Source: Gammaproteobacteria bacterium
Lineage (GTDB): Bacteria > Pseudomonadota > Gammaproteobacteria > JBCCGL01
Assembly (NCBI GenBank): GCA_965277715.1
Contig: OZ255836.1
Coordinates: 3,200,001-3,264,000 of the forward strand
Direction: 5' to 3'
Length of the DNA stretch: 64,000 bases
Shown here: positions 1 to 64,000 of the stretch, piece by piece
How the letters are laid out: every line of letters starts with the position of its first letter
Position numbering within the stretch: position 1 is the stretch's first letter
The notes under the pieces: model-generated
The model's input: the letters and a program-made list of their open reading frames with translations, nothing else
What the model was told of the DNA's origin: nothing
Database searches by the model: none
Program-made: the position numbers and the translations under genes

Positions 1-241
1 TGCCGATTGGACAGCATAAAGAAAGTGGCCAAGATGATAAAAACGCACATGCCGAACATATTGACATGGTTTAAGCACACAATAAGTAATGCCGTATCAG
101 AGGGTTTGAATTCAAAAATTCAGACAGTCAAATCGAATGCAAGAGGGTTTCGTTCGTTTGAAAGTTACCGGCGGAGTATTTTGTTTTACTGCGGAAAGCT
201 GGATAGGGAACCAGTGGCTTCACAATAATCGGGGAAGAACC
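1..241 (+). mobile_element. 3' end of an ISL3-family insertion sequence (transposase C-terminus ending at 228 plus right inverted repeat)
   Basis: The translation ...SNAVSEGLNSKIQTVKSNARGFRSFESYRRSILFYCG matches the ISL3 C-terminal motif. The sequence ends ...GGGGAAGAACC at 241, whose reverse complement GGTTCTTC is a typical ISL3 terminus. The 5' part lies outside the window. Confidence 0.85.
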
Positions 242-289
242 ATATTAGATGGATCCTTAACAACGCCATCCAAATGATCTGTAACAAGC

Positions 290-417
290 AAGGGGGGCAG
301 GCTTATTATTCACCATACAACGACTAATACGGATAAAAACAGTGATTTCCAGCAAGAAGTATAGGAAATAACTGCCTTGACCCCTTTTTTCTCTTTTTTC
401 TATGACCCCTTTTTTTT
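290..417. repeat. Short imperfect inverted-repeat element with two TGACCCC(T)n motifs
   Basis: AAGGGGGGCAGGCTTATTATTC (~290-311) pairs imperfectly with GGAAATAACTGCCTTGACCCCTT (~364-386). A second TGACCCCTTTTTTTT lies at ~403-417. Confidence 0.45.
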
Positions 418-432
418 ATAGCTATACTTCAT

Positions 433-735
433 TCAAAAAATATAAATAACTTCACTTTCATTGAAGCCAGCTATATCTCCATAGACATCTAATATCCAAT
501 TTTGACCTGGAGTAGTTTCATTAACTTTATAGCTATCCAGCTCTTCTGGGCTCATGGTTGCTCGAACTGTCGGCTCAAACTCTCGAACTTTGATGGAATC
601 AATTCGGACTTGAGAGTCACTCTTAGACTGTAATACTGAACTGCTTGTGATAGTGCAATCATAGCTTCTAACTACAAACTTTCCACTATTTCCTTCGACC
701 TCGCGAATGAGGCCTAACCAAGCTTTATTCGTCAT
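433..735 (-). CDS. Putative cognate immunity protein (CdiI-like), 100 aa, family not recognised
   Basis: Small gene whose ATG (733-735) overlaps the TGA (732-734) of the giant exoprotein (ATGA coupling). This is the canonical immunity-gene position. Confidence 0.75.
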   Translation of the reverse strand: MTNKAWLGLIREVEGNSGKFVVRSYDCTITSSSVLQSKSDSQVRIDSIKVREFEPTVRATMSPEELDSYKVNETTPGQNWILDVYGDIAGFNESEVIYIF

Positions 736-3700
736 TGATTTAACTCCTTAGCACGACGGACAAATTCATCTATCTGAGTAGAACTTAATGGCGCCGAGGT
801 GCCACCATTTGTTATACCCAAGAGTGTATCATTTAATTGTCCTGGGCCAGAAATTTGATTAGGAATCCCTACTCCCATATCACGCAAAATCTGTGTCGCT
901 TGATTTTGCGTAATCGTAGTTTCGGCTAAATTGACAGCCTGATTCGGTGATATATTGTCGAGCAAAACTTCAAAATCTTGTCTTAGTCCGTAGGGGTTAT
1001 TTGTTGTGGTAATGTTGGGATTGTTGGCGTCGAAAATATGCACAACACCGTCGCCAGGTGTTTCCGCAGCACACGCAGCCGAATTCGCGTAACAAGTCGC
1101 TATAGCTGGATCGGTAGATGTGGGTGTAGCCCCTGCTTGCTGAGTACCTGAACTACCTTCATAACCATCTGTTGTTCCACGGAACAGATAATTTCCATCC
1201 GCAGTTTCATCAACAATGCCCTCCAGGTCCTGATCCAACTCAGAAAACCCACCTGCCTCAGCATCCGTATTCCCCGCTCTAGTCCCTGGGTTCAGTGGAA
1301 TATCCGGTAAGTCTATATTATTAACCCTCGACAACTGCTGTGCCGCCGTTCCAGGCAGTACTATTGAGATAATCGCTCCCGTTCCTTTTAGTTGATTTTG
1401 TGTCGCTTCATCCAGCGCATTCCACTGGGCACTGACTACTTCACCTGTAATGTCATCAAGGTATTCAACACCCGCACCAATCACTTCTCCTGCACGAACT
1501 ATTTCGTCCAACACCGCCTGCGTTTCTTCCGGAAAGGCTTCATATGACAGCTTTATTCCCTCTTCACTGGCAAGCGCCAACCCTCTACTTAGCACGTCTT
1601 CACCAGCACCTATTTTCTCCAGACCTTCTACCGGGTCTCCCTCTCCTGTGCCGGTCACATACAGGGCTACAGCAGTGGCAATGGCTGCCGGGCCTGAGAT
1701 GACTAAATTATCACCCTCATCTTTATCCAACGCCGCAAACTCTGCATTGTTTTCAGCTACACGCTCACTCGTTTCAGTCCCTACACGGTTATTCTCGCTC
1801 GCCAACCCTCCTTCGTAACCATTTACCTCCAGCGCAAACTCCGTGTATTCCGCCAGGTTTTCACCGTAATTGTCCGCATAGCTTTCATTGTCCTGCCTAT
1901 TATCAAGATCTACTTCTTCCGATTGCCTGTCTATCGCATGTGAGGTCTCGTGGCCCGCTGTGGTAATTAATGTCTCTGTATCCGCAATGTACCGATCATT
2001 GATATATGTATCCCCTGTTTCATCCGAATAGTGGCCTCGTACCTGGTCACCACTTTTACCTGGTATATCCGTATCCACCAGCCTGTTTTCGTAGTTTTCA
2101 TAACCCAACTCGGCCATCACCGATGAAGTTACCTGGTTGAGCAGTTGTTCTTTCTCTGCCGGGTTTAGATTCGGGTTTTGCAGTGCATTGGCCAGCGCCG
2201 GGGTGCTGGCTATTTCAGTCTTTACCGCCTCGTAGGTGCGATGGGCTTTATCTGTTTCACTGAAAAAGTCTTCAACTCCTACGCGCTCTGTCGTGGCGAT
2301 CAGTTCGATGGTATTGACGATCATTTCCGATTTAAGAATATCCTCGGCAATCGCCGTTCTTCCTCTTTCTGTCAACAACCGCGTATCCAACGACCCACTC
2401 AGCCCCTGATGCGATTCAATGTCATAAATCGCTACTTCGTTGTCGTCTATATCCCGGTTTAACAGCCGTGTGTTCGAGTTTTCTGCATCACCGAGAACGA
2501 CCTCACCCTCGCCCACTGTTCCCAGGGTTTTGGTTTTGCTGTGTTGATTGTCATTGCTGTAGTCCAGGCTGACGGTCTGCCCAACACCCACACTCACCGA
2601 GGTTGAGCGCGCTTCTACTGTGTTGTTCAGGCTGCCCACTTCCAGGGTGTTGGTAACTAGCGTCAGTTGTTGGTTGTCATTACCGTCTTCATCCACGGCG
2701 GCTATCGTTGCCCCTCGCAATGTCGTCGCTTCCGCCACAGTGATGTCGACTGTTTCACCCAGCAATTGGGTGTCTACGGTGTTTTTGATCACCGATCGCG
2801 CCCTGGCGTTGCTTAGCCCCGCTGAGTTGATGCCACTGCTGCTAAACCCCACACTAGCCCCCTGGGATTGACTGCGGTCTTTGGTGCTGTTTTGCACCGA
2901 GGCCACATGCAGGGTTTGGGTGTTCAGGCTCAGGGTGTCACCCGCCGCTACATCCGCCCCTTTGATCTGCGTGGTATCTCTTGTGTTTATCGTAATGTTA
3001 TTGGCCAACAGGGAGGCGTTGGTTTGTGTGATCTCACGGCGGCTGCTACTGGCGCTGTCACTGCTCAGGTTGACACCACCCCCACTGCCCCCGTACAGAT
3101 CAATGGCGATATTGACGTTTCTATGCTCGGTGCTGGTTTCCCGGGTCGAGAGGTCTTGGGAGGCGAGGACATTTAAGTCCTGACTGTCGATGGTGATGCC
3201 TTCACCGGCTTGCAGGTGACTGCCCTGCACTGTAGCGGTGTTGTTGGCATTGATGGTAATCGTGTTACCCGCACTCAACGTCGAGGCCACTGAACGCTGC
3301 TGGGCTTCACTCAGTTGTTCTTCCAATACATCCAGGTCAATTTCAAGGCCCGCGTTAAAGCCGTAGGTGCCGCTGCTCGCCGCTGCCTTGGCTATCTGCG
3401 CCGCCACGGCTGTGGTTTTGGTTGCAAGGTTCGCCGCTGCCAGGGCGATGTTCGCCTGGTAGAAGGCATCGTCTGAGGCCAGGTCGTCTATATAGTCCTG
3501 GAGTTCGTCTATATCCGTCTGTTCTATCCCCAGCCGGTTGTTTTGAAGGTCTGTTTTCAGTTGCGCCAGGTGTTGCTGTTGGCGGCTCAGGTCGTCTTTG
3601 TATTGGTCGTAGCTGTCTTTGGCCTGGCTCAACTGGTCTTTTGCTTTCTTCGCCGCCTGCACTACCGGGACGATTTGCGCGTATTCGTTTTTGACAACGA

Positions 3701-6700
3701 ACGACACTTCCGCCTTGCCATGAAATTCCTCGGACTCGGTATCGGTGGTTTCTTTGCCCTCTTTGATCGTCATATCACCACTGGCTGCCAGCTCGATATT
3801 TTCATCCGCCGCCAGGTTACTCCCCTGCACGGTGATATTGCCTTTGTCCTCCTCCCCTGATGTGGCATTCAACTCGATATTATTGGCGTGTAGGTTGCTG
3901 CTAACCACGGTGGTCGTGGTCGTGGTCGTCTCCGCTTTATCGATGGTCGCTTTGGCCAGGGTGATTGATAGCTTGCCGTCGTCGGTTTTTACCAGCTTAT
4001 CCGGGCGGGTCAGGGTTTTGGCCACATCGCCCAGGCTGATGGTGGTCTTGGTGTGTTTCGAGTAAGTCTTTTCTTCGCTCAGGGCATTTTCTATACGGAT
4101 ATCCTGCCCACTGGCGCTCAGTGTGTCGGTGGCGTCGACATCGACACCGCGCAGGGTGATATCTCGCTGGGCGGTAATCGCAATACTCCCACCGCCCAGG
4201 GCCGACGAGACCGCCGTTTTGTTGATGCGCCCCTCCAGGTCTTCGCTCTTGGAATACAGGGCGCCACCGCTGAAAAACCCCGATTTTTTCGTGTGCGATT
4301 CACTGAGTGCCCCGTCATAGCCCGCCTCGATAGTGATATCCCGCTCGCTGGTCAGGGTCAGTTGATCATCGGCGATAACACGCGATCCGGTGATATCAAT
4401 ATCCCGCTGCGTGCTGACCAATTCAACCGTAGCGCCACTGAGCTGCGCGCCGATATTCGTCGAGCTTGCGTTTTTCGTCGTGGTGGTTTTTTTGGAAAAC
4501 GTGCTTTTTTTGGTGGTTTTTATCTCTGTGTAGTGGCTGTCATTAACCGCTTCAATGGCGATATTGCCCGCCCGGATTGCCAGGGCATCGTTAGCCGCAA
4601 CGGTGGAACCGGCTATGCGCGTGGTGTCGGTACTGCGCAGGTCAATCGTGTCCGCTTTAATACTGGAAGCCAGGTTTGTGGTGGATTGCCGCTTGATGTA
4701 ATTTTTGCTATCTCCTCCAAAAAAGTTGGTGTTTTGTACCGTGGTATTAACATCAATCGTATTGGCCGATATTTCAACGGTATTCGCCGTCAGGGTAGAA
4801 CCCTGTACCTGCACGGCTTCGCCTGCGTCCACAGTCAAGCGGTTGCTGGCCTGGATTTGCCCTGCCCGGCCTATCAGGTTTTTCGTGTCTGTTGTTCTGC
4901 CGCTGGAGTAGTTGACGGCTTCAATATAACGCTGGTTGACGACATTCCCCCCGGCGGTCAGGTCGATATCCTTGCCTTTGATCAGGCCGGAGGTATTGAT
5001 AATATCCTGCTCTGCTACCAGGCTCAGGCGGTTATCGGCGGTCAGTCGACCGCCCAGGTTATTAACTCCCTCGTTTGCCGCAATGGCAAGGTTATTGCCC
5101 GCCTGAAAGGTGCCGGTGTTATCCAGTTGATCGACGCCCAGGTCGATATCCCCCCCGGCAATCACCCGGCTGCCTTCTAAGGCATAACGACTGGCATTGG
5201 CGATATACACCTGCGGCACCAGGACTCTTTCGCCCGCGACAATCTGCTCTTCAAACCAGACAATATCCTGGGTCAGCGCGTTGATCTGTGCCTCGGTAAC
5301 AGCGACGCCCAGCACCAGTTGCAGGTCACCCTGGGCGCGCAGGGCATTGTCCATCAGGTATTGGTATTGGGTATTGTCATCAGTGATTTCCTTGTGCAGA
5401 AAACGCCGACCCGTCTGGGCATAGATGCTCTCACGGATCAGTGTTTGCTCGTAGAAGGCATCACCCACACGTTTTTGCTCAACTTCAGGGTCGTAGTCAA
5501 CCTGCTCCAGTAAATAGTTGCTGCTGATGAAATTTGCATACAGGGTGAGTTCTGGGTTGGTTTCGATCAGGAACCCCGATTGTGGGTCCTGGCTGGCGAC
5601 AAACAGACCAAAGTTATCCGCTGGCAAGGTGATGTCTGATACAACCACAGCCGGTTGTGCGGTAGGGTTCAGGTTGATATCGCGGGCCTGGGCATCGTTG
5701 GCATTATTGTCCACCTGGGCGGCGTCTGTCGTTTGTGTGCGGGCATTGACGGCCTGGTTATCGACTGGCGCTACATCGAGTGTCTGTGTGTTGGCTTGCG
5801 CCTGAGTGGCTTCTACCTGGGTAACGTCCGCCACCATTTCTTGGGTTTGGATATCACCATTGTCAATTTGTGTCGTGCCAATGGCCTGTGTATTCGCCTG
5901 CACATGATTGGCTTCTACCGAGCCGTTGTCTGTCATTATCTCGCGGGCATCAATGCCACCATTACCAATTGCCGTATTAGTGATCGCTTGCGCGTTTGCC
6001 TGTACCTGGTCGGCTTCTATCTGACCATTGTTCGCCAGTATCTCGCGGGCATCAATAGCACCATTACCAATCGCCGTATTAGCGATCGCTTGCGCGTTTG
6101 CCTGTACCTGCGTGGCTTCCACCTCACTATTGCCCACCATCATCCCATGGGATTCAATACCCTCATTACCAATTGCCATGTTAGCGATCGCTTGCGCGTT
6201 CGCCTGCACCTGGTCGGCTTCTATCTGGCCATTGCTCGCCAGCATCTCGCGGGACTGAATATCACCATTATCAATATGCGTGGTGTCGATAGTTTGCGCA
6301 TTCGCCTGCACTTCTGTGGCTTCCACCTGGCTGTTGCCCGCCGTCATTTGGCGGGCATCAATAACACCATTCTCTATCTGCGTGGTGCCAATGGTTTGCG
6401 TATCCACCTGCACCTGCGCCGTTTCTACCTGGCTATTGTTCGCCGTCATTTGGCGGGCATCAATAGCGCCATTCTCTATTTGTGTATTGCCAACGGTTTG
6501 CGTCTGGGCCTGTGTCTGCGTGGCCTGTACAGAATCACCGTCCTGGGTAACCGACTGGCGGGCCTGGATATCGTCAACCTGGGTATTATTGATCGATGCG
6601 GTATTGGCCTGAGTCTGCATGGTTTGAATGGTGGCACTGCCCCCGGCGTCTACCTGCTGGGTCTCGGTGGTATCGATAGGCACGTTATCGATGGCCTGGG

Positions 6701-9700
6701 TATTGGCCTGTATTTGCGTGGTTTGGGTTTGCGTACTGGCACCTACTACCGCCTGGCCACCCTGAATGTTACCGTTGCTGAAATTGCCTGCATGGCCGGT
6801 GATATTACCGCCTGCTTGGATGGTTGAACCGATGGTTTGCACAACGTCGACGGTTTTTTGAATATTTTCAGGGTTTCCAAGTGGCTCACAACTATCAGGA
6901 TAGTTGGGTCCATTCCAGCAAACTCCAATTTGTTGGAATGTTGTTGTTACTTCTACTACTTCTACTGTGCTGTTATCCACTACCCGTGATGACAGTGCAA
7001 TATCTCCCCCTGCACTGATCAACGAATATCCATTGGCAATTGTGTCTACATTCAAGTTTATATGCCCCCCCGCGTTAATCTCAGCAGGCGGTGCTATGTC
7101 TATCAGTTTTACTCTATCAACTACGGAACGATTCAATCGGTAAAAACGGATACCAAGGACATAGATTATGGTCGTAGCAGATGAAATTGTGTCTGATATT
7201 CGTTCACCACCTGTAATCGTTTGAGTACCCGGGTTGTAAGTACCTTGCACCGTCGGCGCATCGGTGGTGTTCTGCAACTGCTGAGCGTAAATTGCAATAT
7301 CGCCGTTGTAGGTTTGAATAGCACCCCCGATATTTTTGACGAGACTTGTTTTTCCTCCATTATTGCCTGCCGATATAAGCAAATTATTGTAGGCAAAAAC
7401 AGTACCATTCAGACCATTTGCCAGGGTGTTTTGGATATCAAACACCATATCATTCCCGGCAAATAGCGTCCTGATATTGCTCATATTGACAGCCGTAAAA
7501 GTTAAGTTATTACCCGCATTAAAAAAGCCTTGATTGCCAATAGCAGGCCCCGTTACAAGCAGGTCACCCTGTGCACTAATACGTGATTGGTTAGCAAGCA
7601 CATTGGTGGCGTGCAGTTGGCTGCTGCCTACGCCACCGCTGATGGTGGCGTGGTTAGTTATGTCGTAGGCACTAAGGTGCAACGCCCCACCGCTGGACAG
7701 GGTTTCGTAGTTAGTGAGTGCACCCTGTGTGGTTAAGGTCAGGTCACCGTTGGCGAGCAAATCCGCTCGGTTGGTGATGTAGTCGTTGGCGATAATATGC
7801 AGGTTGCCGTTAGCGCCGATAGCCGAGCCTGCTACATTATTCAGAGCGTCCAGGGTCAGGGTCAGGTCACCGGCGGCGTAGAGGTCTGAGCCGTCGAGGT
7901 TAATGCCGTGGGTGGTCAGAGCCAGACCATTGGCCGAGGCCACTTGGGCGTTGCTGTTATCCAGGTAGTTGCTTTGCAGCCGGGTGTTTTGCTGGCTTTG
8001 GATCAGGCCATTGCTGTTTGTCAGGGTTTGGCTGATGGCAATGTCCAGGTCGTTATTACTAAGCAATCTACCATCCGTGTTATTTAGTGTGTTTGCCTGG
8101 ATATCAACGGCACCCAGGGCCGCGATTTGGGCGTTTTGATTATTGATGTCGCCGCTGGTGATCAGCGACAGGGTGCCATCACTGCTCAGTTGTTGTTGAT
8201 TGGTGATGGTGGCCGCCGTTAATGACAGGGCATTGTTGGCGTGCAGGGTGCCGCTGTTTAAGGCGGTTGATGTGGCGGTGAGGGTGGCATTATCAGCGAT
8301 AAGGGTGTGCTGGTTTGTCAGGGTGTCTGCGGTAACGGTCAGCGATTCATTGGCCTGGATGGTGCCGTTGTTGTTCAGCGCGCCGTCTATCGCCAGCGTG
8401 ATGTCTTCAACCGCCAGCAGATTGGCGTCGTTTGTCAGGGTCAGGGTGTCCGCGTTGATGCCCACCTGGGTGGCGGAGATTTCACCGCCGTTACCAGCGA
8501 GAGTGGTGGCGTCGACCGTCAAGGTATTGCTGGCAGTAATATCACCACTATTGTTCAGGGTTTGGGTGGTGATTTGCTGATTGTTATTGGCGTGCAGTGT
8601 GCCCTGGTTGTTTAGGCGAGTGGTCGCTGTGGTGGTCAGTATATTACCCGCCAGGATATTCTGGCTATTGGTGACGGTATTGGCGTTGAGGGCAATATCG
8701 TGAGTGGCTTGCAGGTTGCCACTGTTATCGATATGCGTGGCACTGAGCTGGGCATCGGTGGCCAGTAGGGTGTTTTGATTCAGCAGCGTCGCCGCGCTGA
8801 CAGCCAGGCTATCGTTGGCCTGGATGGTGCCGTTGTTGGTAAGGGTATTGGCTATATCCAGATTTATGTCTTCCACCGCCAGTAGGTTCGTATTGTTCAG
8901 GGTCAACGCATCGGCAGCAATAGCCACCTGGGTGCCAGATACTTCACCCCCGGTGCTGTTAATACCGGTGGCATTGATATTCAGGGTATTAGTGGCGGTG
9001 ATGTCACCGCTGTTGCTCAAGGCTTGCGTGGTGAGCTGTTGGTTGTTGTTGGCGTGCAGCGCGCCCTGGTTATTCAGGCTGTTGGCCGCGTTGATCGACA
9101 GGCTATTGCTCGCCAGGATGTTGTGGGTGTTGTTAAGCGTATTGGTGTTAAGCGTGGCATCCTGTGCAGCTTGCAAGGTGCCGCTGTTGTCGATAGTGGT
9201 AGCTGTCACTGTGGCATCGGTGGCCGCCAGGGTGGCGCGGTTATCCAGGCTGGCGGTGTTCAATATCAGGGCATTGTCTGCCTGCACAACACCGGCATTG
9301 TTGCGTACCGCACCGCTGTTGGTAATAGCCAGATCGTGGCTGCTGAGGATATTGCCGCTGTTGGTAATTTCCCCCGTCGTCAGGGTGGTGTCGGTGGCCA
9401 GTAGGCTGCGTTGATTGACCAGCACATCAGCATTAATGGCCAAGGCATCGTTGGCTTGTATTGTGCCGTTGTTGTCCAGGGTGTCGCTAACTGTCAGGGT
9501 AAGGTCTTCAACGGCCAGCAAGTTGGTATCTGCCAGGGTCAGGTTATCCGCATTAATGCCGACCTGGGTGGCAGAGATTTCACCCGCAGTACTGTTAAAG
9601 GTAGTAGAGGCGATATTCAGTGCGTTGCTGGCGGTGATATTGCCGCTGTTACTATTCGTCAGTGTCTGCGTGGTCAACTGTTGGTTGTTGTTGGCGTGTA

Positions 9701-12700
9701 GGGTGCCCTGGTTATTCAGGCTGTTGCTGGCGGTGATTGCCAGGGTGTTATTCGCCAGGATCGTCTGCTGGTTTACCAAGCTATCCGTGGTAAGGCTGAT
9801 ATCGTGGGTGGCCTGTATATCCCCGCTGTTGGTGAGTGTCGTGCTGCTGAGGGTAGTATCGGTGGCCAGCAAAGTGCGCTGATTGACCAGATTATCAGTG
9901 CTGACGGTCAGGGTGTCGTTGGCCTGGATGGTGCCGTTGTTGGTAAGGGTATTGGCGATATCCAGGTCGATATCTTCCACCGCCAGCAGGTGCGTATTGG
10001 CCAGGGTCAGCGCATCGGCATCGATGGCCACCTGGGTGGCCGACACCTCACCTCCCGTGCTGCTAATACCGGCAGCGGTGATGTTCAGGGCATTAGTGGC
10101 GGTGATGTCACCGCTGTTGCTCAAGGCTTGCGTGGTGAGCTGTTGGTTGTTGTTGGCGTGCAGCGCACCCTGGTTGTTCAGGCTGTTGGCCGCGTTGATC
10201 GACAGGCTATTGCCCGCCAGAATGTTGTGGGTGTTGCTAAGTGTGCTCGTGTTAAGCGTGGCATCCTGCGCGGCTTGCAGGGTGCCGCTGTTGTCGATAG
10301 TAGTGGCCATTACTGTGGTGTCGGTGGCCGCCAGGGTGGCACGGTTGTCCAGGCTGGCGGTGTTCAGTATCAGGGCATTGTCTGCCTGCACAGCGCCTGC
10401 ATTGTTGCGTACCGCACCGCTGTTGGTGATAGTCAGGTCGTGGCTACTGAGGATATTGCCGCTGTTGGTAATTTCACCGGTCGTCAGGGTGGTGTCAGTG
10501 GCCAATAGGGTGCGTTGATTGACCAGATTATCCGCGCTGACGGTTAAGGTGTCGTTGGCCTGGATGGTGGCGTTGTTGGTGAGGGTGTCGCTAACTGTCA
10601 GAGTAAGGTCTTTAACGGCCAGTAGGTTGGTGTCTGCCAGGGTCAGGTTATCTGCATTAATGCCGACCTGGGTGGCGGAGATTTCACCCGCCGTGCTGTT
10701 AAGGCTAGTGACGGTGATGTCCAGGGCGTTGCTGGCAGTGATATTGCCGCTGTTATTGCCCCCGCTATTATTCAGGGTTTGAACGGTGAGCTGTTGGTTG
10801 TTGTTGGCGTGTAGCGTGCCCTGGTTGTTCAGGCGATTGCTGGCGGTGATCGCCAGTGTATTGCCTGCCAGGATATTTTGATCGTTGGATAGATCGACTG
10901 TATTTAGGGTTGCGTTGTTCTCGGCCTGTAGATTGCCGTTGTTATTGAGGGTAGCGGCGTCGAGGGTAATATTTGTGGCTAGCAGTGTGTCCTGATTCTC
11001 CAGGCCATCGGTGGTGATTGTCAGGGTGTCGTTAGCCTGCAAGGCACCCGCATTGTTGCGCACCATACCGCTGTTGGTGATATGCAGATCGTGGCTGCCC
11101 AGGATATTACCGCTATTGGTAATACTGCCTGTGGTGAGGGTGGTGTCCGTGGCCAGCAGGGTACGTCGATTGACCAGCGCACCTGCGGTGATATTCAGGG
11201 CGTTGTTGGCTTGAATAACACCGTTGTTATCGAGGCTGTCACTCGCCGTCAGGGTGAGGTCTTGCACGGCCAGCAACTGGCTGTCGACCACGCGCAACGT
11301 GCCTGTATCAATATCAACCTGAACAGCCGATAGTTCCCCCCCGCTACTGTTTAGCGTGGTGGCCGTAATATCCAGTGCATTACTGGCGGTGATGTTGTGG
11401 CTGTTGCTCAGCGCCTGGGCGGTGATTTGCTGGGTGTTGTTAGCGTGCAAGGTGCCCTGGTTATTGAGGCTGTCGATCGCGGTGATCGCCAATACATTGC
11501 CCGCCAGGATGTTGTGCTGATTGCTGATGTTATCGGCACTCAGGGTGAGGTTATGACTACCCTGTATATCACCGCTGTTACTCAAAGTGGTGGCCGTGAC
11601 GGTGGTGTCAGTCGCCGTTAGGGTGGTGCGGTTATCCAGGGTCTGGGTATTTACGGTCAGCGCATTGCCCGCCTGTACACTGCCCGCCCGATTAAGCACC
11701 GCGCCGCTGTTGGTGATAGTCAGGTCGCGGCTATTGAGGATACTGCCGCTGTTGTCAATGCCACCAGTGGTCAAGGTGGTGTCGGTGGCCAACAGGGTAC
11801 GCTGATTGACCAGGGCGCCCGCCGTAACGGCCAGTGTATCGTTAGCCTGAATGGTGCCGTTATTGGTCAACGTATCACTGGCATTTAGGGTGATATCGTC
11901 GACTGCCAGCAGGTTGGTATCGGTCAGGGTCAGTGTGCGGGTATCGATGTTCACGTCAACCGCCGAGAGTTCCCCTGCTGTACTACTGATATCAGTAGCG
12001 GTTATGCCTAATGTGTTACTGGCGGTTATATCCTGGCTGTTGCTCAGGGTATGGGTGGTGAGCTGTTGGCGGTTATTGGCGTGCAACGCGCCCTGGTTAT
12101 CCAGGCTGTCGGTCGCTGTAATCGTCAGGGCATTGCCTGCCAGAATGCTCTGGTTGTTAGTCAATGTTGCCGTGGTGAGGGTGACATCGTGCGCCGCCTG
12201 AAGATCACCGCTGTTGTCGATAGTGGTGGCCGTCACCGTGGCATCGGTGGCCGCCAGGGTGGCGCGGTTGTCCAGGGTGTCGGTGGTGAGTGTCAGGGCA
12301 TTGTCTGCCTGTACTGTGCCCGTGTTGTTGCGCACGGCACCGCTGTTGGTGATGGTCAGGTCGTGGCTACTGAGGATATTGCCACTGTTGCTAATATTAT
12401 CGGTGGTCAGGGTGGTGTCTGCGGCCAGGAGTGTGCGCTGGTTGACTAGCGTGCCCGCTGTAACTGTCAGGGTATTGTTGGCTTGAACGGTGCCGTCGTT
12501 GTTGAGTGTATCGCTTACATCCAGTGTTATATCGTCAACCGCTAACAGCCCGCTGTCTGTCAGGGCCAGAGTAGCGGTGTCGATAGCCACTGCCGTAGCG
12601 GATAGCTCACCTGCGGTGCTGTGCAGGTCTGTCGCGGTAATACTCAAGGTATTGCTGGCGGTAATATCCTCGCTATTGGTCAGGATTTGGGTGGTAATCG

Positions 12701-15700
12701 TTTGATTGTTATTGGCGTGTAAAGCGCCTTGGTTATCCAGACTGTTTGATGCGGTGATGGCCAGTGTATTGCCCGCCAGGATATGCTCGCGGTTACGCAC
12801 ATCCGTGGCATTGAGGGTGATATTGCGGCTGGCCTGTACATCACCGCTATTGGTTAGAGTAGTCGCTGTAATCGTTGCATCCGTGGCGGCAAGCGTGGCC
12901 TGGTTATCCAATATGGATGTATTCAGCGTAAGCGCATTATCCGCCTGCACAGTGCCTGCGTTGTTGCGTACGGCACCGCTGTTGGTGATAGTCAGGTCGT
13001 GACTGCTGAGGATATTGCCACTGTTGGTAATAGTATCCGTCGTCAGGGTCGTGTCGGTGGCCAGTAGGGTGCGCTGGTTATTTACCGCGCCCGCTGTGAC
13101 GGTCAGGGTATTGTTGGCCTGTACCGTACCATCGTTGTTGAGTGTATCGCTGACATCCAGGGTGATATCTTCAACCGCGAGTAGATTGGTGTCTGTCAGG
13201 CTTAGGTTATCAACATCAATATGCACTTGCGTGGCGGACAGTTCACCACCCTGGCTATCCAGGTTTGTCGCTGCAATTGTTAATGCATTACTGGCGGTAA
13301 TCGTTTCGCTATTAGTCAATACCCCGGCAGTAATCGTCTGGTTATTGTTCGCGTGTAGCGTGGCCTGGTTGATCAGTTGATTGCGCGCTGTGATCGTTAA
13401 GGCGTTATCCGCCAGAATGTTCTGGTTATTGGTCAGACTATCGCTTATCAGGCTGAGGTCGTGGGCAGCTTGTATATCACCGCTATTGGCCAGGGTGGTT
13501 GCTGTAATCGTGGCATCAGTGGCGGCAAGCGTGGCTTGGTTATCCAATATGGATGAATTCAGCGTAAGCGCATTATCCGCCTGTACAGTGCCTGCATTGT
13601 TGCGTACAGCGCCGCTGTTGGTGATGGTTAAGTCGTGACTGCTAAGGATATTGCCGCTGTTGGTAATAGTATCCGTTGTCAGGGTCGTGTCTGTGGCCAG
13701 TAAAGTACGCTGATTCTCCACCGTGCCCGCTGTGACGGTCAGGGTATTGTTGGCCTGAACCGTGCCATCGTTGTTGAGTGTATCGCTCACATCCAGGGTG
13801 ATATCTTCAACTGCGAGTAGATTGGTGTCTGTCAGGGTCAGGTTATCAACATCAATGCCTACTTGTGTGGCGGACAATTCTCCGCCCTGGCTATTAAGGT
13901 TGGCCGCCGCAATCGTTAAGGTATTACTGGCGGTAATCGTTTCGCTATTGGTCAACACCCCGGCGGTAATCGTCTGGTTATTGTTCGCGTGCAGCGTGGC
14001 CTGGTTGATGAGTTGATTGCGCGCTGTGATCGTTAAGGCGTTATCCGCCAGGATATTCTGGTTATTGGTCAGGTTATCGGTTATCAGGCTGAGGTCGTGG
14101 GCGGCTTGTATATCACCGCTATTGGTCAGCATTGATGCCGTGATCGTTGCATCCGTGGCAGCAAGTGTGGCCTGGTTATCCAGGGTGGCAGTGTTCAGCG
14201 TCAGCGCATTATCCGCCTGCACAGTGCCTGCATTGTTATGTACGGCACCGCTGTTGGTGATGGTCAGATCGTGACTGCTAAGGATATTGCCACTGTTGGT
14301 AATAGTATCCGTCGTTAAGGTCGTGTCTGTGGCCAGTAAGGTGCGCTGGTTATCCACCGCGCCCGCTGTGACGGTCAGGGTATTGTTGGCCTGTACCGTG
14401 CCATCGTTGTTGAGTGTATCGCTCACATCCAGGGTGATATCTTCAACTGCGAGTAGATTGGTGTCTGTCAGGGTCAGGTTATCAACATCAATGCCTACTT
14501 GTGTGGCGGACAATTCTCCGCCCTGGCTATTAAGGTTGGCCGCCGCAATCGTTAAGGCATTGCTGGCGGTAATCGTTTCGCTATTGGTCAATACTCCGGC
14601 GGTAATCGTCTGGTTATTGTTTGCGTGCAGCGTGGCCTGGTTGATGAGTTGATTGCGCGCTGTGATCGTTAAGGTGTTATCCGCCAGGATGTTCTGTTTA
14701 TTGGTCAGGCTATCGCTTATCAGGCTGAGGTCGTGGGCGGCTTGTATATCACCGCTATTGGTCAGCATCGATGCCGTGATCGTTGCATCCGTGGCGGCAA
14801 GTGTGGCCTGGTTATCCAGGGTGGCAGTATTCAGCGTAAGCGCATTATCCGCCTGCACAGTGCCTGCATTGTTATGTACGGCACCGCTGTTGGTGATGGT
14901 CAGATCGTGACTGCTAAGGATATTGCCACTGTTGGTAATAGTATCCGTCGTTAAGGTCGTGTCTGTGGCCAGTAAGGTGCGCTGGTTATCCACCGCGCCC
15001 GCTGTGATTGTCAGGGTATTGTTGGCCTGAACCGTGCCGTCATTGTTGAGTGTATCGCTCACATCCAGGGTGATATCTTCAACTGCGAGTAGATTGGTGT
15101 CTGTCAAAGTCAGGTTATCAACATCAATATTGACTTGCGTGGCGGACAGTTCACCACCCTGGCTATCCAGGTTTGTCGCTGCAATTGTTAATGCATTGCT
15201 GGCGGTAATCGTTTCGCTATTAGTCAACACCCCGGCGGTAATCGTCTGGTTATTGTTCGCGTGTAGCGTGGCTTGGTTGATGAGTTGATTGCGCGCTGTG
15301 ATCGTTAAGGTGTTATCCGCCAGGATGTTCTGGTTATTGGTCAGACTATCGCTTATCAGGCTGAGGTCGTGGGCGGCTTGTATATCACCGCTATTGGTCA
15401 GCGTTGATGCCGTGATCGTTGCATCGGTGGCCGCCAGCGTAGCCTGGTTATCTAGCGTGGCAGTGTTCAGCGTAAGCGCATTATCCGCCTGTACAGTGCC
15501 TGCGTTATTGCGTACAGCGCCGCTGTTGGTGATGCTCAGGTCGTGACTGCTGAGGATATTGCCACTGTTGGTAATAGTATCCGTCGTCAGGGTCGTATCG
15601 GTGGCCAGTAAGGTGCGCTGGTTATCCACCGCGCCCGCTGTGACGGTCAGGGTATTGTTGGCCTGTACCGTGCCATCGTTGTTGAGTGTATCGCTCACAT

Positions 15701-18700
15701 CCAGGGTGATATCTTCTACCGCCAGTAGGCGGGTGTCTGTCAAAGTTAGGTTATCAACATCAATGCCTACTTGTGTGGCGGACAATTCTCCGCCCTGGCT
15801 ATTCAGGTTTGTCGCTGCAATTGTTAATGCATTGCTGGCGGTAATCGTTTCGCTATTAGTCAACACCCCGGCGGTAATCGTCTGGTTATTGTTCGCGTGT
15901 AGCGTGGCTTGGTTGATGAGTTGATTGCGCGCTGTGATCGTTAAGGTGTTATCCGCCAGGATGTTCTGGTTATTGGTCAGACTATCGCTTATCAGGCTGA
16001 GGTCGTGGGCGGCTTGCACATCACCGCTATTGGTCAGGGTGGTTGCTGTGATCGTGGCATCAGTGGCGGCAAGCGTGGCCTGGTTATCTAGCGTGGCAGT
16101 GTTCAGGGTGAGCGCATTATCCGCCTGTACAGTGCCTGCGTTATTGCGTACAGCGCCGCTGTTGGTGATGGTCAGGTCGTGGCTGCTGAGGATATTGCCG
16201 CTGTTGGTAATAGTATCCGTCGTCAGGGTCGTATCGGTGGCCAGTAGTGTGCGCTGGTTATCCACCGCGCCCGCTGTGACGGTCAGGGTATTGTTGGCCT
16301 GTACCGTGCCATCGTTGTTGAGTGTATCGCTGACATCCAGGGTGATATCTTCAACTGCGAGTAGATTGGTGTCTGTCAGGCTTAGATTATCAACATCAAT
16401 ACCTACTTGTGTGGCGGACAATTCTCCGCCCTGGCTATCCAGGTTTGTCGCTGCAATTGTTAAGGCATTACTGGCGGTAATCGTTTCGCTATTGGTCAAT
16501 ACCCCGGCGGTAATCGTCTGGTTATTGTTCGCGTGCAGCGTGGCTTGGTTGATGAGTTGATTGCGCGCTGTGATCGTTAAGGCGTTATCCGCCAGGATGT
16601 TCTGGTTATTGGTCAGGCTATCGCTTATCAGGCTGAGGTCGTGGGCAGCTTGTATATCACCGCTATTGGTCAGCATCGATGCGGTGATAGTGGCATCAGT
16701 GGCAGCAAGCGTGGCCTGGTTATCCAGGGTGGCAGTGTTCAGCGTAAGCGCATTATCCGCCTGCACAGTGCCTGCATTGTTGCGTACTGTGCTGCTGTTG
16801 GTGATGGTTAAGTCGTGACTACTGAGGATATTGCCGCTGTTGGTAATTTCACTGGTGGTCAGGGTCGTGTCGGTGGCCAGTAGGGTGCGCTGGTTATCCA
16901 CCGTGCCCGCTGTGATTGTCAGGGTATTGTTGGCCTGTACCGTGCCATCGTTGTTGAGTGTATCACTCACATCCAGGGTGATATCTTCAACTGCGAGTAG
17001 ATTGGTGTCTGTCAGGCTTAGGTTATCAACATCAATATTCACTTGCGTGGCGGATAACTCACCCCCTGTGCTGTCGATGCCATTGGCCACAATTTCCAAG
17101 CGACTACTGGCCGTAATGTCATGGCTATTCGTCAGGGTGTCAGTGGTGATTTGTTGGCTGCTATTGGCGTGCAACACACCCTGGTTATTCACGTTATTTG
17201 CCGCAGTGATCGTTAAGGCATTGCCTGACAGGATGTTTTGGTTGTTGACCAGTGTATCTATCACCAGGCTTAGGTCGTGGGTGACCTGTACATCACCGCT
17301 ATTGGTCAGGGTAGCTGCGGTAATCGTTGCATCGGTGGCGGCAAGCGTGGCCTGGTTATCTAGCGTGGCAGTGTTCAGCGTAAGCGCATTATCCGCCTGC
17401 ACAGTGCCTGCATTGTTATGTACTGCACCACTGTTGGTGATGGTCAGATCGTGACTGCTAAGGATATTGCCACTGTTGGTAATAGTATCCGTCGTTAAGG
17501 TCGTGTCTGTGGCCAGTAGGGTGCGCTGGTTATCCACCGCGCCCGCTGTGACGGTCAGGGTATTGTTGGCCTGAACCGTGCCATCGTTGTTGAGTGTGTC
17601 GTTCACATCCAAGGTGATATCTTCAACCGCCAGCAGGCGAGTATCTGTCAAGGTCAGGGTGTCGGTGTCGATCGTCACCTGCGTGGCGGATACTTCGCCA
17701 CCTGTGCTGTCTGCCGTGGCTGCCGTAATCCCCAGGTTATTGCGGGCCGTGATGTCCTGGCTATTGGTTAGAGTCTGCGTGCTGATTGTTTGGTTGTTAT
17801 TGGCGTGCAAAACGCCCTGGTTATTCAGGCTGTTCGCTGCGGTAATCGTCAAGGCATTATCCGCCACGATGCGCTGGCTGTTGTCGATAGTATCGGCGCG
17901 TAGCGTTGCATCATGGGTGGCTTGTATATCACCGCTGTTGGTAATTGCAGTGGCAGTCACCGTGGCATCGGTGGCTGCAAGCGTTGCGCGGTTGTCCAGC
18001 GTAGCCGTATTCAGCGTCAGCGTATTATCCGCCTGCACAGTGCCTGCATTGTTGAGCACGGCGCCGCTGTTGGTGATGGTCAGGTCGTGACTGCTGAGGA
18101 TATTGCCACTGTTACTGACTGCATCGGTGGTGAGTGTGGCATCGGTCGCGAGGAGAGTACCCTGGTTAAGCAGGTTATCGGTGGTCACCGTCAAGGCATT
18201 ATTTGCCTGAACCGTTCCGGCATTGCTGAGTGTATCGCTCACATCCAGGGTGATATCTTCAACCGCCAGTAGGCGAGTATCTGTCAAGGTCAGGGTGTCG
18301 GTGTCGATCGTCACCTGCGTGGCGGATACTTCGCCACCTGTGCTGTCTGCCGTGGCTGCCGTAATCCCCAGGTTATTGCGGGCCGTGATGTCCTGGCTAT
18401 TGGTTAGAGTCTGCGTGCTGATTGTTTGGTTGTTATTGGCGTGCAAAACGCCCTGGTTATTCAGGCTGTTCGCTGCGGTAATCGTCAAGGCATTATCCGC
18501 CACGATGCGCTGGCTGTTGTCGATAGTATCGGCGCGCAGCGTTGCATCATGGGTGGCTTGTATATCACCGCTGTTGGTGATTGCAGTGGCGGTCACCGTG
18601 GCATCGGTGGCCACAAGCGTTGCGCGGTTGTCCAGCGTAGCCGTATTCAGTGTCAGCGCATTATCGGCCTGCACGGTGCCTGCGCTGTTGAGCACGGCGC

Positions 18701-21605
18701 CGCTGTTGATGATGGTCAGGTCGTGACTGCTGAGGATATTGCCACTGTTACTGACTGTATCGGTGGTGAGTGTCGCATCGGTCGCGAGGAGAGTACCCTG
18801 GTTAAGCAGGTTATCGGTGGTCACCGTCAAGGCATTATTTGCCTGAACCGTTCCGGCATTGCTGAGTGTATCGCTCACATCCAGGGTGATATCTTCAACC
18901 GCCAGCAGGCGGGTATCTGTCAAGGTCAGGGTGTCGGTGTTGATCGTCACCTGCGTGGCGGATACTTCGCCACCCGTGCTATCTACCCTGGCTGCCGTAA
19001 TCCCTAGGTTATTGCGGGCCGTGATGTCCTGGCTATTGGTTAGAGTCTGTGTGCTGATTATTTGGTTGTTATTGGCGTGCAAAACGCCCTGGTTATTCAG
19101 GCTGTTCGCTGCGGTAATCGTCAAGGCATTATCCGCCACGATGCGCTGGCTGTTGTCGATAGTATCGGCGCGCAGCGTTGCATCATGGGTGGCTTGTATA
19201 TCACCGCTGTTGGTGATTGCAGTGGCAGTCACCGTGGCATCGGTGGCCACAAGCGTTGCGCGGTTGTCCAGCGTAGCCGTATTCAGTGTCAGCGCATTAT
19301 CGGCCTGCACGGTGCCTGCGCTGTTGAGCACGGCACCGCTGTTGATGATGGTCAGGTCGTGACTGCTGAGGATATTGCCACTGTTACTGACTGTATCGGT
19401 GGTGAGTGTCGCATCGGTCGCGAGGAGAGTGCCCTGGTTAAGCAGGGTATCAGTGGTCACCGTCAAGGCATTATTTGCCTGAACCGTTCCGGCATTGCTG
19501 AGTGTATCGCTCACATCCAGGGTGATATCTTCAACCGCCAGCAGGCGGGTATCTGTCAAGGTCAGGGTGTCGGTGTCGATCGTCACCTGCGTGGCGGATA
19601 CTTCGCCACCCGTGCTATCTACCCTGGCTGCCGTAATCCCCAGGTTATTGCGGGCCGTGATGTTCTGGCTATTGGTTAGAGTCTGTGTGCTGATTATTTG
19701 GTTGTTATTGGCGTGCAATACGCCCTGGTTATTCAGGCTGTTCGCTGCGGTAATCGTCAAGGCATTATCCGCCACGATGCGCTGGCTGTTGTCGATAGTA
19801 TCGGCGCGCAGCGTTGCATCATGGGTGGCTTGTATATCACCACTGTTGGTAATTGCAGTGGCAGTCACCGTGGCATCGGTGGCCACAAGCGTTGCGCGGT
19901 TGTCCAGCGTAGCCGTATTCAGCGTCAGCGCATTATCGGCCTGCACGGTGCCTGCGCTGTTGAGCACGGCACCGCTGTTGGTGATAGTCAGGTCGTTACT
20001 GCTGAGAATACGGCCACTGTTGGTAATATCATTTGTGGTGAGTGTAGTGTCTGTGGCCAACAGGGCGCGTTGATTTTCCACTGTGCCTGCGGTGACGGCC
20101 AGGGTATTACTGGCTTGAATGGTTCCGGCGTTATTCAGTGTGCCACTCACATCCAGGGTAATATCTTCAACTGCCAATAGATTGGTGTCTGTCAACGTCA
20201 GTGTGTCGGTATCAACACTGACCTGCGTGGCGGATACTTCGCCACCCGTGCTGCCTACCGTGGCCGCTGTAATCTCCAGGTTATTGCGGGCCGTGATGTT
20301 CTGGCTATTACTCAGGGCTTGGGTGGTGATAACCTGATTGTTATTGGCGTGCAAGGTGCCCTGGTTGTCAACGCTATTGCCCGCCGTTATACGCAGGGTA
20401 TTACCTGCCAAAACACGTTGGCTATTGCGCAATGTATTGGTAGTAATGCTGGCATTGCGTGTCGCTTTGATTTCACCCTGGTTATCGGTGGACTGGCTGG
20501 TAACACGCAAATCACCGTTTGTATTTTGACTGTTATCTTCATTTAAACCCGCCGTGAGACGCGCCTTGTTAACCAGTTCTCCCGCATTAATTTCAAGCGT
20601 ATTTTTTGCGGCCACAATGCCACCATTAACAGCTACCTGATTGTCAGCACTCAGCACAACGTCGGCTTGGCTGTACACGGTGTTATTCGATGCAATATCC
20701 TGTGTACTATTTACGGTTATTTGCTGCTGCGCCGTCACCTTTTGCAGCGAAATTGTGCCGTCGTTGGTAATTGTAATGCCCTCCATTGAAGCCAAAACCT
20801 CTGGGGGTAGGTTGACACCCAAGCCTTGGTCTGTACCCACCAGGGAAATTCTATTGGCATACATGCCACCCAGTGCAGAGGCGTCCAGTAAAAGCCTGCC
20901 CTGGTCTGCTGAATTTTCGGATGAGGTGATGGTCTTGCTTTGGTAGTCAATCGCATTTTTGCCCAACTTAATATCAAGATTTTTAGCATGGAGTTGGGCA
21001 TTAATTGATAAGTAGTGGGTGTAAATTTGTGTGCTGTCCTGACCTTGTGTATTTAGCCCCGCACCTTGTATGGCAATATCACCGCCAGCAACATTCAAAG
21101 AGCGTAAAGTACCGTTATCCACAGTAGGACGGCCTGTGGTTAAAGTTACATTTCCAGAGTTGATAAATCCGCCACCATTAATGCTGATGCCATTGGGGTT
21201 GGCGATGACGATATCTGACCGCTGCCCAGCCACTTCGGTATAACCATTTAACAACGAGCGGTTTGTGCTACTCACTTCATTGAGTATGACCGTAGCCGTA
21301 TTGTTGAGGTTTTGGTTACCGGCAATATACCCACCAAGCTGCGTATTTACCTCGGTAGTATTGGCATTATTTAAAATTAAACCCTGACTATTGACGTTGT
21401 AGTGGTTGAATTTATTGTGCGACAAACCCGATGCGCTGGGGTTGGCAATATTCACAACTGGCACACCGTTTCTGGCGCTATCGAGGGTAGTATTGGTCGA
21501 GCCATCTACCTCTAGTGGTTCTGCATAAGTTAATACCGGTGATAACGCCAGGTAGTAAGAAAAGTAAACGATGATAAATTTTTTAAATACGGGTAGTCTT
21601 TTCAT
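732..21605 (-). CDS. cdiA: Giant filamentous-haemagglutinin / CdiA-type two-partner secretion toxin (~6,957 aa)
   Basis: Sec signal MKRLPVFKKFII...VLTYA; TPS domain (GLSHNKF, ILNEV, ANPNGI); FHA-1 repeats; YP-like block (FLIETNP...KRVGDAFYEQ...IVW...VLVPQVY); FHA-2 repeats; variable C-terminus followed by a small gene. The ATG at 21605 is preferred because GGAG lies upstream and it overlaps the cdiB stop (ATGA). Confidence 0.92.
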   Translation of the reverse strand: MKRLPVFKKFIIVYFSYYLALSPVLTYAEPLEVDGSTNTTLDSARNGVPVVNIANPSASGLSHNKFNHYNVNSQGLILNNANTTEVNTQLGGYIAGNQNLNNTATVILNEVSSTNRSLLNGYTEVAGQRSDIVIANPNGISINGGGFINSGNVTLTTGRPTVDNGTLRSLNVAGGDIAIQGAGLNTQGQDSTQIYTHYLSINAQLHAKNLDIKLGKNAIDYQSKTITSSENSADQGRLLLDASALGGMYANRISLVGTDQGLGVNLPPEVLASMEGITITNDGTISLQKVTAQQQITVNSTQDIASNNTVYSQADVVLSADNQVAVNGGIVAAKNTLEINAGELVNKARLTAGLNEDNSQNTNGDLRVTSQSTDNQGEIKATRNASITTNTLRNSQRVLAGNTLRITAGNSVDNQGTLHANNNQVITTQALSNSQNITARNNLEITAATVGSTGGEVSATQVSVDTDTLTLTDTNLLAVEDITLDVSGTLNNAGTIQASNTLAVTAGTVENQRALLATDTTLTTNDITNSGRILSSNDLTITNSGAVLNSAGTVQADNALTLNTATLDNRATLVATDATVTATAITNSGDIQATHDATLRADTIDNSQRIVADNALTITAANSLNNQGVLHANNNQIISTQTLTNSQNITARNNLGITAARVDSTGGEVSATQVTIDTDTLTLTDTRLLAVEDITLDVSDTLSNAGTVQANNALTVTTDTLLNQGTLLATDATLTTDTVSNSGNILSSHDLTIINSGAVLNSAGTVQADNALTLNTATLDNRATLVATDATVTATAITNSGDIQATHDATLRADTIDNSQRIVADNALTITAANSLNNQGVLHANNNQIISTQTLTNSQDITARNNLGITAARVDSTGGEVSATQVTINTDTLTLTDTRLLAVEDITLDVSDTLSNAGTVQANNALTVTTDNLLNQGTLLATDATLTTDTVSNSGNILSSHDLTIINSGAVLNSAGTVQADNALTLNTATLDNRATLVATDATVTATAITNSGDIQATHDATLRADTIDNSQRIVADNALTITAANSLNNQGVLHANNNQTISTQTLTNSQDITARNNLGITAATADSTGGEVSATQVTIDTDTLTLTDTRLLAVEDITLDVSDTLSNAGTVQANNALTVTTDNLLNQGTLLATDATLTTDAVSNSGNILSSHDLTITNSGAVLNNAGTVQADNTLTLNTATLDNRATLAATDATVTATAITNSGDIQATHDATLRADTIDNSQRIVADNALTITAANSLNNQGVLHANNNQTISTQTLTNSQDITARNNLGITAATADSTGGEVSATQVTIDTDTLTLTDTRLLAVEDITLDVNDTLNNDGTVQANNTLTVTAGAVDNQRTLLATDTTLTTDTITNSGNILSSHDLTITNSGAVHNNAGTVQADNALTLNTATLDNQATLAATDATITAATLTNSGDVQVTHDLSLVIDTLVNNQNILSGNALTITAANNVNNQGVLHANSSQQITTDTLTNSHDITASSRLEIVANGIDSTGGELSATQVNIDVDNLSLTDTNLLAVEDITLDVSDTLNNDGTVQANNTLTITAGTVDNQRTLLATDTTLTTSEITNSGNILSSHDLTITNSSTVRNNAGTVQADNALTLNTATLDNQATLAATDATITASMLTNSGDIQAAHDLSLISDSLTNNQNILADNALTITARNQLINQATLHANNNQTITAGVLTNSETITASNALTIAATNLDSQGGELSATQVGIDVDNLSLTDTNLLAVEDITLDVSDTLNNDGTVQANNTLTVTAGAVDNQRTLLATDTTLTTDTITNSGNILSSHDLTITNSGAVRNNAGTVQADNALTLNTATLDNQATLAATDATITATTLTNSGDVQAAHDLSLISDSLTNNQNILADNTLTITARNQLINQATLHANNNQTITAGVLTNSETITASNALTIAATNLNSQGGELSATQVGIDVDNLTLTDTRLLAVEDITLDVSDTLNNDGTVQANNTLTVTAGAVDNQRTLLATDTTLTTDTITNSGNILSSHDLSITNSGAVRNNAGTVQADNALTLNTATLDNQATLAATDATITASTLTNSGDIQAAHDLSLISDSLTNNQNILADNTLTITARNQLINQATLHANNNQTITAGVLTNSETITASNALTIAATNLDSQGGELSATQVNIDVDNLTLTDTNLLAVEDITLDVSDTLNNDGTVQANNTLTITAGAVDNQRTLLATDTTLTTDTITNSGNILSSHDLTITNSGAVHNNAGTVQADNALTLNTATLDNQATLAATDATITASMLTNSGDIQAAHDLSLISDSLTNKQNILADNTLTITARNQLINQATLHANNNQTITAGVLTNSETITASNALTIAAANLNSQGGELSATQVGIDVDNLTLTDTNLLAVEDITLDVSDTLNNDGTVQANNTLTVTAGAVDNQRTLLATDTTLTTDTITNSGNILSSHDLTITNSGAVHNNAGTVQADNALTLNTATLDNQATLAATDATITASMLTNSGDIQAAHDLSLITDNLTNNQNILADNALTITARNQLINQATLHANNNQTITAGVLTNSETITASNTLTIAAANLNSQGGELSATQVGIDVDNLTLTDTNLLAVEDITLDVSDTLNNDGTVQANNTLTVTAGTVENQRTLLATDTTLTTDTITNSGNILSSHDLTITNSGAVRNNAGTVQADNALTLNSSILDNQATLAATDATITATTLANSGDIQAAHDLSLISDSLTNNQNILADNALTITARNQLINQATLHANNNQTITAGVLTNSETITASNALTIAATNLDSQGGELSATQVHIDVDNLSLTDTNLLAVEDITLDVSDTLNNDGTVQANNTLTVTAGAVNNQRTLLATDTTLTTDTITNSGNILSSHDLTITNSGAVRNNAGTVQADNALTLNTSILDNQATLAATDATITATTLTNSGDVQASRNITLNATDVRNREHILAGNTLAITASNSLDNQGALHANNNQTITTQILTNSEDITASNTLSITATDLHSTAGELSATAVAIDTATLALTDSGLLAVDDITLDVSDTLNNDGTVQANNTLTVTAGTLVNQRTLLAADTTLTTDNISNSGNILSSHDLTITNSGAVRNNTGTVQADNALTLTTDTLDNRATLAATDATVTATTIDNSGDLQAAHDVTLTTATLTNNQSILAGNALTITATDSLDNQGALHANNRQQLTTHTLSNSQDITASNTLGITATDISSTAGELSAVDVNIDTRTLTLTDTNLLAVDDITLNASDTLTNNGTIQANDTLAVTAGALVNQRTLLATDTTLTTGGIDNSGSILNSRDLTITNSGAVLNRAGSVQAGNALTVNTQTLDNRTTLTATDTTVTATTLSNSGDIQGSHNLTLSADNISNQHNILAGNVLAITAIDSLNNQGTLHANNTQQITAQALSNSHNITASNALDITATTLNSSGGELSAVQVDIDTGTLRVVDSQLLAVQDLTLTASDSLDNNGVIQANNALNITAGALVNRRTLLATDTTLTTGSITNSGNILGSHDLHITNSGMVRNNAGALQANDTLTITTDGLENQDTLLATNITLDAATLNNNGNLQAENNATLNTVDLSNDQNILAGNTLAITASNRLNNQGTLHANNNQQLTVQTLNNSGGNNSGNITASNALDITVTSLNSTAGEISATQVGINADNLTLADTNLLAVKDLTLTVSDTLTNNATIQANDTLTVSADNLVNQRTLLATDTTLTTGEITNSGNILSSHDLTITNSGAVRNNAGAVQADNALILNTASLDNRATLAATDTTVMATTIDNSGTLQAAQDATLNTSTLSNTHNILAGNSLSINAANSLNNQGALHANNNQQLTTQALSNSGDITATNALNITAAGISSTGGEVSATQVAIDADALTLANTHLLAVEDIDLDIANTLTNNGTIQANDTLTVSTDNLVNQRTLLATDTTLSSTTLTNSGDIQATHDISLTTDSLVNQQTILANNTLAITASNSLNNQGTLHANNNQQLTTQTLTNSNSGNITASNALNIASTTFNSTAGEISATQVGINADNLTLADTNLLAVEDLTLTVSDTLDNNGTIQANDALAINADVLVNQRSLLATDTTLTTGEITNSGNILSSHDLAITNSGAVRNNAGVVQADNALILNTASLDNRATLAATDATVTATTIDNSGTLQAAQDATLNTNTLNNTHNILASNSLSINAANSLNNQGALHANNNQQLTTQALSNSGDITATNTLNINATGINSTGGEVSGTQVAIAADALTLNNTNLLAVEDINLDIANTLTNNGTIQANDSLAVSAATLLNQNTLLATDAQLSATHIDNSGNLQATHDIALNANTVTNSQNILAGNILTTTATTRLNNQGTLHANNNQQITTQTLNNSGDITASNTLTVDATTLAGNGGEISATQVGINADTLTLTNDANLLAVEDITLAIDGALNNNGTIQANESLTVTADTLTNQHTLIADNATLTATSTALNSGTLHANNALSLTAATITNQQQLSSDGTLSLITSGDINNQNAQIAALGAVDIQANTLNNTDGRLLSNNDLDIAISQTLTNSNGLIQSQQNTRLQSNYLDNSNAQVASANGLALTTHGINLDGSDLYAAGDLTLTLDALNNVAGSAIGANGNLHIIANDYITNRADLLANGDLTLTTQGALTNYETLSSGGALHLSAYDITNHATISGGVGSSQLHATNVLANQSRISAQGDLLVTGPAIGNQGFFNAGNNLTFTAVNMSNIRTLFAGNDMVFDIQNTLANGLNGTVFAYNNLLISAGNNGGKTSLVKNIGGAIQTYNGDIAIYAQQLQNTTDAPTVQGTYNPGTQTITGGERISDTISSATTIIYVLGIRFYRLNRSVVDRVKLIDIAPPAEINAGGHINLNVDTIANGYSLISAGGDIALSSRVVDNSTVEVVEVTTTFQQIGVCWNGPNYPDSCEPLGNPENIQKTVDVVQTIGSTIQAGGNITGHAGNFSNGNIQGGQAVVGASTQTQTTQIQANTQAIDNVPIDTTETQQVDAGGSATIQTMQTQANTASINNTQVDDIQARQSVTQDGDSVQATQTQAQTQTVGNTQIENGAIDARQMTANNSQVETAQVQVDTQTIGTTQIENGVIDARQMTAGNSQVEATEVQANAQTIDTTHIDNGDIQSREMLASNGQIEADQVQANAQAIANMAIGNEGIESHGMMVGNSEVEATQVQANAQAIANTAIGNGAIDAREILANNGQIEADQVQANAQAITNTAIGNGGIDAREIMTDNGSVEANHVQANTQAIGTTQIDNGDIQTQEMVADVTQVEATQAQANTQTLDVAPVDNQAVNARTQTTDAAQVDNNANDAQARDINLNPTAQPAVVVSDITLPADNFGLFVASQDPQSGFLIETNPELTLYANFISSNYLLEQVDYDPEVEQKRVGDAFYEQTLIRESIYAQTGRRFLHKEITDDNTQYQYLMDNALRAQGDLQLVLGVAVTEAQINALTQDIVWFEEQIVAGERVLVPQVYIANASRYALEGSRVIAGGDIDLGVDQLDNTGTFQAGNNLAIAANEGVNNLGGRLTADNRLSLVAEQDIINTSGLIKGKDIDLTAGGNVVNQRYIEAVNYSSGRTTDTKNLIGRAGQIQASNRLTVDAGEAVQVQGSTLTANTVEISANTIDVNTTVQNTNFFGGDSKNYIKRQSTTNLASSIKADTIDLRSTDTTRIAGSTVAANDALAIRAGNIAIEAVNDSHYTEIKTTKKSTFSKKTTTTKNASSTNIGAQLSGATVELVSTQRDIDITGSRVIADDQLTLTSERDITIEAGYDGALSESHTKKSGFFSGGALYSKSEDLEGRINKTAVSSALGGGSIAITAQRDITLRGVDVDATDTLSASGQDIRIENALSEEKTYSKHTKTTISLGDVAKTLTRPDKLVKTDDGKLSITLAKATIDKAETTTTTTTVVSSNLHANNIELNATSGEEDKGNITVQGSNLAADENIELAASGDMTIKEGKETTDTESEEFHGKAEVSFVVKNEYAQIVPVVQAAKKAKDQLSQAKDSYDQYKDDLSRQQQHLAQLKTDLQNNRLGIEQTDIDELQDYIDDLASDDAFYQANIALAAANLATKTTAVAAQIAKAAASSGTYGFNAGLEIDLDVLEEQLSEAQQRSVASTLSAGNTITINANNTATVQGSHLQAGEGITIDSQDLNVLASQDLSTRETSTEHRNVNIAIDLYGGSGGGVNLSSDSASSSRREITQTNASLLANNITINTRDTTQIKGADVAAGDTLSLNTQTLHVASVQNSTKDRSQSQGASVGFSSSGINSAGLSNARARSVIKNTVDTQLLGETVDITVAEATTLRGATIAAVDEDGNDNQQLTLVTNTLEVGSLNNTVEARSTSVSVGVGQTVSLDYSNDNQHSKTKTLGTVGEGEVVLGDAENSNTRLLNRDIDDNEVAIYDIESHQGLSGSLDTRLLTERGRTAIAEDILKSEMIVNTIELIATTERVGVEDFFSETDKAHRTYEAVKTEIASTPALANALQNPNLNPAEKEQLLNQVTSSVMAELGYENYENRLVDTDIPGKSGDQVRGHYSDETGDTYINDRYIADTETLITTAGHETSHAIDRQSEEVDLDNRQDNESYADNYGENLAEYTEFALEVNGYEGGLASENNRVGTETSERVAENNAEFAALDKDEGDNLVISGPAAIATAVALYVTGTGEGDPVEGLEKIGAGEDVLSRGLALASEEGIKLSYEAFPEETQAVLDEIVRAGEVIGAGVEYLDDITGEVVSAQWNALDEATQNQLKGTGAIISIVLPGTAAQQLSRVNNIDLPDIPLNPGTRAGNTDAEAGGFSELDQDLEGIVDETADGNYLFRGTTDGYEGSSGTQQAGATPTSTDPAIATCYANSAACAAETPGDGVVHIFDANNPNITTTNNPYGLRQDFEVLLDNISPNQAVNLAETTITQNQATQILRDMGVGIPNQISGPGQLNDTLLGITNGGTSAPLSSTQIDEFVRRAKELNQ
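5694..6710 (-). repeat. Intragenic array of ~10 x 33-34 aa (102 bp) repeats, each with 17-aa halves
   Basis: Example unit QANAQAIANTAIGNGAIDAREILANNGQIEADQV. The DNA motif TCGCGGGCATCAAT occurs at 5941 and 6043, 102 bp apart. Confidence 0.85.
8250..20400 (-). repeat. Intragenic tandem array of ~20 x 636-bp (212-aa, 11-rung) FHA-1 units
   Basis: The LHAN motif recurs about every 636 bp. Antisense shadow ORFs start at 13381, 14017, 14653, 15289, 15925 and 16561, and at 18223, 18859 and 19495, each 636 bp apart. Confidence 0.95.
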
Positions 21606-23272
21606 AGGAATCTCCATGACGCATTGAATCTAAATAAGTATTCTTCTTCTTGCAGAGTGCCTGCTATTCTGGGTGTCGGCCTGCTCCAGACCAGGCTGGT
21701 GGTTAAGCCTTCTGAGTATGTTTTAATGCCCAGCGTTACGCTGGAAATATCACCACAACTTTGGCGGTTATTTATCTCACAGTCGATATAACCATAATCA
21801 AAACCAATAAAAGGGGCGATTGTTTTTATCCATTGCGGATGAAGGTCTAGTGCAATAATTCTCGATAGATCGTGCTTTAGATACCAACCATTATCACCCG
21901 AGTAACGGGAGAGTTGGAATCCTCTCACGGCGTAGCTACTGCCTATCGTCAGTTGGTCGTTGTTGTAAAGTATGTCGTCTGTGTATTGTGCATAAAAACT
22001 GGCACTGATCTGGTAACTGCTTTTTGGTATTGTGTAGTTGAGGCGAACATCAAGTGTGTGTTTTATAAATTCCAGTTGTGCATTATTCACTAAATCGATT
22101 TCTGCATTGTTAAAATCATCCCCTCTTGCACCAAACCAATCCACTCCCTGGTAATAGCTATAGGCGGTGGTAAGCTGCCCCCAGCTCTCCAGGTGTGTGT
22201 GGGCAAAGTCCATTTGTACAAGCGTTGTGCTATAGCTTGATACTTCTATTAGTTCATTTGCAAAGGTGTTTTCTGTGTCTTTGTAAAAGACGGAAAGAGA
22301 CAGTTTGTAGATATTGTTGGTGTTTCTTGCCAGCACTTTGCTCAGTTTGAACCTCAGACCTCTCGTGTCGTTTGTTGACAGAAACGTATTGTTAATACCT
22401 GTAACGGCTTGTCGGTAACTCGAATCCGATAAAGCTGTTTCAAGTAGGTAGCTACCCAAGGAAAAAGAGTAGTTGAACTCGATACCCGTGGTACTCTGAA
22501 ATTCTTTTTGAACCGCGCTGCCGTTTAGGTTAATAGCAAAAATATCATTGATGCCAAATAAATTATCAACGGCAAAGGTGCCCGTTAAGTCAGGATTATC
22601 ATCCTCAAGCGTCCGTTCACCGCTCACCCCTACACTGAGGCGGTAGGGCAGTGTATCCACCTCTTCTACAGCAATAATACTTTCGCCTGGTTTACCGCCC
22701 GGCCTAATAGTGAATTTTGCATTGACCGACGGCGGGCGATTCACTGCTTCCAATGAAGTTTCAATATCACGCAGGTTAAGCGGCTCACCCCTTTGGCCGA
22801 TGAAAGCGGTGGCTATTCTTGCATCTGATGTATTGGTTTTTGCATTGACAATATCCTCAACCACGCCCACTAAAATACTGATGTCCAGTGTGCCATCAGC
22901 GATGTCCTGCTCTTTGAGGTAGGGTCTTGTTGTAATGTACCCCCGATTAATATAAAAATTTGAAGCGTCGGTAACAATCGCCTTGATTAACTCGCCGCTA
23001 ATGCATTGATTAATATAGGGTTGGAAGATCAGGTCCTGGTGGTTTTTATCCAGTATTTCGTTTTCGTCCAGGCTGATACTCTTTAATTTAATACAGGTTT
23101 TTTCAGCCGTATCCGGGGTGCTTGCCGCACGCGCAGGCGACACAGTGCAACCGATAAACAGGCACAGAAATAAGCCATTGATTAATTTAAACGCCCAAAC
23201 GTCCATAAAATCCACATGTGTTATGTCAGGAAAGGGGGGAGGATTGTTAAGCTTTGTAACTGATGGTTCCAT
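21602..23272 (-). CDS. cdiB: ShlB/FhaC/CdiB-family outer-membrane TpsB transporter (start may be the ATG at 23206)
   Basis: POTRA motifs (YINRGYITTR, QDIADGTL, LNLRDIE), L6 VRGF motif, FDYG motif and a C-terminal beta-barrel strand. Its stop overlaps the cdiA start. Confidence 0.93.
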   Translation of the reverse strand: MEPSVTKLNNPPPFPDITHVDFMDVWAFKLINGLFLCLFIGCTVSPARAASTPDTAEKTCIKLKSISLDENEILDKNHQDLIFQPYINQCISGELIKAIVTDASNFYINRGYITTRPYLKEQDIADGTLDISILVGVVEDIVNAKTNTSDARIATAFIGQRGEPLNLRDIETSLEAVNRPPSVNAKFTIRPGGKPGESIIAVEEVDTLPYRLSVGVSGERTLEDDNPDLTGTFAVDNLFGINDIFAINLNGSAVQKEFQSTTGIEFNYSFSLGSYLLETALSDSSYRQAVTGINNTFLSTNDTRGLRFKLSKVLARNTNNIYKLSLSVFYKDTENTFANELIEVSSYSTTLVQMDFAHTHLESWGQLTTAYSYYQGVDWFGARGDDFNNAEIDLVNNAQLEFIKHTLDVRLNYTIPKSSYQISASFYAQYTDDILYNNDQLTIGSSYAVRGFQLSRYSGDNGWYLKHDLSRIIALDLHPQWIKTIAPFIGFDYGYIDCEINNRQSCGDISSVTLGIKTYSEGLTTSLVWSRPTPRIAGTLQEEEYLFRFNASWRFL

Positions 23273-23631
23273 CAGCAGTGATCTAATCGCTTCCCCAAAT
23301 CCCGATACTTTATGTTTTATATCGACGGTACCTTCAGCTCAATAGCTAAAATCCTATAGTCGACACTTCTTTTTATAAAAACGACACCCGTTAGCTGGGT
23401 ATATGGACACTAGGCCCTTATGCAAGACAGCATTTAACTATCTCCATATAGCTTATAGTTCATTTTTAGCAATATTGTTTTGAGAATTTAATTTATTGGA
23501 ATTTCACCACAAACTATAAGAGATCTTTCTTCATCTCTTTATTAGTATTGGCATATCGTTAAGGTACTGGTTTTGGGACACATAGCTTATGCGGATACAG
23601 TTCCTTTGCGGGGGTGGGGGCAGCTTGTCGT

Positions 23632-24861
23632 TTATTTTTCTGGAAACAAACCCGGCATCCAGCGCGCTGCAAGCGTTGCGGGAAAAGCAAGGCGTAGGGG
23701 TGCACGGGTACTGTCAGAGAGTAAAACACCCCGGTTGAGTAGCGCCGATGTCACCCGGCGGGCGTTGCGCTCACTGGTACCGAGTATACCCACCACATCA
23801 GCACGTGGCAGTGTGCCGCGATAAAGCACGGCTTCCAGGACGGTAGTGGATTTTGGCGGTAGCCTACCCCCTTTTATCTCTTCCTCTGCCCAGATTGCGA
23901 TACGGTCGCGCAGGCGCCCCGGTTGCACCAAGGTTTCCATAAAATCCACCTGATCGATGCAGGTTTCAAGGAAGAAAGTGGCGAACTCAGCCAGCGCTTC
24001 TTCGCTCAAGTTCCCACGCCCATCGAGATCGTTACGACGCGCCAGGTCGCAAGCGGAAAGCGTCGCTATATACTGTCCCTGGTCGCGAGCAAGCCCTCTT
24101 GCGATTGACCAGATACCTCCGGTATCGAGTGTTTGTCGAAGCATTGCATAGGACATCAAACGTGACACGCGCCCGTTTCCATCAGGAAAAGGGTGTAACC
24201 AGAGTAAACGATGGTGTGCCGTAGCCACTGCGACAAGGGTGTCAACTTTGCCAAGCGTTGCATAAGCCTTTTCAAAGTGCTTCAAAAAGCGAGGCAACGC
24301 GCCAGGACTAACAGGAATATGGCGGCCCACTTTAACATCGTTTTCCCGTAAAGCCCCCGGCATTACTCTGATACGTTCGCCGGTTTCTGGGTTTTCTACC
24401 CAGAGCAAATCTTCCGGCAATAATGCGCAAAAACGCCGGTGCAGGGTAAGAATATTATCTACAGTGGTGATCTTGCCGGGAAGTCCGCCACCGTCAACCC
24501 ACTTTTGCACGGCAATATGTGCGCGAGCTTCCAGTTGCAAATCGCGCTTTTGCGGGTCTTGGCTATAATCATCATCGAGCGCTCGCTCGATATCGATAGG
24601 GTGTGTGTCGTGACCCTCAATAAGGTTGCTGTAGTAGCAATTCATCGAGCGAACCAGATCGGATAACGCCCCGACAATGCTATCCGGTAAACTACGGCGC
24701 AACCCGGTGGATTTAGCGGTTAATTCCACAGCGAGGTCGGATAGTGCCTCGCTATACCGGGCGTTCTGCTGTATCAGCATTGGTTCCGCCAGGGAGATAG
24801 CTTCACCGCGATCAACTGCCGGTATTTTGGCCGCTTTTATGGCCGTTTTGTTTTTACTCAT
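23632..24861 (-). CDS. Fic-family protein (class II-type, N-terminal autoinhibitory motif) with C-terminal winged-helix domain
   Basis: Catalytic motif HPFPDGNGRVSR; inhibitory motif SNLIEG; HTH-like C-terminus LPRADVVGILGTSERNARRVTSALL. Confidence 0.9.
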   Translation of the reverse strand: MSKNKTAIKAAKIPAVDRGEAISLAEPMLIQQNARYSEALSDLAVELTAKSTGLRRSLPDSIVGALSDLVRSMNCYYSNLIEGHDTHPIDIERALDDDYSQDPQKRDLQLEARAHIAVQKWVDGGGLPGKITTVDNILTLHRRFCALLPEDLLWVENPETGERIRVMPGALRENDVKVGRHIPVSPGALPRFLKHFEKAYATLGKVDTLVAVATAHHRLLWLHPFPDGNGRVSRLMSYAMLRQTLDTGGIWSIARGLARDQGQYIATLSACDLARRNDLDGRGNLSEEALAEFATFFLETCIDQVDFMETLVQPGRLRDRIAIWAEEEIKGGRLPPKSTTVLEAVLYRGTLPRADVVGILGTSERNARRVTSALLNRGVLLSDSTRAPLRLAFPATLAARWMPGLFPEK

Positions 24862-24942
24862 AAGCCAATAATATCACTGTCTTATAAGTTAATTCATTAA
24901 TTATCAGGCCACTATTATGGCCGCTTTACTGGCCGCTAGTAA
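24817..24942. promoter_or_regulatory. Two triplets of 12-bp GGCCGC-type direct repeats flanking the fic promoter/start (putative operator)
   Basis: TGCCGGTATTTT-GGCCGCTTTTAT-GGCCGTTTTGTT (24817-24852) and GGCCACTATTAT-GGCCGCTTTACT-GGCCGCTAGTAA (24907-24942). The regulatory role is inferred. Confidence 0.5.
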
Positions 24943-25027
24943 ATCGGAACTGTGAAAAGGAGCCGTAATCCGTGTATTTTAATTTCAATGCCTGCTCCAT
25001 TGTGTTCGTTCAAATGCACACTGCCCG

Positions 25028-25273
25028 TTAATTTATATCTAAAGCCACCCGCTTACGCTCTACAATATTATCCAAAACAAGCAGTTTGTCTGCACGGGAC
25101 ATAATCATCCACTCGCGAATTTCATCCTGGCTGCGGTAGCAGCCATCGCAAAACGGCGTCCCTTTAAACTGACATACCCGCACACAGGGTGAAGGCACGG
25201 AGTGATCGATTTCCCGGCGCCGCGACCCACGCCGATTTTGGCGGCGCCGCGCACCTTGCTGTTCATCTTGCAT
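25028..25273 (-). CDS. DUF1289-family small Cys-rich protein
   Basis: SPCVRVC...FCDGCYRSQDEIREW motif. Confidence 0.85.
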   Translation of the reverse strand: MQDEQQGARRRQNRRGSRRREIDHSVPSPCVRVCQFKGTPFCDGCYRSQDEIREWMIMSRADKLLVLDNIVERKRVALDIN

Positions 25274-25276
25274 AAA

Positions 25277-26941
25277 TTAAGCTAACTTTTTGTAACGCAC
25301 CCGGTGGGGCTGTGCCGCCTCATCACCTAAACGCTGTTTGCGGTCTGCTTCGTATTCTGTGTAGTTACCCTGATAGAACACTACCCGTGAATCGTCTTCG
25401 TAAGCCAATATATGCGTCGCTACCCGGTCGAGAAACCAGCGGTCATGCGAGATAACAATCGCCGCACCCGGAAAGTCCAGCAGGGCTTCTTCCAGTGCGC
25501 GCAAGGTTTCCACATCGAGGTCATTTGATGGCTCATCGAGCAGCAATACATTGGCGCCTTGTTTCAGGGTTAGCGCCAGGTGCAAGCGCCCACGCTCACC
25601 GCCTGAGAGGTCTTTAACAGACTTTTGCTGATCCGCGCCTTTGAAGTTAAACCGGCCACAGTAGTTGCGCGAGGGCACTTCGTAATGGCCGATGCGAATA
25701 ATATCCAACCCATCAGAGATCATTTCAAATACGGTTTTATCACCATCGAGCGCGTCACGGCTTTGATCAACACAGGCGATTTGCACGGTTTCACCTATAT
25801 CGATACTGCCCTGATCCGGCTGCTCGGCGCCGGTGATCATCCTAAATAAAGTCGACTTGCCCGCGCCATTGCCACCGATGACGCCGACAATAGAACCAGC
25901 GGGCATAATAAACGATAGGTCATCGATCAATACGCGCTCACCATAACCTTTACTGACACCGTTGAATTCAATCACTTTATCGCCGAGCCGCTCGCCGGGT
26001 GGAATATAGATTTCATTGGTTTCACTGCGTTTTTGAAATTCCTGGGACTGCAATTCAGCAAAGCGTTGTAAACGGGCTTTCGATTTTGACTGGCGCGCCT
26101 TAGCGCCCTGGCGTACCCATTCCAACTCAGCTTTCATCGTCTTGGCGTGTGACGAGGCCTGCTTGGCCTCCTGCTCCAGGCGTGACGCTTTGGCTTCCAA
26201 CCAGCCCGAGTAATTGCCTTCATAGGGAATACCCTGACCTCGATCCAGCTCAAGAATCCAACCCGCCACATTATCGAGAAAATAGCGGTCATGGGTAATC
26301 GCAACCACCGTACCGGGAAAATCGTGCAGGAAATGCTCCAGCCAGGCGACCGAATCGGCGTCGAGGTGGTTAGTCGGCTCATCCAGCAACAACATATCCG
26401 GGGCAGATAACAACAAACGGCACAGTGCCACCCGGCGCTTTTCACCACCGGACAAGTGACCGACATTCGCCTCCCACGCTGGCAGCCGCAAAGCGTCGGC
26501 GGCGACATCGAGCTGACGCTCAAGATTATGCCCATCAGCCGCTTGCAATATTGCCTCCAGCTTTGCCTGCTCGGTGGCGAGCGCATCAAAATCGGCATCC
26601 GGCTCCGCATAAGCGGCATACACCTCATCGAGCCGCGCCTGCGCCGACTTCACCTCATCGACCGACTCCTCGACCACCTCACGCACCGTTTTTGCCGGAT
26701 CGAGCTGTGGCTCCTGCGGCAAATACCCCACATTAATACCGGGCATCGGCTTAGCCTCACCTTCAATCTCAGTATCCACCCCCGCCATAATCCGCAACAG
26801 CGTCGACTTACCCGCACCGTTTAAACCGAGTACACCAATCTTCGCGCCGGGGAAAAATGACAGAGAAATATTCTTGAGTATCTCGCGCTTGGGGGGCACC
26901 ACCTTACCAACGCGGTGCATACTGTAAACATACTGGGCCAT
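25277..26941 (-). CDS. ettA: Energy-dependent translational throttle A (ABC-F ATPase)
   Basis: Begins MAQYVYSMHRVGKVVPPKREILKNISLSFFPGAKIG; two ABC cassettes; 554 aa. Confidence 0.97.
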   Translation of the reverse strand: MAQYVYSMHRVGKVVPPKREILKNISLSFFPGAKIGVLGLNGAGKSTLLRIMAGVDTEIEGEAKPMPGINVGYLPQEPQLDPAKTVREVVEESVDEVKSAQARLDEVYAAYAEPDADFDALATEQAKLEAILQAADGHNLERQLDVAADALRLPAWEANVGHLSGGEKRRVALCRLLLSAPDMLLLDEPTNHLDADSVAWLEHFLHDFPGTVVAITHDRYFLDNVAGWILELDRGQGIPYEGNYSGWLEAKASRLEQEAKQASSHAKTMKAELEWVRQGAKARQSKSKARLQRFAELQSQEFQKRSETNEIYIPPGERLGDKVIEFNGVSKGYGERVLIDDLSFIMPAGSIVGVIGGNGAGKSTLFRMITGAEQPDQGSIDIGETVQIACVDQSRDALDGDKTVFEMISDGLDIIRIGHYEVPSRNYCGRFNFKGADQQKSVKDLSGGERGRLHLALTLKQGANVLLLDEPSNDLDVETLRALEEALLDFPGAAIVISHDRWFLDRVATHILAYEDDSRVVFYQGNYTEYEADRKQRLGDEAAQPHRVRYKKLA

Positions 26942-27010
26942 AGATTACCTGTGAGGCAGTGTTTTCGAGGAACGCAAAACTAACCGATGCCCAGACAATG
27001 GGCAAGCGAT

Positions 27011-27032
27011 AGCAACGCAGGAGCAGTTGCCG
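27011..27032 (+). repeat. Partial copy of dispersed GGA-hairpin repeat (AGCAACGCAGGAGCAGTTGCCG)
   Basis: The same core is present in the copies at 35158-35255 and 50029-50124. Confidence 0.7.
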
Positions 27033-27126
27033 GGGAGTTGCCGAGGAGCGGTAGCTTCGCCTGTAAAGCGCAAAGAAACACACCAAAACACCGCGAGCGA
27101 AACCGCAACTACCCCACACACATAGT

Positions 27127-28338
27127 CTACAAAGAATCCAACAACTCAATCCAATGAACCACCGGCACCTCCGTCCCCGACTGCAAATGATACATACATC
27201 CCATATTCGCCGTAGCAATCAATGAAGGCGCATTTAACTGCAAAGCATCAAGCTTTTGCTGCCGCAGACTTTTCGCCAACCCAGGCTGTAATAGGGAATA
27301 AGTACCGGCCGAACCACAACACAAATGTTTATCTACCACCGGCACAAGATCAAACCCCAGTTTTTCCAGCAACGATTCCACCCGCCCCGGCAATTTCTGC
27401 GCATGTTGCAAAGTACACGGCGGATGAAAGGCAATCGGCTGTTTATGTGCGCTCACATTAAGCACTTGCAGATTCTCCTGCTGCAACACTTCAACAATGT
27501 CTTTACACAGCGCCGAAACCCGCACCGCTTTTTCTGCGTAATCCGGGTCATCGCGCAAAATATCACCGTAATCTTTAACCACCGCACCACAGCCGCTGGC
27601 ATTAACCACAATCGCCTCAGCACCCGCCTGAATGGCAGGCCACCAGGCGTCAATATTGGCCCGCATAAATTTCCTGGCATTGGTTTTATCGTGGGTGTGG
27701 TAACTGGCAGCGCCACAGCAACCGGACGCGGGTGCAGGCGCAATGCCAATACCGAGTTTGTCGAGCACACGCTGTGTCGCAGCATTGATATTGGGTGCCA
27801 TCGCGGGCTGGGCGCAGCCGTTTAACAAGAGCATTGTGCGGGGGTGCCGGGCGCCCGGCACACTGCCCGGTGCGCGTCGTGGGTAAATTTTGGCACGCAA
27901 AACAGCAGGCAACAGTGGCCGAAAAATCTGCCCAAGGCGAATCAGAGGGCCAATGCGTTTGGGGTATGGGATGATTTTCAGCAGACAGGCACGGAACCAG
28001 CGCTCCCGCCACGGGCGGGCGACTTTCTCTTCAACCAGGGATTTGCCAATCTCAAGCAGTTGCCCATAGCGCACACCGGAGGGGCAGGTGGTTTCGCAGT
28101 TAAGGCAGCTCAGGCAACGGTCGAGGTGTCGCTGGGTGTTGCGTGTGGGGGTGGCGCCTTCGAGTACTTCTTTTATCTGGTAGATACGCCCACGCGGCCC
28201 GTCAAGCTCGTCACCGAGCAATTGGTAGGTGGGGCAAGTGGCCGTACAAAACCCACAGTGCACACATTTGCCGAGGATATCTCTGGCGCGTTTGCCCTCT
28301 GGGGTGTCTTTGATAACGTCGGCAAGGCGTGTATCCAT
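27127..28338 (-). CDS. glcF: Glycolate oxidase iron-sulfur subunit
   Basis: CVHCGFCTATCP and CLSCLNCETTCP ferredoxin motifs, two CCG domains, downstream of glcDE. Confidence 0.95.
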   Translation of the reverse strand: MDTRLADVIKDTPEGKRARDILGKCVHCGFCTATCPTYQLLGDELDGPRGRIYQIKEVLEGATPTRNTQRHLDRCLSCLNCETTCPSGVRYGQLLEIGKSLVEEKVARPWRERWFRACLLKIIPYPKRIGPLIRLGQIFRPLLPAVLRAKIYPRRAPGSVPGARHPRTMLLLNGCAQPAMAPNINAATQRVLDKLGIGIAPAPASGCCGAASYHTHDKTNARKFMRANIDAWWPAIQAGAEAIVVNASGCGAVVKDYGDILRDDPDYAEKAVRVSALCKDIVEVLQQENLQVLNVSAHKQPIAFHPPCTLQHAQKLPGRVESLLEKLGFDLVPVVDKHLCCGSAGTYSLLQPGLAKSLRQQKLDALQLNAPSLIATANMGCMYHLQSGTEVPVVHWIELLDSL

Positions 28339-28340
28339 AT

Positions 28341-29432
28341 TTATTCAGCATCCTGTGCGTACATTCGCCCTGGATTAAAAATACCCTGGGGATCGAAAGC
28401 GTGTTTAACCGCCCGGTTAAGGCGTTGCTGGATGGAATTTAAAGGGTGGAAAACAGCTTGTACCGGCGAGTCTTTGGCGCGGCGGAAACACACGGCGTGT
28501 GCCGCGTGTTTTTCAGCGATGGCCCGGATTGATGCGGCATTATCGCGGCTGAAAAACCAGCGCTGGGCGCCGCCCCAGTCGATAAGCTGCTCACCCAGGC
28601 CTGCAATTACTGGCGTCGCTGGCGGCAGCGATAAGCGCCATAAGTCGCCCTTGTCCTCGATCTGGCCCTCACCCTGGGTAAAGAACGCCAATGTGTGCTC
28701 GCGCAGTTGTTGCCACAAGCTATTGTCTTGCAGGTCTCCACCGAGTTTTTGGCGCGCTGCGCTAACCCCGGCGTGTGCGCCAGACAAGCGCAGCCACAGG
28801 TGTTTATCGCAATACGCCGCTGCGGACAGCGGGCACGGTGTGAGGCCGATGTCGGCGATGGTATCGATGGCCGCTTGGGCGTTCATCGCCAGAGCCAGGG
28901 TAATTTCGGTTTCAGGTTTGGGCAGCACTTTTATCGAGACATCGAGGATTACACCAAGGGTGCCGAGTGCGCCTGTCATCAAGCGGGATACGTCGTAACC
29001 GGCCACATTTTTCATCACTTCACCGCCAAAGCGCAGCACTTCACCGCGCCCGTTGATGATGTGCATACCCAGCACCAGATCACGCGCCGCACCACCCCAG
29101 GGACGGCGTGAGCCAGACAGTCCACAGGCGATAGTGCCACCCAGCGTCGCACCAGGGCCGAAGTGGGGCGGCTCAAATGGCAGTAGCTGGTGATGTTCGT
29201 CGAGCGTTTTTTCCAGTTCGACAAGCGGCGTGCCTGCACGTGCAGTAATCACCAGTTCACTCGGTGTGTAGTTGATGATTCCGCTGTGACCACTGATATC
29301 CAGCAACTCTCCGCTGACCGGGCGCCCATAAAAATCTTTGCTACCCCCCGCCCGTAGGTGTAGCGGTGTCTGCTTATCGAGTGCCTGTGCGACAGCGGTT
29401 TGCAGCGTTGCAGTGTGGTCACAATGGTTCAT
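28341..29432 (-). CDS. glcE: Glycolate oxidase FAD-binding subunit
   Basis: PSELVITARAGTPL, FEPPHFG and GGEVMKNVAGYDVSRL motifs. Start corrected to the ATG at 29432 (MNHCDH), just after the glcD stop. Confidence 0.93.
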   Translation of the reverse strand: MNHCDHTATLQTAVAQALDKQTPLHLRAGGSKDFYGRPVSGELLDISGHSGIINYTPSELVITARAGTPLVELEKTLDEHHQLLPFEPPHFGPGATLGGTIACGLSGSRRPWGGAARDLVLGMHIINGRGEVLRFGGEVMKNVAGYDVSRLMTGALGTLGVILDVSIKVLPKPETEITLALAMNAQAAIDTIADIGLTPCPLSAAAYCDKHLWLRLSGAHAGVSAARQKLGGDLQDNSLWQQLREHTLAFFTQGEGQIEDKGDLWRLSLPPATPVIAGLGEQLIDWGGAQRWFFSRDNAASIRAIAEKHAAHAVCFRRAKDSPVQAVFHPLNSIQQRLNRAVKHAFDPQGIFNPGRMYAQDAE

Positions 29433-29451
29433 CGGTTCAATCGGGGTCGGC

Positions 29452-30966
29452 TCAAAATCGGGGGAGATGGGGGTGGGGTAGCTGGTTGTTGTGTACGTGC
29501 ATGGCGCCAAATTCAGCGCAGCGGTGCAGCGTGGGCACGGCTTTACCGGGGTTGAGTAGCGCAAGTGGGTCGAAGGCGCGTTTGAGCGCGTGGAACTGTT
29601 CGCGCTCGGCGTCGTTAAACTGTACACACATTTGGTTGATTTTCTCCATGCCGACCCCGTGCTCACCCGTGATGGTGCCGCCAACTTCAACACACAGTTC
29701 GAGGATTTTACCGCCGAGTTCCTCGGTTTTTTCCAGCTCACCGGGCACGCTGGCATCGTACAGGATCAGCGGGTGCAGATTGCCATCGCCCGCGTGAAAG
29801 ACATTCGCCACACGCAAACCGTAGTGGTCAGATAGTGCGGCCATTTTTTGCAATACCTCGGGCAACCGAGAGCGCGGGATGGTGCCATCCATGCAGTAGT
29901 AGTCTGGCGAGATACGCCCCACGGCGGGAAATGCCGCCTTGCGACCGGCCCAGAAGCGCTGGCGTTCGGCCTCATCGCGTGCCAGGCGCACTTCGCTGGC
30001 ACCGCAGCGCTCGGCAATGCGCTGCACTTCGCCAATCTGCTGCGTTACTTCGGCGGTACTGCCGTCCAGTTCACATAACATAATCGCGGCGGCATCGATC
30101 GGGTAGCCTGCGTGAAGAAAATCCTCGGCGGCGCGCAGCGACAGTTGATCCATCATCTCCATGCCACCGGGGATGATACCGGCACCGATCACCTCGCCGA
30201 CCATTTTGCCGGCGTCGAGTACCTCGTCGAATGCCGCCATCACCACTTGCGCACACGCCGGTTTGGGTATCAGTTTAACGCGTATTTCGACGATGATGCC
30301 GAGCAGCCCTTCGGAGCCGGTAATCACCGCGAGTAAGTCGTAGCCCGGTGAGTCGAGAGCGGCACTGCCCAGCGTGACCCGCTCACCGTCGACGGTGACG
30401 ATGGTGACATCGAGGATATTGTGCACGGTCAGGCCGTACTTCAAACAATGTACGCCGCCGGAATTTTCCGCGACATTGCCGCCAATAGTGCAGGCGATTT
30501 GCGATGAGGGATCGGGAGCGTAGTAGAGATTGTGCTGCGCGACGGCCTCGCTGATGGCGATATTGCGCACCCCCGGCTGCACGCGGGCGCTGCGGTTTTT
30601 ACTATCGACCGCGAGGATGCGGTTAAAGCGTGCCAGACTGAGCACAATGCCGCTGGCAAAGGGCAGTGCCCCGCCGGATAGGCCAGTTCCTGCACCCCGC
30701 GCCACCACCGGCACACGGCGTGCGTGGCACAGACACATAACCGCTTGTACCTGCTCAATGGTATCGGGCAGTACCACCGCCATAGGCACCTGGCGGTAAG
30801 CCGACAGGCCATCGCACTCGTAGGGTTTTAACTCTTCAGGTGCGCTGAGTACACCGACTCCAGCCCGATACCCCGGTGCTTGGCCACTGGGCACAAGTGC
30901 GCGCAAATCGGCAATCAGTCGATCGCGGTCGACAGCCGGAAAGTCGAATGTTTCGTTTATCTGCAT
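29452..30966 (-). CDS. glcD: Glycolate oxidase subunit GlcD (FAD-linked oxidase)
   Basis: PDPSSQIACTIGGNVAENSGGVHCLKYG, FHAGDGNLHP and GEHGVG motifs. Start at 30966 or 31008 is uncertain. Confidence 0.95.
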   Translation of the reverse strand: MQINETFDFPAVDRDRLIADLRALVPSGQAPGYRAGVGVLSAPEELKPYECDGLSAYRQVPMAVVLPDTIEQVQAVMCLCHARRVPVVARGAGTGLSGGALPFASGIVLSLARFNRILAVDSKNRSARVQPGVRNIAISEAVAQHNLYYAPDPSSQIACTIGGNVAENSGGVHCLKYGLTVHNILDVTIVTVDGERVTLGSAALDSPGYDLLAVITGSEGLLGIIVEIRVKLIPKPACAQVVMAAFDEVLDAGKMVGEVIGAGIIPGGMEMMDQLSLRAAEDFLHAGYPIDAAAIMLCELDGSTAEVTQQIGEVQRIAERCGASEVRLARDEAERQRFWAGRKAAFPAVGRISPDYYCMDGTIPRSRLPEVLQKMAALSDHYGLRVANVFHAGDGNLHPLILYDASVPGELEKTEELGGKILELCVEVGGTITGEHGVGMEKINQMCVQFNDAEREQFHALKRAFDPLALLNPGKAVPTLHRCAEFGAMHVHNNQLPHPHLPRF

Positions 30967-31039
30967 GTTGTATGATGGGGCAAAACCTGTGGCAGATGAT
31001 TCTGCCATATTCCTAACCGTTTATGTCGACTGTCCGCTA

Positions 31040-31393
31040 ATGATGCAACCTATTGAAGCCCACGCTGGCGAAGCCCGTAGTGGGGTATCTGTTTCCATGG
31101 TGGCTTTATTGCCATTGTTATTAATTCCGCTGGTTATCAGTGGGTTTTTCCTCGTCTATGCGCTGGTCGGTCTGGTGCTGGAGGGCGATAGCCTAATCCG
31201 CTGGCGCAATGAAGCCTGGAGCGTTTCCTGGCCCACAGCGTCTATCCAGCTCGGTGTGTGCGTTTGCATTATTGCCTACGCCCGGTATAAAAAACTGCCC
31301 TGGGGACATCTGTTGAACTGGTCGAGCATCGCGCACGGTGTGTTGATGTTATCGCTGGCGATGGTTGTCTACGCCCTCACGCATTTAGCCTAA
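31040..31393 (+). CDS. Hypothetical membrane protein
   Basis: Three hydrophobic segments; divergent from glcD and upstream of the VanZ-like gene. Start uncertain. Confidence 0.55.
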   Translation: MMQPIEAHAGEARSGVSVSMVALLPLLLIPLVISGFFLVYALVGLVLEGDSLIRWRNEAWSVSWPTASIQLGVCVCIIAYARYKKLPWGHLLNWSSIAHGVLMLSLAMVVYALTHLA

Positions 31394-31410
31394 TCACCGC
31401 TCTGCCCGTA

Positions 31411-31821
31411 ATGACCCGCTTTTCTGGTCTATTGGTACGTACACAACTTCGCTGGTTCAAGGTGTGGCTGGCACTGGGTATTTGCCTGATCGCCGCTGTA
31501 TTTTATCTATCGCTGACCCCGGTATCGATGCCTATGCCGCAGGAGCACTTCGATAAGCTGTATCACGCGGCAACTTACACGCTGATGATGGCCTGGTTTA
31601 TCCAGCTCTACCGGGGGGCGCGCAGCTATTTGCTGCTGGCGTGTGGTTTTATTGTGATGGGCGCGTCGATAGAAGTACTTCAGGGCTTCCACCCCATGCG
31701 CTATTTTGATGTGTTGGATATGTTGGCCAACGCAGTGGGTGTGGTGGTGGTATGGATTTTTGCTGGCGGGCGGCTGGCCACCTTATTGTGGCGCCTTGAG
31801 CAACGGTTTCAGGTTGATTAA
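31411..31821 (+). CDS. VanZ-family membrane protein
   Basis: DKLYHAATY, IEVLQGFHPMR and DMLANAVG motifs. Confidence 0.85.
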   Translation: MTRFSGLLVRTQLRWFKVWLALGICLIAAVFYLSLTPVSMPMPQEHFDKLYHAATYTLMMAWFIQLYRGARSYLLLACGFIVMGASIEVLQGFHPMRYFDVLDMLANAVGVVVVWIFAGGRLATLLWRLEQRFQVD

Positions 31822-31833
31822 AACTGCCACTAC

Positions 31834-33225
31834 CTATTTATGCATCCGGTTCCATGCATCCAGTGCCGCTATTTTGTAGGCTTCTGCCAGGGTTGGGTAG
31901 TTAAACGCATTGTCGAGAAAGTACTCCAGTGTACCCTTTAAAGTCAGCACGGCCTGGCCAATATGGATCAACTCGGTAGCGCCCTCACCGAGAATATGGA
32001 CACCGAGCAGACGTTTGGTTTTCAGTGAAAAAATCGCCTTTAACATGCCCCCCCGCAAGCCCATGATTTGCCCGCGTGAGGTTTCAGACAAACGGGCAAC
32101 ACCGCATTCATACGGAATTTTGCGCTTGCGTACTTCTTCCTCTGACATGCCGATGGTAGAAATTTCCGGCACTGAGTAAATACCATAGGGGAAGTGCTTA
32201 GGTGAGTGGTGCACTTCCTGCCCCAGCGCATGGCAGGCGGCGATACGGCCCTGCTCCATTGAGGTTGACGCCAGGCTGGGAAAGCCAATCACATCGCCCA
32301 CTGCGTAGATATGTTTCACATCGGTTTGAAAGCAATTGTTTACAGCGAGCTTGCCACGTGCATCGGCAACCAGGCCGCAGTTATCGAGCTGCAACTGTGC
32401 GGTGGCACCGCTGCGCCCGGCGGCGTACAGCACCATATCCGATTTTACGGTGCGCATGCTCTCCAGTTGGGTAATGCATTTGCCCTCGCTGTCGATAGTG
32501 ATGCCTTCAACATTTTCACCCAGGCGTAACGTCATACCGCGATAGCGCATATGATGAATAAAATCGTCGATCAACTCCTGATCGACGAACTGCAGAATTT
32601 CTGACCGGCTTTCAATCAACGAGACACTGACATCCAGCGCGCTGAAAATAGTGGCGTATTCCACGCCGATAACGCCACCACCGACGACGGCAATCGAACC
32701 AGGGATTTGTTGCAGGTTCAATATCTCATCACAATCGACAATTTGCCTGCCATTGAAGGGAATGCTTTTGGGTCGATAGGGCTGAGTGCCGGTGGCCAGT
32801 ACAATAAACTCACCACAGTATTGTTGGCGCTCTTCATTTTCGCCGATAACTTCGACAGTGTGTGGGTCGACAAAATGCGCACGACCGCACACTGTGGTGA
32901 CCTGGTTGCGGGCAAACTGGTGTTCGAGGGTTTCCACCTCGTGGTTGAGGGTGAGTTTTAGGCGTTGCAGTAGATCGCTCGCGGTGATGTCCTGCTTGAC
33001 ACGGTAGCTTCGCCCGTAAAATTCCCGCTCGCGCCAACCGGATAAATTCAACACCGTCTCACGCAATGTTTTGCTGGGAATAGTCCCGGTGTGCACGGAA
33101 ACCCCACCGACGCGGTGACCTTTTTCGATCACCACAACACGCTTGCCTAATTTGGCCGCCTGAATGGCAGCGCGGCGGCCACCGGGGCCACTACCTATAA
33201 TGACCAGATCGTATTTATTGTTCAT
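31834..33225 (-). CDS. sthA: Soluble Si-specific NAD(P)+ transhydrogenase
   Basis: GSGPGG, HTGTIPSKTLRE (no redox CxxxxC) and FNYPTLAEAYKIAA motifs. Confidence 0.93.
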   Translation of the reverse strand: MNNKYDLVIIGSGPGGRRAAIQAAKLGKRVVVIEKGHRVGGVSVHTGTIPSKTLRETVLNLSGWREREFYGRSYRVKQDITASDLLQRLKLTLNHEVETLEHQFARNQVTTVCGRAHFVDPHTVEVIGENEERQQYCGEFIVLATGTQPYRPKSIPFNGRQIVDCDEILNLQQIPGSIAVVGGGVIGVEYATIFSALDVSVSLIESRSEILQFVDQELIDDFIHHMRYRGMTLRLGENVEGITIDSEGKCITQLESMRTVKSDMVLYAAGRSGATAQLQLDNCGLVADARGKLAVNNCFQTDVKHIYAVGDVIGFPSLASTSMEQGRIAACHALGQEVHHSPKHFPYGIYSVPEISTIGMSEEEVRKRKIPYECGVARLSETSRGQIMGLRGGMLKAIFSLKTKRLLGVHILGEGATELIHIGQAVLTLKGTLEYFLDNAFNYPTLAEAYKIAALDAWNRMHK

Positions 33226-33466
33226 TGGCTCGCTTCAGGGCGTTTTTGAATAAATAGCTATAGCGACAGGCGAGGGACAAACCATGAGCGCTATTTACAC
33301 ACAATCGTTTACTGTGTGGTTCACGTATCCGCCTTCATTGCGAATTATTTGTTCAAATGCTGGTTCAAAGTTAGCCATACCCTCTCCCTATTTAAAGTGG
33401 TGTTACTACCCTATTTATAATACGCTCTTATAAATAACTGACAAGTTTCTAATCAAAAGGCCCATT

Positions 33467-34480
33467 TTGAGCAACCCCATTTTAGTGAATACCTGGCGTG
33501 GCGAGGTGATTGAAAACCGCCATCGCGGCGCAGTAGTTGTGTGTGATCCGCGTGGCCGGGTGGTGATGTCATTGGGCAATGTCGAAGCACTGGTTTACCC
33601 GCGCTCGTCAATCAAGGCACTACAGGCGATCCCGCTGGTGGAATCGGGCGCTGCCGATCATTTTGAGGTGAGTGAAGCCGAGCTGGCGATGGCCTGTTCC
33701 TCGCACGGCGCTGAGCCACTGCACACACAAACAGTCAACAACTGGCTGGCACGCATCGGTCTCGACCACACATCACTGGCGTGTGGTGCACACGCACCCC
33801 TGCACGCAAAGACGGCTGAGGCAATGGTCGCCAATGGGGTGAGCGCAAACCGCAGCCACAACAACTGCTCGGGTAAACACACCGGTATGCTGACCACAGC
33901 GCGCTTTTTTGGCGAGCAGGTGCAGGGTTACATTGAGCGTGAACACCCTGCCCAGCAACGCTGGTTTGATGTATTAGGGGATATGTCAGGGGTCGATATG
34001 CGCCAATTGCCCAGTTGTTTTGACGGCTGCGGCATTCCGGTTATCGCCATGCCACTGGCTTCTGTGGCCACGGCATTTGCCCGCTTTGCCGTGCCCGACG
34101 ATTTGCCGCAAACACGTGCGCTGGCCATCCAGCGCATTGCCCAGGCGATTGCCGCGCACCCGTTTATGGTGGCGGGTACAGGTCGTTTGTGCACAGAATT
34201 GATGGACGTCAGTGGCCCCAAGGTGATGGTCAAGACAGGTGCCGACGGTGTATTCGCCGCCGCCCTACCAGAAAAGGGTCTGGGTATTGCGTTAAAAATT
34301 GACGACGGCTCGCGTGAAGCATCAGAAGTGGCATTGATCGCCTGCCTACAACACCTAAACGCATTGTCTGAGGATGACCTGACCAGGTTGCAGGCGCGGT
34401 GGCAGATGCCAATTGTCAATACGCGTGGTATCGTTACCGGCCACCGGAAATCAGCAGCGGTGTGGAATATTCAAGCGTAG
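33467..34480 (+). CDS. L-asparaginase II family (Rhizobium-type)
   Basis: RSSIKALQA, CSSH, NNCSGKH, DGCG and KTGADG motifs. Confidence 0.9.
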   Translation: MSNPILVNTWRGEVIENRHRGAVVVCDPRGRVVMSLGNVEALVYPRSSIKALQAIPLVESGAADHFEVSEAELAMACSSHGAEPLHTQTVNNWLARIGLDHTSLACGAHAPLHAKTAEAMVANGVSANRSHNNCSGKHTGMLTTARFFGEQVQGYIEREHPAQQRWFDVLGDMSGVDMRQLPSCFDGCGIPVIAMPLASVATAFARFAVPDDLPQTRALAIQRIAQAIAAHPFMVAGTGRLCTELMDVSGPKVMVKTGADGVFAAALPEKGLGIALKIDDGSREASEVALIACLQHLNALSEDDLTRLQARWQMPIVNTRGIVTGHRKSAAVWNIQA

Positions 34481-34516
34481 TTGAGAAAAACCTTTAACCC
34501 TTCAACGGGAGTTGTC

Positions 34517-35053
34517 ATGCAAGAAACAGTCGTATTAACCGTCGTGGGAAAAGACCGCCCCGGTATCGTCAAACAAATATCGGCGGTGGTCAGTGAGCAC
34601 GGTGGCAATTGGCACGAGAGCCGTATGGCCTTGTTGGCCGGTCAGTTTGCCGGTTTGATGCGTGCGCAGGTGCCCATCGGCTGTTATAACGATTTATGCC
34701 GTGCGCTGGATGCGTTGTCCCGTGATGGTTTGCAGGTTACTGTGGTTAGGGATGCGGCGGTGGAAGCACCCGCTTCAGAGGCCCTGCAAAAGCTCAGTCT
34801 CGATGTGACGGGTAATGACCGCGCTGGCATTCTGCGGGATATTTCTACTGTCCTGGCACAGCATGGCGTCAATGTGGAAGAGCTGGATACCGAGGTGTCG
34901 CCTGCGCCAATGTCGTCGCATACGCTGTTTAAAGCCTCAGCAAAGCTCAATGCAGCGCCGGATCTCGATCTGGATATACTCCAGGATGCGCTGGAAACGC
35001 TTTCACACGATTTGATTATTGAGTTGGGTGTGCAGCGGCGTGTAGGTAGTTAG
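34517..35053 (+). CDS. Tandem ACT-domain protein (glycine cleavage repressor GcvR-like)
   Basis: Two ACT repeats (GKDRPGIV, GNDRAGIL); GGAG RBS before the ATG at 34517. Confidence 0.85.
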   Translation: MQETVVLTVVGKDRPGIVKQISAVVSEHGGNWHESRMALLAGQFAGLMRAQVPIGCYNDLCRALDALSRDGLQVTVVRDAAVEAPASEALQKLSLDVTGNDRAGILRDISTVLAQHGVNVEELDTEVSPAPMSSHTLFKASAKLNAAPDLDLDILQDALETLSHDLIIELGVQRRVGS

Positions 35054-35157
35054 TTTCGGGGGTTGTGGGGTTTCGCTCGCGGTGTTCTGGTGTTTTTTTA
35101 ACCCTTTACAGAGCAAGCAAGTCAGGTACAGGCCGTGAGAATACCTCGCTACTTAAT

Positions 35158-35255
35158 ACAGGTGTCGGCAACTGCTCCTGCGTTGCTCTATCTCCTGTAT
35201 CCATACAGTCGTACGCCAACTGTTTCTGTGGAAAAGGTAGGCTGATGCTGATTGC
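35158..35255 (-). repeat. ~97-bp dispersed intergenic repeat with GGA-loop hairpins
   Basis: Reverse complement of 50029-50124 with only a few mismatches. Confidence 0.9.
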
Positions 35256-35283
35256 ATTGCAATTCGTTTTAATCGAATCACTA

Positions 35284-35925
35284 TCAATTCTCAAGTTCTC
35301 GCCCAGGTAGTTGAGAATACTCTAAGTCTTTACAAAAATAGTGGTCGAGCAGTTCGTGTGCGTCGTCAAGCCCGGTTTTTTTTGTGGCGGAAAACAGTTG
35401 CAGTGTCGCCTCGATAGCGTTGGTTTCAAGTGATGCCTGGGTGGCGAATAAGACTTTCATCGCTTCGTTGCGGCTCAGTTTGTCGGCTTTGGTGAGTAGG
35501 CAGTGTAAGTCGACGGCGGAGGCGTGACACCATTCGATGAGTTGCCAATCGTAGGGGGTTAGCGGGTGACGACAGTCCATAACGATAATCAGGCACTTTA
35601 ACGATTCGCGCTTTTGCAGGTAGGTTTCCAGGTTTTTTTGCCACTGTTGTTGTACTTTTGCCGGTACTTTGGCGTAGCCATAGCCAGGCAGGTCGACCAG
35701 GTAATGGGCTGTATCGAGCGCAAAATAATTGATTAGCTGTGTGCGTCCCGGTGTTTTGCTGGTGCGTGCAAGCCGTTTTTGCCGGGTAATAGAATTAATC
35801 GCGCTGGATTTTCCGGCGTTTGAGCGCCCGGCAAACGCCACCTCTACTGTACTGTCATCTGGACATTGGGCGAGCTTTGCAGCGCTGGTGGCAAAACGCG
35901 CATTGTGATAGGTGGGGTTGGGCAT
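35284..35925 (-). CDS. engB: Ribosome biogenesis GTPase YihA/EngB
   Basis: GRSNAGKSS, KTPGRT, DLPGYG and TKADK motifs. Confidence 0.95.
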   Translation of the reverse strand: MPNPTYHNARFATSAAKLAQCPDDSTVEVAFAGRSNAGKSSAINSITRQKRLARTSKTPGRTQLINYFALDTAHYLVDLPGYGYAKVPAKVQQQWQKNLETYLQKRESLKCLIIVMDCRHPLTPYDWQLIEWCHASAVDLHCLLTKADKLSRNEAMKVLFATQASLETNAIEATLQLFSATKKTGLDDAHELLDHYFCKDLEYSQLPGRELEN

Positions 35926-36116
35926 GGTGCGTGTCAGATTTACTGTGTAGTGCGCCATTATGGCATGGAAACGCGGGTGATCCTTTAATCCCGTTCAACA
36001 TCATCTGGGCAGGGTTGCATTATCTCTGATAAAATTAACTGTTTATGTTGGCGATTTGCCTGTAGAAGGCGTGTGGCTGATATGACGATTTACCTCTATA
36101 GAATGGCGGAGTTTGT

Positions 36117-36728
36117 GTGATGAAGAATTTGGTTTTGCTCGGTTTTGCTGTGCTGCTGGCAGGCACAGGTGCGGCGATGGCGGCGGGTGATCCGGTGGCC
36201 GGAAAGGCAAAAACAGCGGCCTGTGCCGCGTGCCACAATGCAGACGGTAATGCCACGATTGCGGTCAACCCCAAGCTGGCCGGGCAGCACGCCGCTTATC
36301 TGGCCAAACAAATCCGCAATTTTATCAGCGGAGAACGCGTGGATAACATGATGATGTCAATGGTCAGCAACCTCAGCGAGCAGGATATAGACGATATCGC
36401 AGCCTACTATTCACAACAAAAACCAGCGCCAGCAGCAGTTGCCAGTGAAGAAAAACTGGACTTGGGTGAAGCGATCTATCGCGGTGGTATTACCTCGGTT
36501 GGCGTGGCGGCGTGCATTGCCTGTCACGGGCCTGGTGGCAATGGCAACCCGGCGGCAGGGTACCCCATGTTGTCAGGCCAGAATGCCGCGTATACCGCAA
36601 AGACACTGGGGGCTTTTCGTAACGGCACACGTGCCAATGACGCCAACAGTGTGATGCGCGCACTGGCTAAGCGCATGACTGACGAGGAAATTCAGGCGGT
36701 AAGCAATTACATTCAGGGCCTGAACTGA
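36117..36728 (+). CDS. Dihaem cytochrome c4
   Basis: Signal peptide with CAACH and CIACH; divergent from engB, as is usual for this gene. Confidence 0.93.
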   Translation: MMKNLVLLGFAVLLAGTGAAMAAGDPVAGKAKTAACAACHNADGNATIAVNPKLAGQHAAYLAKQIRNFISGERVDNMMMSMVSNLSEQDIDDIAAYYSQQKPAPAAVASEEKLDLGEAIYRGGITSVGVAACIACHGPGGNGNPAAGYPMLSGQNAAYTAKTLGAFRNGTRANDANSVMRALAKRMTDEEIQAVSNYIQGLN

Positions 36729-36740
36729 GTTGCACAGGAG

Positions 36741-36762
36741 AGGGGGTGCTTTCCACCCCCTT
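36741..36762 (+). terminator. GC-rich hairpin after cytochrome c4 (possible terminator or mRNA stabiliser)
   Basis: AGGGGGTG-CTTTC-CACCCCCT followed by TAT; weak U tail. Confidence 0.4.
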
Positions 36763-36918
36763 ATAGGGTTATCACCTATAACAGCCTGCCCAAACAGCAG
36801 GTTTGAAAACCACTTCAGGGTATCGGCTTTGAGTTCAGCCAGGCGTAGCTCAAGAGACTCTCTACGATAGTGCAACCCTGATTAACACAATAGCGAATCA
36901 TCCGGTCGCCTATTTAGA

Positions 36919-38973
36919 TTGATTGCATTGACTATATCCACACATCCAAAGCCTTCAGTAACACCGCGCAAGCGACCCATCGGCAAAGTATTGCTGGCTT
37001 TTCTGGGATCGATGAATCTGGCTATCAGCCTGCTGGTGGCAATTGCTATCGCCTCGGCAATTGGGACTATCCTGCAACAAAATCAACCCTACAACGACTA
37101 CATCATCAAGTTTGGCCCCTACTGGTTTGAAGTGTTTGCAGCACTGGATTTGTACGATGTGTATTCCGCCAGTTGGTTTTTGGGGATTATGGGGTTTTTA
37201 CTGCTATCGACCTCGGTTTGCGTTTACCGCAATACACCCAAAATGCTGCACGAGATGCGTAGCTGGCGTGAGAATGTACAGTTTAACTCGCTTCAGTCCT
37301 TTGCCAACAGCAGGCACTGGTCAGTGGCGGCATCCCCCGCGTCGGCGGCGGAGACTATCGCCCGTCTACTGCGGCAACGCGGCTACCAAATTCGCCGTGA
37401 AATCAAACCAGACAGTGAGGCCGGGGATGCCCAGCTACTCATTGCGCGCAAAGGCGGGCTAAACCGTATCGGCTACATCCTCACCCATGTCGCTATTGTC
37501 ATTATTTGTGTGGGTGGCCTGCTGGATAGCCGCCTGCCGTTCAAGGTTGGCGAATGGTTTGGGTATTTGCAGGCTGAAGTGCGCAATATTCCCGCTTCAG
37601 AAGTACCGGCTATCAGCCGCCTGCCGGTATGGAACCCTTCATTTCGTGGCAGTGTCGAGGTGCCGGAAGGGCAGCAGGCTGAAATTGCCTTTGTCAGTCT
37701 GCGTGATGGGTATTTGGTACAGGCACTGCCGTTTAGTATCGAGGTGGTGGACTTTCGTGTCGAACACCACCTCACCGGGCAGCCCAAATCGTTTGAAAGC
37801 GATTTGCTGATTTATGACGATGACCTCGCCGAGCCTTTACAGGCGACAATTGCCGTTAATCACCCGTTGATTCACAAAGGCTACGCCATTTACCAATCCA
37901 GCTTTGGCGACGGTGGTTCCGCCTTGCGAATGAGATTGTGGTCACTCGATGGCAGCACGGTCACGCCACACATCGTCGAATCCCAGGTCGATAAGGTACA
38001 AACCGTTGCCGATCGCGACGGTGACAAACAACTCGAATTTACCGATTTACGCCTGTTTAACATTAACCCGGTGGAAGGTGAAGACGGCAAAATCGAACAG
38101 CGTAACTTTGGGCCGAGTATGTTGTTTCGGGTGCGCAATGCAGCCGGGCAGGCACGGGAGTATTTCAACTATATGGCCCCGGTAACGCAAAATGGGCAGC
38201 AAGTATTTTTGAGTGGTATGCGCCAGTCACCTGCTGACCCATACCGTTTTTTGCATATCCCTGTTGACCGGCAGGGTGGTATTGGCCGGTTTATTGCCTT
38301 TATGCACAAAGCCCATGACCGCGACCTCATTGAGGCGCTGGCTGAAAACTCGGTATTCGCATCAATGCAGGCATCGGGGCTGGTAAAAGGTGATGCCGCT
38401 GAGGCCCTGTTAGGCTCGATGAGTACATTGGTACAGCAGTTTCTTGAAGGGGGCTTCGACAGTGTATTTGAAAACGTGGCGCAGCGCGTACCGGAAGATC
38501 AGCGTGAGCAGGTGTTTGGCGCCTATGTGCGCGTGCTGCAAACCCTGTTTGCGGCGGTCTACCGTGAAGTATTGGAGGAGGAGGGTATCGACCAGACGAG
38601 TGACGAAGACCTGCGTTGGTTTGATGCCGCACTGAGCGCGATTAGCGCGCTGCCCCATTACGGCACGCCTTTTTATCTGCAACTGGAGGGGTTTGACCAG
38701 GTACAGGCCTCTGGTTTGCAAATCACCCTATCACCGGGCAAAAATATCGTTTACCTGGGGTGCGCGCTATTGATTATTGGGGTGTTTATGCTGTTTTATA
38801 TTCAACAGCGCCGCTTGTGGGTATGGTTGCGCCCATCGGCTGCAGGCAGCGATGTGTTACTTGCCGGTAGCAGCCTGCGGCCCTCGCTGGACTTTGACCG
38901 GGAATTTGCCCAGTTGTCTGCGGGCCTGCACTACTATACAAGCGGTGATGAGGCCCCATTAACACAGACTTAG
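36919..38973 (+). CDS. resB: System II cytochrome c biogenesis protein ResB/Ccs1
   Basis: N-terminal TM segments with GTILQQ and YSASWF; conserved His (LTHVAI); VNHPL and YQSSF motifs; C-terminal TM. Confidence 0.92.
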   Translation: MIALTISTHPKPSVTPRKRPIGKVLLAFLGSMNLAISLLVAIAIASAIGTILQQNQPYNDYIIKFGPYWFEVFAALDLYDVYSASWFLGIMGFLLLSTSVCVYRNTPKMLHEMRSWRENVQFNSLQSFANSRHWSVAASPASAAETIARLLRQRGYQIRREIKPDSEAGDAQLLIARKGGLNRIGYILTHVAIVIICVGGLLDSRLPFKVGEWFGYLQAEVRNIPASEVPAISRLPVWNPSFRGSVEVPEGQQAEIAFVSLRDGYLVQALPFSIEVVDFRVEHHLTGQPKSFESDLLIYDDDLAEPLQATIAVNHPLIHKGYAIYQSSFGDGGSALRMRLWSLDGSTVTPHIVESQVDKVQTVADRDGDKQLEFTDLRLFNINPVEGEDGKIEQRNFGPSMLFRVRNAAGQAREYFNYMAPVTQNGQQVFLSGMRQSPADPYRFLHIPVDRQGGIGRFIAFMHKAHDRDLIEALAENSVFASMQASGLVKGDAAEALLGSMSTLVQQFLEGGFDSVFENVAQRVPEDQREQVFGAYVRVLQTLFAAVYREVLEEEGIDQTSDEDLRWFDAALSAISALPHYGTPFYLQLEGFDQVQASGLQITLSPGKNIVYLGCALLIIGVFMLFYIQQRRLWVWLRPSAAGSDVLLAGSSLRPSLDFDREFAQLSAGLHYYTSGDEAPLTQT

Positions 38974-39076
38974 CGTAAAAATTACCGCAGATTACAAGCT
39001 GGCTATTGTTGTACACTTTTGGGTATGGTCATTATCCAATGCCTATTATGCAGCGGTGCTGTAGTGGAGAAATATT

Positions 39077-40252
39077 ATGTCAACCAGTCAAAGCGCGCTT
39101 ATTGACGCATTTGATCAACCCCGGTTTTACCGGCGCCTGAATCTGCTCGATGGGTGCTGGGCACTGCTGTTGCTGGTAGTAACTGCCTATGTGTGGGTGC
39201 AGTATGGTGCGGCAATGGATGGCTACGAGCTGACTATTCTGGCAGGCACAGCGATCGCATTGTGTTTTTTTGGCTGGTACTGGAAACCCATACGCCTGTT
39301 TCTGGTGGCGGTCTCGCTGCTGAGCCTGTTGGCAATTTATCTATACAGCGGTGACCTGGCCGCCGCCGACAAAAACTTCTTTCTGAAATACTTTTTCGCC
39401 AGCCAATCGGCGGTGATGTGGATGAGCGCACTGTTTGTGCTGGCCACCGCGAGCTACTTTTTTGGCTTGATTATCGGCTCAGAATTCAGCGCAAAAGCAG
39501 CCTCCTCAATGACCTGGTGTGCGGCGGCGATGGGCTTGATTGGCCTGCTGGTGCGTTGGCGCGAGTCTTATATGATTCATGTCGATGTCGGGCACATTCC
39601 CGTCAGTAATCTGTACGAAGTCTTTATACTGTTTTGCCTGATCACCGCCCTGATGTACCTCTATTACGAGCAGCGTTATAAAAACCGGCAAATGGGGGGA
39701 TTTGTACTATTGGTTATCGCGGCTGCGGTGGGGTTTATTCTCTGGTATACCTTTGGCCGTGGCGCCCATGAAATTCAACCACTGGTGCCCGCCCTACAAA
39801 GCTACTGGATGAAAATTCATGTGCCGGCCAATTTCATTGGTTACGGTGCATTTGCCCTCTCGGCTATGGTCGGTGTCGCCTACCTGTTGCGGGTACAGCT
39901 TGAGCGTGGCGGCTCTTCTGTTATTGCAGCGCGACTGCCGGAACTGGAGCAGCTCGATGATGTCATGTATAAGTCCATCGCGCTCGGCTTTGCTTTTTTT
40001 ACCATCGCCACTGTGCTCGGTGCCATGTGGGCGGCGGAAGCCTGGGGCGGCTACTGGTCGTGGGATCCCAAAGAGACCTGGGCATTAATCGTCTGGTTAA
40101 ACTACGCGGCGTGGTTACATATGCGCCTGACCAAAGGTCTACGTGGTGTACCAATGGCGTGGTGGTCGATTGTTGGCCTGTTTGTTACCCTGTTTGCCTT
40201 TTTAGGGGTCAATATGTTCCTCTCTGGTCTGCACTCTTACGGTGAGTTATAG
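39077..40252 (+). CDS. ccsB: System II cytochrome c synthase ResC/CcsA (often annotated CcsB), WWD-domain haem-handling protein
   Basis: WGGYWSWDPKETW, LQSYWMKIHV and GLHSYG motifs. Confidence 0.95.
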   Translation: MSTSQSALIDAFDQPRFYRRLNLLDGCWALLLLVVTAYVWVQYGAAMDGYELTILAGTAIALCFFGWYWKPIRLFLVAVSLLSLLAIYLYSGDLAAADKNFFLKYFFASQSAVMWMSALFVLATASYFFGLIIGSEFSAKAASSMTWCAAAMGLIGLLVRWRESYMIHVDVGHIPVSNLYEVFILFCLITALMYLYYEQRYKNRQMGGFVLLVIAAAVGFILWYTFGRGAHEIQPLVPALQSYWMKIHVPANFIGYGAFALSAMVGVAYLLRVQLERGGSSVIAARLPELEQLDDVMYKSIALGFAFFTIATVLGAMWAAEAWGGYWSWDPKETWALIVWLNYAAWLHMRLTKGLRGVPMAWWSIVGLFVTLFAFLGVNMFLSGLHSYGEL

Positions 40253-40313
40253 CCGTTGTGCACGAATAGAGATGTGTTATATACAATTAGTCAATAAGTG
40301 GAGTTTATGAAAA

Positions 40314-40934
40314 ATGGTTAAATTTATACGGCGTTTAGCGGTTGCCCTGTGTGTCAGTAGTATATTGACTGCGGGCGCGATGGCGGCAGAGGGTTATCGG
40401 GACGTTTCACCGCCCCAACCGACCGACGGTAACGGCAAAATCGAGGTACTGGAGTTTTTCTGGTTTGGTTGCCCACACTGCTATCAATTTCACCCCGTAT
40501 TGGAAGAGTGGAAAAAAACCCTGCCGGATGATGTCGTGTTCCGCCCGGTGGCAGCGGTACTAAACCCCTCGTGGGTAAATCACGCACGCGCCTACTTTGC
40601 AGCAGAAATACTGGGCGTGGTGGATAAAATCCATACCCCCCTGTTCGATGAGCTCCACAAAAACAAAAAACGTATTTTCAAACTCGATGACCTCGCCGAT
40701 TTTGCTGAAAAGCAAGGCATCGAGCGCAAAAAATTCCTCGATACGATGAAGTCATTTGCAGTGGAAACCAAGCTGCGCCGTTCGCAACAACTGGCGGGGG
40801 CCTATAAAATCACGGGTGTGCCGACTGTCGTGATAGCCGGTAAGTACATTACCTCGGCCTCGTTGGCAGGAAGCTATCCGCAAGTTATTCAAGTGATGAA
40901 TCAATTAATCGAAAAAGAGCGGGCAGGTAACTAG
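40314..40934 (+). CDS. dsbA: Thiol:disulfide interchange protein DsbA
   Basis: Signal peptide, CPHC active site and GVP cis-Pro loop. Confidence 0.93.
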   Translation: MVKFIRRLAVALCVSSILTAGAMAAEGYRDVSPPQPTDGNGKIEVLEFFWFGCPHCYQFHPVLEEWKKTLPDDVVFRPVAAVLNPSWVNHARAYFAAEILGVVDKIHTPLFDELHKNKKRIFKLDDLADFAEKQGIERKKFLDTMKSFAVETKLRRSQQLAGAYKITGVPTVVIAGKYITSASLAGSYPQVIQVMNQLIEKERAGN

Positions 40935-40947
40935 AGGGCGTTAATCT

Positions 40948-41862
40948 ATGCAGCAAGCCCGCCATAAAGACCTCAGTGCACTGCTCGACTTTTATATCGG
41001 GCAGCGCGATAACCTGCCTGAGGATTTTACCTACAGCCAGGGATTGATCGATAAGCCCTGTTTTTTTACCGTTAAAGACCTGCAAAACCACCTCAATAAC
41101 CCTTTGCTGAGGCCTGAATGGGTACATATCAAAACAGCGGGGCGCGATGTCCTGCTGGATTCTGTGCTGTTGAAAAAAATTGTACAGCGCAGGCCTTTAC
41201 AGTTTATCGATAAAGAAAAAATTAACCAGGAACTGGGCAAGGGGTGTGCCGTTGTACTGGAGGGTCTGGATATTCTCGACCCGGAAATCAATGCGTTTTG
41301 TGCACAACTGGATAACAAACTGCCGTGTGGCCTGTCCAATAGCGTGGCGTTTTTCTCTCAGGCTAATAATGAAGCTTATCTAGGCCACTGTGATTCAGAC
41401 GACGTACTGGTGGTACAGCTGGCCGGTGCAAAAACCTGGCATTTGTTTGCACCGCAGCAAAGGCGGTACTTTGGCACTCAGAATTTAAACGACAGCAAGC
41501 TCGGCCCGGTTAAGCACGCCATTACCCTACAACCGGGTGATGCGCTGTATGTAAGGGCTGGCGTGCCACACCGCTGTATCACTGAAGGTGAGTTCAGCTT
41601 GCATATGTCATTTGATTTAATCGACAGAACTCCCGGCGTTGACTACATCACCCAGGAGGCTAACAAGCGCTATGGTCATGCCTGCGAGCTGCCTTATGCA
41701 CCAGGGGCAAAGGTGGTGGACAAATATATGAAAATCTTGCAATCGTCTGAATTTCGCTCCGAACTCAGTGCAAAAACCCTAAAAACGCGTATGGAGCTGG
41801 CTGATTTTCGCAAGTGCCTGGGTCGGTCTTCGGGTGTGCAAAACCTATCAAAATTTATGTAA
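40948..41862 (+). CDS. JmjC/cupin-4 family 2-oxoglutarate/Fe(II) oxygenase
   Basis: HCD (HxD), VVQLAGAKTW and PGDALYVRAGVPH motifs. Confidence 0.8.
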   Translation: MQQARHKDLSALLDFYIGQRDNLPEDFTYSQGLIDKPCFFTVKDLQNHLNNPLLRPEWVHIKTAGRDVLLDSVLLKKIVQRRPLQFIDKEKINQELGKGCAVVLEGLDILDPEINAFCAQLDNKLPCGLSNSVAFFSQANNEAYLGHCDSDDVLVVQLAGAKTWHLFAPQQRRYFGTQNLNDSKLGPVKHAITLQPGDALYVRAGVPHRCITEGEFSLHMSFDLIDRTPGVDYITQEANKRYGHACELPYAPGAKVVDKYMKILQSSEFRSELSAKTLKTRMELADFRKCLGRSSGVQNLSKFM

Positions 41863-42026
41863 TCGTACCAAAACACATATTTGTAATATGAGTATGCCGT
41901 GTAGTTCTTTGCTACCGGGTTTAAGGAAATGGTCTAATCTTAAGTTATTTAGTACACCGCCTACCTTAATTGATGGGTACAGTTAAAGTAGACGGTTTAC
42001 CAGCTTGAGTATATGGAGCTCATTGT

Positions 42027-43076
42027 ATGAATGATAATAACCTGTTAATACGCCTGTTAGCCGAGCGCGATGTGTTGCTGGCAGATGGGGCTACGGGCAC
42101 TAACCTGTTTGACATGGGTTTGCAGTCTGGCGATGCACCGGAATTGTGGAATATCGACCATCCGCAGCGAATCGAGTCGCTGCATCAAAACTTTTGTGAT
42201 GCCGGATCTGATTTATTCCTCACCAATACCTTTGGCGGCACCCGCTACCGTTTGAAGTTGCACAGCAGCGATCATCGCGTCCACGAAATTAACCTCGCCG
42301 CTGCGCGTATCGCCCGTAAAGTGGCAGATGCCGCCGCACGCCCGGTGGTCGTTGCCGGGTCGATGGGGCCGACCGGTGAGATTTTGGCACCGATTGGTGA
42401 TGTGCCGTGCGAGGATGTACAAGCGGCTTTTTTCGAGCAGGCCCAGGCATTGGCTGAGGGGGGGGTCGACGTCCTGTGGCTGGAGACGATGTCATCGCGT
42501 GAAGAGTTGGCATGCGGTATTGCAGCGGCCAACCAACTGGGTTTGCCGGTGGTGTCGACCATGAGCTTTGATACCAATGGCCACAGCATGATGGGTATTA
42601 AACCCAGCGAGCTCACCGCACTGGCCTGCGGTGTCGATCCGACATTGTTGGGAAGTGGCGCCAATTGTGGTGTCGGCGCGGCGGAAACCCTGGCGGCGGT
42701 ATTGAGTATGCAGCGTGCCGATATTGACAACCGGCAAATTCTGGTTGCCAAGGGGAACTGCGGTATTCCCGAGTGGGCCGACGGTAAGATAGTCTATAAC
42801 GGCACACCGCAGTTGATGGCCGAATACGCAAGATTGGCACGTGACGCTGGCGCCCGCATTATCGGTGGGTGCTGTGGCACCACGTATGAACACGTGCGCG
42901 CCATGCGCCGTGCGCTGGATGAAACACCCCGCAGCGCACCGCCACAGTTGGGTGACATTGTCGCCACGCTGGGTGAAGTCTCTAACGGTATCCGGAGTCT
43001 GTTGGGTGAACGGACAGTTGTTGCGCAATCGTCCCGTGGCAGAGGGAATCGGCGTGGTCGGCGTGCGCACGAATAA
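42027..43076 (+). CDS. Homocysteine S-methyltransferase domain protein (betaine-homocysteine methyltransferase / split MetH module)
   Basis: LADGATGT, TNTFGG, GANC and IIGGCCGTT zinc motifs; no cobalamin-binding domain fused. Confidence 0.88.
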   Translation: MNDNNLLIRLLAERDVLLADGATGTNLFDMGLQSGDAPELWNIDHPQRIESLHQNFCDAGSDLFLTNTFGGTRYRLKLHSSDHRVHEINLAAARIARKVADAAARPVVVAGSMGPTGEILAPIGDVPCEDVQAAFFEQAQALAEGGVDVLWLETMSSREELACGIAAANQLGLPVVSTMSFDTNGHSMMGIKPSELTALACGVDPTLLGSGANCGVGAAETLAAVLSMQRADIDNRQILVAKGNCGIPEWADGKIVYNGTPQLMAEYARLARDAGARIIGGCCGTTYEHVRAMRRALDETPRSAPPQLGDIVATLGEVSNGIRSLLGERTVVAQSSRGRGNRRGRRAHE

Positions 43077-43159
43077 GCACGTGTAAAAGATTTCTCTCAA
43101 GTCTGTGGCTAAAGCGCCGTTATACCCCCTGAACCCATTCCATCAGGAGGTAACACCCA

Positions 43160-43738
43160 ATGAAATCTGCATTTGTTCCTTTTGTCTCGGCACTTTTACT
43201 TTCATCAGTCACCTTAACCAGTTTTGCCAACCAACAGACCGGTGCATTGGCCGACCTCGGTAAGAATGCCTTTCCCAAGTGGTTAAGTAATACCCTGCTG
43301 GTCGAGCAGGTAAAAGCACAAAATGCCAAAACCAGCCATCTGTCTGAGCCGGAGATTATTGCCCTGGACAAACAGTGGCGGGCAGAGACCAGTGCCAACA
43401 ACCAACCCCTTATTCAGGATGTATTAAATAACGCACTGTCGTTGTATCTCACTGAGATAAAAGAACAATCACAAGGCCTGTATACCGAAATTTTTGTTAT
43501 GGATGCCATGGGGCTCAACGTGGGTCAAAGCGATGTTACCTCTGATTACTGGCAGGGTGATGAGGCAAAGTGGAGAGAAACCTACCTGCAAGGCCCTAAA
43601 GCAGTACATATAGGTGATATCGAAATGGATGAATCAACCCAACAGTTTCAGGCACAGGTCAGCGTGCCCGTAATCGACCCGGGCACCGGCACAGTGATTG
43701 GCGCAGTCACCGTTGGCGTTAACGTCGACGCGCTTTAA
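43160..43738 (+). CDS. Secreted stand-alone PDC/Cache-like sensor-domain protein
   Basis: Signal peptide; EIFVMDAMGLNV...TSDYWQGDEAKW...VSVPVIDP...IGAVTVG; AGGAGG RBS; directly upstream of an MCP. Confidence 0.7.
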   Translation: MKSAFVPFVSALLLSSVTLTSFANQQTGALADLGKNAFPKWLSNTLLVEQVKAQNAKTSHLSEPEIIALDKQWRAETSANNQPLIQDVLNNALSLYLTEIKEQSQGLYTEIFVMDAMGLNVGQSDVTSDYWQGDEAKWRETYLQGPKAVHIGDIEMDESTQQFQAQVSVPVIDPGTGTVIGAVTVGVNVDAL

Positions 43739-43783
43739 CCCCCTCCCATCTGACCGTTGTATTCCACGAGGAGTGTAAGTCCT

Positions 43784-45361
43784 ATGTTGCACAGTATGAG
43801 TATTACATCGAAGTTGATCTTAACTATCGGGTTTATCGTAATAATGGGCTTCTCCTCCCTGGTTTTTCAGCAATGGATTACATTGAATGATGGTTTGCAC
43901 ACACTGGCAAACAAAGACAGACAGGCGATGACAGAGTTGCTGTCACAAAATGTCAGTGGCGGTATTCGCTGGAAAAAGCAGGCAATTATCAAAAAAGCCT
44001 ATGAAAAATTTGTTGGCAGCACCGATACCGATGTATCAAATATCATTACCGCTGACCTGAAAGGCCAGATTATCACCCAATTTGTCCATCCCACGCTGCC
44101 AAAAGGATCATTGGATCGTATTGACACCGATTGGCAGCGGCAACTTGTTAACAAACAAGTTATCACGGTATCCAGAGGCAACCATACCATCGTCGCTGCA
44201 AATGTATTATCTGGTAAAGACAGCACGCCGGTAGGTTACCTGGCCATCGCCTTTTCCAATAGCGGGCTACAAGGCTTTATTACCTCACGCAGTGGTGTTG
44301 CCGTACTGGTATCGGCCGTGGCAGTCTCGGCCATTTTGTGTGTGCTATTGCTAATAATCCGGCTGCTGTTCACCCGGCCAATGCAATCATTAAATGACAT
44401 TGCCCACGAACTGGCCAATGGCGATGGCGACCTGACCCGTCGACTGGATATGCAATCAAACGATGAACTGGGTGAGCTGGCCTCCACTATCAATACCTTT
44501 GTCGGGAAATTGCAGAGTGTGATGGGCAATGTGGTCTGTTCTGCGGATAAAGTGCATGGGTCATTAACAACGGCGCGTGAATCTGCAACACAAAACCAGC
44601 AGCTACTGGACCAGCACGCGGCGGAGCTCGGCCAGGCAAATGACGCATTACAGGCGATGTCCTCACACCTTGAAAAGACCGCTGAGTCGGCGCAGGGACT
44701 GGCAAAGTCAACAACGGATGCGAGTAACCTGGCAGAGTCCGCCAACCAACTTGCCGATGATGCCGTGCTTGCGGTACAGGGTTTAACGGCGAAAGTGCAT
44801 GAAACCGAGTCAGTTATCCGTGACCTCGATGAGCGTTCACAAAATATAGGGTCGGTGCTGGACGTTATCAAAAGCATCGCCGAACAAACCAACTTACTCG
44901 CCTTAAACGCGGCGATTGAAGCCGCCCGTGCCGGTGAGCAGGGCCGGGGGTTTGCAGTGGTTGCCGACGAAGTACGCACACTCGCCAGCCGCACCCAGCA
45001 ATCCACCGAAGAAATCCAAAGGATTATCGAATCACTACAAGTAGGCGCACAAAAAGCCGTGACCACCATGGAACAGGGCCAACAGGATGTACTCGTTTCA
45101 GCCGATAAAATCAACCACGTCAAAGGTTCATTAACCGAAATTGTGGCGTGTATGGATCAGATATCGCAAACCGATACAGCCGTGGCCAGCGATGTCAATC
45201 AGCAATCAGATGTCGCCAAACGCCTCTCTGATAATATCGATAAAATCAGCGAGCTCAGCCTCTCCATTCTGGAAAACGGTCAGTCTACCTCGCAGGCCTG
45301 CGAGCGATTGTCGGTGATGAACAGCGACCTAAATACGCATGTTGCATTTTTTAAGGTGTGA
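43784..45361 (+). CDS. Methyl-accepting chemotaxis protein (2 TM, HAMP, signalling domain)
   Basis: [37 protein letters not shown] and the HAMP segment GDGDLTRRL...DELGEL. Confidence 0.95.
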
Positions 45362-45449
45362 GTAGTGTGGGCAACACAAGGACGGACATGGTGCTGAGCT
45401 GATTTTAGGGAGCATACCTGTGAATGGACATATAACCCTGTACTGAACA

Positions 45450-45795
45450 ACATAAATCAGTGGTGGTATTGGGATAAGTACATTCCGAACAAATTAATTG
45501 CCCCTGTTATAGAGTTCTCTCAAAATTGATATTTTTGAGAAATCAGACAAAGATAATCTGCGTAAAGCCGAGCGAAATGAACTGGCAGTCATCGCTGCAT
45601 TAATTAAAGTGAGAAGTTATGAGCGAATATTTTGACTCTTTGCAACAGGGCGCAAAAGAGGCTCTGGCAAGAAAACTGGGGCGCGTACCCAGCGTTACAC
45701 CGCTATAGACGTTGCGGCTATTCGCAAACAAACCAAAATGACACAGTGGGAATTCTCGAAATCGTTAGAATTGATGAAGAGTGTGCACGTTTAAA
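45450..45795 (+). pseudogene. Degraded RelE/HigB-type toxin and XRE-HTH antitoxin pair
   Basis: Manual translation gives the toxin C-terminus IDIFEKSDKDNLRKAERNELAVIAALIK. The ATG at 45619 gives MSEYFDSLQQGAKEALA, and after a frameshift IDVAAIRKQTKMTQWEFSK. Confidence 0.6.
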
Positions 45796-45877
45796 ATCGC
45801 ATTTTGCGACCTTAAAGAACCCGGTTGATCCTGATCCTGGTTATGCCGTGCTAAAATTGACTTTTCAGGCGGGTTTG

Positions 45878-45954
45878 TGGCGCGCCCGACAGGATTCGAA
45901 CCTGTGACCTCTGCCTTCGGAGGGCAGCACTCTATCCAGCTGAGCTACGGGCGC
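45878..45954 (-). tRNA. tRNA-Arg (CCG)
   Basis: Reverse complement reads GCGCCCGTAGCTCAGCTGGATAGAGTGCTGCCCT-CCG-AAGGCAGAGGTCACAGGTTCGAATCCTGTCGGGCGCGCCA; 77 nt with encoded CCA. Confidence 0.97.
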
Positions 45955-46141
45955 ACAGTAGGCGATAATACGTTGTCGGTGGGGTAGCGTCTACCGTGGT
46001 GTGTATTGTGTATATTGAGCGGGTACGTTGATGGCAAGGAATGCCCGTGATAAATATTTGCCAATAAACTACAATTGTATGTTGCTGGGCGCATTGCTAG
46101 AATGCCGCGCATTTTGATTGCTACTTTAGGAGGTTCCCTAC

Positions 46142-46624
46142 GTGGAGCACACAACCGACGACAGCCAGCTAGTGAAAATCATGGCCCTTGTACTGGGGGT
46201 ATTGGTGGTTTTTTTCTTCGCCATTGTATTTGTGGCCAACCTTATTGTAGAGCCTGGTAATACTGCACCCAATGCGGTCAAGCTGGCGGCGATGGCGGAA
46301 CGTATTGAGCCAGTGGGTAGTGTGCGTACCAGCCTTGATGGCGGTGATGCGGCGATGGCTGAAACGCAGGCGTCCGCCGAGCCGAAAACTGGTAAGCAGT
46401 TATCAGAAATGGCGTGTTTGGCTTGTCACGGCGCCGCTACTGCCGCTGCCTTAGGCGCACCGGCAGTGGGTGACGCCGCCGCCTGGCAAAGTCGCCTGTC
46501 AGCGGGTATGGATGCCTTGGTTAGCAATGCTATCAAGGGTAAAGGGGCAATGCCGCCACGGGGTGGTTCGTCTTTATCGGATGAGGAAATTCGACTGGCT
46601 GTTGAGTACCTTGTGGGGCAGTAG
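46142..46624 (+). CDS. Membrane-anchored cytochrome c5
   Basis: N-terminal TM, ERIEPVG, CLACH and MPPRGG motifs. Confidence 0.9.
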   Translation: MEHTTDDSQLVKIMALVLGVLVVFFFAIVFVANLIVEPGNTAPNAVKLAAMAERIEPVGSVRTSLDGGDAAMAETQASAEPKTGKQLSEMACLACHGAATAAALGAPAVGDAAAWQSRLSAGMDALVSNAIKGKGAMPPRGGSSLSDEEIRLAVEYLVGQ

Positions 46625-46759
46625 TTTATTTTGCTGTCTGCTGCGTGCATCAGGTGCGCAGTAGTGCTCAATAACCAACAGCCATTGGCTCTATCAATCC
46701 CCCCAGACAAACACCACTTCAAACCGCTCTTGTGCCGCGATGATGGCGGGCTTCTTTAA

Positions 46760-46934
46760 CCTAAATTCCGCAGTTGAATCTACTGCGACCACCTGATGCA
46801 CAGAATCTAAAGCGCTTTTACCCGCATTTCAGCTTCACCTGTAGAATCACTACAGGATGGCTAAAATGCGGGTAACAACACTTCATCTTCAGCACCTTAG
46901 ACGCCCCCGCTACGATTCAACTGCGGAATTTAGG
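46760..46934. mobile_element. MITE-like element with perfect terminal inverted repeats and nested internal hairpins
   Basis: AACCTAAATTCCGCAGTTGAATC (46758-46780) is the reverse complement of 46914-46936. TTTAA flanks both sides. Internal pairs TTACCCGCATTT/AAATGCGGGTAA and CCTGTAG/CTACAGG. Confidence 0.75.
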
Positions 46935-47005
46935 TTTAATCACTCACACAGCATGGCGATTATTGTCTATCCTCTGTTGTGTGAAAACTTGATAAGGATC
47001 TATCT

Positions 47006-47863
47006 ATGCGCAGAGATAACAGCCAATACACACAAATACCCGGTAGGCGGACAAATTTCGGCTTTACACTGGTCGAGATTGCCATTGTTCTATTGATTAT
47101 CAGTGTGTTGTTGGGATCGGTTTTGATACCCCTCGGGGGGGTGTTTGAGCAGTCGCAACGGAAGTTGGTCAAGGCGCAGTTGGAAGAGGTGAATCAGGCG
47201 CTGGTGGGATTTGCCGTGGCCAACGGGCGATTGCCCTGCCCAGCCAGCGGCAGCAGTGCCGGCAGTGAAGACCCACAGGGTGGCGGTAACTGCGCCGGGG
47301 TCGATAGCAGCGGCGTGGCACACGGGTTTGTACCGGTGGTGACGCTCGGTCTGGTGGGTGAAACCAATGAGGACGGTCTGTTGCTGGACACGTGGGCCAA
47401 TCCCCTGCGCTATAGCGTAACGCAAGTCAACAGCTCACCGTCAACCGGGCCGGATTTCACTACACAGGGCGCGATGCGCTCGGTGGGCCTGTCGAATTTA
47501 CAGCCGAATATTGCCATCTGTACCCGCGCCACCAGCAATCCCAACTGCCCGAAAACTGCCGGTAATAACAACGCCCTGCGCGCTAACCAGGTGCCTGTGC
47601 TCATCTTTTCCATGGGGAAAGACTGGCGCGATTACGGCGGCACAGATCAGCTCGGCAACGCCGGGGAAGGTAGGTCAGGTGAGCGTTTTAATACGGTGGC
47701 CACAGGTGCCTCGGGGCGCACTTACCCACTGCCGGGGGATAATGTCTTTGTCAGCAAACCATACAATCAGCTTGAAGGGGATGAGCACTTTGACGATATT
47801 GTCGTCTGGCTCTCAGAGAATATTCTGTATACGCGGATGATCCAGGCAGGTGTCTTACCATGA
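47006..47863 (+). CDS. Prepilin-type N-terminal cleavage/methylation domain protein (pseudopilin-like)
   Basis: G|FTLVEIAIVLLII processing site; GRLPCPA, DTWANPLRY and FDDIVVW motifs. Confidence 0.85.
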   Translation: MRRDNSQYTQIPGRRTNFGFTLVEIAIVLLIISVLLGSVLIPLGGVFEQSQRKLVKAQLEEVNQALVGFAVANGRLPCPASGSSAGSEDPQGGGNCAGVDSSGVAHGFVPVVTLGLVGETNEDGLLLDTWANPLRYSVTQVNSSPSTGPDFTTQGAMRSVGLSNLQPNIAICTRATSNPNCPKTAGNNNALRANQVPVLIFSMGKDWRDYGGTDQLGNAGEGRSGERFNTVATGASGRTYPLPGDNVFVSKPYNQLEGDEHFDDIVVWLSENILYTRMIQAGVLP

Positions 47864-47927
47864 CACTTGCCTACTTGCACATGGAGCGTATACTGCGCAC
47901 ATCACTAATGTACAGGGAGTTTGATTT

Positions 47928-48581
47928 ATGAAATACCGTCACCATGGATTTACCCTCGTTGAAATCGCCATCGTCCTGGTCATTATCGGCCTGATTCTCG
48001 GCGGTATCTTAAAAGGCCAAGCATTGATCGACAGTGCCAGAGTGCGCTCGATGGCCAATGATGTCAACGGTATACGCACCGCCTGGCAGGCATTCCAGGA
48101 TCGCTATAACAGCCTGCCCGGTGACTTTGCCCAGGCCAGCACGCAAATTGACAGCACGCTGAGCAATGGCAATGGCAACGGCAAAGTCGATACCAAAGGC
48201 GAGATTGCAGGCGTTTGGCAGCACTTGGCCAAAGCCGGTTTTATTGCCGGTGATTACGATGGTAGCAGCACGGGGATCGACAGTATTGCCGGTCTGGGCT
48301 GTAGAACCGCCACCTGCCCGGTCAATCCATACAATGGGTTTTACAAAATAGCCTACGGCGAGCACATTCCCGGTGATCAGAGCAGTACGCACGAGTTTTT
48401 TACCGGCGAACAGGTGCCCGTGGGCATTATCCTGCAACTCGATTTAAAGATCGACGATGGCCTCGCCAGCAAGGGTGGAATGCAATCACATACAGCGACA
48501 GATGAAACCTGCCGGAGCGATGACAACTGGCAGGTGAGCGCCGATGCCACGAGCTGTGGTGCGGTTATTCGTGGGTTTTAA
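47928..48581 (+). CDS. Prepilin-type N-terminal cleavage/methylation domain protein
   Basis: G|FTLVEIAIVLVIIGLILGGILKGQ, YNSLPGD and DLKIDDG motifs. Confidence 0.88.
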   Translation: MKYRHHGFTLVEIAIVLVIIGLILGGILKGQALIDSARVRSMANDVNGIRTAWQAFQDRYNSLPGDFAQASTQIDSTLSNGNGNGKVDTKGEIAGVWQHLAKAGFIAGDYDGSSTGIDSIAGLGCRTATCPVNPYNGFYKIAYGEHIPGDQSSTHEFFTGEQVPVGIILQLDLKIDDGLASKGGMQSHTATDETCRSDDNWQVSADATSCGAVIRGF

Positions 48582-48709
48582 CGCAAGAATACAGATACTC
48601 CCAATGGCTTAATCGGCGGGAACCGCTGCAAAAATAATATTACCCATAAAAAAATAACTCCCGTTTCTGCTACGCTTGGCACACCCCGAAAAACATACAT
48701 TGAGGTGCA

Positions 48710-50023
48710 TTGACTATCATGGCCTGCCAGTACTTAACCCCCTGCGATCACGGCGCTGACACCTTTACAGTCGCCATGCCCAAACTCACCTTTGGCCGGG
48801 GTTGCCTGGCCGAGGTTGGCGCACGCGCCGCCGGGCGTGGACTAAAACGCGTTGCGCTGATTACAGACCCCTTTCTACGCGATGGCCCCTACGTGGCAAC
48901 GGTTAAAAACTCACTCACCCAGGCGGGTATCGACTACGCCGTTTTTTCTGATATCCGTATCGAGCCGGACGATACCAGTGTTATTGCCGCCGCCAGTTTT
49001 TTGCGCGAGGGTGCGTTTGATAGCGTCATTTCCGTGGGCGGTGGCTCCTCAATGGATACCGCCAAAGCGGGGATGTTATACGCCCTCTACCCCAGTGACT
49101 TCAACGACTACTTCGCCGCCCCGATAGGTGCAGGCAAACCAATCCCCGGGCCGCTATTACCCCACATCGCCTGCCCGACGACCTCTGGCACCGGCTCCGA
49201 ATGCACCTCGGTCTCAGTGATTCGCATTAACACCCTGAACACCAAATTTGTGCTGGGCAGCCCGCATATGCTGCCCATCGAGGCAATCGTCGACCCCAGT
49301 TGCTGCGACAGCCTGCCCGCTAACGTCGTGGCCTCGACCGGGTTTGATTTACTGTGTCACGCAATCGAATGCTACACCGCGAAAGCCTACACCCGCTGGG
49401 CGCCAATTGCCGACCCGAACAAACGCACACTGCTACAGGGCGCAAACCCGTGGAGTGATATGGCGGCATCAAAAGCACTGGAAATTGTCGGCAACTACTT
49501 ACAGCGCGGAGTCGCCGATACCAGCGACAGCGAGGCGCGGGACCAACTGATGTGGGGCGCGACACTGGCTGGCATGGCATTTGGTAACTCTGGCACCCAC
49601 CTGCCCCACGCCATGTCATACGGCGTTACCCACCTGATGAACGACATCACCACCGCAGGCTACCCTGTTGCCTCACCTTTTGTACCACACGGCTTTAGCG
49701 TAGTCGTCAGCGCCCCGGCCATTTTTCGCTACGCCGCTGAAGCAGCCCCCGAGCGCCATATGCAAGCGGCGCAGTTCCTCGGTGCAGACAACCAGGGGGC
49801 AACCCCGGATGATGCCGGTGAAATCGTCGCCAAGCGCATCATTGACCTAATGAAAAGCACCGATGCCCCCAATGGATTGTCCGGGGTTGGATTTAACCGC
49901 GCCGACATAAAAGCCCTATCTGCGTCCTCAGCCCGTCAGGCACGCGCTATTGCCAACACCCCACGTGAAACCAATATCATCGATATTGAAAACATCTATT
50001 CCAACGCCATCCGGTATTGGTAA
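48710..50023 (+). CDS. Hydroxyacid-oxoacid transhydrogenase-like iron-containing alcohol dehydrogenase
   Basis: GGGSSMDTAK, PTTSGTGSE, DLLCHAIECYTA, HLPHAMSY, VPHG and QGANPWSD motifs. Confidence 0.85.
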   Translation: MTIMACQYLTPCDHGADTFTVAMPKLTFGRGCLAEVGARAAGRGLKRVALITDPFLRDGPYVATVKNSLTQAGIDYAVFSDIRIEPDDTSVIAAASFLREGAFDSVISVGGGSSMDTAKAGMLYALYPSDFNDYFAAPIGAGKPIPGPLLPHIACPTTSGTGSECTSVSVIRINTLNTKFVLGSPHMLPIEAIVDPSCCDSLPANVVASTGFDLLCHAIECYTAKAYTRWAPIADPNKRTLLQGANPWSDMAASKALEIVGNYLQRGVADTSDSEARDQLMWGATLAGMAFGNSGTHLPHAMSYGVTHLMNDITTAGYPVASPFVPHGFSVVVSAPAIFRYAAEAAPERHMQAAQFLGADNQGATPDDAGEIVAKRIIDLMKSTDAPNGLSGVGFNRADIKALSASSARQARAIANTPRETNIIDIENIYSNAIRYW

Positions 50024-50028
50024 CACCA

Positions 50029-50124
50029 GCAATCAGCGTCAGCTTTTTTTCCACAGAAACAGTTGGCGTGCGACTGTATGGATACAGGAGCTAGAGCAAC
50101 GCAGGAGCAGTTGCCGACACCTGT
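50029..50124 (+). repeat. ~96-bp dispersed intergenic repeat with GGA-loop hairpins
   Basis: Inverted copy of 35158-35255; contains CTGTA-TGGA-TACAG and GCAACGC-AGGA-GCAGTTGC. Confidence 0.9.
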
Positions 50125-50222
50125 TACTGGTTAGCAAGACACTCTCAAGCAGACTTATTTGATATTGGAAAAGACAATAAAAACCGGTAGTCTTACACGG
50201 CTATTCACAACACAACAGCGCC

Positions 50223-52340
50223 ATGACGCAGTGTAACACCCACCCACTCGACCCACTGGTCAACCCACAATCCATCGCCCTGATCGGTGCCTCAGCACGC
50301 GCCAACACCTCGGGCAGAACCTTATTCGATATGGCGTGTGTCGACGGTTATCCGGGGCGGGTTTACCTGGTAAATCCCCGTTACCAATCGATCGACGGGC
50401 AGCCTTGCTACCCCACCATCGATGCTTTACCGGAAACGGTCGATCACGCCGCCATAGCACTGAATAACAACCGGCTGGAAAATACGCTGGATCAGGTAAT
50501 CGCCCACGGCGCAAAGGCCGCCACTATTTTCGCCTCCTGTCTGTCAGCGGAAAATCAACACCCAGGTCAGCAATCGGGTCAACAATCGGGCCTGGCATCC
50601 GCAATCAAGCAAAAAGCGGCGCACGTGGGGCTGTTGTTATGCGGTGGTAACTCCATGGGGCTTTACAACCGTGTCGCGGGGTTACGGTTTGCCAGCTTCG
50701 GCTCAAAAACCCCTCTCAGGGCTGGTGGTGTGGCCTGGGTTGTACAGTCTGGCTCGGCCATTTCCGCTATCGCCCACGGTGATCGTAGACTGGGATTTAC
50801 GCTGTGTGTCAGCACTGGCATGGAACTCACCACCACCGCAGCAGAATACGCCGACTGGGCATTGAGCCAAACCACCACCCGCGTTATAGGGATGTTTCTT
50901 GAATCAGTGCGCCATACAGAAAAATTTATCGCGATGCTACAACGCGCCAACCAACAGCAGATTCCTGTGGTGATACTGAAAGTCGGGCGCACAGAAAAAA
51001 GCGCGGCGATGGCACAAAGCCACACAGGCGCTATCGTCGGTGACGATGTGGCGTTTAACGCAGTATGTGATCGCTATGGGGTTATTCGTGTTCGCGATTT
51101 CAATGAGATGATCGCCACCCTGCAACTACTGGATCGCGATGTATCTGTGTTAGATGGCGCGCTGGCGACCATGCACGACTCAGGTGGCGAGCGGGAGCTA
51201 CTGGTCGATCTCGCGCAGGATATTGACGTACCCCTGGCCAATATCGACACCCAGACCAAAACCCTGCTCGAACAAAACCTCGATGTGGGCTTAGTGCCGG
51301 AAAACCCGCTGGATGCCTGGGGCACACCCAATAACGCCGAACAGCGAATGGTCAATTGCTTACGCGCACTGGCCAACGACCCTGCAACCGGCCTCGCCTT
51401 TTTTTGCAGCAACCCGCAGGATGACTATTGGTACGCCGCCATGTTGCAACAAGTCGTCGCCACAGCCAGCCAGCAGACAGACACACCGCTGGCGATGGTA
51501 TGCCACTCCAGCCTCGCACAAAACGCCAAAATGGCGTCGCGGCTGGCAGATCAGGGTATACCACTTATTACCGGCACTCAGGAGGCATTAAAGGCCGCCA
51601 AACACGCAATAGACTACAAAAAATACCGGCACAAACCCAAAGAGGCGCTCACTGACCTTGATAAAAGCCTGATCGACTTTATTCAAACGCAATTTCAACA
51701 ACATACGGGCACTGTTTCAGAGCGTGAAGGCTTAAACCTGCTGGGGGCATTTGGCCTGCCAACGGTCAGTTGGGTGTCTGTTTGTGATACCGAACAAGCC
51801 CTACAAGCGGCAGACACTCTAGGCTACCCCGTGGCGCTCAAAACCGACGAAGGCAATTTACACAAAACGGATGTGGCGGGCGTATATTTAAATTTAAATG
51901 ATGCCGGGGCGATGGAAGCCGCCTACCAGGATATGGCTGAGCGACTGGGACCAGAAGCCATTATAGGGCCGATGATAACCTCTGGCGTGGAAGTGGGGCT
52001 GGGGGCGGTTATCGACCCAGACTTTGGCCCTGTCGTGGTTATCAGTGCCGGTGGCACACTGATCGAAGTATTGGATGATAAACAAACCGCTGCCGCGCCA
52101 TTTGGCCCGGCAACCGCCCGGACGCTATTACAAAAGATGCGGCTGTGGCCACAGCTTTTAGGTACTCGTGGGCAGGCTGAGGCTGATATTGAAGACCTGT
52201 GTAATACGATTGCCCGGTTCTCCCAATTCGCCGACTTATTCGCCTCCTCGCTTTTAACCATTGATATCAACCCTATCATTGCCGGGCCGCAGGGGTGTTG
52301 TGCAGTGGATGCCCTGATTATTTTGTCATCGAAAACATAA
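50223..52340 (+). CDS. NDP-forming acyl-CoA synthetase (acetate-CoA ligase family, fused alpha-beta)
   Basis: CoA-binding PQSIALIGAS, phospho-His motif SHTGA, NPLD, and ATP-grasp motifs HKTDVAGV and IDINP. Confidence 0.88.
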   Translation: MTQCNTHPLDPLVNPQSIALIGASARANTSGRTLFDMACVDGYPGRVYLVNPRYQSIDGQPCYPTIDALPETVDHAAIALNNNRLENTLDQVIAHGAKAATIFASCLSAENQHPGQQSGQQSGLASAIKQKAAHVGLLLCGGNSMGLYNRVAGLRFASFGSKTPLRAGGVAWVVQSGSAISAIAHGDRRLGFTLCVSTGMELTTTAAEYADWALSQTTTRVIGMFLESVRHTEKFIAMLQRANQQQIPVVILKVGRTEKSAAMAQSHTGAIVGDDVAFNAVCDRYGVIRVRDFNEMIATLQLLDRDVSVLDGALATMHDSGGERELLVDLAQDIDVPLANIDTQTKTLLEQNLDVGLVPENPLDAWGTPNNAEQRMVNCLRALANDPATGLAFFCSNPQDDYWYAAMLQQVVATASQQTDTPLAMVCHSSLAQNAKMASRLADQGIPLITGTQEALKAAKHAIDYKKYRHKPKEALTDLDKSLIDFIQTQFQQHTGTVSEREGLNLLGAFGLPTVSWVSVCDTEQALQAADTLGYPVALKTDEGNLHKTDVAGVYLNLNDAGAMEAAYQDMAERLGPEAIIGPMITSGVEVGLGAVIDPDFGPVVVISAGGTLIEVLDDKQTAAAPFGPATARTLLQKMRLWPQLLGTRGQAEADIEDLCNTIARFSQFADLFASSLLTIDINPIIAGPQGCCAVDALIILSSKT

Positions 52341-52397
52341 ACGCTGAAACACAAATTCTAATCAATAAACCTGGTCAATAAATTTAGAAGGTAAATT

Positions 52398-53564
52398 ATG
52401 GATCTATCACTAAGCCACCGCGAAAAAGCCCTTTCCAAAAAAGGCCGGGATTTTTTTGAGCAGGTATTACAACCACTGGAAATGGTCGTGGAAGAACACG
52501 GCCATTTGCCTGAAACATACCATGAACCACTCAAAGAAAACGTGCGCGAATGGGGGTTAGCCGGAATCAATCACACACAGGCGCATGGCGGTCTAGACTT
52601 GACTATACTGGAACAAACAGTGATTGAAGAGCAGCTAGGGCGCGCAACTAACGGCTTGTGGACGTGTGTCTGGCGCCCCCCGGTGAGCCTCAAATTTGGC
52701 ACCCCTGAACAAATAGAAAAATACCTTATCCCCTGTAACCAGGGGCACAGCCGGGCCTGCTTTGCGATAACGGAACCCAATTCCGGGTCAGATAATCGCC
52801 TGGTTGAAACCACCGCTGCACGCGACGGGGACGGCTGGCGGCTCAATGGTGAAAAATGGTTTGTGACCAGCTATAGCGGATCAAACATCATTATTGTGCA
52901 CGCCCATGTCGACAATGACCCCGATAAACCCACCCTCTTTATCGTTGCCAAAGACAACCCCGGCGTACAGCATATACGTTCACCCAAATTTACCCACAAC
53001 TACCCTTTTGACCACGCAGAATTAAAGTTTGAACACTGCTACGTACACGATAAAGACAGGCTCGGCGATGTCGGTCAGGGGTTTGAGTTGACCAAAGACT
53101 GGTTTGTTGAGGCGCGCCTGCAAATTTCCGCACATACCTTAGGCGCCGCAATAAGAGCGACGGAAGAGGCCAATAAATACGCAGCAGACCGGGTGCAGTT
53201 TGGTCAGCCAATCCGGGATTTTCAGTCGGTCGAGAATATGCTGGCCGATATGGCAGTGGATATTTACGCGGGTAAGACCATGCTGTACAGGCTGGCAGCA
53301 GAGATGGATAGCGGGCTGGACCGAAAGATAATACACGCACGCGCCAGCGCGCTGAAACTCTTTTGTTCAGAAATGGCCGGTCGGGTCATCGATAAAGCCG
53401 TGCAAATTCATGGTGGGCGCGGGTATATGCGCGAGTATTCAGTCGAGCGTGCCTACCGGGATATCCGGGTAGACCGGATTTGGGAGGGAACCTCTGAAAT
53501 ACAGCGCAGAGTCATTGCCGGACAAATTAAGAAGCGTGGCGTTGATATTTACACAGGCTGGTAA
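52398..53564 (+). CDS. Acyl-CoA dehydrogenase
   Basis: FAITEPNSGSD, NGEKWFVT, RVQFG, QIHGGRGY and IWEGTSEIQR motifs. Confidence 0.95.
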   Translation: MDLSLSHREKALSKKGRDFFEQVLQPLEMVVEEHGHLPETYHEPLKENVREWGLAGINHTQAHGGLDLTILEQTVIEEQLGRATNGLWTCVWRPPVSLKFGTPEQIEKYLIPCNQGHSRACFAITEPNSGSDNRLVETTAARDGDGWRLNGEKWFVTSYSGSNIIIVHAHVDNDPDKPTLFIVAKDNPGVQHIRSPKFTHNYPFDHAELKFEHCYVHDKDRLGDVGQGFELTKDWFVEARLQISAHTLGAAIRATEEANKYAADRVQFGQPIRDFQSVENMLADMAVDIYAGKTMLYRLAAEMDSGLDRKIIHARASALKLFCSEMAGRVIDKAVQIHGGRGYMREYSVERAYRDIRVDRIWEGTSEIQRRVIAGQIKKRGVDIYTGW

Positions 53565-53599
53565 GATACCCCGATTGGCCAGAGTTTTTAGCTCCATAC

Positions 53600-54562
53600 C
53601 TACGTGTGCGTTTTTACGTCCTGATACAGCAATTCGCTTATCTGTTGCAATTGGTTGAGATCATCTGCCCGGTGTAATTGGCGAATGGGTACATTCGCCG
53701 CAATTTTGTGAAAATCCGTAAACTCCCGCGCCCGCAATGATGCGTTAATGACACCGTAACCTACGTGGCTGTTTCTCAATAACGTTACCATTTTATCCTG
53801 AGTTGGAATATCGCTTATACATGGTTTCGGGTAATTGTTATCGCGCTGACCCAAGACGTATATCGCTGCCAGCGGCAATGGTTCACGGGAAAATAAAATA
53901 CCGGAATCCAAATAACGTTTATCAATATAGGAGGTGACTTTGCAGAGACTGTCGGGCTCAAATTGTAAGGCCCGCAAAGATTCAGGCCAGAGCCGTATGC
54001 GGGAATAACCCGGCTGTACCCGTATCTGCCGCCCGGAGAAATCAGGTGCGACAACATCATCGGCAAGCACAGACCAACCACTTTTTACCAGAGCGGCAGC
54101 CGTAGTGGATTTCCCCACCTCTTTCTCGCCCACAATGACAACTGCCTTACCGTCTATACCCACCACACTGCCATGAAGACACGACACACCACGCGAACGC
54201 AATACAAACCCCAATCCAGGCCCCAGCAAATAAGCATCAATATCCGCGAGTGGCATATTGTCAGACCAGGAAAGCCAAAGTTGGCCGCTGGTTTGCCCCA
54301 AATACAAAGAAAAGCAGCGTTGCAGGCGTTGAAGCGTAATCTTTACCTGCAAATATGCCTGGTCGTATTTAGCTGAGTACAGGTTAATTTGAGGGTAGTT
54401 ACGCAACCCCGTGTTGTGGATGGATTGCCAATGTAAATCAGCAGGCGGGCTTTTTTCCCAATCTATCTGAATGTCGGTTGTGGCCTGTTTTTTTATTGCC
54501 GTCACACCCTCTAGCGGGCGGGTACTACTGACGGATAAACCATAAATACGATGATAGTGCAT
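53600..54562 (-). CDS. HPr-kinase-related P-loop kinase (type found with lasso/PqqD clusters)
   Basis: LHGS, Walker A GEKEVGKSTT, LADD and RLWP motifs. Confidence 0.8.
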   Translation of the reverse strand: MHYHRIYGLSVSSTRPLEGVTAIKKQATTDIQIDWEKSPPADLHWQSIHNTGLRNYPQINLYSAKYDQAYLQVKITLQRLQRCFSLYLGQTSGQLWLSWSDNMPLADIDAYLLGPGLGFVLRSRGVSCLHGSVVGIDGKAVVIVGEKEVGKSTTAAALVKSGWSVLADDVVAPDFSGRQIRVQPGYSRIRLWPESLRALQFEPDSLCKVTSYIDKRYLDSGILFSREPLPLAAIYVLGQRDNNYPKPCISDIPTQDKMVTLLRNSHVGYGVINASLRAREFTDFHKIAANVPIRQLHRADDLNQLQQISELLYQDVKTHT

Positions 54563-54579
54563 AAAAGCGTATCTACACG

Positions 54580-55032
54580 TTATCGAGTGGAATTATCTGG
54601 TGGGGTGATAGGCCTTTCGAAAGGTACAAAGCGTTTTGCTACATCGGTGCGGTCGTTAATTGGAATGCCCTTATATTCCAACCAGGCGTGGGCATTGATT
54701 TTCTGCTCTGACCATTGGGCGCCAAACTGCAAATCGGGGTTGACCCCCTGCCCCAACAATAACCAGCGTAACGCCAAAGACTGGGAAAGACACCGACCCG
54801 GCAACCAGCCCCGCCGGGTAAGCGCCGAGTACGCCCAGCGATAGGGTTGGATAAGGCCTTTATGGGCAGCCGCGTCCACGCACGCGGGCAGGCGGGACAA
54901 TAACCTGTAAGTGCGGCTAAAACCAAATAGATAAAGGCATACCTCAACGACAGGCACCAGCAACAGCAACTGAAAGACAATAACAGTTTTCGAGAATGAC
55001 AATGATCGCAAGCGGCGGAGGGATTGATACAT
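54580..55032 (-). CDS. Lasso peptide biosynthesis B2-like transglutaminase-fold peptidase
   Basis: CLSQSLAL and AHAWLE catalytic Cys/His motifs; 150 aa. Confidence 0.85.
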   Translation of the reverse strand: MYQSLRRLRSLSFSKTVIVFQLLLLVPVVEVCLYLFGFSRTYRLLSRLPACVDAAAHKGLIQPYRWAYSALTRRGWLPGRCLSQSLALRWLLLGQGVNPDLQFGAQWSEQKINAHAWLEYKGIPINDRTDVAKRFVPFERPITPPDNSTR

Positions 55033-55447
55033 TTTTTTACTACACGTACTATACCAAGAGAGTAGACGGCTAAGCAGTCTTCGTCAATAACGACGATACC
55101 TGATTTGCTGGGAGCCTGTCGAGTTTAGGCGCCCGTAACGAGGGAAAGACCAATTTGAGTCATTTTTTGCGCACTCTTAAAGAACATAGTGGTTCTATTT
55201 GACGGAATGTTATGCAAAAAAGGTGCATAAAAAAGGGCCAAATCGGCTTTTCCGCAGTAGAGCAGTCCTGAATCTGACAGACACCTAGTATTAGCTTTTG
55301 AATAGCACCCGAATAACAGTACCACAGGTAGTTATGGAAACCATGCTCCAGCACAAAATATGGTACTGCCAATCTATACATGCTCACCCAAAAATTCAGG
55401 TAAAAACGTAATAACACCAGCCCAATAACACGCTGCTTAGGTATCTA

Positions 55448-56674
55448 TTGATGAAGACGAGAACTCCCCCCACGCCACCAGAGCTAGAGATGCTTTTTTT
55501 ATGCGTAAGAGATTTTCTCGGCCAAAATATTGAATCGCAAATCAGTCGCCTGGTAACTGGAGAATTTTCGTGGGAGAAATGCTATCAGCAATCTATCAAT
55601 CACCAAATAACGCCATTAGTCTGGCATCAATTGAAAAAAAGAGACGATCTATCAATACCGCCTTACATCTATCAGGCTTTTGATGATTTTTGTAAAAAAA
55701 ATAACCGTAAAGCATCGATACACAATCTGGAAATTGCAAAAATAGCCCGCGTATTTGCACAGCAGGATATTTCATTTTTTGCATTCAAAGGTATGACGCT
55801 TGCACTACACACATACGGTAGCCTTTCATTGCGCCATGCAGGTGATATAGACCTAATGTTACTGGATGTTGAAATGTTGCCCGCAGCAGATGCACTTATC
55901 CTCGCTTTAGGGTACGAGAGATATCAAAGTCACCCTAAAAACCTAACACCAAAACAAAAAAAATATTTCTATAAGCTATACAAAGATATAGTCTATGTAC
56001 ACCCCATTTCAGGCATTATACTTGAACTACACCACCGTTGGCTTTTATACGAAGAGCTTTTTCCGATGGCGGTAAAGGACGCCTGGAAAAAAAGACAAAC
56101 CATGACGTTAAGCAATACAAAAATATCTTATTTAAACCCGTACGATCATTTACTTTATCTGTTTTGTCACGGCGCAATCAGCGTATGGTTTCGGGCAAAA
56201 TGGCTGGCTGATATAGCCGTTATTATCAAAGACTGGCGCCAATCAGATTTTCAAATATTACGAGATTACGCTGATAAGTTAGGCATAACGAAAATGGTAT
56301 TTACAGGATTGCTATTATCTAACCGATATTATTCAGTACCAAATAATGATTCACTGTCTGTTTTTCAGCAAGGCTATAAAATTGAAAGCGTTGAAAATGC
56401 CTGCCGGTATGTTTCAAGGCAAATAATTACACAAAGCATCCTTATTATGCACACGAAAAAAATGGTTCATAAAGTGCCTGATTCTTATCAATACATTCAA
56501 TACCACTTAGGGCTTAGAGACAATATTCGCTATAAAAAGAATTTACTGTTAGTTCACACAGCCAACATCGATGACTGGAAAATAATAAAACTTCCAGATC
56601 GTTTATTTTTTCTTTACTTCCTATTGCGACCTTTTTTATGGCTTTATCGTCATTACTCTAGAGAACCTAGCTAA
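55448..56674 (+). CDS. Nucleotidyltransferase family protein (NTP_transf_5-like)
   Basis: FKGMTLA, RHAGDIDL, LELHHR, HG...W and KWLADI motifs. Confidence 0.82.
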   Translation: MMKTRTPPTPPELEMLFLCVRDFLGQNIESQISRLVTGEFSWEKCYQQSINHQITPLVWHQLKKRDDLSIPPYIYQAFDDFCKKNNRKASIHNLEIAKIARVFAQQDISFFAFKGMTLALHTYGSLSLRHAGDIDLMLLDVEMLPAADALILALGYERYQSHPKNLTPKQKKYFYKLYKDIVYVHPISGIILELHHRWLLYEELFPMAVKDAWKKRQTMTLSNTKISYLNPYDHLLYLFCHGAISVWFRAKWLADIAVIIKDWRQSDFQILRDYADKLGITKMVFTGLLLSNRYYSVPNNDSLSVFQQGYKIESVENACRYVSRQIITQSILIMHTKKMVHKVPDSYQYIQYHLGLRDNIRYKKNLLLVHTANIDDWKIIKLPDRLFFLYFLLRPFLWLYRHYSREPS

Positions 56675-56732
56675 CCCGAATATAATGCCTGAGTTAATTT
56701 CTTTATCCTGCACAACTGCACTGTTAGGGAAC

Positions 56733-56860
56733 GTGCACGAAATAATTTCCGCTTTAAAAATATTATTTAAATAATGCGCTGTGTTTTCACAACACATTCA
56801 GCCAGCCCGGATATAAGGTAAATCGGTGCATTTGCAAATCCCGGAATTTATTTCGTGCAC
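56733..56860. mobile_element. Small MITE-like element with 19-bp terminal inverted repeats
   Basis: GTGCACGAAATAATTTCCG (56733-56751) versus CGGAATTTATTTCGTGCAC (56842-56860), one mismatch. Confidence 0.6.
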
Positions 56861-56904
56861 ACTCCTGATATGTATTAGCTTGTGTGCAAATTAATACATG
56901 ATGT

Positions 56905-57330
56905 CTAAGGGCGCAACTCAACCAATAACACAATAGCCACCAGCAACAGCACCGGTACCTCATTAAACCACCGGTACCAGATATGGCTGTGTTGGTTATT
57001 ATCCTGTTTAAAACGCAGCCACAATACAATACACCAACCATGATAAACCACCAGCAGCGCTACCAACGCCAGTTTCCACTGCAACCAGCTTTGCGCGAGC
57101 GCACCCTCCGGGTACAACGCTAACAACCAAAAACCAAAAGCTATAGTCAACACACCACCGGGGGTGGTAATCCCCCATAGCAGCTTACGTTCCATAACTT
57201 TAAACCGCGCAATGCTGATCGCATCTTCTGCACTGGCGTGATACACAAATAAACGCGGCAGATAAAATAACCCGGCGAACCAGGTCACCATAAAAATAAT
57301 ATGGAATGCCTTAATTGTAAGAAAACCCAT
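56905..57330 (-). CDS. hemJ: Protoporphyrinogen IX oxidase HemJ (CopD/UPF0093 family)
   Basis: KAFHIIFMVTWFAGLFYLPRLFVYH, MERKL and RWFNEVP motifs. Confidence 0.9.
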   Translation of the reverse strand: MGFLTIKAFHIIFMVTWFAGLFYLPRLFVYHASAEDAISIARFKVMERKLLWGITTPGGVLTIAFGFWLLALYPEGALAQSWLQWKLALVALLVVYHGWCIVLWLRFKQDNNQHSHIWYRWFNEVPVLLLVAIVLLVELRP

Positions 57331-57347
57331 TGCGGTTGTTTTCAGAT

Positions 57348-57860
57348 TTAACTGCTGCGTGCGTCGAGCATCGCGATAATATCGTCACGCAAACGGGCAA
57401 TATCCATTTCACCTATTTTCCTGAAGACAATCCGCCCATCCGGGTGAATAAGGTAATTGCTCGGTGTCAACCGAACACCGTCAAATGCTTTGGCAATGCT
57501 ACCGTCAATATCCAGTGAAATTGTATAAGGCACCTGCCATCGTTGTACTGTTTCCAACACATGGTTGGGTGGGTCATAATCCATCGCCACACCAACAATT
57601 TCCAAACCCCGCTCATGCAGTTCCTTATACAGACTGATCAAGTGTGGCATTTCCTGCATACAGCCAACGCATGAGGTCGCCCAAAACGTCACCAACACCG
57701 GCTTGCCGCGCAAATCATGCAGCGCCAGGTTTTCACCCTTCAGGGTTTTAAATGAAACAGTCGGCGCTTGATTTAAACCACCAGGCGCAAGCCACACATA
57801 AGCAAGTGCCGCTATAAACACCAGCGCAACACCCGCGATACCAATATCTTTGAGTTTCAT
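57348..57860 (-). CDS. TlpA-family thiol-disulfide oxidoreductase
   Basis: N-terminal anchor; FWATSCVGCMQEMP active site. Confidence 0.9.
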   Translation of the reverse strand: MKLKDIGIAGVALVFIAALAYVWLAPGGLNQAPTVSFKTLKGENLALHDLRGKPVLVTFWATSCVGCMQEMPHLISLYKELHERGLEIVGVAMDYDPPNHVLETVQRWQVPYTISLDIDGSIAKAFDGVRLTPSNYLIHPDGRIVFRKIGEMDIARLRDDIIAMLDARSS

Positions 57861-58007
57861 AGTGAGACAGTAGACAAAAACAAAATCATAGTCGTTAATA
57901 ACGTTTGTTTACCAGCTTTTTACGCGCTGTTGTAAAAATACTATCGGCATCAGGTACAATTCCTCTTTTTTTGTTGGCACAAAGCCGACCCTGCCAGAGT
58001 AAACACT

Positions 58008-58502
58008 ATGTCTGACGATAATGCACAACCGGAACAACCCACAACACCCCAGCAGCAGTTCAACATTACCAAACTCTATGTAAAAGATGTATCGTTCGAA
58101 TCACCACGGGTACCTGAGCTATTCGCCAACAATACCCAGTGGAACCCACACGTCAATCTGCAACTCAATACCGAGAGCCGCTCTATTGCCGAAGGCCTCT
58201 ATGAAGTGGTGCTCAGCGTAACCGTCACCGCTACTATCGAGGAAAAAACCGCCTATCTCGTGGAAGTAAAGCAAGCGGGCATATTCATCGTTAAAGGCTT
58301 TGATGCATCCGTGCGCGATAATCTGCTGGGCAGTCACTGCCCGAATGGGCTGTTTCCCTTTGCGCGTGAAGTGGTCTCCGGCCTGGTATCAAAGGCGGGG
58401 TTTCCCGTGCTGATGCTCGAACCGATCAATTTCGAGACGCTATACGCCCAACATTTGGCAAAAGCCAGGCAGAATGCGCCAGCCCCCACCACGCCCCAAT
58501 AG
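58008..58502 (+). CDS. secB: Protein-export chaperone SecB
   Basis: YVKDVSFESP, EVKQAGIF and FPFARE motifs; upstream of gpsA. Confidence 0.96.
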   Translation: MSDDNAQPEQPTTPQQQFNITKLYVKDVSFESPRVPELFANNTQWNPHVNLQLNTESRSIAEGLYEVVLSVTVTATIEEKTAYLVEVKQAGIFIVKGFDASVRDNLLGSHCPNGLFPFAREVVSGLVSKAGFPVLMLEPINFETLYAQHLAKARQNAPAPTTPQ

Positions 58503-58524
58503 CTTTTAGCTTACTTTAATCTCC

Positions 58525-59529
58525 ATGCCTGAAAGCGCACGTATCACCGTTATTGGTGCAGGCTCCTGGGGTACAGCGCTGGCCTGCCATCTCACCAGGA
58601 ACGGTCATTGTGTCAGCTTATGGGGCCGAAACCGTGCTCAGTTGCTGAATATGGCCCGCGAGCGGGTCAATGCCCGCTATCTACCGGGTATGCCGCTGCC
58701 CGCCTCGCTTAATTGTGAGACACAACTGGCGCCTTGTATTACCCGCTGTGATGCGCTGTTGATAGCGACGCCCAGCCACGCTTTTCGCGATACGCTGCAA
58801 ATGATTGCCACTGAAAAATACCCTTTGCTGCCCTTGATATGGGCGTGTAAAGGTCTGGAACCAGGTACAGCACAGCCATTGGATTTATTGGCGCGGGAAA
58901 TTCTCGGTGAATCTTTGTCCAGTGCGGTGATATCCGGCCCCAGCTTTGCCAAAGAACTCATGCAGGGATTACCTACCGCGATTAGCGTCGCTGCGCAAGA
59001 CAGCGCCTTCGCCGAGCGCGTGGCGACCTGGCTGCACAGCGATACTTTTCGCGCCTATTACAGCAGTGATGTTATCGGTGTTGAAATTGCCGGTGCGTTG
59101 AAAAATGTATTTGCGATTGCCGCCGGTATTGCCGATGGCCTCGATTTTGGTGCCAACGCCCGCGCTGCCTTAATTACCCGTGGCCTGGCCGAGCTAATGC
59201 GCCTTGGGGTGGCAATGGGGGGGCAACGGGAAACATTTATGGGGTTGGCCGGCATGGGTGATCTGGTACTGACCTGTACCGATAACCTGTCGCGCAATCG
59301 GCGTATGGGATTAGCACTGGCGCGTGGTTTATCCGTCGAGGCAGCACTTGCTGAAATTGCCCAGGCGGTAGAGGGTGTCGGCACCACACGTGAGGCGATG
59401 CGTTTGTCCCGGCGATACGCCATTGAAATGCCGATAACGGAGCAGATTTATGCCGTGCTCTACGAGCAAAAACCACCACAGCAGGCGGTGCGCGATTTAC
59501 TGGCACGGGAGCCTCGGGCTGAAATTTAA
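58525..59529 (+). CDS. gpsA: NAD(P)H-dependent glycerol-3-phosphate dehydrogenase
   Basis: GAGSWGTALA, SGPSFA and GDLVLTCTDNLSRNRR motifs. Confidence 0.96.
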   Translation: MPESARITVIGAGSWGTALACHLTRNGHCVSLWGRNRAQLLNMARERVNARYLPGMPLPASLNCETQLAPCITRCDALLIATPSHAFRDTLQMIATEKYPLLPLIWACKGLEPGTAQPLDLLAREILGESLSSAVISGPSFAKELMQGLPTAISVAAQDSAFAERVATWLHSDTFRAYYSSDVIGVEIAGALKNVFAIAAGIADGLDFGANARAALITRGLAELMRLGVAMGGQRETFMGLAGMGDLVLTCTDNLSRNRRMGLALARGLSVEAALAEIAQAVEGVGTTREAMRLSRRYAIEMPITEQIYAVLYEQKPPQQAVRDLLAREPRAEI

Positions 59530-59561
59530 CGCCTTTGTGTAAACTAACCAAAGAGAGCACG

Positions 59562-60635
59562 GTGAAAAAATACAAAATTGCAGCGATTCCAGGTGACGGT
59601 ATTGGTACTGAGGTCATTCAGGCAGGCGTTGATGTTTTACATGAGCTGACCACCAAATGCGCTGGCGCCTTTCAGTTCGAGGTCGATTTCTTTGACTGGG
59701 GTTCAAGCTACTACAAAAAGCACGGCGTGATGATGCCCGGTGATGGCCGCGAGCAACTACGGCCTTACGATGCGATCTATTTTGGCGCCGTAGGCGCCCC
59801 CGATGTGCCCGACCATATAACACTATGGGGTTTGCGATTAGCCATCTGCCAATCGTTCGACCAGTACGCGAATGTACGCCCGGCACGGGTGTTACCCGGC
59901 ATAGCCAGCCCCCTGCGAACCGTACAGGGGCCAGAGCTGGACTGGGTTATCGTGCGTGAAAACACTGAAGGTGAATACGCTGGCCAAGGCGGGCGGGCGC
60001 ATGTAGGTCTGCCTGAAGAGGTGGCAACTGAGGTATCCATTTTTACCCGCTCAGGGGTAACGCGGGTAATGCGCTTTGCGTTTGCACTGGCACAGCGCCG
60101 ACCCCGTAAGCGGTTAACCGTTGTCACCAAGTCCAATGCCCAGCGCCATGCGATGGTCATGTGGGACGAAATTGCAGCCAAGGTTGCAACAGAATTTTCA
60201 GACGTGAGCTGGGATAAAATGCTGGTCGATGCCATGACCATGCGCATGACCTTACAGCCTGAAAGCCTGGATACCATCGTCGCGACCAACCTACACGCCG
60301 ACATTTTATCTGACCTGGCCGCTTCCTTTAGCGGCTCTCTGGGCATCGCCCCCACCGCAAACCTGAACCCAGAGCGACAATTTCCTTCAATGTTCGAGCC
60401 GATTCACGGTTCTGCCTTTGATATTACCGGCAAGGGGATTGCAAACCCTATCGGGACCTTTTGGACGGCGGTCTTGATGCTGGAACACCTGGGCGAGGCA
60501 ACAGCATCTGAAATACTAATGCAGGCTATTGAGCGAACGACGGCAAACCCTGCTTTACATACGCCTGATCTTGGCGGAACAGCAACAACTGATGTCGTGA
60601 CGCGTGCTGTTATTGAGTTCATTCGTGGAGATTGA
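59562..60635 (+). CDS. dmlA: Tartrate dehydrogenase / D-malate dehydrogenase (decarboxylating)
   Basis: IPGDGIG, VPDHITLWG, TKSNAQ and FEPIHGSAFDI motifs; GTG start at 59562. Confidence 0.85.
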   Translation: MKKYKIAAIPGDGIGTEVIQAGVDVLHELTTKCAGAFQFEVDFFDWGSSYYKKHGVMMPGDGREQLRPYDAIYFGAVGAPDVPDHITLWGLRLAICQSFDQYANVRPARVLPGIASPLRTVQGPELDWVIVRENTEGEYAGQGGRAHVGLPEEVATEVSIFTRSGVTRVMRFAFALAQRRPRKRLTVVTKSNAQRHAMVMWDEIAAKVATEFSDVSWDKMLVDAMTMRMTLQPESLDTIVATNLHADILSDLAASFSGSLGIAPTANLNPERQFPSMFEPIHGSAFDITGKGIANPIGTFWTAVLMLEHLGEATASEILMQAIERTTANPALHTPDLGGTATTDVVTRAVIEFIRGD

Positions 60636-60671
60636 TGGTTTTTAGACTGCCCCTGGATACAAGGGAGAGAA

Positions 60672-60689
60672 TGGTGGCCAGGGACAGAA
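60672..60689 (-). other. tRNA-Phe-like 3'-end fragment (putative att core of an integrative element)
   Basis: Reverse complement TTCTGTCCCTGGCCACCA resembles the T-arm/acceptor 3' end of proteobacterial tRNA-Phe; adjacent to an integrase. Confidence 0.6.
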
Positions 60690-60761
60690 AGATTTGCATG
60701 GAGCAAATCTTCATAAGCGATAGCGCACCCGCAGGGTGAGGCGCAAGGACGCGCCGAATAA

Positions 60762-61586
60762 TCTATAAGAAAACTACAATTACCTAACACCAAACAAAAA
60801 ATACATTATGGCGATAACTTAGCTGGGTTTGGTATTAGACTTTTAACATGGTCAAAATCGTTTGTAGTTGTCTACAGAAAGCAAAGACGTACAAAGACAA
60901 TTGGTCGATATCATGATATCAGCTTGTCTGATGCACGCAAAGAAGCGAGGTTGTTTCTTGCGATGCCGCAGACGGCAGTTTCGTCGAAGGGTAATACCTA
61001 TTTTTTTGATGCTGTTTCGAATTTTTTGGAAGAAGCGGAAAGTCGTAACCGTGTGGAAACACTGAGGCAATACCGCCGTCACCTCAAGGCATTTGGAAGT
61101 AAGAAGAAACTTGGTGCTATTACGCGCGACGATATTCGAAATGAATATCCTAACTTCTCAACCATTGTGAAGTTGGCAATTTTGACTGGACAACGACGAT
61201 CTGAAATCGCTTCAATTTTTCCTGATTGGATAGAGAAAGACATATTGGTATTTCCATCATCAATCACAAAAAATAAGCGAACGCATCGAATTCCAATAAC
61301 TCCAAGAGTTTTCAGACTTCTTGAAAGAAGCCCGTTTGGGAAAGGCGATGCATTTAATGGGTGGAGTAACGGCAGGCGTCGTGTTGACAAGGAGGTTAAT
61401 ATTGATCATTGGACACTCCATGACCTACGCCGTACCTTTGCGACCATACACGCGGAAATTGGTACGCCTATCCACATTACTGAACGACTTCTGAACCATG
61501 TATCTGGCACGATCTCTGGAGTGGCTGCTGTCTATAGTCGTCACTCATATATCGGTGAAATGCGTGAAGCGCTTGAAAACTATTAA
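60762..61586 (+). pseudogene. Tyrosine recombinase/integrase, 5'-truncated and apparently internally deleted
   Basis: The frame is open from 60762 with an arm-binding motif (GFGIR...KSFVV...TIGRYHDISLSDARKEA) but has no ATG. Catalytic motifs TGQRRSE, TKN, HDLRRT, LNH and AVY are present. The core-binding domain is abnormally short. Confidence 0.8.
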
Positions 61587-61751
61587 TGCCATATTTTCAA
61601 ACGATTCGAAGAGATAAAAGACGCCTCGTAAGAGTTAAGGTATCACGTTCACTTGAAAGACTTTATGACAGAAAGAGAAAGTAAAAAGGGAGCCGCCGAC
61701 ATTGTACAAACGATGACTCCCCCACCCCTTGCATAGGAGTTGTCAGTTGAA

Positions 61752-61880
61752 CTATCTAGTTTCCAAAAGTTGCTCAATCCAAGTATCTACTTCTTCACGT
61801 ACCCAGAAGGCTTTTGAATTTTGGCATCCATTTCCTGCGGGTTTAACTCGCTTTGGAAATTGATCTGCGTTCTCTGTTAT
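61752..61880 (-). pseudogene. AlpA-family excisionase/regulator remnant
   Basis: Manual translation ...ENADQFPKRVKPAGNGCQNSKAFWVREEVDTWIEQLLETR* matches the AlpA C-terminal pattern (FP..V....W...EV..WI). No start codon or N-terminal helix. Confidence 0.55.
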
Positions 61881-61902
61881 TTTAGCGTGCTCAATGAAGG
61901 TG

Positions 61903-62409
61903 TCAAAACCCATTTTGCTTTAGTTGCTTGACGGTCAAAAATAGACTCCCTTTGGGGTCTCCCGGCACTGCCAAAAATCCTTGTCGTTCGTAGAAAGGTC
62001 TAACATCTGCATATAACGGGTGAGTTAACACGCCGACAATGCCCACAGACTGTGAGATGGCAACCGTGAGTTGCAGGGCGAACTTGAGCAAGTCGGCACC
62101 GAGGCCTTGCCCCTGATATTTAATATCAATGGCGAGCCGTCCTAATATCAAAACCGGTATGGGATCGGGCAGGTTTCGCTGCTTGGTTTTTTGCAAGTAC
62201 GCTCGCTCAATCTGTCCGGTCGCCAAGGTCACATAGCCTGCTACTTGGTCGGTTTCTTTATCAAAAACCACATAGGTACGTGACGCATTTTGGTGCTCAT
62301 TACCCCACGCGTGGCGTTTGAACCAATGATTAAGGCTCTCGTGGCCACAATCAAAATTACCTCGGTTGTCGGTTTGCGCCAGCGGGCGTGGCGCGGTTAT
62401 TTTTCCCAT
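61903..62409 (-). CDS. GNAT acetyltransferase toxin (AtaT/TacT-like)
   Basis: FDCGHESLN, LGRLAID, QGQGLGADLL and FYERQGF motifs; overlaps a DUF1778 gene. Confidence 0.92.
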   Translation of the reverse strand: MGKITAPRPLAQTDNRGNFDCGHESLNHWFKRHAWGNEHQNASRTYVVFDKETDQVAGYVTLATGQIERAYLQKTKQRNLPDPIPVLILGRLAIDIKYQGQGLGADLLKFALQLTVAISQSVGIVGVLTHPLYADVRPFYERQGFLAVPGDPKGSLFLTVKQLKQNGF

Positions 62410-62663
62410 GCAGGCGGGCGTTGAGAAAGCTTTTTTAAGTTTGGAATATCGGTAGCAGGTGCCGCCAGCATGGCTTCAAAGTTTGCCCACTGATCGGAGG
62501 CAATCTGTACCACTCGACGCTCCATCAACTCTAATTCTGCCCCTTCTAAGGCTTTGCGGCGCATAAATTCGGCCACGGACGAGCGGGTACGTTCGGCGGC
62601 GTGTTGGATCATTATTTTTTCGTCTGGGCTGACTCGGACGCTGAGTATAGAACTAGATGGCAT
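62397..62663 (-). CDS. DUF1778 ribbon-helix-helix antitoxin
   Basis: LSVRVSPDEK...AA...SVAEFM...W..F..ML..P pattern; upstream of the GNAT toxin. Confidence 0.92.
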   Translation of the reverse strand: MPSSSILSVRVSPDEKIMIQHAAERTRSSVAEFMRRKALEGAELELMERRVVQIASDQWANFEAMLAAPATDIPNLKKLSQRPPAWEK

Positions 62664-62716
62664 TTTTTTAGATCGGCTATATGTATGTCATTAGCATACA
62701 CATGATTATGCCAATG

Positions 62717-63259
62717 TCAAAAATTCCGGCGGTTTTTGTCGTTCTTGAATTTTTCTGGAAATAATGTTGCCAAATGGGTTTGTACCGCCTCATAGTCGGG
62801 GGTGACAAAACAGTTGTCTCTGGAATATTCACCGAAGGCTCGCAATACGTCTAAATCTAAATTCCCTTCATTATCGCGAATTTTTAAGCCTTTTAAAGCG
62901 TCGTCGGTCATGCTCATATTGCGGTCACTACGCGCTGCGTCTCCTTTGGGGGTTTTAAGTTGGGCTTGCCAGCGAATCATGTTGAGTTCGTCATCACCGT
63001 AAAAATTTTCGCCGTTGTACCCCGAAAATGCGCCAAAAGTGGCGTTGATAATTTGGGCGGCGTCTTTTAATTTGAGTGGGTCTATACGGCTGGTGGCCGC
63101 CCAATCTAGTTGGGTTAGCGACATTAAATAACCACTTTCTCCGGCTTCTTCGGTCATCGCCCACAGTTGCAATAACTCAGCGGCGAGCGCTTTATCGTTG
63201 GGAGTCCAATCGGTTACTTCTACTTGCCAGCGGTCACCGTGCGAGGTGGTGGCTCGCAT
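62717..63259 (-). CDS. Hypothetical protein (island cargo, possibly a fragment)
   Basis: 180-aa ORF with protein-like composition; no motif recognised. Confidence 0.5.
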   Translation of the reverse strand: MRATTSHGDRWQVEVTDWTPNDKALAAELLQLWAMTEEAGESGYLMSLTQLDWAATSRIDPLKLKDAAQIINATFGAFSGYNGENFYGDDELNMIRWQAQLKTPKGDAARSDRNMSMTDDALKGLKIRDNEGNLDLDVLRAFGEYSRDNCFVTPDYEAVQTHLATLFPEKFKNDKNRRNF

Positions 63260-63368
63260 AAACTCATCTTGGCCGTTATCGGAGGTAAACCCTTCCGCCC
63301 AGGGTGAAACTTGAGCAGTGCGCTTTCGGGAAAAGCAAGTATGTACTGTGATCTAGCCGATGAAGCCA

Positions 63369-63915
63369 TGAGATTAAGCAAAAATATTGGCACAGAGTGG
63401 AGCCACGAACAAGTGTAAAAAAAAAGCCAGCGAACTGCTGACAGAAATAAAAAACCGTTTTGAGTATGGCCCAAAATTGAAAGAGTGCGTCGAAATTGCA
63501 GAACGACTGATTAAAGAGTTAGCTTTAGTTGTTTATGGTGCTTGGTTTTATGCAAACCGTGGCCGAAGACGATCCCTATTTTATTAAAAAACTGTCCGCT
63601 ACCGGTATTGGCCTCGATGTTATGTGCGTCAAAATAGCCACCGTGCAAATACTGGGAAATAATCTTATTCACCAGCTTAATCTGGGGGAACTTCGGGTAT
63701 TACTCGGAAACACGCTCGGCAACCCTCAAGACCTTCAATGTTTTTTTCACGCTTCCATGCCAGATTTTATAGCTCTGCAAGCCAAACAAGCCGCAGATAG
63801 GGCAGCCGAAACTGTGATCACGCCTACCATAGAAGATTCCGGCACCACAGGCCGCGAGCAACTAGCACCCCGGGCAGATGAGGAAGTATTTGATAGTAGA
63901 GGGAAAAAAGGGTAG
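63369..63915 (+). pseudogene. Fragmented gene, weakly resembling small plasmid N-6 DNA methylase-like proteins
   Basis: Broken frames. The segment GIGLDVMCVKIATVQ...LGNTL resembles the D(I/L)D..C......Q...G(N/D)TL pattern. Weak. Confidence 0.3.
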
Positions 63916-64000
63916 TTGGATTTGTTTTGAGAAAAAAAACAGATTATTTTCTTGACTGTGATCACAACGTATATACAATCACAAATAATGTTAAGTTCAT

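What the first reader, a model, noticed from the sequence alone, without database searches (positions are those of the whole stretch)
5694..20400. Two repeat arrays in one protein that appear length-matched: a 'return cable' scaled to the filament
Seen: each 212-aa FHA-1 unit parses into 11 rungs of 18-21 aa, and there are ~20 units. Between the putative receptor-binding domain and the YP-like domain lie ~10 x 34-aa repeats (5694-6710). Each splits into two 17-aa halves (QANAQAIANTAIGNGAI / DAREILANNGQIEADQV), giving ~20 halves. Established: in the CdiA hairpin model the chain runs back from the filament tip to the producing cell. Inference from standard geometry: 11 rungs x 0.48 nm = ~5.3 nm and 17 extended residues x 0.33 nm = ~5.6 nm, so one half-repeat could span one filament unit, with totals near 105-115 nm. 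This suggests a co-evolving molecular ruler.
Basis: partly seen in the sequence, partly recalled or inferred. Interest (0 to 1): 0.85.

Follow-up and report, generated by a model that had tools for sequence, protein, structure and literature searches.

The report
Filament-matched return linker in giant CdiA
A giant bacterial contact-weapon protein has a repeat-built linker whose length tracks the length of its filament, and the same rule holds in hundreds of relatives, which fits the idea that the chain must run back along the filament to the cell.

Summary
Window 732-21617 (-) encodes a 6961-aa CdiA-like TpsA exoprotein next to a TpsB transporter. Its FHA-1 region holds about 20 units of 212 aa, each about 11 rungs. 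Ten 34-aa repeats lie between the RBD-like segment and the conserved YP/secretion-arrest domain.

Across three homologue sets, linker length rises with FHA-1 length. The slope is 0.078 aa per aa, or 1.50 aa per rung (r=0.89, 175 unique points). Independent contrasts and a held-out set agree. The RBD part and the C-terminal half do not scale.

- None of 200 linkers is too short to span its own FHA-1 filament.
- In 11 of 17 groups with an FHA-1 super-repeat, the linker's best period is 0.072-0.088 of the FHA-1 period (about 1.5 expected by chance). The window protein fits at 2:1.
- Close Janthinobacterium relatives differ by one 678-aa FHA-1 unit together with one 54-59-aa linker block.

The best reading is a nearly extended return leg of the known CdiA hair-clip, kept length-matched by selection. 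The 17-aa half-repeat register is only weakly supported. No folding tool was available, so the extended conformation is inferred. I found no such scaling law in print.

The parts
21602..23272 (-). TpsB/CdiB-like outer-membrane transporter gene. Its end overlaps the start of the exoprotein gene by 16 nt.
   Evidence: Pfam ShlB (1.1e-61), POTRA_2 and POTRA_3. ORF coordinates.
732..21617 (-). CdiA-like TpsA exoprotein gene, 6961 aa (P0001).
   Evidence: ORF and translation. Pfam TPS, Fil_haemagg and Fil_haemagg_2. TIGR01731 and TIGR01901.
20718..21518 (-). TPS secretion domain, aa 34-300.
   Evidence: Pfam PF05860, 6.3e-43. Family HMM match aa 34-300.
7227..20717 (-). FHA-1 beta-helical filament region, aa 301-4797 (4497 aa). 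This is about 233 rungs, or about 112 nm at 0.48 nm per rung.
   Evidence: Boundaries from the TPS and FHA-1-cap HMMs. Arithmetic. Rise per rung from a passage of PMC7662968 that cites Ruhe 2018.
8250..20513 (-). Array of 212-aa FHA-1 super-repeat units: 17 near-full and 3 partial, 11 rungs each. DNA identity is 96-98% and 90-94% within two young blocks.
6762..7226 (-). RBD-like segment, aa 4798-4952. It ends in the conserved 'STIQAGGNITG' rung.
   Evidence: The motif HMM is found in 200 of 280 homologues. The length of this part does not scale with FHA-1 (r=0.13).
5598..6761 (-). Linker, the proposed return leg: aa 4953-5340, 389 aa. This is about 128 nm at 0.33 nm per residue.
   Evidence: The family regression predicts 382 aa.
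5712..6731 (-). Ten 34-aa tandem repeats within the linker (8 good, 2 degenerate), aa 4963-5302.
   Evidence: No Pfam family reaches its cut-off. No similarity to FHA-1 rungs.
4929..5597 (-). Conserved YP / secretion-arrest-like domain, aa 5341-5563 ('LPADNFGLF...FLIETNP').
   Evidence: Family HMM. tblastn gives 33% identity over 98% of the query to an annotated E. coli plasmid cdiA (H19).
2856..3308 (-). FHA-2 repeats (best Pfam stretch, aa 6104-6254).
   Evidence: PF13332, 1.1e-24, four stretches.
735..2717 (-). C-terminal region of unknown family, the presumed pretoxin and toxin, aa 6301-6961. HExxH at aa 6556 and 'LYVT' at aa 6652.
   Evidence: No Pfam hit reaches its cut-off. No PDB sequence relative. 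Motif positions.
433..735 (-). Small downstream ORF (100 aa) in the position of an immunity gene. It is unassigned.
   Evidence: No family in NCBIfam or Pfam.

Best explanation
The gene encodes a giant CdiA-type two-partner-secretion effector. In the published hair-clip model, the FHA-1 beta-helix projects from the producing cell with the receptor-binding domain at its tip. The chain then runs back to the CdiB pore, so the C-terminal half stays in the periplasm until a receptor is bound.

I propose that the 389-aa linker of this protein, most of it ten 34-aa repeats, is that return leg. It spans the roughly 112-118 nm filament in a nearly fully extended state.

Linker length appears to be under selection to match filament length, at about 1.5 linker residues per 0.48-nm rung. 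When FHA-1 grows by duplication of a super-repeat unit, the linker grows by a block about 0.08 times as long. Over repeated cycles this produces two tandem arrays with matched periods and copy numbers.

Shown here:
- the domain architecture;
- the scaling law and its controls;
- the period and copy-number matching;
- coupled indels between close relatives.

Taken from the literature: the hair-clip topology, the extended YP region, and 4.8 A per roughly 20-aa rung.

Inferred:
- that the linker is extended in this protein;
- that matching positions the arrest domain at the pore at the moment the tip domain finishes folding. On this view the linker is the last 'feeder' segment spanning pore to tip.
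For: (1) Scaling, set A. Of 241 proteins, 201 passed the boundary HMMs; the 176 without a second cap-like match give 126 unique points. The spacer (FHA-1 cap to YP anchor) against FHA-1 length has slope 0.0759+/-0.0034, intercept 202, r=0.895.

(2) Held-out set B. Of 126 new representatives of 50%-identity clusters, 90 passed. Slope 0.0875+/-0.0068, r=0.81.

(3) Independent contrasts.
- 279 contrasts: slope 0.066, r=0.57, p=3e-25.
- 227 contrasts with branch sum >0.02: slope 0.0875, r=0.83.
- C-terminal length as control: r about 0.03.
- With set C added, 368 contrasts: slope 0.065, r=0.61.
- Inside set C alone, 74 contrasts: slope 0.063, r=0.81.
- Sister pairs that differ by at least 150 aa of FHA-1: 21 of 23 change in the same direction, p=6.6e-5.

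(4) The spacer was split at the conserved IQAGG rung, which is found in 200 of 280 proteins.
- Linker: slope 0.0777+/-0.0030, intercept 33, r=0.89.
- RBD part: slope 0.008, r=0.13.

(5) Lower bound.
- 0 of 200 linkers are shorter than their FHA-1 filament, taking 3.3 A per linker residue and 0.24 A per FHA-1 residue.
- For FHA-1 of at least 1000 aa (n=95) the reach-to-filament ratio has median 1.19 and minimum 1.13.
- The 5th to 75th percentiles are 1.14-1.30.
- Quantile regressions at 5, 10 and 50% all give slope 0.078.

(6) Two annotated or well-studied systems fall on the line.
- An E. coli plasmid cdiA: FHA-1 1100 aa, spacer 304 aa, predicted 285-302.
- A. baumannii: FHA-1 1758 aa, spacer 340 aa, predicted 335-360.

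(7) Period matching.
- 304 proteins were scanned; 94 have an FHA-1 super-repeat, and these fall into 17 groups.
- In 11 of 17 groups the best linker period divided by the FHA-1 period lies in 0.072-0.088. It is 13 of 17 if a 2:1 ratio is allowed.
- The permutation mean is 1.47 and the maximum is 7 in 20,000 permutations.
- Examples: 141/11, 412/33, 500/41, 678/57. The window protein is 212/34, which is 2 x 0.080.
- Copy numbers are about 1:1: 3.6 against 3.0-3.7; 5.4-7.0 against 4.9-5.7; 4.1 against 3.6-4.4. In the window protein they are 19.3 against 10.

(8) Coupled indels in Janthinobacterium.
- P0390 against P0379 (YP 96% identical): +674 aa of FHA-1 with one linker block of about 56 aa.
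- P0376, P0368 and P0373: FHA-1 of 3526, 4200 and 4877 aa with spacers of 438, 497 and 551 aa.

(9) Linker sequences.
- They differ between lineages in sequence, composition and even insertion site.
- They are enriched in Q, N, S, T, G, A and P (0.62) and poor in W, F, Y and C (0.044, against 0.095 in the RBD part).

(10) Literature passages.
- 'U-shape hair clip' (PMC7690452).
- 'proline-rich extended region' (bioRxiv 10.64898/2026.09.30.755834).
- 4.8 A per roughly 20 aa (PMC7662968).
Against: The 34-aa unit has a regular Ile every about 5 residues (my own reading of the unit; offset 5 is the top non-multiple offset, 0.157) and could fold.

Naive regressions that keep mis-assigned FHA-1 caps show nothing.
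-, 'all': slope 0.0175, r=0.05. Three proteins with cap scores below 20 cause this.
-, 'cap>0': r=-0.14.

The pooled set-C regression is weaker (slope 0.0475, r=0.62), because clades differ in RBD size.

In 80 of 280 proteins the IQAGG rung was not found, so only the whole spacer could be used.

Four of 17 super-repeat groups show no period match, even allowing 2:1. These are the 38-member Xanthomonas 259-aa group, the 310-aa group of P0034 and P0328, P0250 and P0348. The ratio window was chosen after seeing sets A and B. Among the five groups represented by set-C proteins, 4 matched at 1:1 and 1 at 2:1.

In the window protein the two arrays differ in apparent age.
- The linker repeats are 50-84% identical in DNA.
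- The youngest FHA-1 units are 96-98% identical.
- The arrays therefore did not expand synchronously, unless gene conversion homogenises the long units.
- There is no sign of a 424-aa duplication step that would explain the 2:1 ratio.

If the TPS domain is counted as filament, the reach ratio at 3.3 A per residue has median 1.05 and 5th percentile 0.93. That is an almost taut chain. This is physically demanding unless the chain is docked on the filament or other segments contribute to the return path.

Deleting P1567-N1820 of E. coli CdiA did not abolish CDI on solid media (passage of PMC13625785 citing Ruhe 2018).

Filament length has been measured only for E. coli and is not known for these proteins.
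Confidence: 0.78

Rival explanations
1. The 34-aa repeats, and linkers in general, fold into their own structure. This could be a thin solenoid, a stalk or a decorated tip that belongs to the receptor-binding end. On this view the repeats are not an extended return path.
For: The repeat unit has regularly spaced Ile/Val and two Gly/Asn turns. No fold prediction could be run to exclude this. A permissive iterated HMM once linked the repeat to the IQAGG rung.
Against: - The HMM link was circular. An HMM built only from 8 clean copies does not hit the IQAGG rung or any FHA-1 rung (all scores negative), and hhalign gives probability 0.1%.
- A folded stalk gives no reason for a family-wide slope of 1.5 aa per rung, a hard lower bound (0 of 200 below) or period matching.
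- Of 145 linkers of at least 120 aa, 140 show no strong internal periodicity and their composition is low-complexity.
Confidence: 0.08
2. The correlation is non-adaptive. Lineages or genes prone to tandem duplication expand everything, or big proteins simply have bigger parts.
For: Both arrays are tandem repeats in the longest proteins. Raw C-terminal length correlates weakly with FHA-1 length (r=0.235).
Against: - After phylogenetic correction the C-terminal half shows r=0.02-0.04. The RBD part shows r=0.13.
- Only 5 of 145 long linkers are strongly periodic, yet all follow the line.
- The slope equals the geometric prediction and the spread is narrow (5th to 75th percentile of the ratio 1.14-1.30).
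- Period ratios cluster at 0.072-0.088.
Confidence: 0.04
3. The linker is scaled to the filament for a step after arrest. It might act as a tether or entropic spring that carries FHA-2 and the toxin from the pore to the target cell at the filament tip. Alternatively it might be a strap bound along the beta-helix that stabilises very long filaments.
For: The same scaling data apply. The near-taut ratio of 1.05 including TPS would suit a docked strap or a loaded spring. Period matching would follow naturally if each linker unit contacts one FHA-1 unit.
Against: The data here do not distinguish this from the return-leg reading, and it is partly compatible with it. Most linkers are non-periodic although they accompany FHA-1 regions without super-repeats, so specific unit-to-unit contacts cannot be general. 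The co-fold could not be run.
Confidence: 0.1

Closest known systems
E. coli CdiA (EC93 type): hair-clip, secretion-arrested topology (Ruhe et al. 2018, seen only through citing papers)
   Same: The order of parts is the same: TPS, FHA-1, RBD, YP/arrest domain, FHA-2 and a C-terminal region, with an adjacent TpsB. The YP domain is homologous (33% identity over 98% of a 240-aa query to an annotated E. coli cdiA). An E. coli plasmid CdiA lies on the same regression line.
   Different: - FHA-1 is about four times longer (4497 against 1100 aa).
- The return leg is built of ten 34-aa repeats that are Pro-poor (1.3% Pro). The E. coli region is described as Tyr/Pro-rich.
- There is no VENN motif or PF04829 hit.
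- Toxin and immunity functions are unassigned.
Bordetella FhaB / FHA
   Same: It is a TpsA with an FHA-1 shaft, an RBD-like tip built as excursions from the beta-helix, and an FHA-2-like domain. It is displayed as surface filaments (passages of bioRxiv 10.1101/2025.06.17.660209).
   Different: FhaB delivers a microtubule-binding domain to host cells. It was not in my homologue sets, so its linker was not measured here.
Molecular rulers and tape-measure proteins: phage tail tape measure, injectisome and flagellar hook rulers YscP/FliK, nebulin (recalled from general knowledge; no call)
   Same: The length of an extended or elongated polypeptide corresponds linearly to the length of a filamentous structure. 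Insertions and deletions change both together.
   Different: Here ruler and filament are two segments of one chain. The linker probably does not set filament length but has to match it. The matching is seen in evolution as coupled duplications and not as an assembly-time measurement.

Membership tests
CdiA-type TpsA effector (contact-dependent inhibition) | Adjacent TpsB/CdiB Omp85-family transporter gene | tested here: met
   Window 21602-23272 (-): Pfam ShlB 1.1e-61, POTRA_2 and POTRA_3.
CdiA-type TpsA effector (contact-dependent inhibition) | N-terminal TPS secretion domain followed by FHA-1 (PF05594-type) repeats | tested here: met
   PF05860 6.3e-43 and PF05594 2.4e-10. TIGR01731 1.5e-26.
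CdiA-type TpsA effector (contact-dependent inhibition) | Receptor-binding domain between FHA-1 and the YP domain | tested here: inconclusive
   A 155-aa segment sits at the homologous position and ends in the conserved IQAGG rung. Receptor binding cannot be tested with these tools.
CdiA-type TpsA effector (contact-dependent inhibition) | Conserved YP / secretion-arrest domain | tested here: met
   Homology to 384 plasmid records, including an annotated E. coli cdiA (33% identity over 98% of the query). Family HMM score 298. Arrest activity itself was not tested.
CdiA-type TpsA effector (contact-dependent inhibition) | FHA-2 (PF13332) region | tested here: met
   PF13332 1.1e-24, four stretches.
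CdiA-type TpsA effector (contact-dependent inhibition) | Pretoxin domain ending in VENN or an equivalent motif (PF04829) | tested here: not met
   No PF04829 hit and no VENN. 'LYVT' occurs once at aa 6652. It is one of the P. aeruginosa pretoxin motifs listed in PMC9086364 (passage). A 4-letter match can be chance.
CdiA-type TpsA effector (contact-dependent inhibition) | Polymorphic C-terminal toxin with a cognate immunity gene downstream | tested here: inconclusive
   The C-terminal 661 aa have no Pfam family above cut-off and no PDB relative. A 100-aa ORF follows, with no family.
Length-matched return leg (the rule proposed here) | Linker length of about 33 + 0.078 x FHA-1 length, never shorter than the filament | tested here: met
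   The window protein has 389 aa observed against 382 predicted. 0 of 200 proteins fall below the bound.

The most novel reading that the evidence does not exclude
The return leg is not a loose tether. It lies docked along the FHA-1 beta-helix as an almost fully stretched strand, in register with the helix, so that each linker repeat covers one FHA-1 super-repeat unit (two units in this protein). It would act as a built-in tape measure. The arrest domain would reach the CdiB pore exactly when the tip domain folds. Filaments could then be lengthened or shortened in evolution only by paired modules, one FHA-1 unit plus one linker unit 0.08 times as long. That would be a general modular growth rule for type Vb filaments, and it would allow filament length to be read from sequence.
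Probability: 0.25. Interest if true: 0.92.

Novelty: new variant of a known kind. Interest (0 to 1): 0.85.

Why it matters
The hair-clip, secretion-arrested state of CdiA rests mainly on work with one E. coli protein. A family-wide rule gives independent comparative support for that topology in distant lineages, from Xanthomonas and Pseudomonas to Janthinobacterium and uncultured marine bacteria. The rule has four parts:
- 1.5 linker residues per rung;
- no linker that falls short of its filament;
- matched repeat periods;
- coupled indels in close relatives.

It also says something new about mechanism. The return leg must be close to fully extended, and its length is tuned to within one repeat unit. 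In the 140-aa/11-aa cases that is about 3-4 nm.

This makes the open question of how secretion arrest is positioned directly testable, by orthogonal changes of FHA-1 and linker length.

Practically, the rule lets filament reach be predicted from sequence. It also gives a check on assemblies of these highly repetitive genes, and it explains why low-complexity or repeat segments sit at this position.

I found no statement of such scaling in the searchable library. Ruhe et al. 2018 itself and all supplements could not be read, so prior mention there cannot be excluded.

Tried and rejected
1. An iterated, permissive HMM suggested that the 34-aa repeat derives from the IQAGG rung. This was rejected as circular. 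A clean 8-copy HMM and hhalign find no link to that rung or to FHA-1 rungs.

2. Pfam on the linker alone gave only a sub-threshold NADase_transloc hit (24 bits against a cut-off of 27). I treat it as chance.

3. Defining the FHA-1 end by the last BLAST HSP gave many outliers with low bit scores. It was replaced by profile HMMs.

4. Regressions that keep proteins with cap scores below 20-60 are destroyed by a few mis-assigned caps. These proteins were dropped and are named in the report.

5. I looked for a 424-aa duplication step in the window's FHA-1 array to explain the 2:1 ratio. There is none: lag-1 identity exceeds lag-2 identity.

6. Annotation of the C-terminal toxin found nothing in Pfam, NCBIfam or PDB sequences.

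7. Organism: no genome is held. A ResB-like neighbour is 67% identical to one Pseudomonadota MAG and 42-54% identical in the other 71 loci (Methylophaga, Competibacteraceae and other gammaproteobacterial MAGs). The source is probably an uncultured gammaproteobacterium.

8. Folding and co-folding were not available.

9. Ruhe 2018 is not held. Supplements are closed and I did not ask for any.
Full report
WHAT IS THERE

Window 732-21617 (- strand) is one ORF of 6961 aa.
- It starts with a TPS secretion domain (PF05860, 6.3e-43).
- It carries FHA-1 type repeats (PF05594; TIGR01731, 1.5e-26).
- It has FHA-2 repeats (PF13332, 1.1e-24) near aa 6104-6254.
- The gene immediately upstream (21602-23272, -) is a ShlB/FhaC/HecB-type TpsB with two POTRA domains. 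It overlaps the start of the big gene by 16 nt.
- A 100-aa ORF of no known family follows.

This is a CdiB/CdiA-like two-partner secretion locus. The C-terminal 661 aa match no Pfam family above cut-off and no PDB sequence. There is no VENN motif. 'LYVT' occurs at aa 6652 and HExxH at aa 6556.

No genome is held for the window. A neighbouring ResB-like gene is 67% identical to one Pseudomonadota MAG. In the other 71 loci it is 42-54% identical; these are Methylophaga, Competibacteraceae and other gammaproteobacterial MAGs.

CHECK OF THE OBSERVATION

FHA-1 array:
- Identity at offset 212 is 0.69.
- A unit HMM finds 17 near-full and 3 partial units over aa 369-4456.
- Secondary offset peaks at 19, 39, 58, 77 and 96 give a 19.3-aa rung, so 11 rungs per unit.

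34-aa array:
- Offset-34 identity is 0.447 against 0.101 in shuffles, z=21.7.
- An HMM built from eight clean copies recovers those eight plus two degenerate copies in register, aa 4963-5302, window 5712-6731.

The array lies between an RBD-like segment and the conserved domain 'LPADNFGLF...FLIETNP'.
- The RBD-like segment (aa 4798-4952) ends in a conserved 'STIQAGGNITG' rung.
- tblastn links the conserved domain to 384 plasmid records. One is a gene annotated cdiA in E. coli, at 33% identity over 98% of the query.

WHAT THE LITERATURE SAYS (passages only)

- FHA-1 forms a filament of about 33 nm with the RBD at the tip. [quoted passage not shown]
- The shape is described as a 'U-shape hair clip' whose second leg is probably the YP domain (PMC7690452).
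- Each roughly 20-aa rung adds 4.8 A (PMC7662968).
- FHA-1 filaments are predicted to span about 15-100 nm between species (PMC8510554).

The primary paper, Ruhe et al. 2018, is not held.

I collected homologues with the YP region as query.
- Set A: 240 proteins from the 90%-clustered collection, 120 of near length and 120 shorter.
- Set B: 126 further representatives of 50%-identity clusters.
- Set C: 109 further long proteins found with the YP region of P0067.

Boundaries were set with three profile HMMs built from set A: TPS end, the conserved C-terminal cap of FHA-1, and YP start. An error in the shared cap boundary would create a negative correlation, not a positive one.

Set A:
- 201 of 241 proteins passed. 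Dropped: 28 without TPS, 9 without a cap end, 3 with a partial TPS.
- With all 201 the fit is destroyed (slope 0.0175, r=0.05, Spearman 0.78). Three proteins with cap scores of 9.5-14.6 are placed about 2770 aa from YP (P0046, P0048, P0068).
- Restricting to the 176 proteins with no second cap-like match after the chosen cap (25 set aside, these three among them) leaves 126 unique points. Spacer against FHA-1 then gives slope 0.0759+/-0.0034, intercept 202, r=0.895.

Set B, not used to build the HMMs:
- 90 of 126 passed; 36 lacked TPS.
- Slope 0.0875+/-0.0068, intercept 206, r=0.81.

Set C:
- 96 of 109 passed.
- Pooled, with cap score above 60 (72 unique points), the slope is only 0.0475+/-0.0072 and r=0.62. 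With no cap filter r=-0.14.
- The pooled slope is low because clades differ in RBD size. Stenotrophomonas spacers are roughly 100-150 aa longer at a given FHA-1 length.

PHYLOGENETIC CONTROL

I built a FastTree tree from the TPS and YP domains.
- Sets A and B, 279 independent contrasts: slope 0.066+/-0.006, r=0.57, p=3e-25.
- The 227 contrasts with branch sum above 0.02: slope 0.0875, r=0.83.
- C-terminal length (YP to end) as control: r=0.03-0.04.
- All three sets, 368 contrasts: slope 0.065, r=0.61. With branch sum above 0.02, 293 contrasts: slope 0.0766, r=0.79.
- Inside set C alone, 74 contrasts: slope 0.063+/-0.005, r=0.81. The C-terminal control gives r=-0.07 to 0.03.
- Of 88 sister pairs, 23 differ by at least 150 aa of FHA-1. 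In 21 of these 23 the spacer changes in the same direction, p=6.6e-5.

WHICH PART SCALES

A small HMM for the conserved IQAGG rung was found in 200 of 280 proteins. It splits the spacer into two parts.
- The RBD part has a median of about 177 aa, slope 0.008 and r=0.13.
- The linker has slope 0.0777+/-0.0030, intercept 33 and r=0.89 (175 unique points).
- Restricted to FHA-1 of at least 1000 or at least 2000 aa, the linker slope is 0.085 and 0.083.
- 0.0777 x 19.27 gives 1.50 linker residues per rung.

Quantile regressions at 5, 10 and 50% all give slope 0.078 with intercepts of 9-18 aa.

No linker is too short. At 3.3 A per linker residue and 0.24 A per FHA-1 residue, 0 of 200 fall below a reach ratio of 1.
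- For FHA-1 of at least 1000 aa (n=95) the ratio has median 1.19 and minimum 1.13.
- The 5th to 75th percentiles are 1.14-1.30.
- Counting a 270-aa TPS domain as filament, the median is 1.05 and the 5th percentile is 0.93.

The window protein sits on the line, with 389 aa observed and 382 predicted. Its FHA-1 is about 112 nm and its linker about 128 nm at 3.3 A per residue.

Two other systems also fit.
- An annotated E. coli plasmid CdiA: FHA-1 1100 aa, spacer 304 aa, predicted 285-302.
- An A. baumannii homologue: FHA-1 1758 aa, spacer 340 aa, predicted 335-360.
- A B. gladioli protein had no confident cap.

NATURE OF THE LINKERS

Linkers from different clades are not alignable and differ in composition.
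- They are Q/T/N-rich in relatives of the window protein.
- They are A/G/S/V-rich in Janthinobacterium.
- They are P/Q/S/A-rich in Pseudomonas.
- In one Pseudomonas clade the extra length lies between 'LPxGxNGLF' and 'YLIETNP'. That is a different insertion site.

Pooled, the linkers are 62% Q, N, S, T, G, A and P. They contain 4.4% W, F, Y and C, against 9.5% in the RBD part, and 7.4% Pro against 2.5%.

Only 5 of 145 linkers of at least 120 aa show strong internal periodicity. These include the three proteins with the longest FHA-1, with periods of 34, 41 and 57 aa.

TWO ARRAYS, ONE RATIO

Where both FHA-1 and the linker are tandemly repeated, the periods correspond.

| Protein | FHA-1 period (aa) | Linker period (aa) | Ratio |
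|---|---|---|---|
| P0134 | 140 | 11 | 0.0786 |
| P0151 | 141 | 11 | 0.078 |
| P0361 | 412 | 33 | 0.080 |
| P0007 | 500 | 41 | 0.082 |
| P0067 | 678 | 57 | 0.084 |
| Window protein | 212 | 34 | 0.160 (2 x 0.080) |

Copy numbers are similar: 3.6 against 3.0-3.7; 5.4-7.0 against 4.9-5.7; 4.1 against 3.6-4.4. In the window protein they are 19.3 against 10.

A formal test covered all three sets.
- 304 proteins with FHA-1 of at least 500 aa were scanned. 94 have a super-repeat (offset identity at least 0.25).
- These collapse to 17 groups, defined by period within 5% and patristic distance below 1.0.
- Each group is represented by the member with the strongest linker periodicity. That choice is blind to the ratio.
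- In 11 of 17 groups the best linker period lies at 0.072-0.088 of the FHA-1 period. It is 13 of 17 if 2:1 is allowed.
- Permuting linker periods among groups gives a mean of 1.47 and at most 7 matches in 20,000 trials. A uniform null expects 1.14.

The ratio window was chosen after sets A and B had been seen. Of the five groups represented by set-C proteins, four match at 1:1 (309/23, 442/33, 769/61, 844/64) and one at 2:1 (191/28).

The groups that do not match are the 38-member Xanthomonas 259-aa group, the 310-aa group of P0034 and P0328, P0250 and P0348.

COUPLED CHANGE BETWEEN CLOSE RELATIVES

In Janthinobacterium, proteins with about 2, 3 and 4 copies of the 678-aa unit form a series.
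- FHA-1 of about 3516-3526 aa goes with spacers of 438-445 aa. One outlier, P0401, has 496 aa.
- FHA-1 of about 4190-4201 aa goes with spacers of 492-511 aa.
- FHA-1 of about 4870-4877 aa goes with spacers of 542-559 aa.

Two sub-lineages show block changes directly.
- P0390 and P0379 are 96% identical in YP. Their linkers differ by a single block of about 56 aa.
- P0376, P0368 and P0373 are 89-92% identical in YP. They differ by successive blocks.

HOW IT PROBABLY WORKS

If the N-terminus stays at the pore while rungs stack at the distal end, the unfolded chain feeding the tip must always span the current filament. When the tip domain has folded, the segment left spanning tip to pore is the linker. 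The residues then sitting in CdiB are those about 1.5 per rung further on.

Matching would place the arrest domain at the pore at that moment. A shorter linker would drag YP and FHA-2 out. A much longer one would leave slack. This step is my inference.

The near-unit ratio implies a chain close to full extension. That is physically hard for a free coil and suggests docking along the shaft. I could not test this, because the fold and co-fold tools were off.

Selection on total length, with a tolerance below one unit, is enough to explain period matching. A compensating tandem duplication of the right size would be reused by unequal crossing-over.

POINTS AGAINST, OR STILL OPEN

- In the window protein the linker units are 50-84% identical in DNA, while the youngest FHA-1 units are 96-98% identical. 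Expansion was therefore not synchronous, unless gene conversion homogenises the long units.
- The 2:1 ratio has no visible 424-aa duplication step.
- The 34-aa unit has regularly spaced hydrophobic residues and may have structure.
- E. coli CdiA lacking P1567-N1820 still inhibits on solid media (PMC13625785 passage).
- Filament lengths of these proteins have not been measured.

NOVELTY

The locus is a new, very large member of a known family, and the hair-clip with an extended return region is published. The following appear to be new:
- the quantitative scaling law;
- the hard lower bound;
- the matched repeat periods;
- the coupled indels.

Searches for such statements found none.

Noticed in passing
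window 735-2717 (-), aa 6301-6961: The C-terminal region has no Pfam family above cut-off and no PDB relative. It contains an HExxH motif at aa 6556. 'LYVT' occurs at aa 6652, about 310 aa before the end. LYVT is one of the P. aeruginosa pretoxin motifs listed in PMC9086364. The region may be a new toxin type with a metallopeptidase-like pretoxin part.
   Followed up: partly
window 23632-24861 (-): A Fic/DOC-family protein gene (PF02661, 1.9e-13) lies directly upstream of the tpsB gene on the same strand. Whether it belongs to the locus is unknown.
   Followed up: no
window 8250-20513 (-): The FHA-1 units form two young blocks in DNA identity: units 1-3 at 96-98% and units 6-11 at 90-94%. Flanking units are older, at 64-80%. 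This indicates at least two recent amplification or gene-conversion episodes. Repeats this similar could be miscounted in an assembly.
   Followed up: partly
P0231, P0003, P0034 (Pseudomonas clade), spacer regions: In this clade the variable extra length lies between the 'LPxGxNGLF' motif and 'YLIETNP'. In the window protein it lies upstream of 'LPxxxxGLF'. The insertion site of the length-compensating sequence therefore differs between lineages.
   Followed up: partly
P0198 (2252 aa): Two TPS-domain matches occur in one protein, at aa 45-319 and 681-945. This could be a tandem TPS domain or a fusion or mis-join.
   Followed up: no
window 27127-31008 (-) and 36919-40252 (+): Neighbouring housekeeping genes include glycolate-oxidase-like FAD and Fe-S subunits and a ResB/CcsA cytochrome c biogenesis pair. 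The ResB relative is at most 67% identical to any species-representative genome, so the organism is poorly sampled.
   Followed up: partly
P0054 (Aeromonas veronii homologue), linker: The linker has a 28-aa tandem repeat (z=15) but FHA-1 has no detectable super-repeat. This is an exception to the paired-array pattern, although the protein still lies on the length regression.
   Followed up: no
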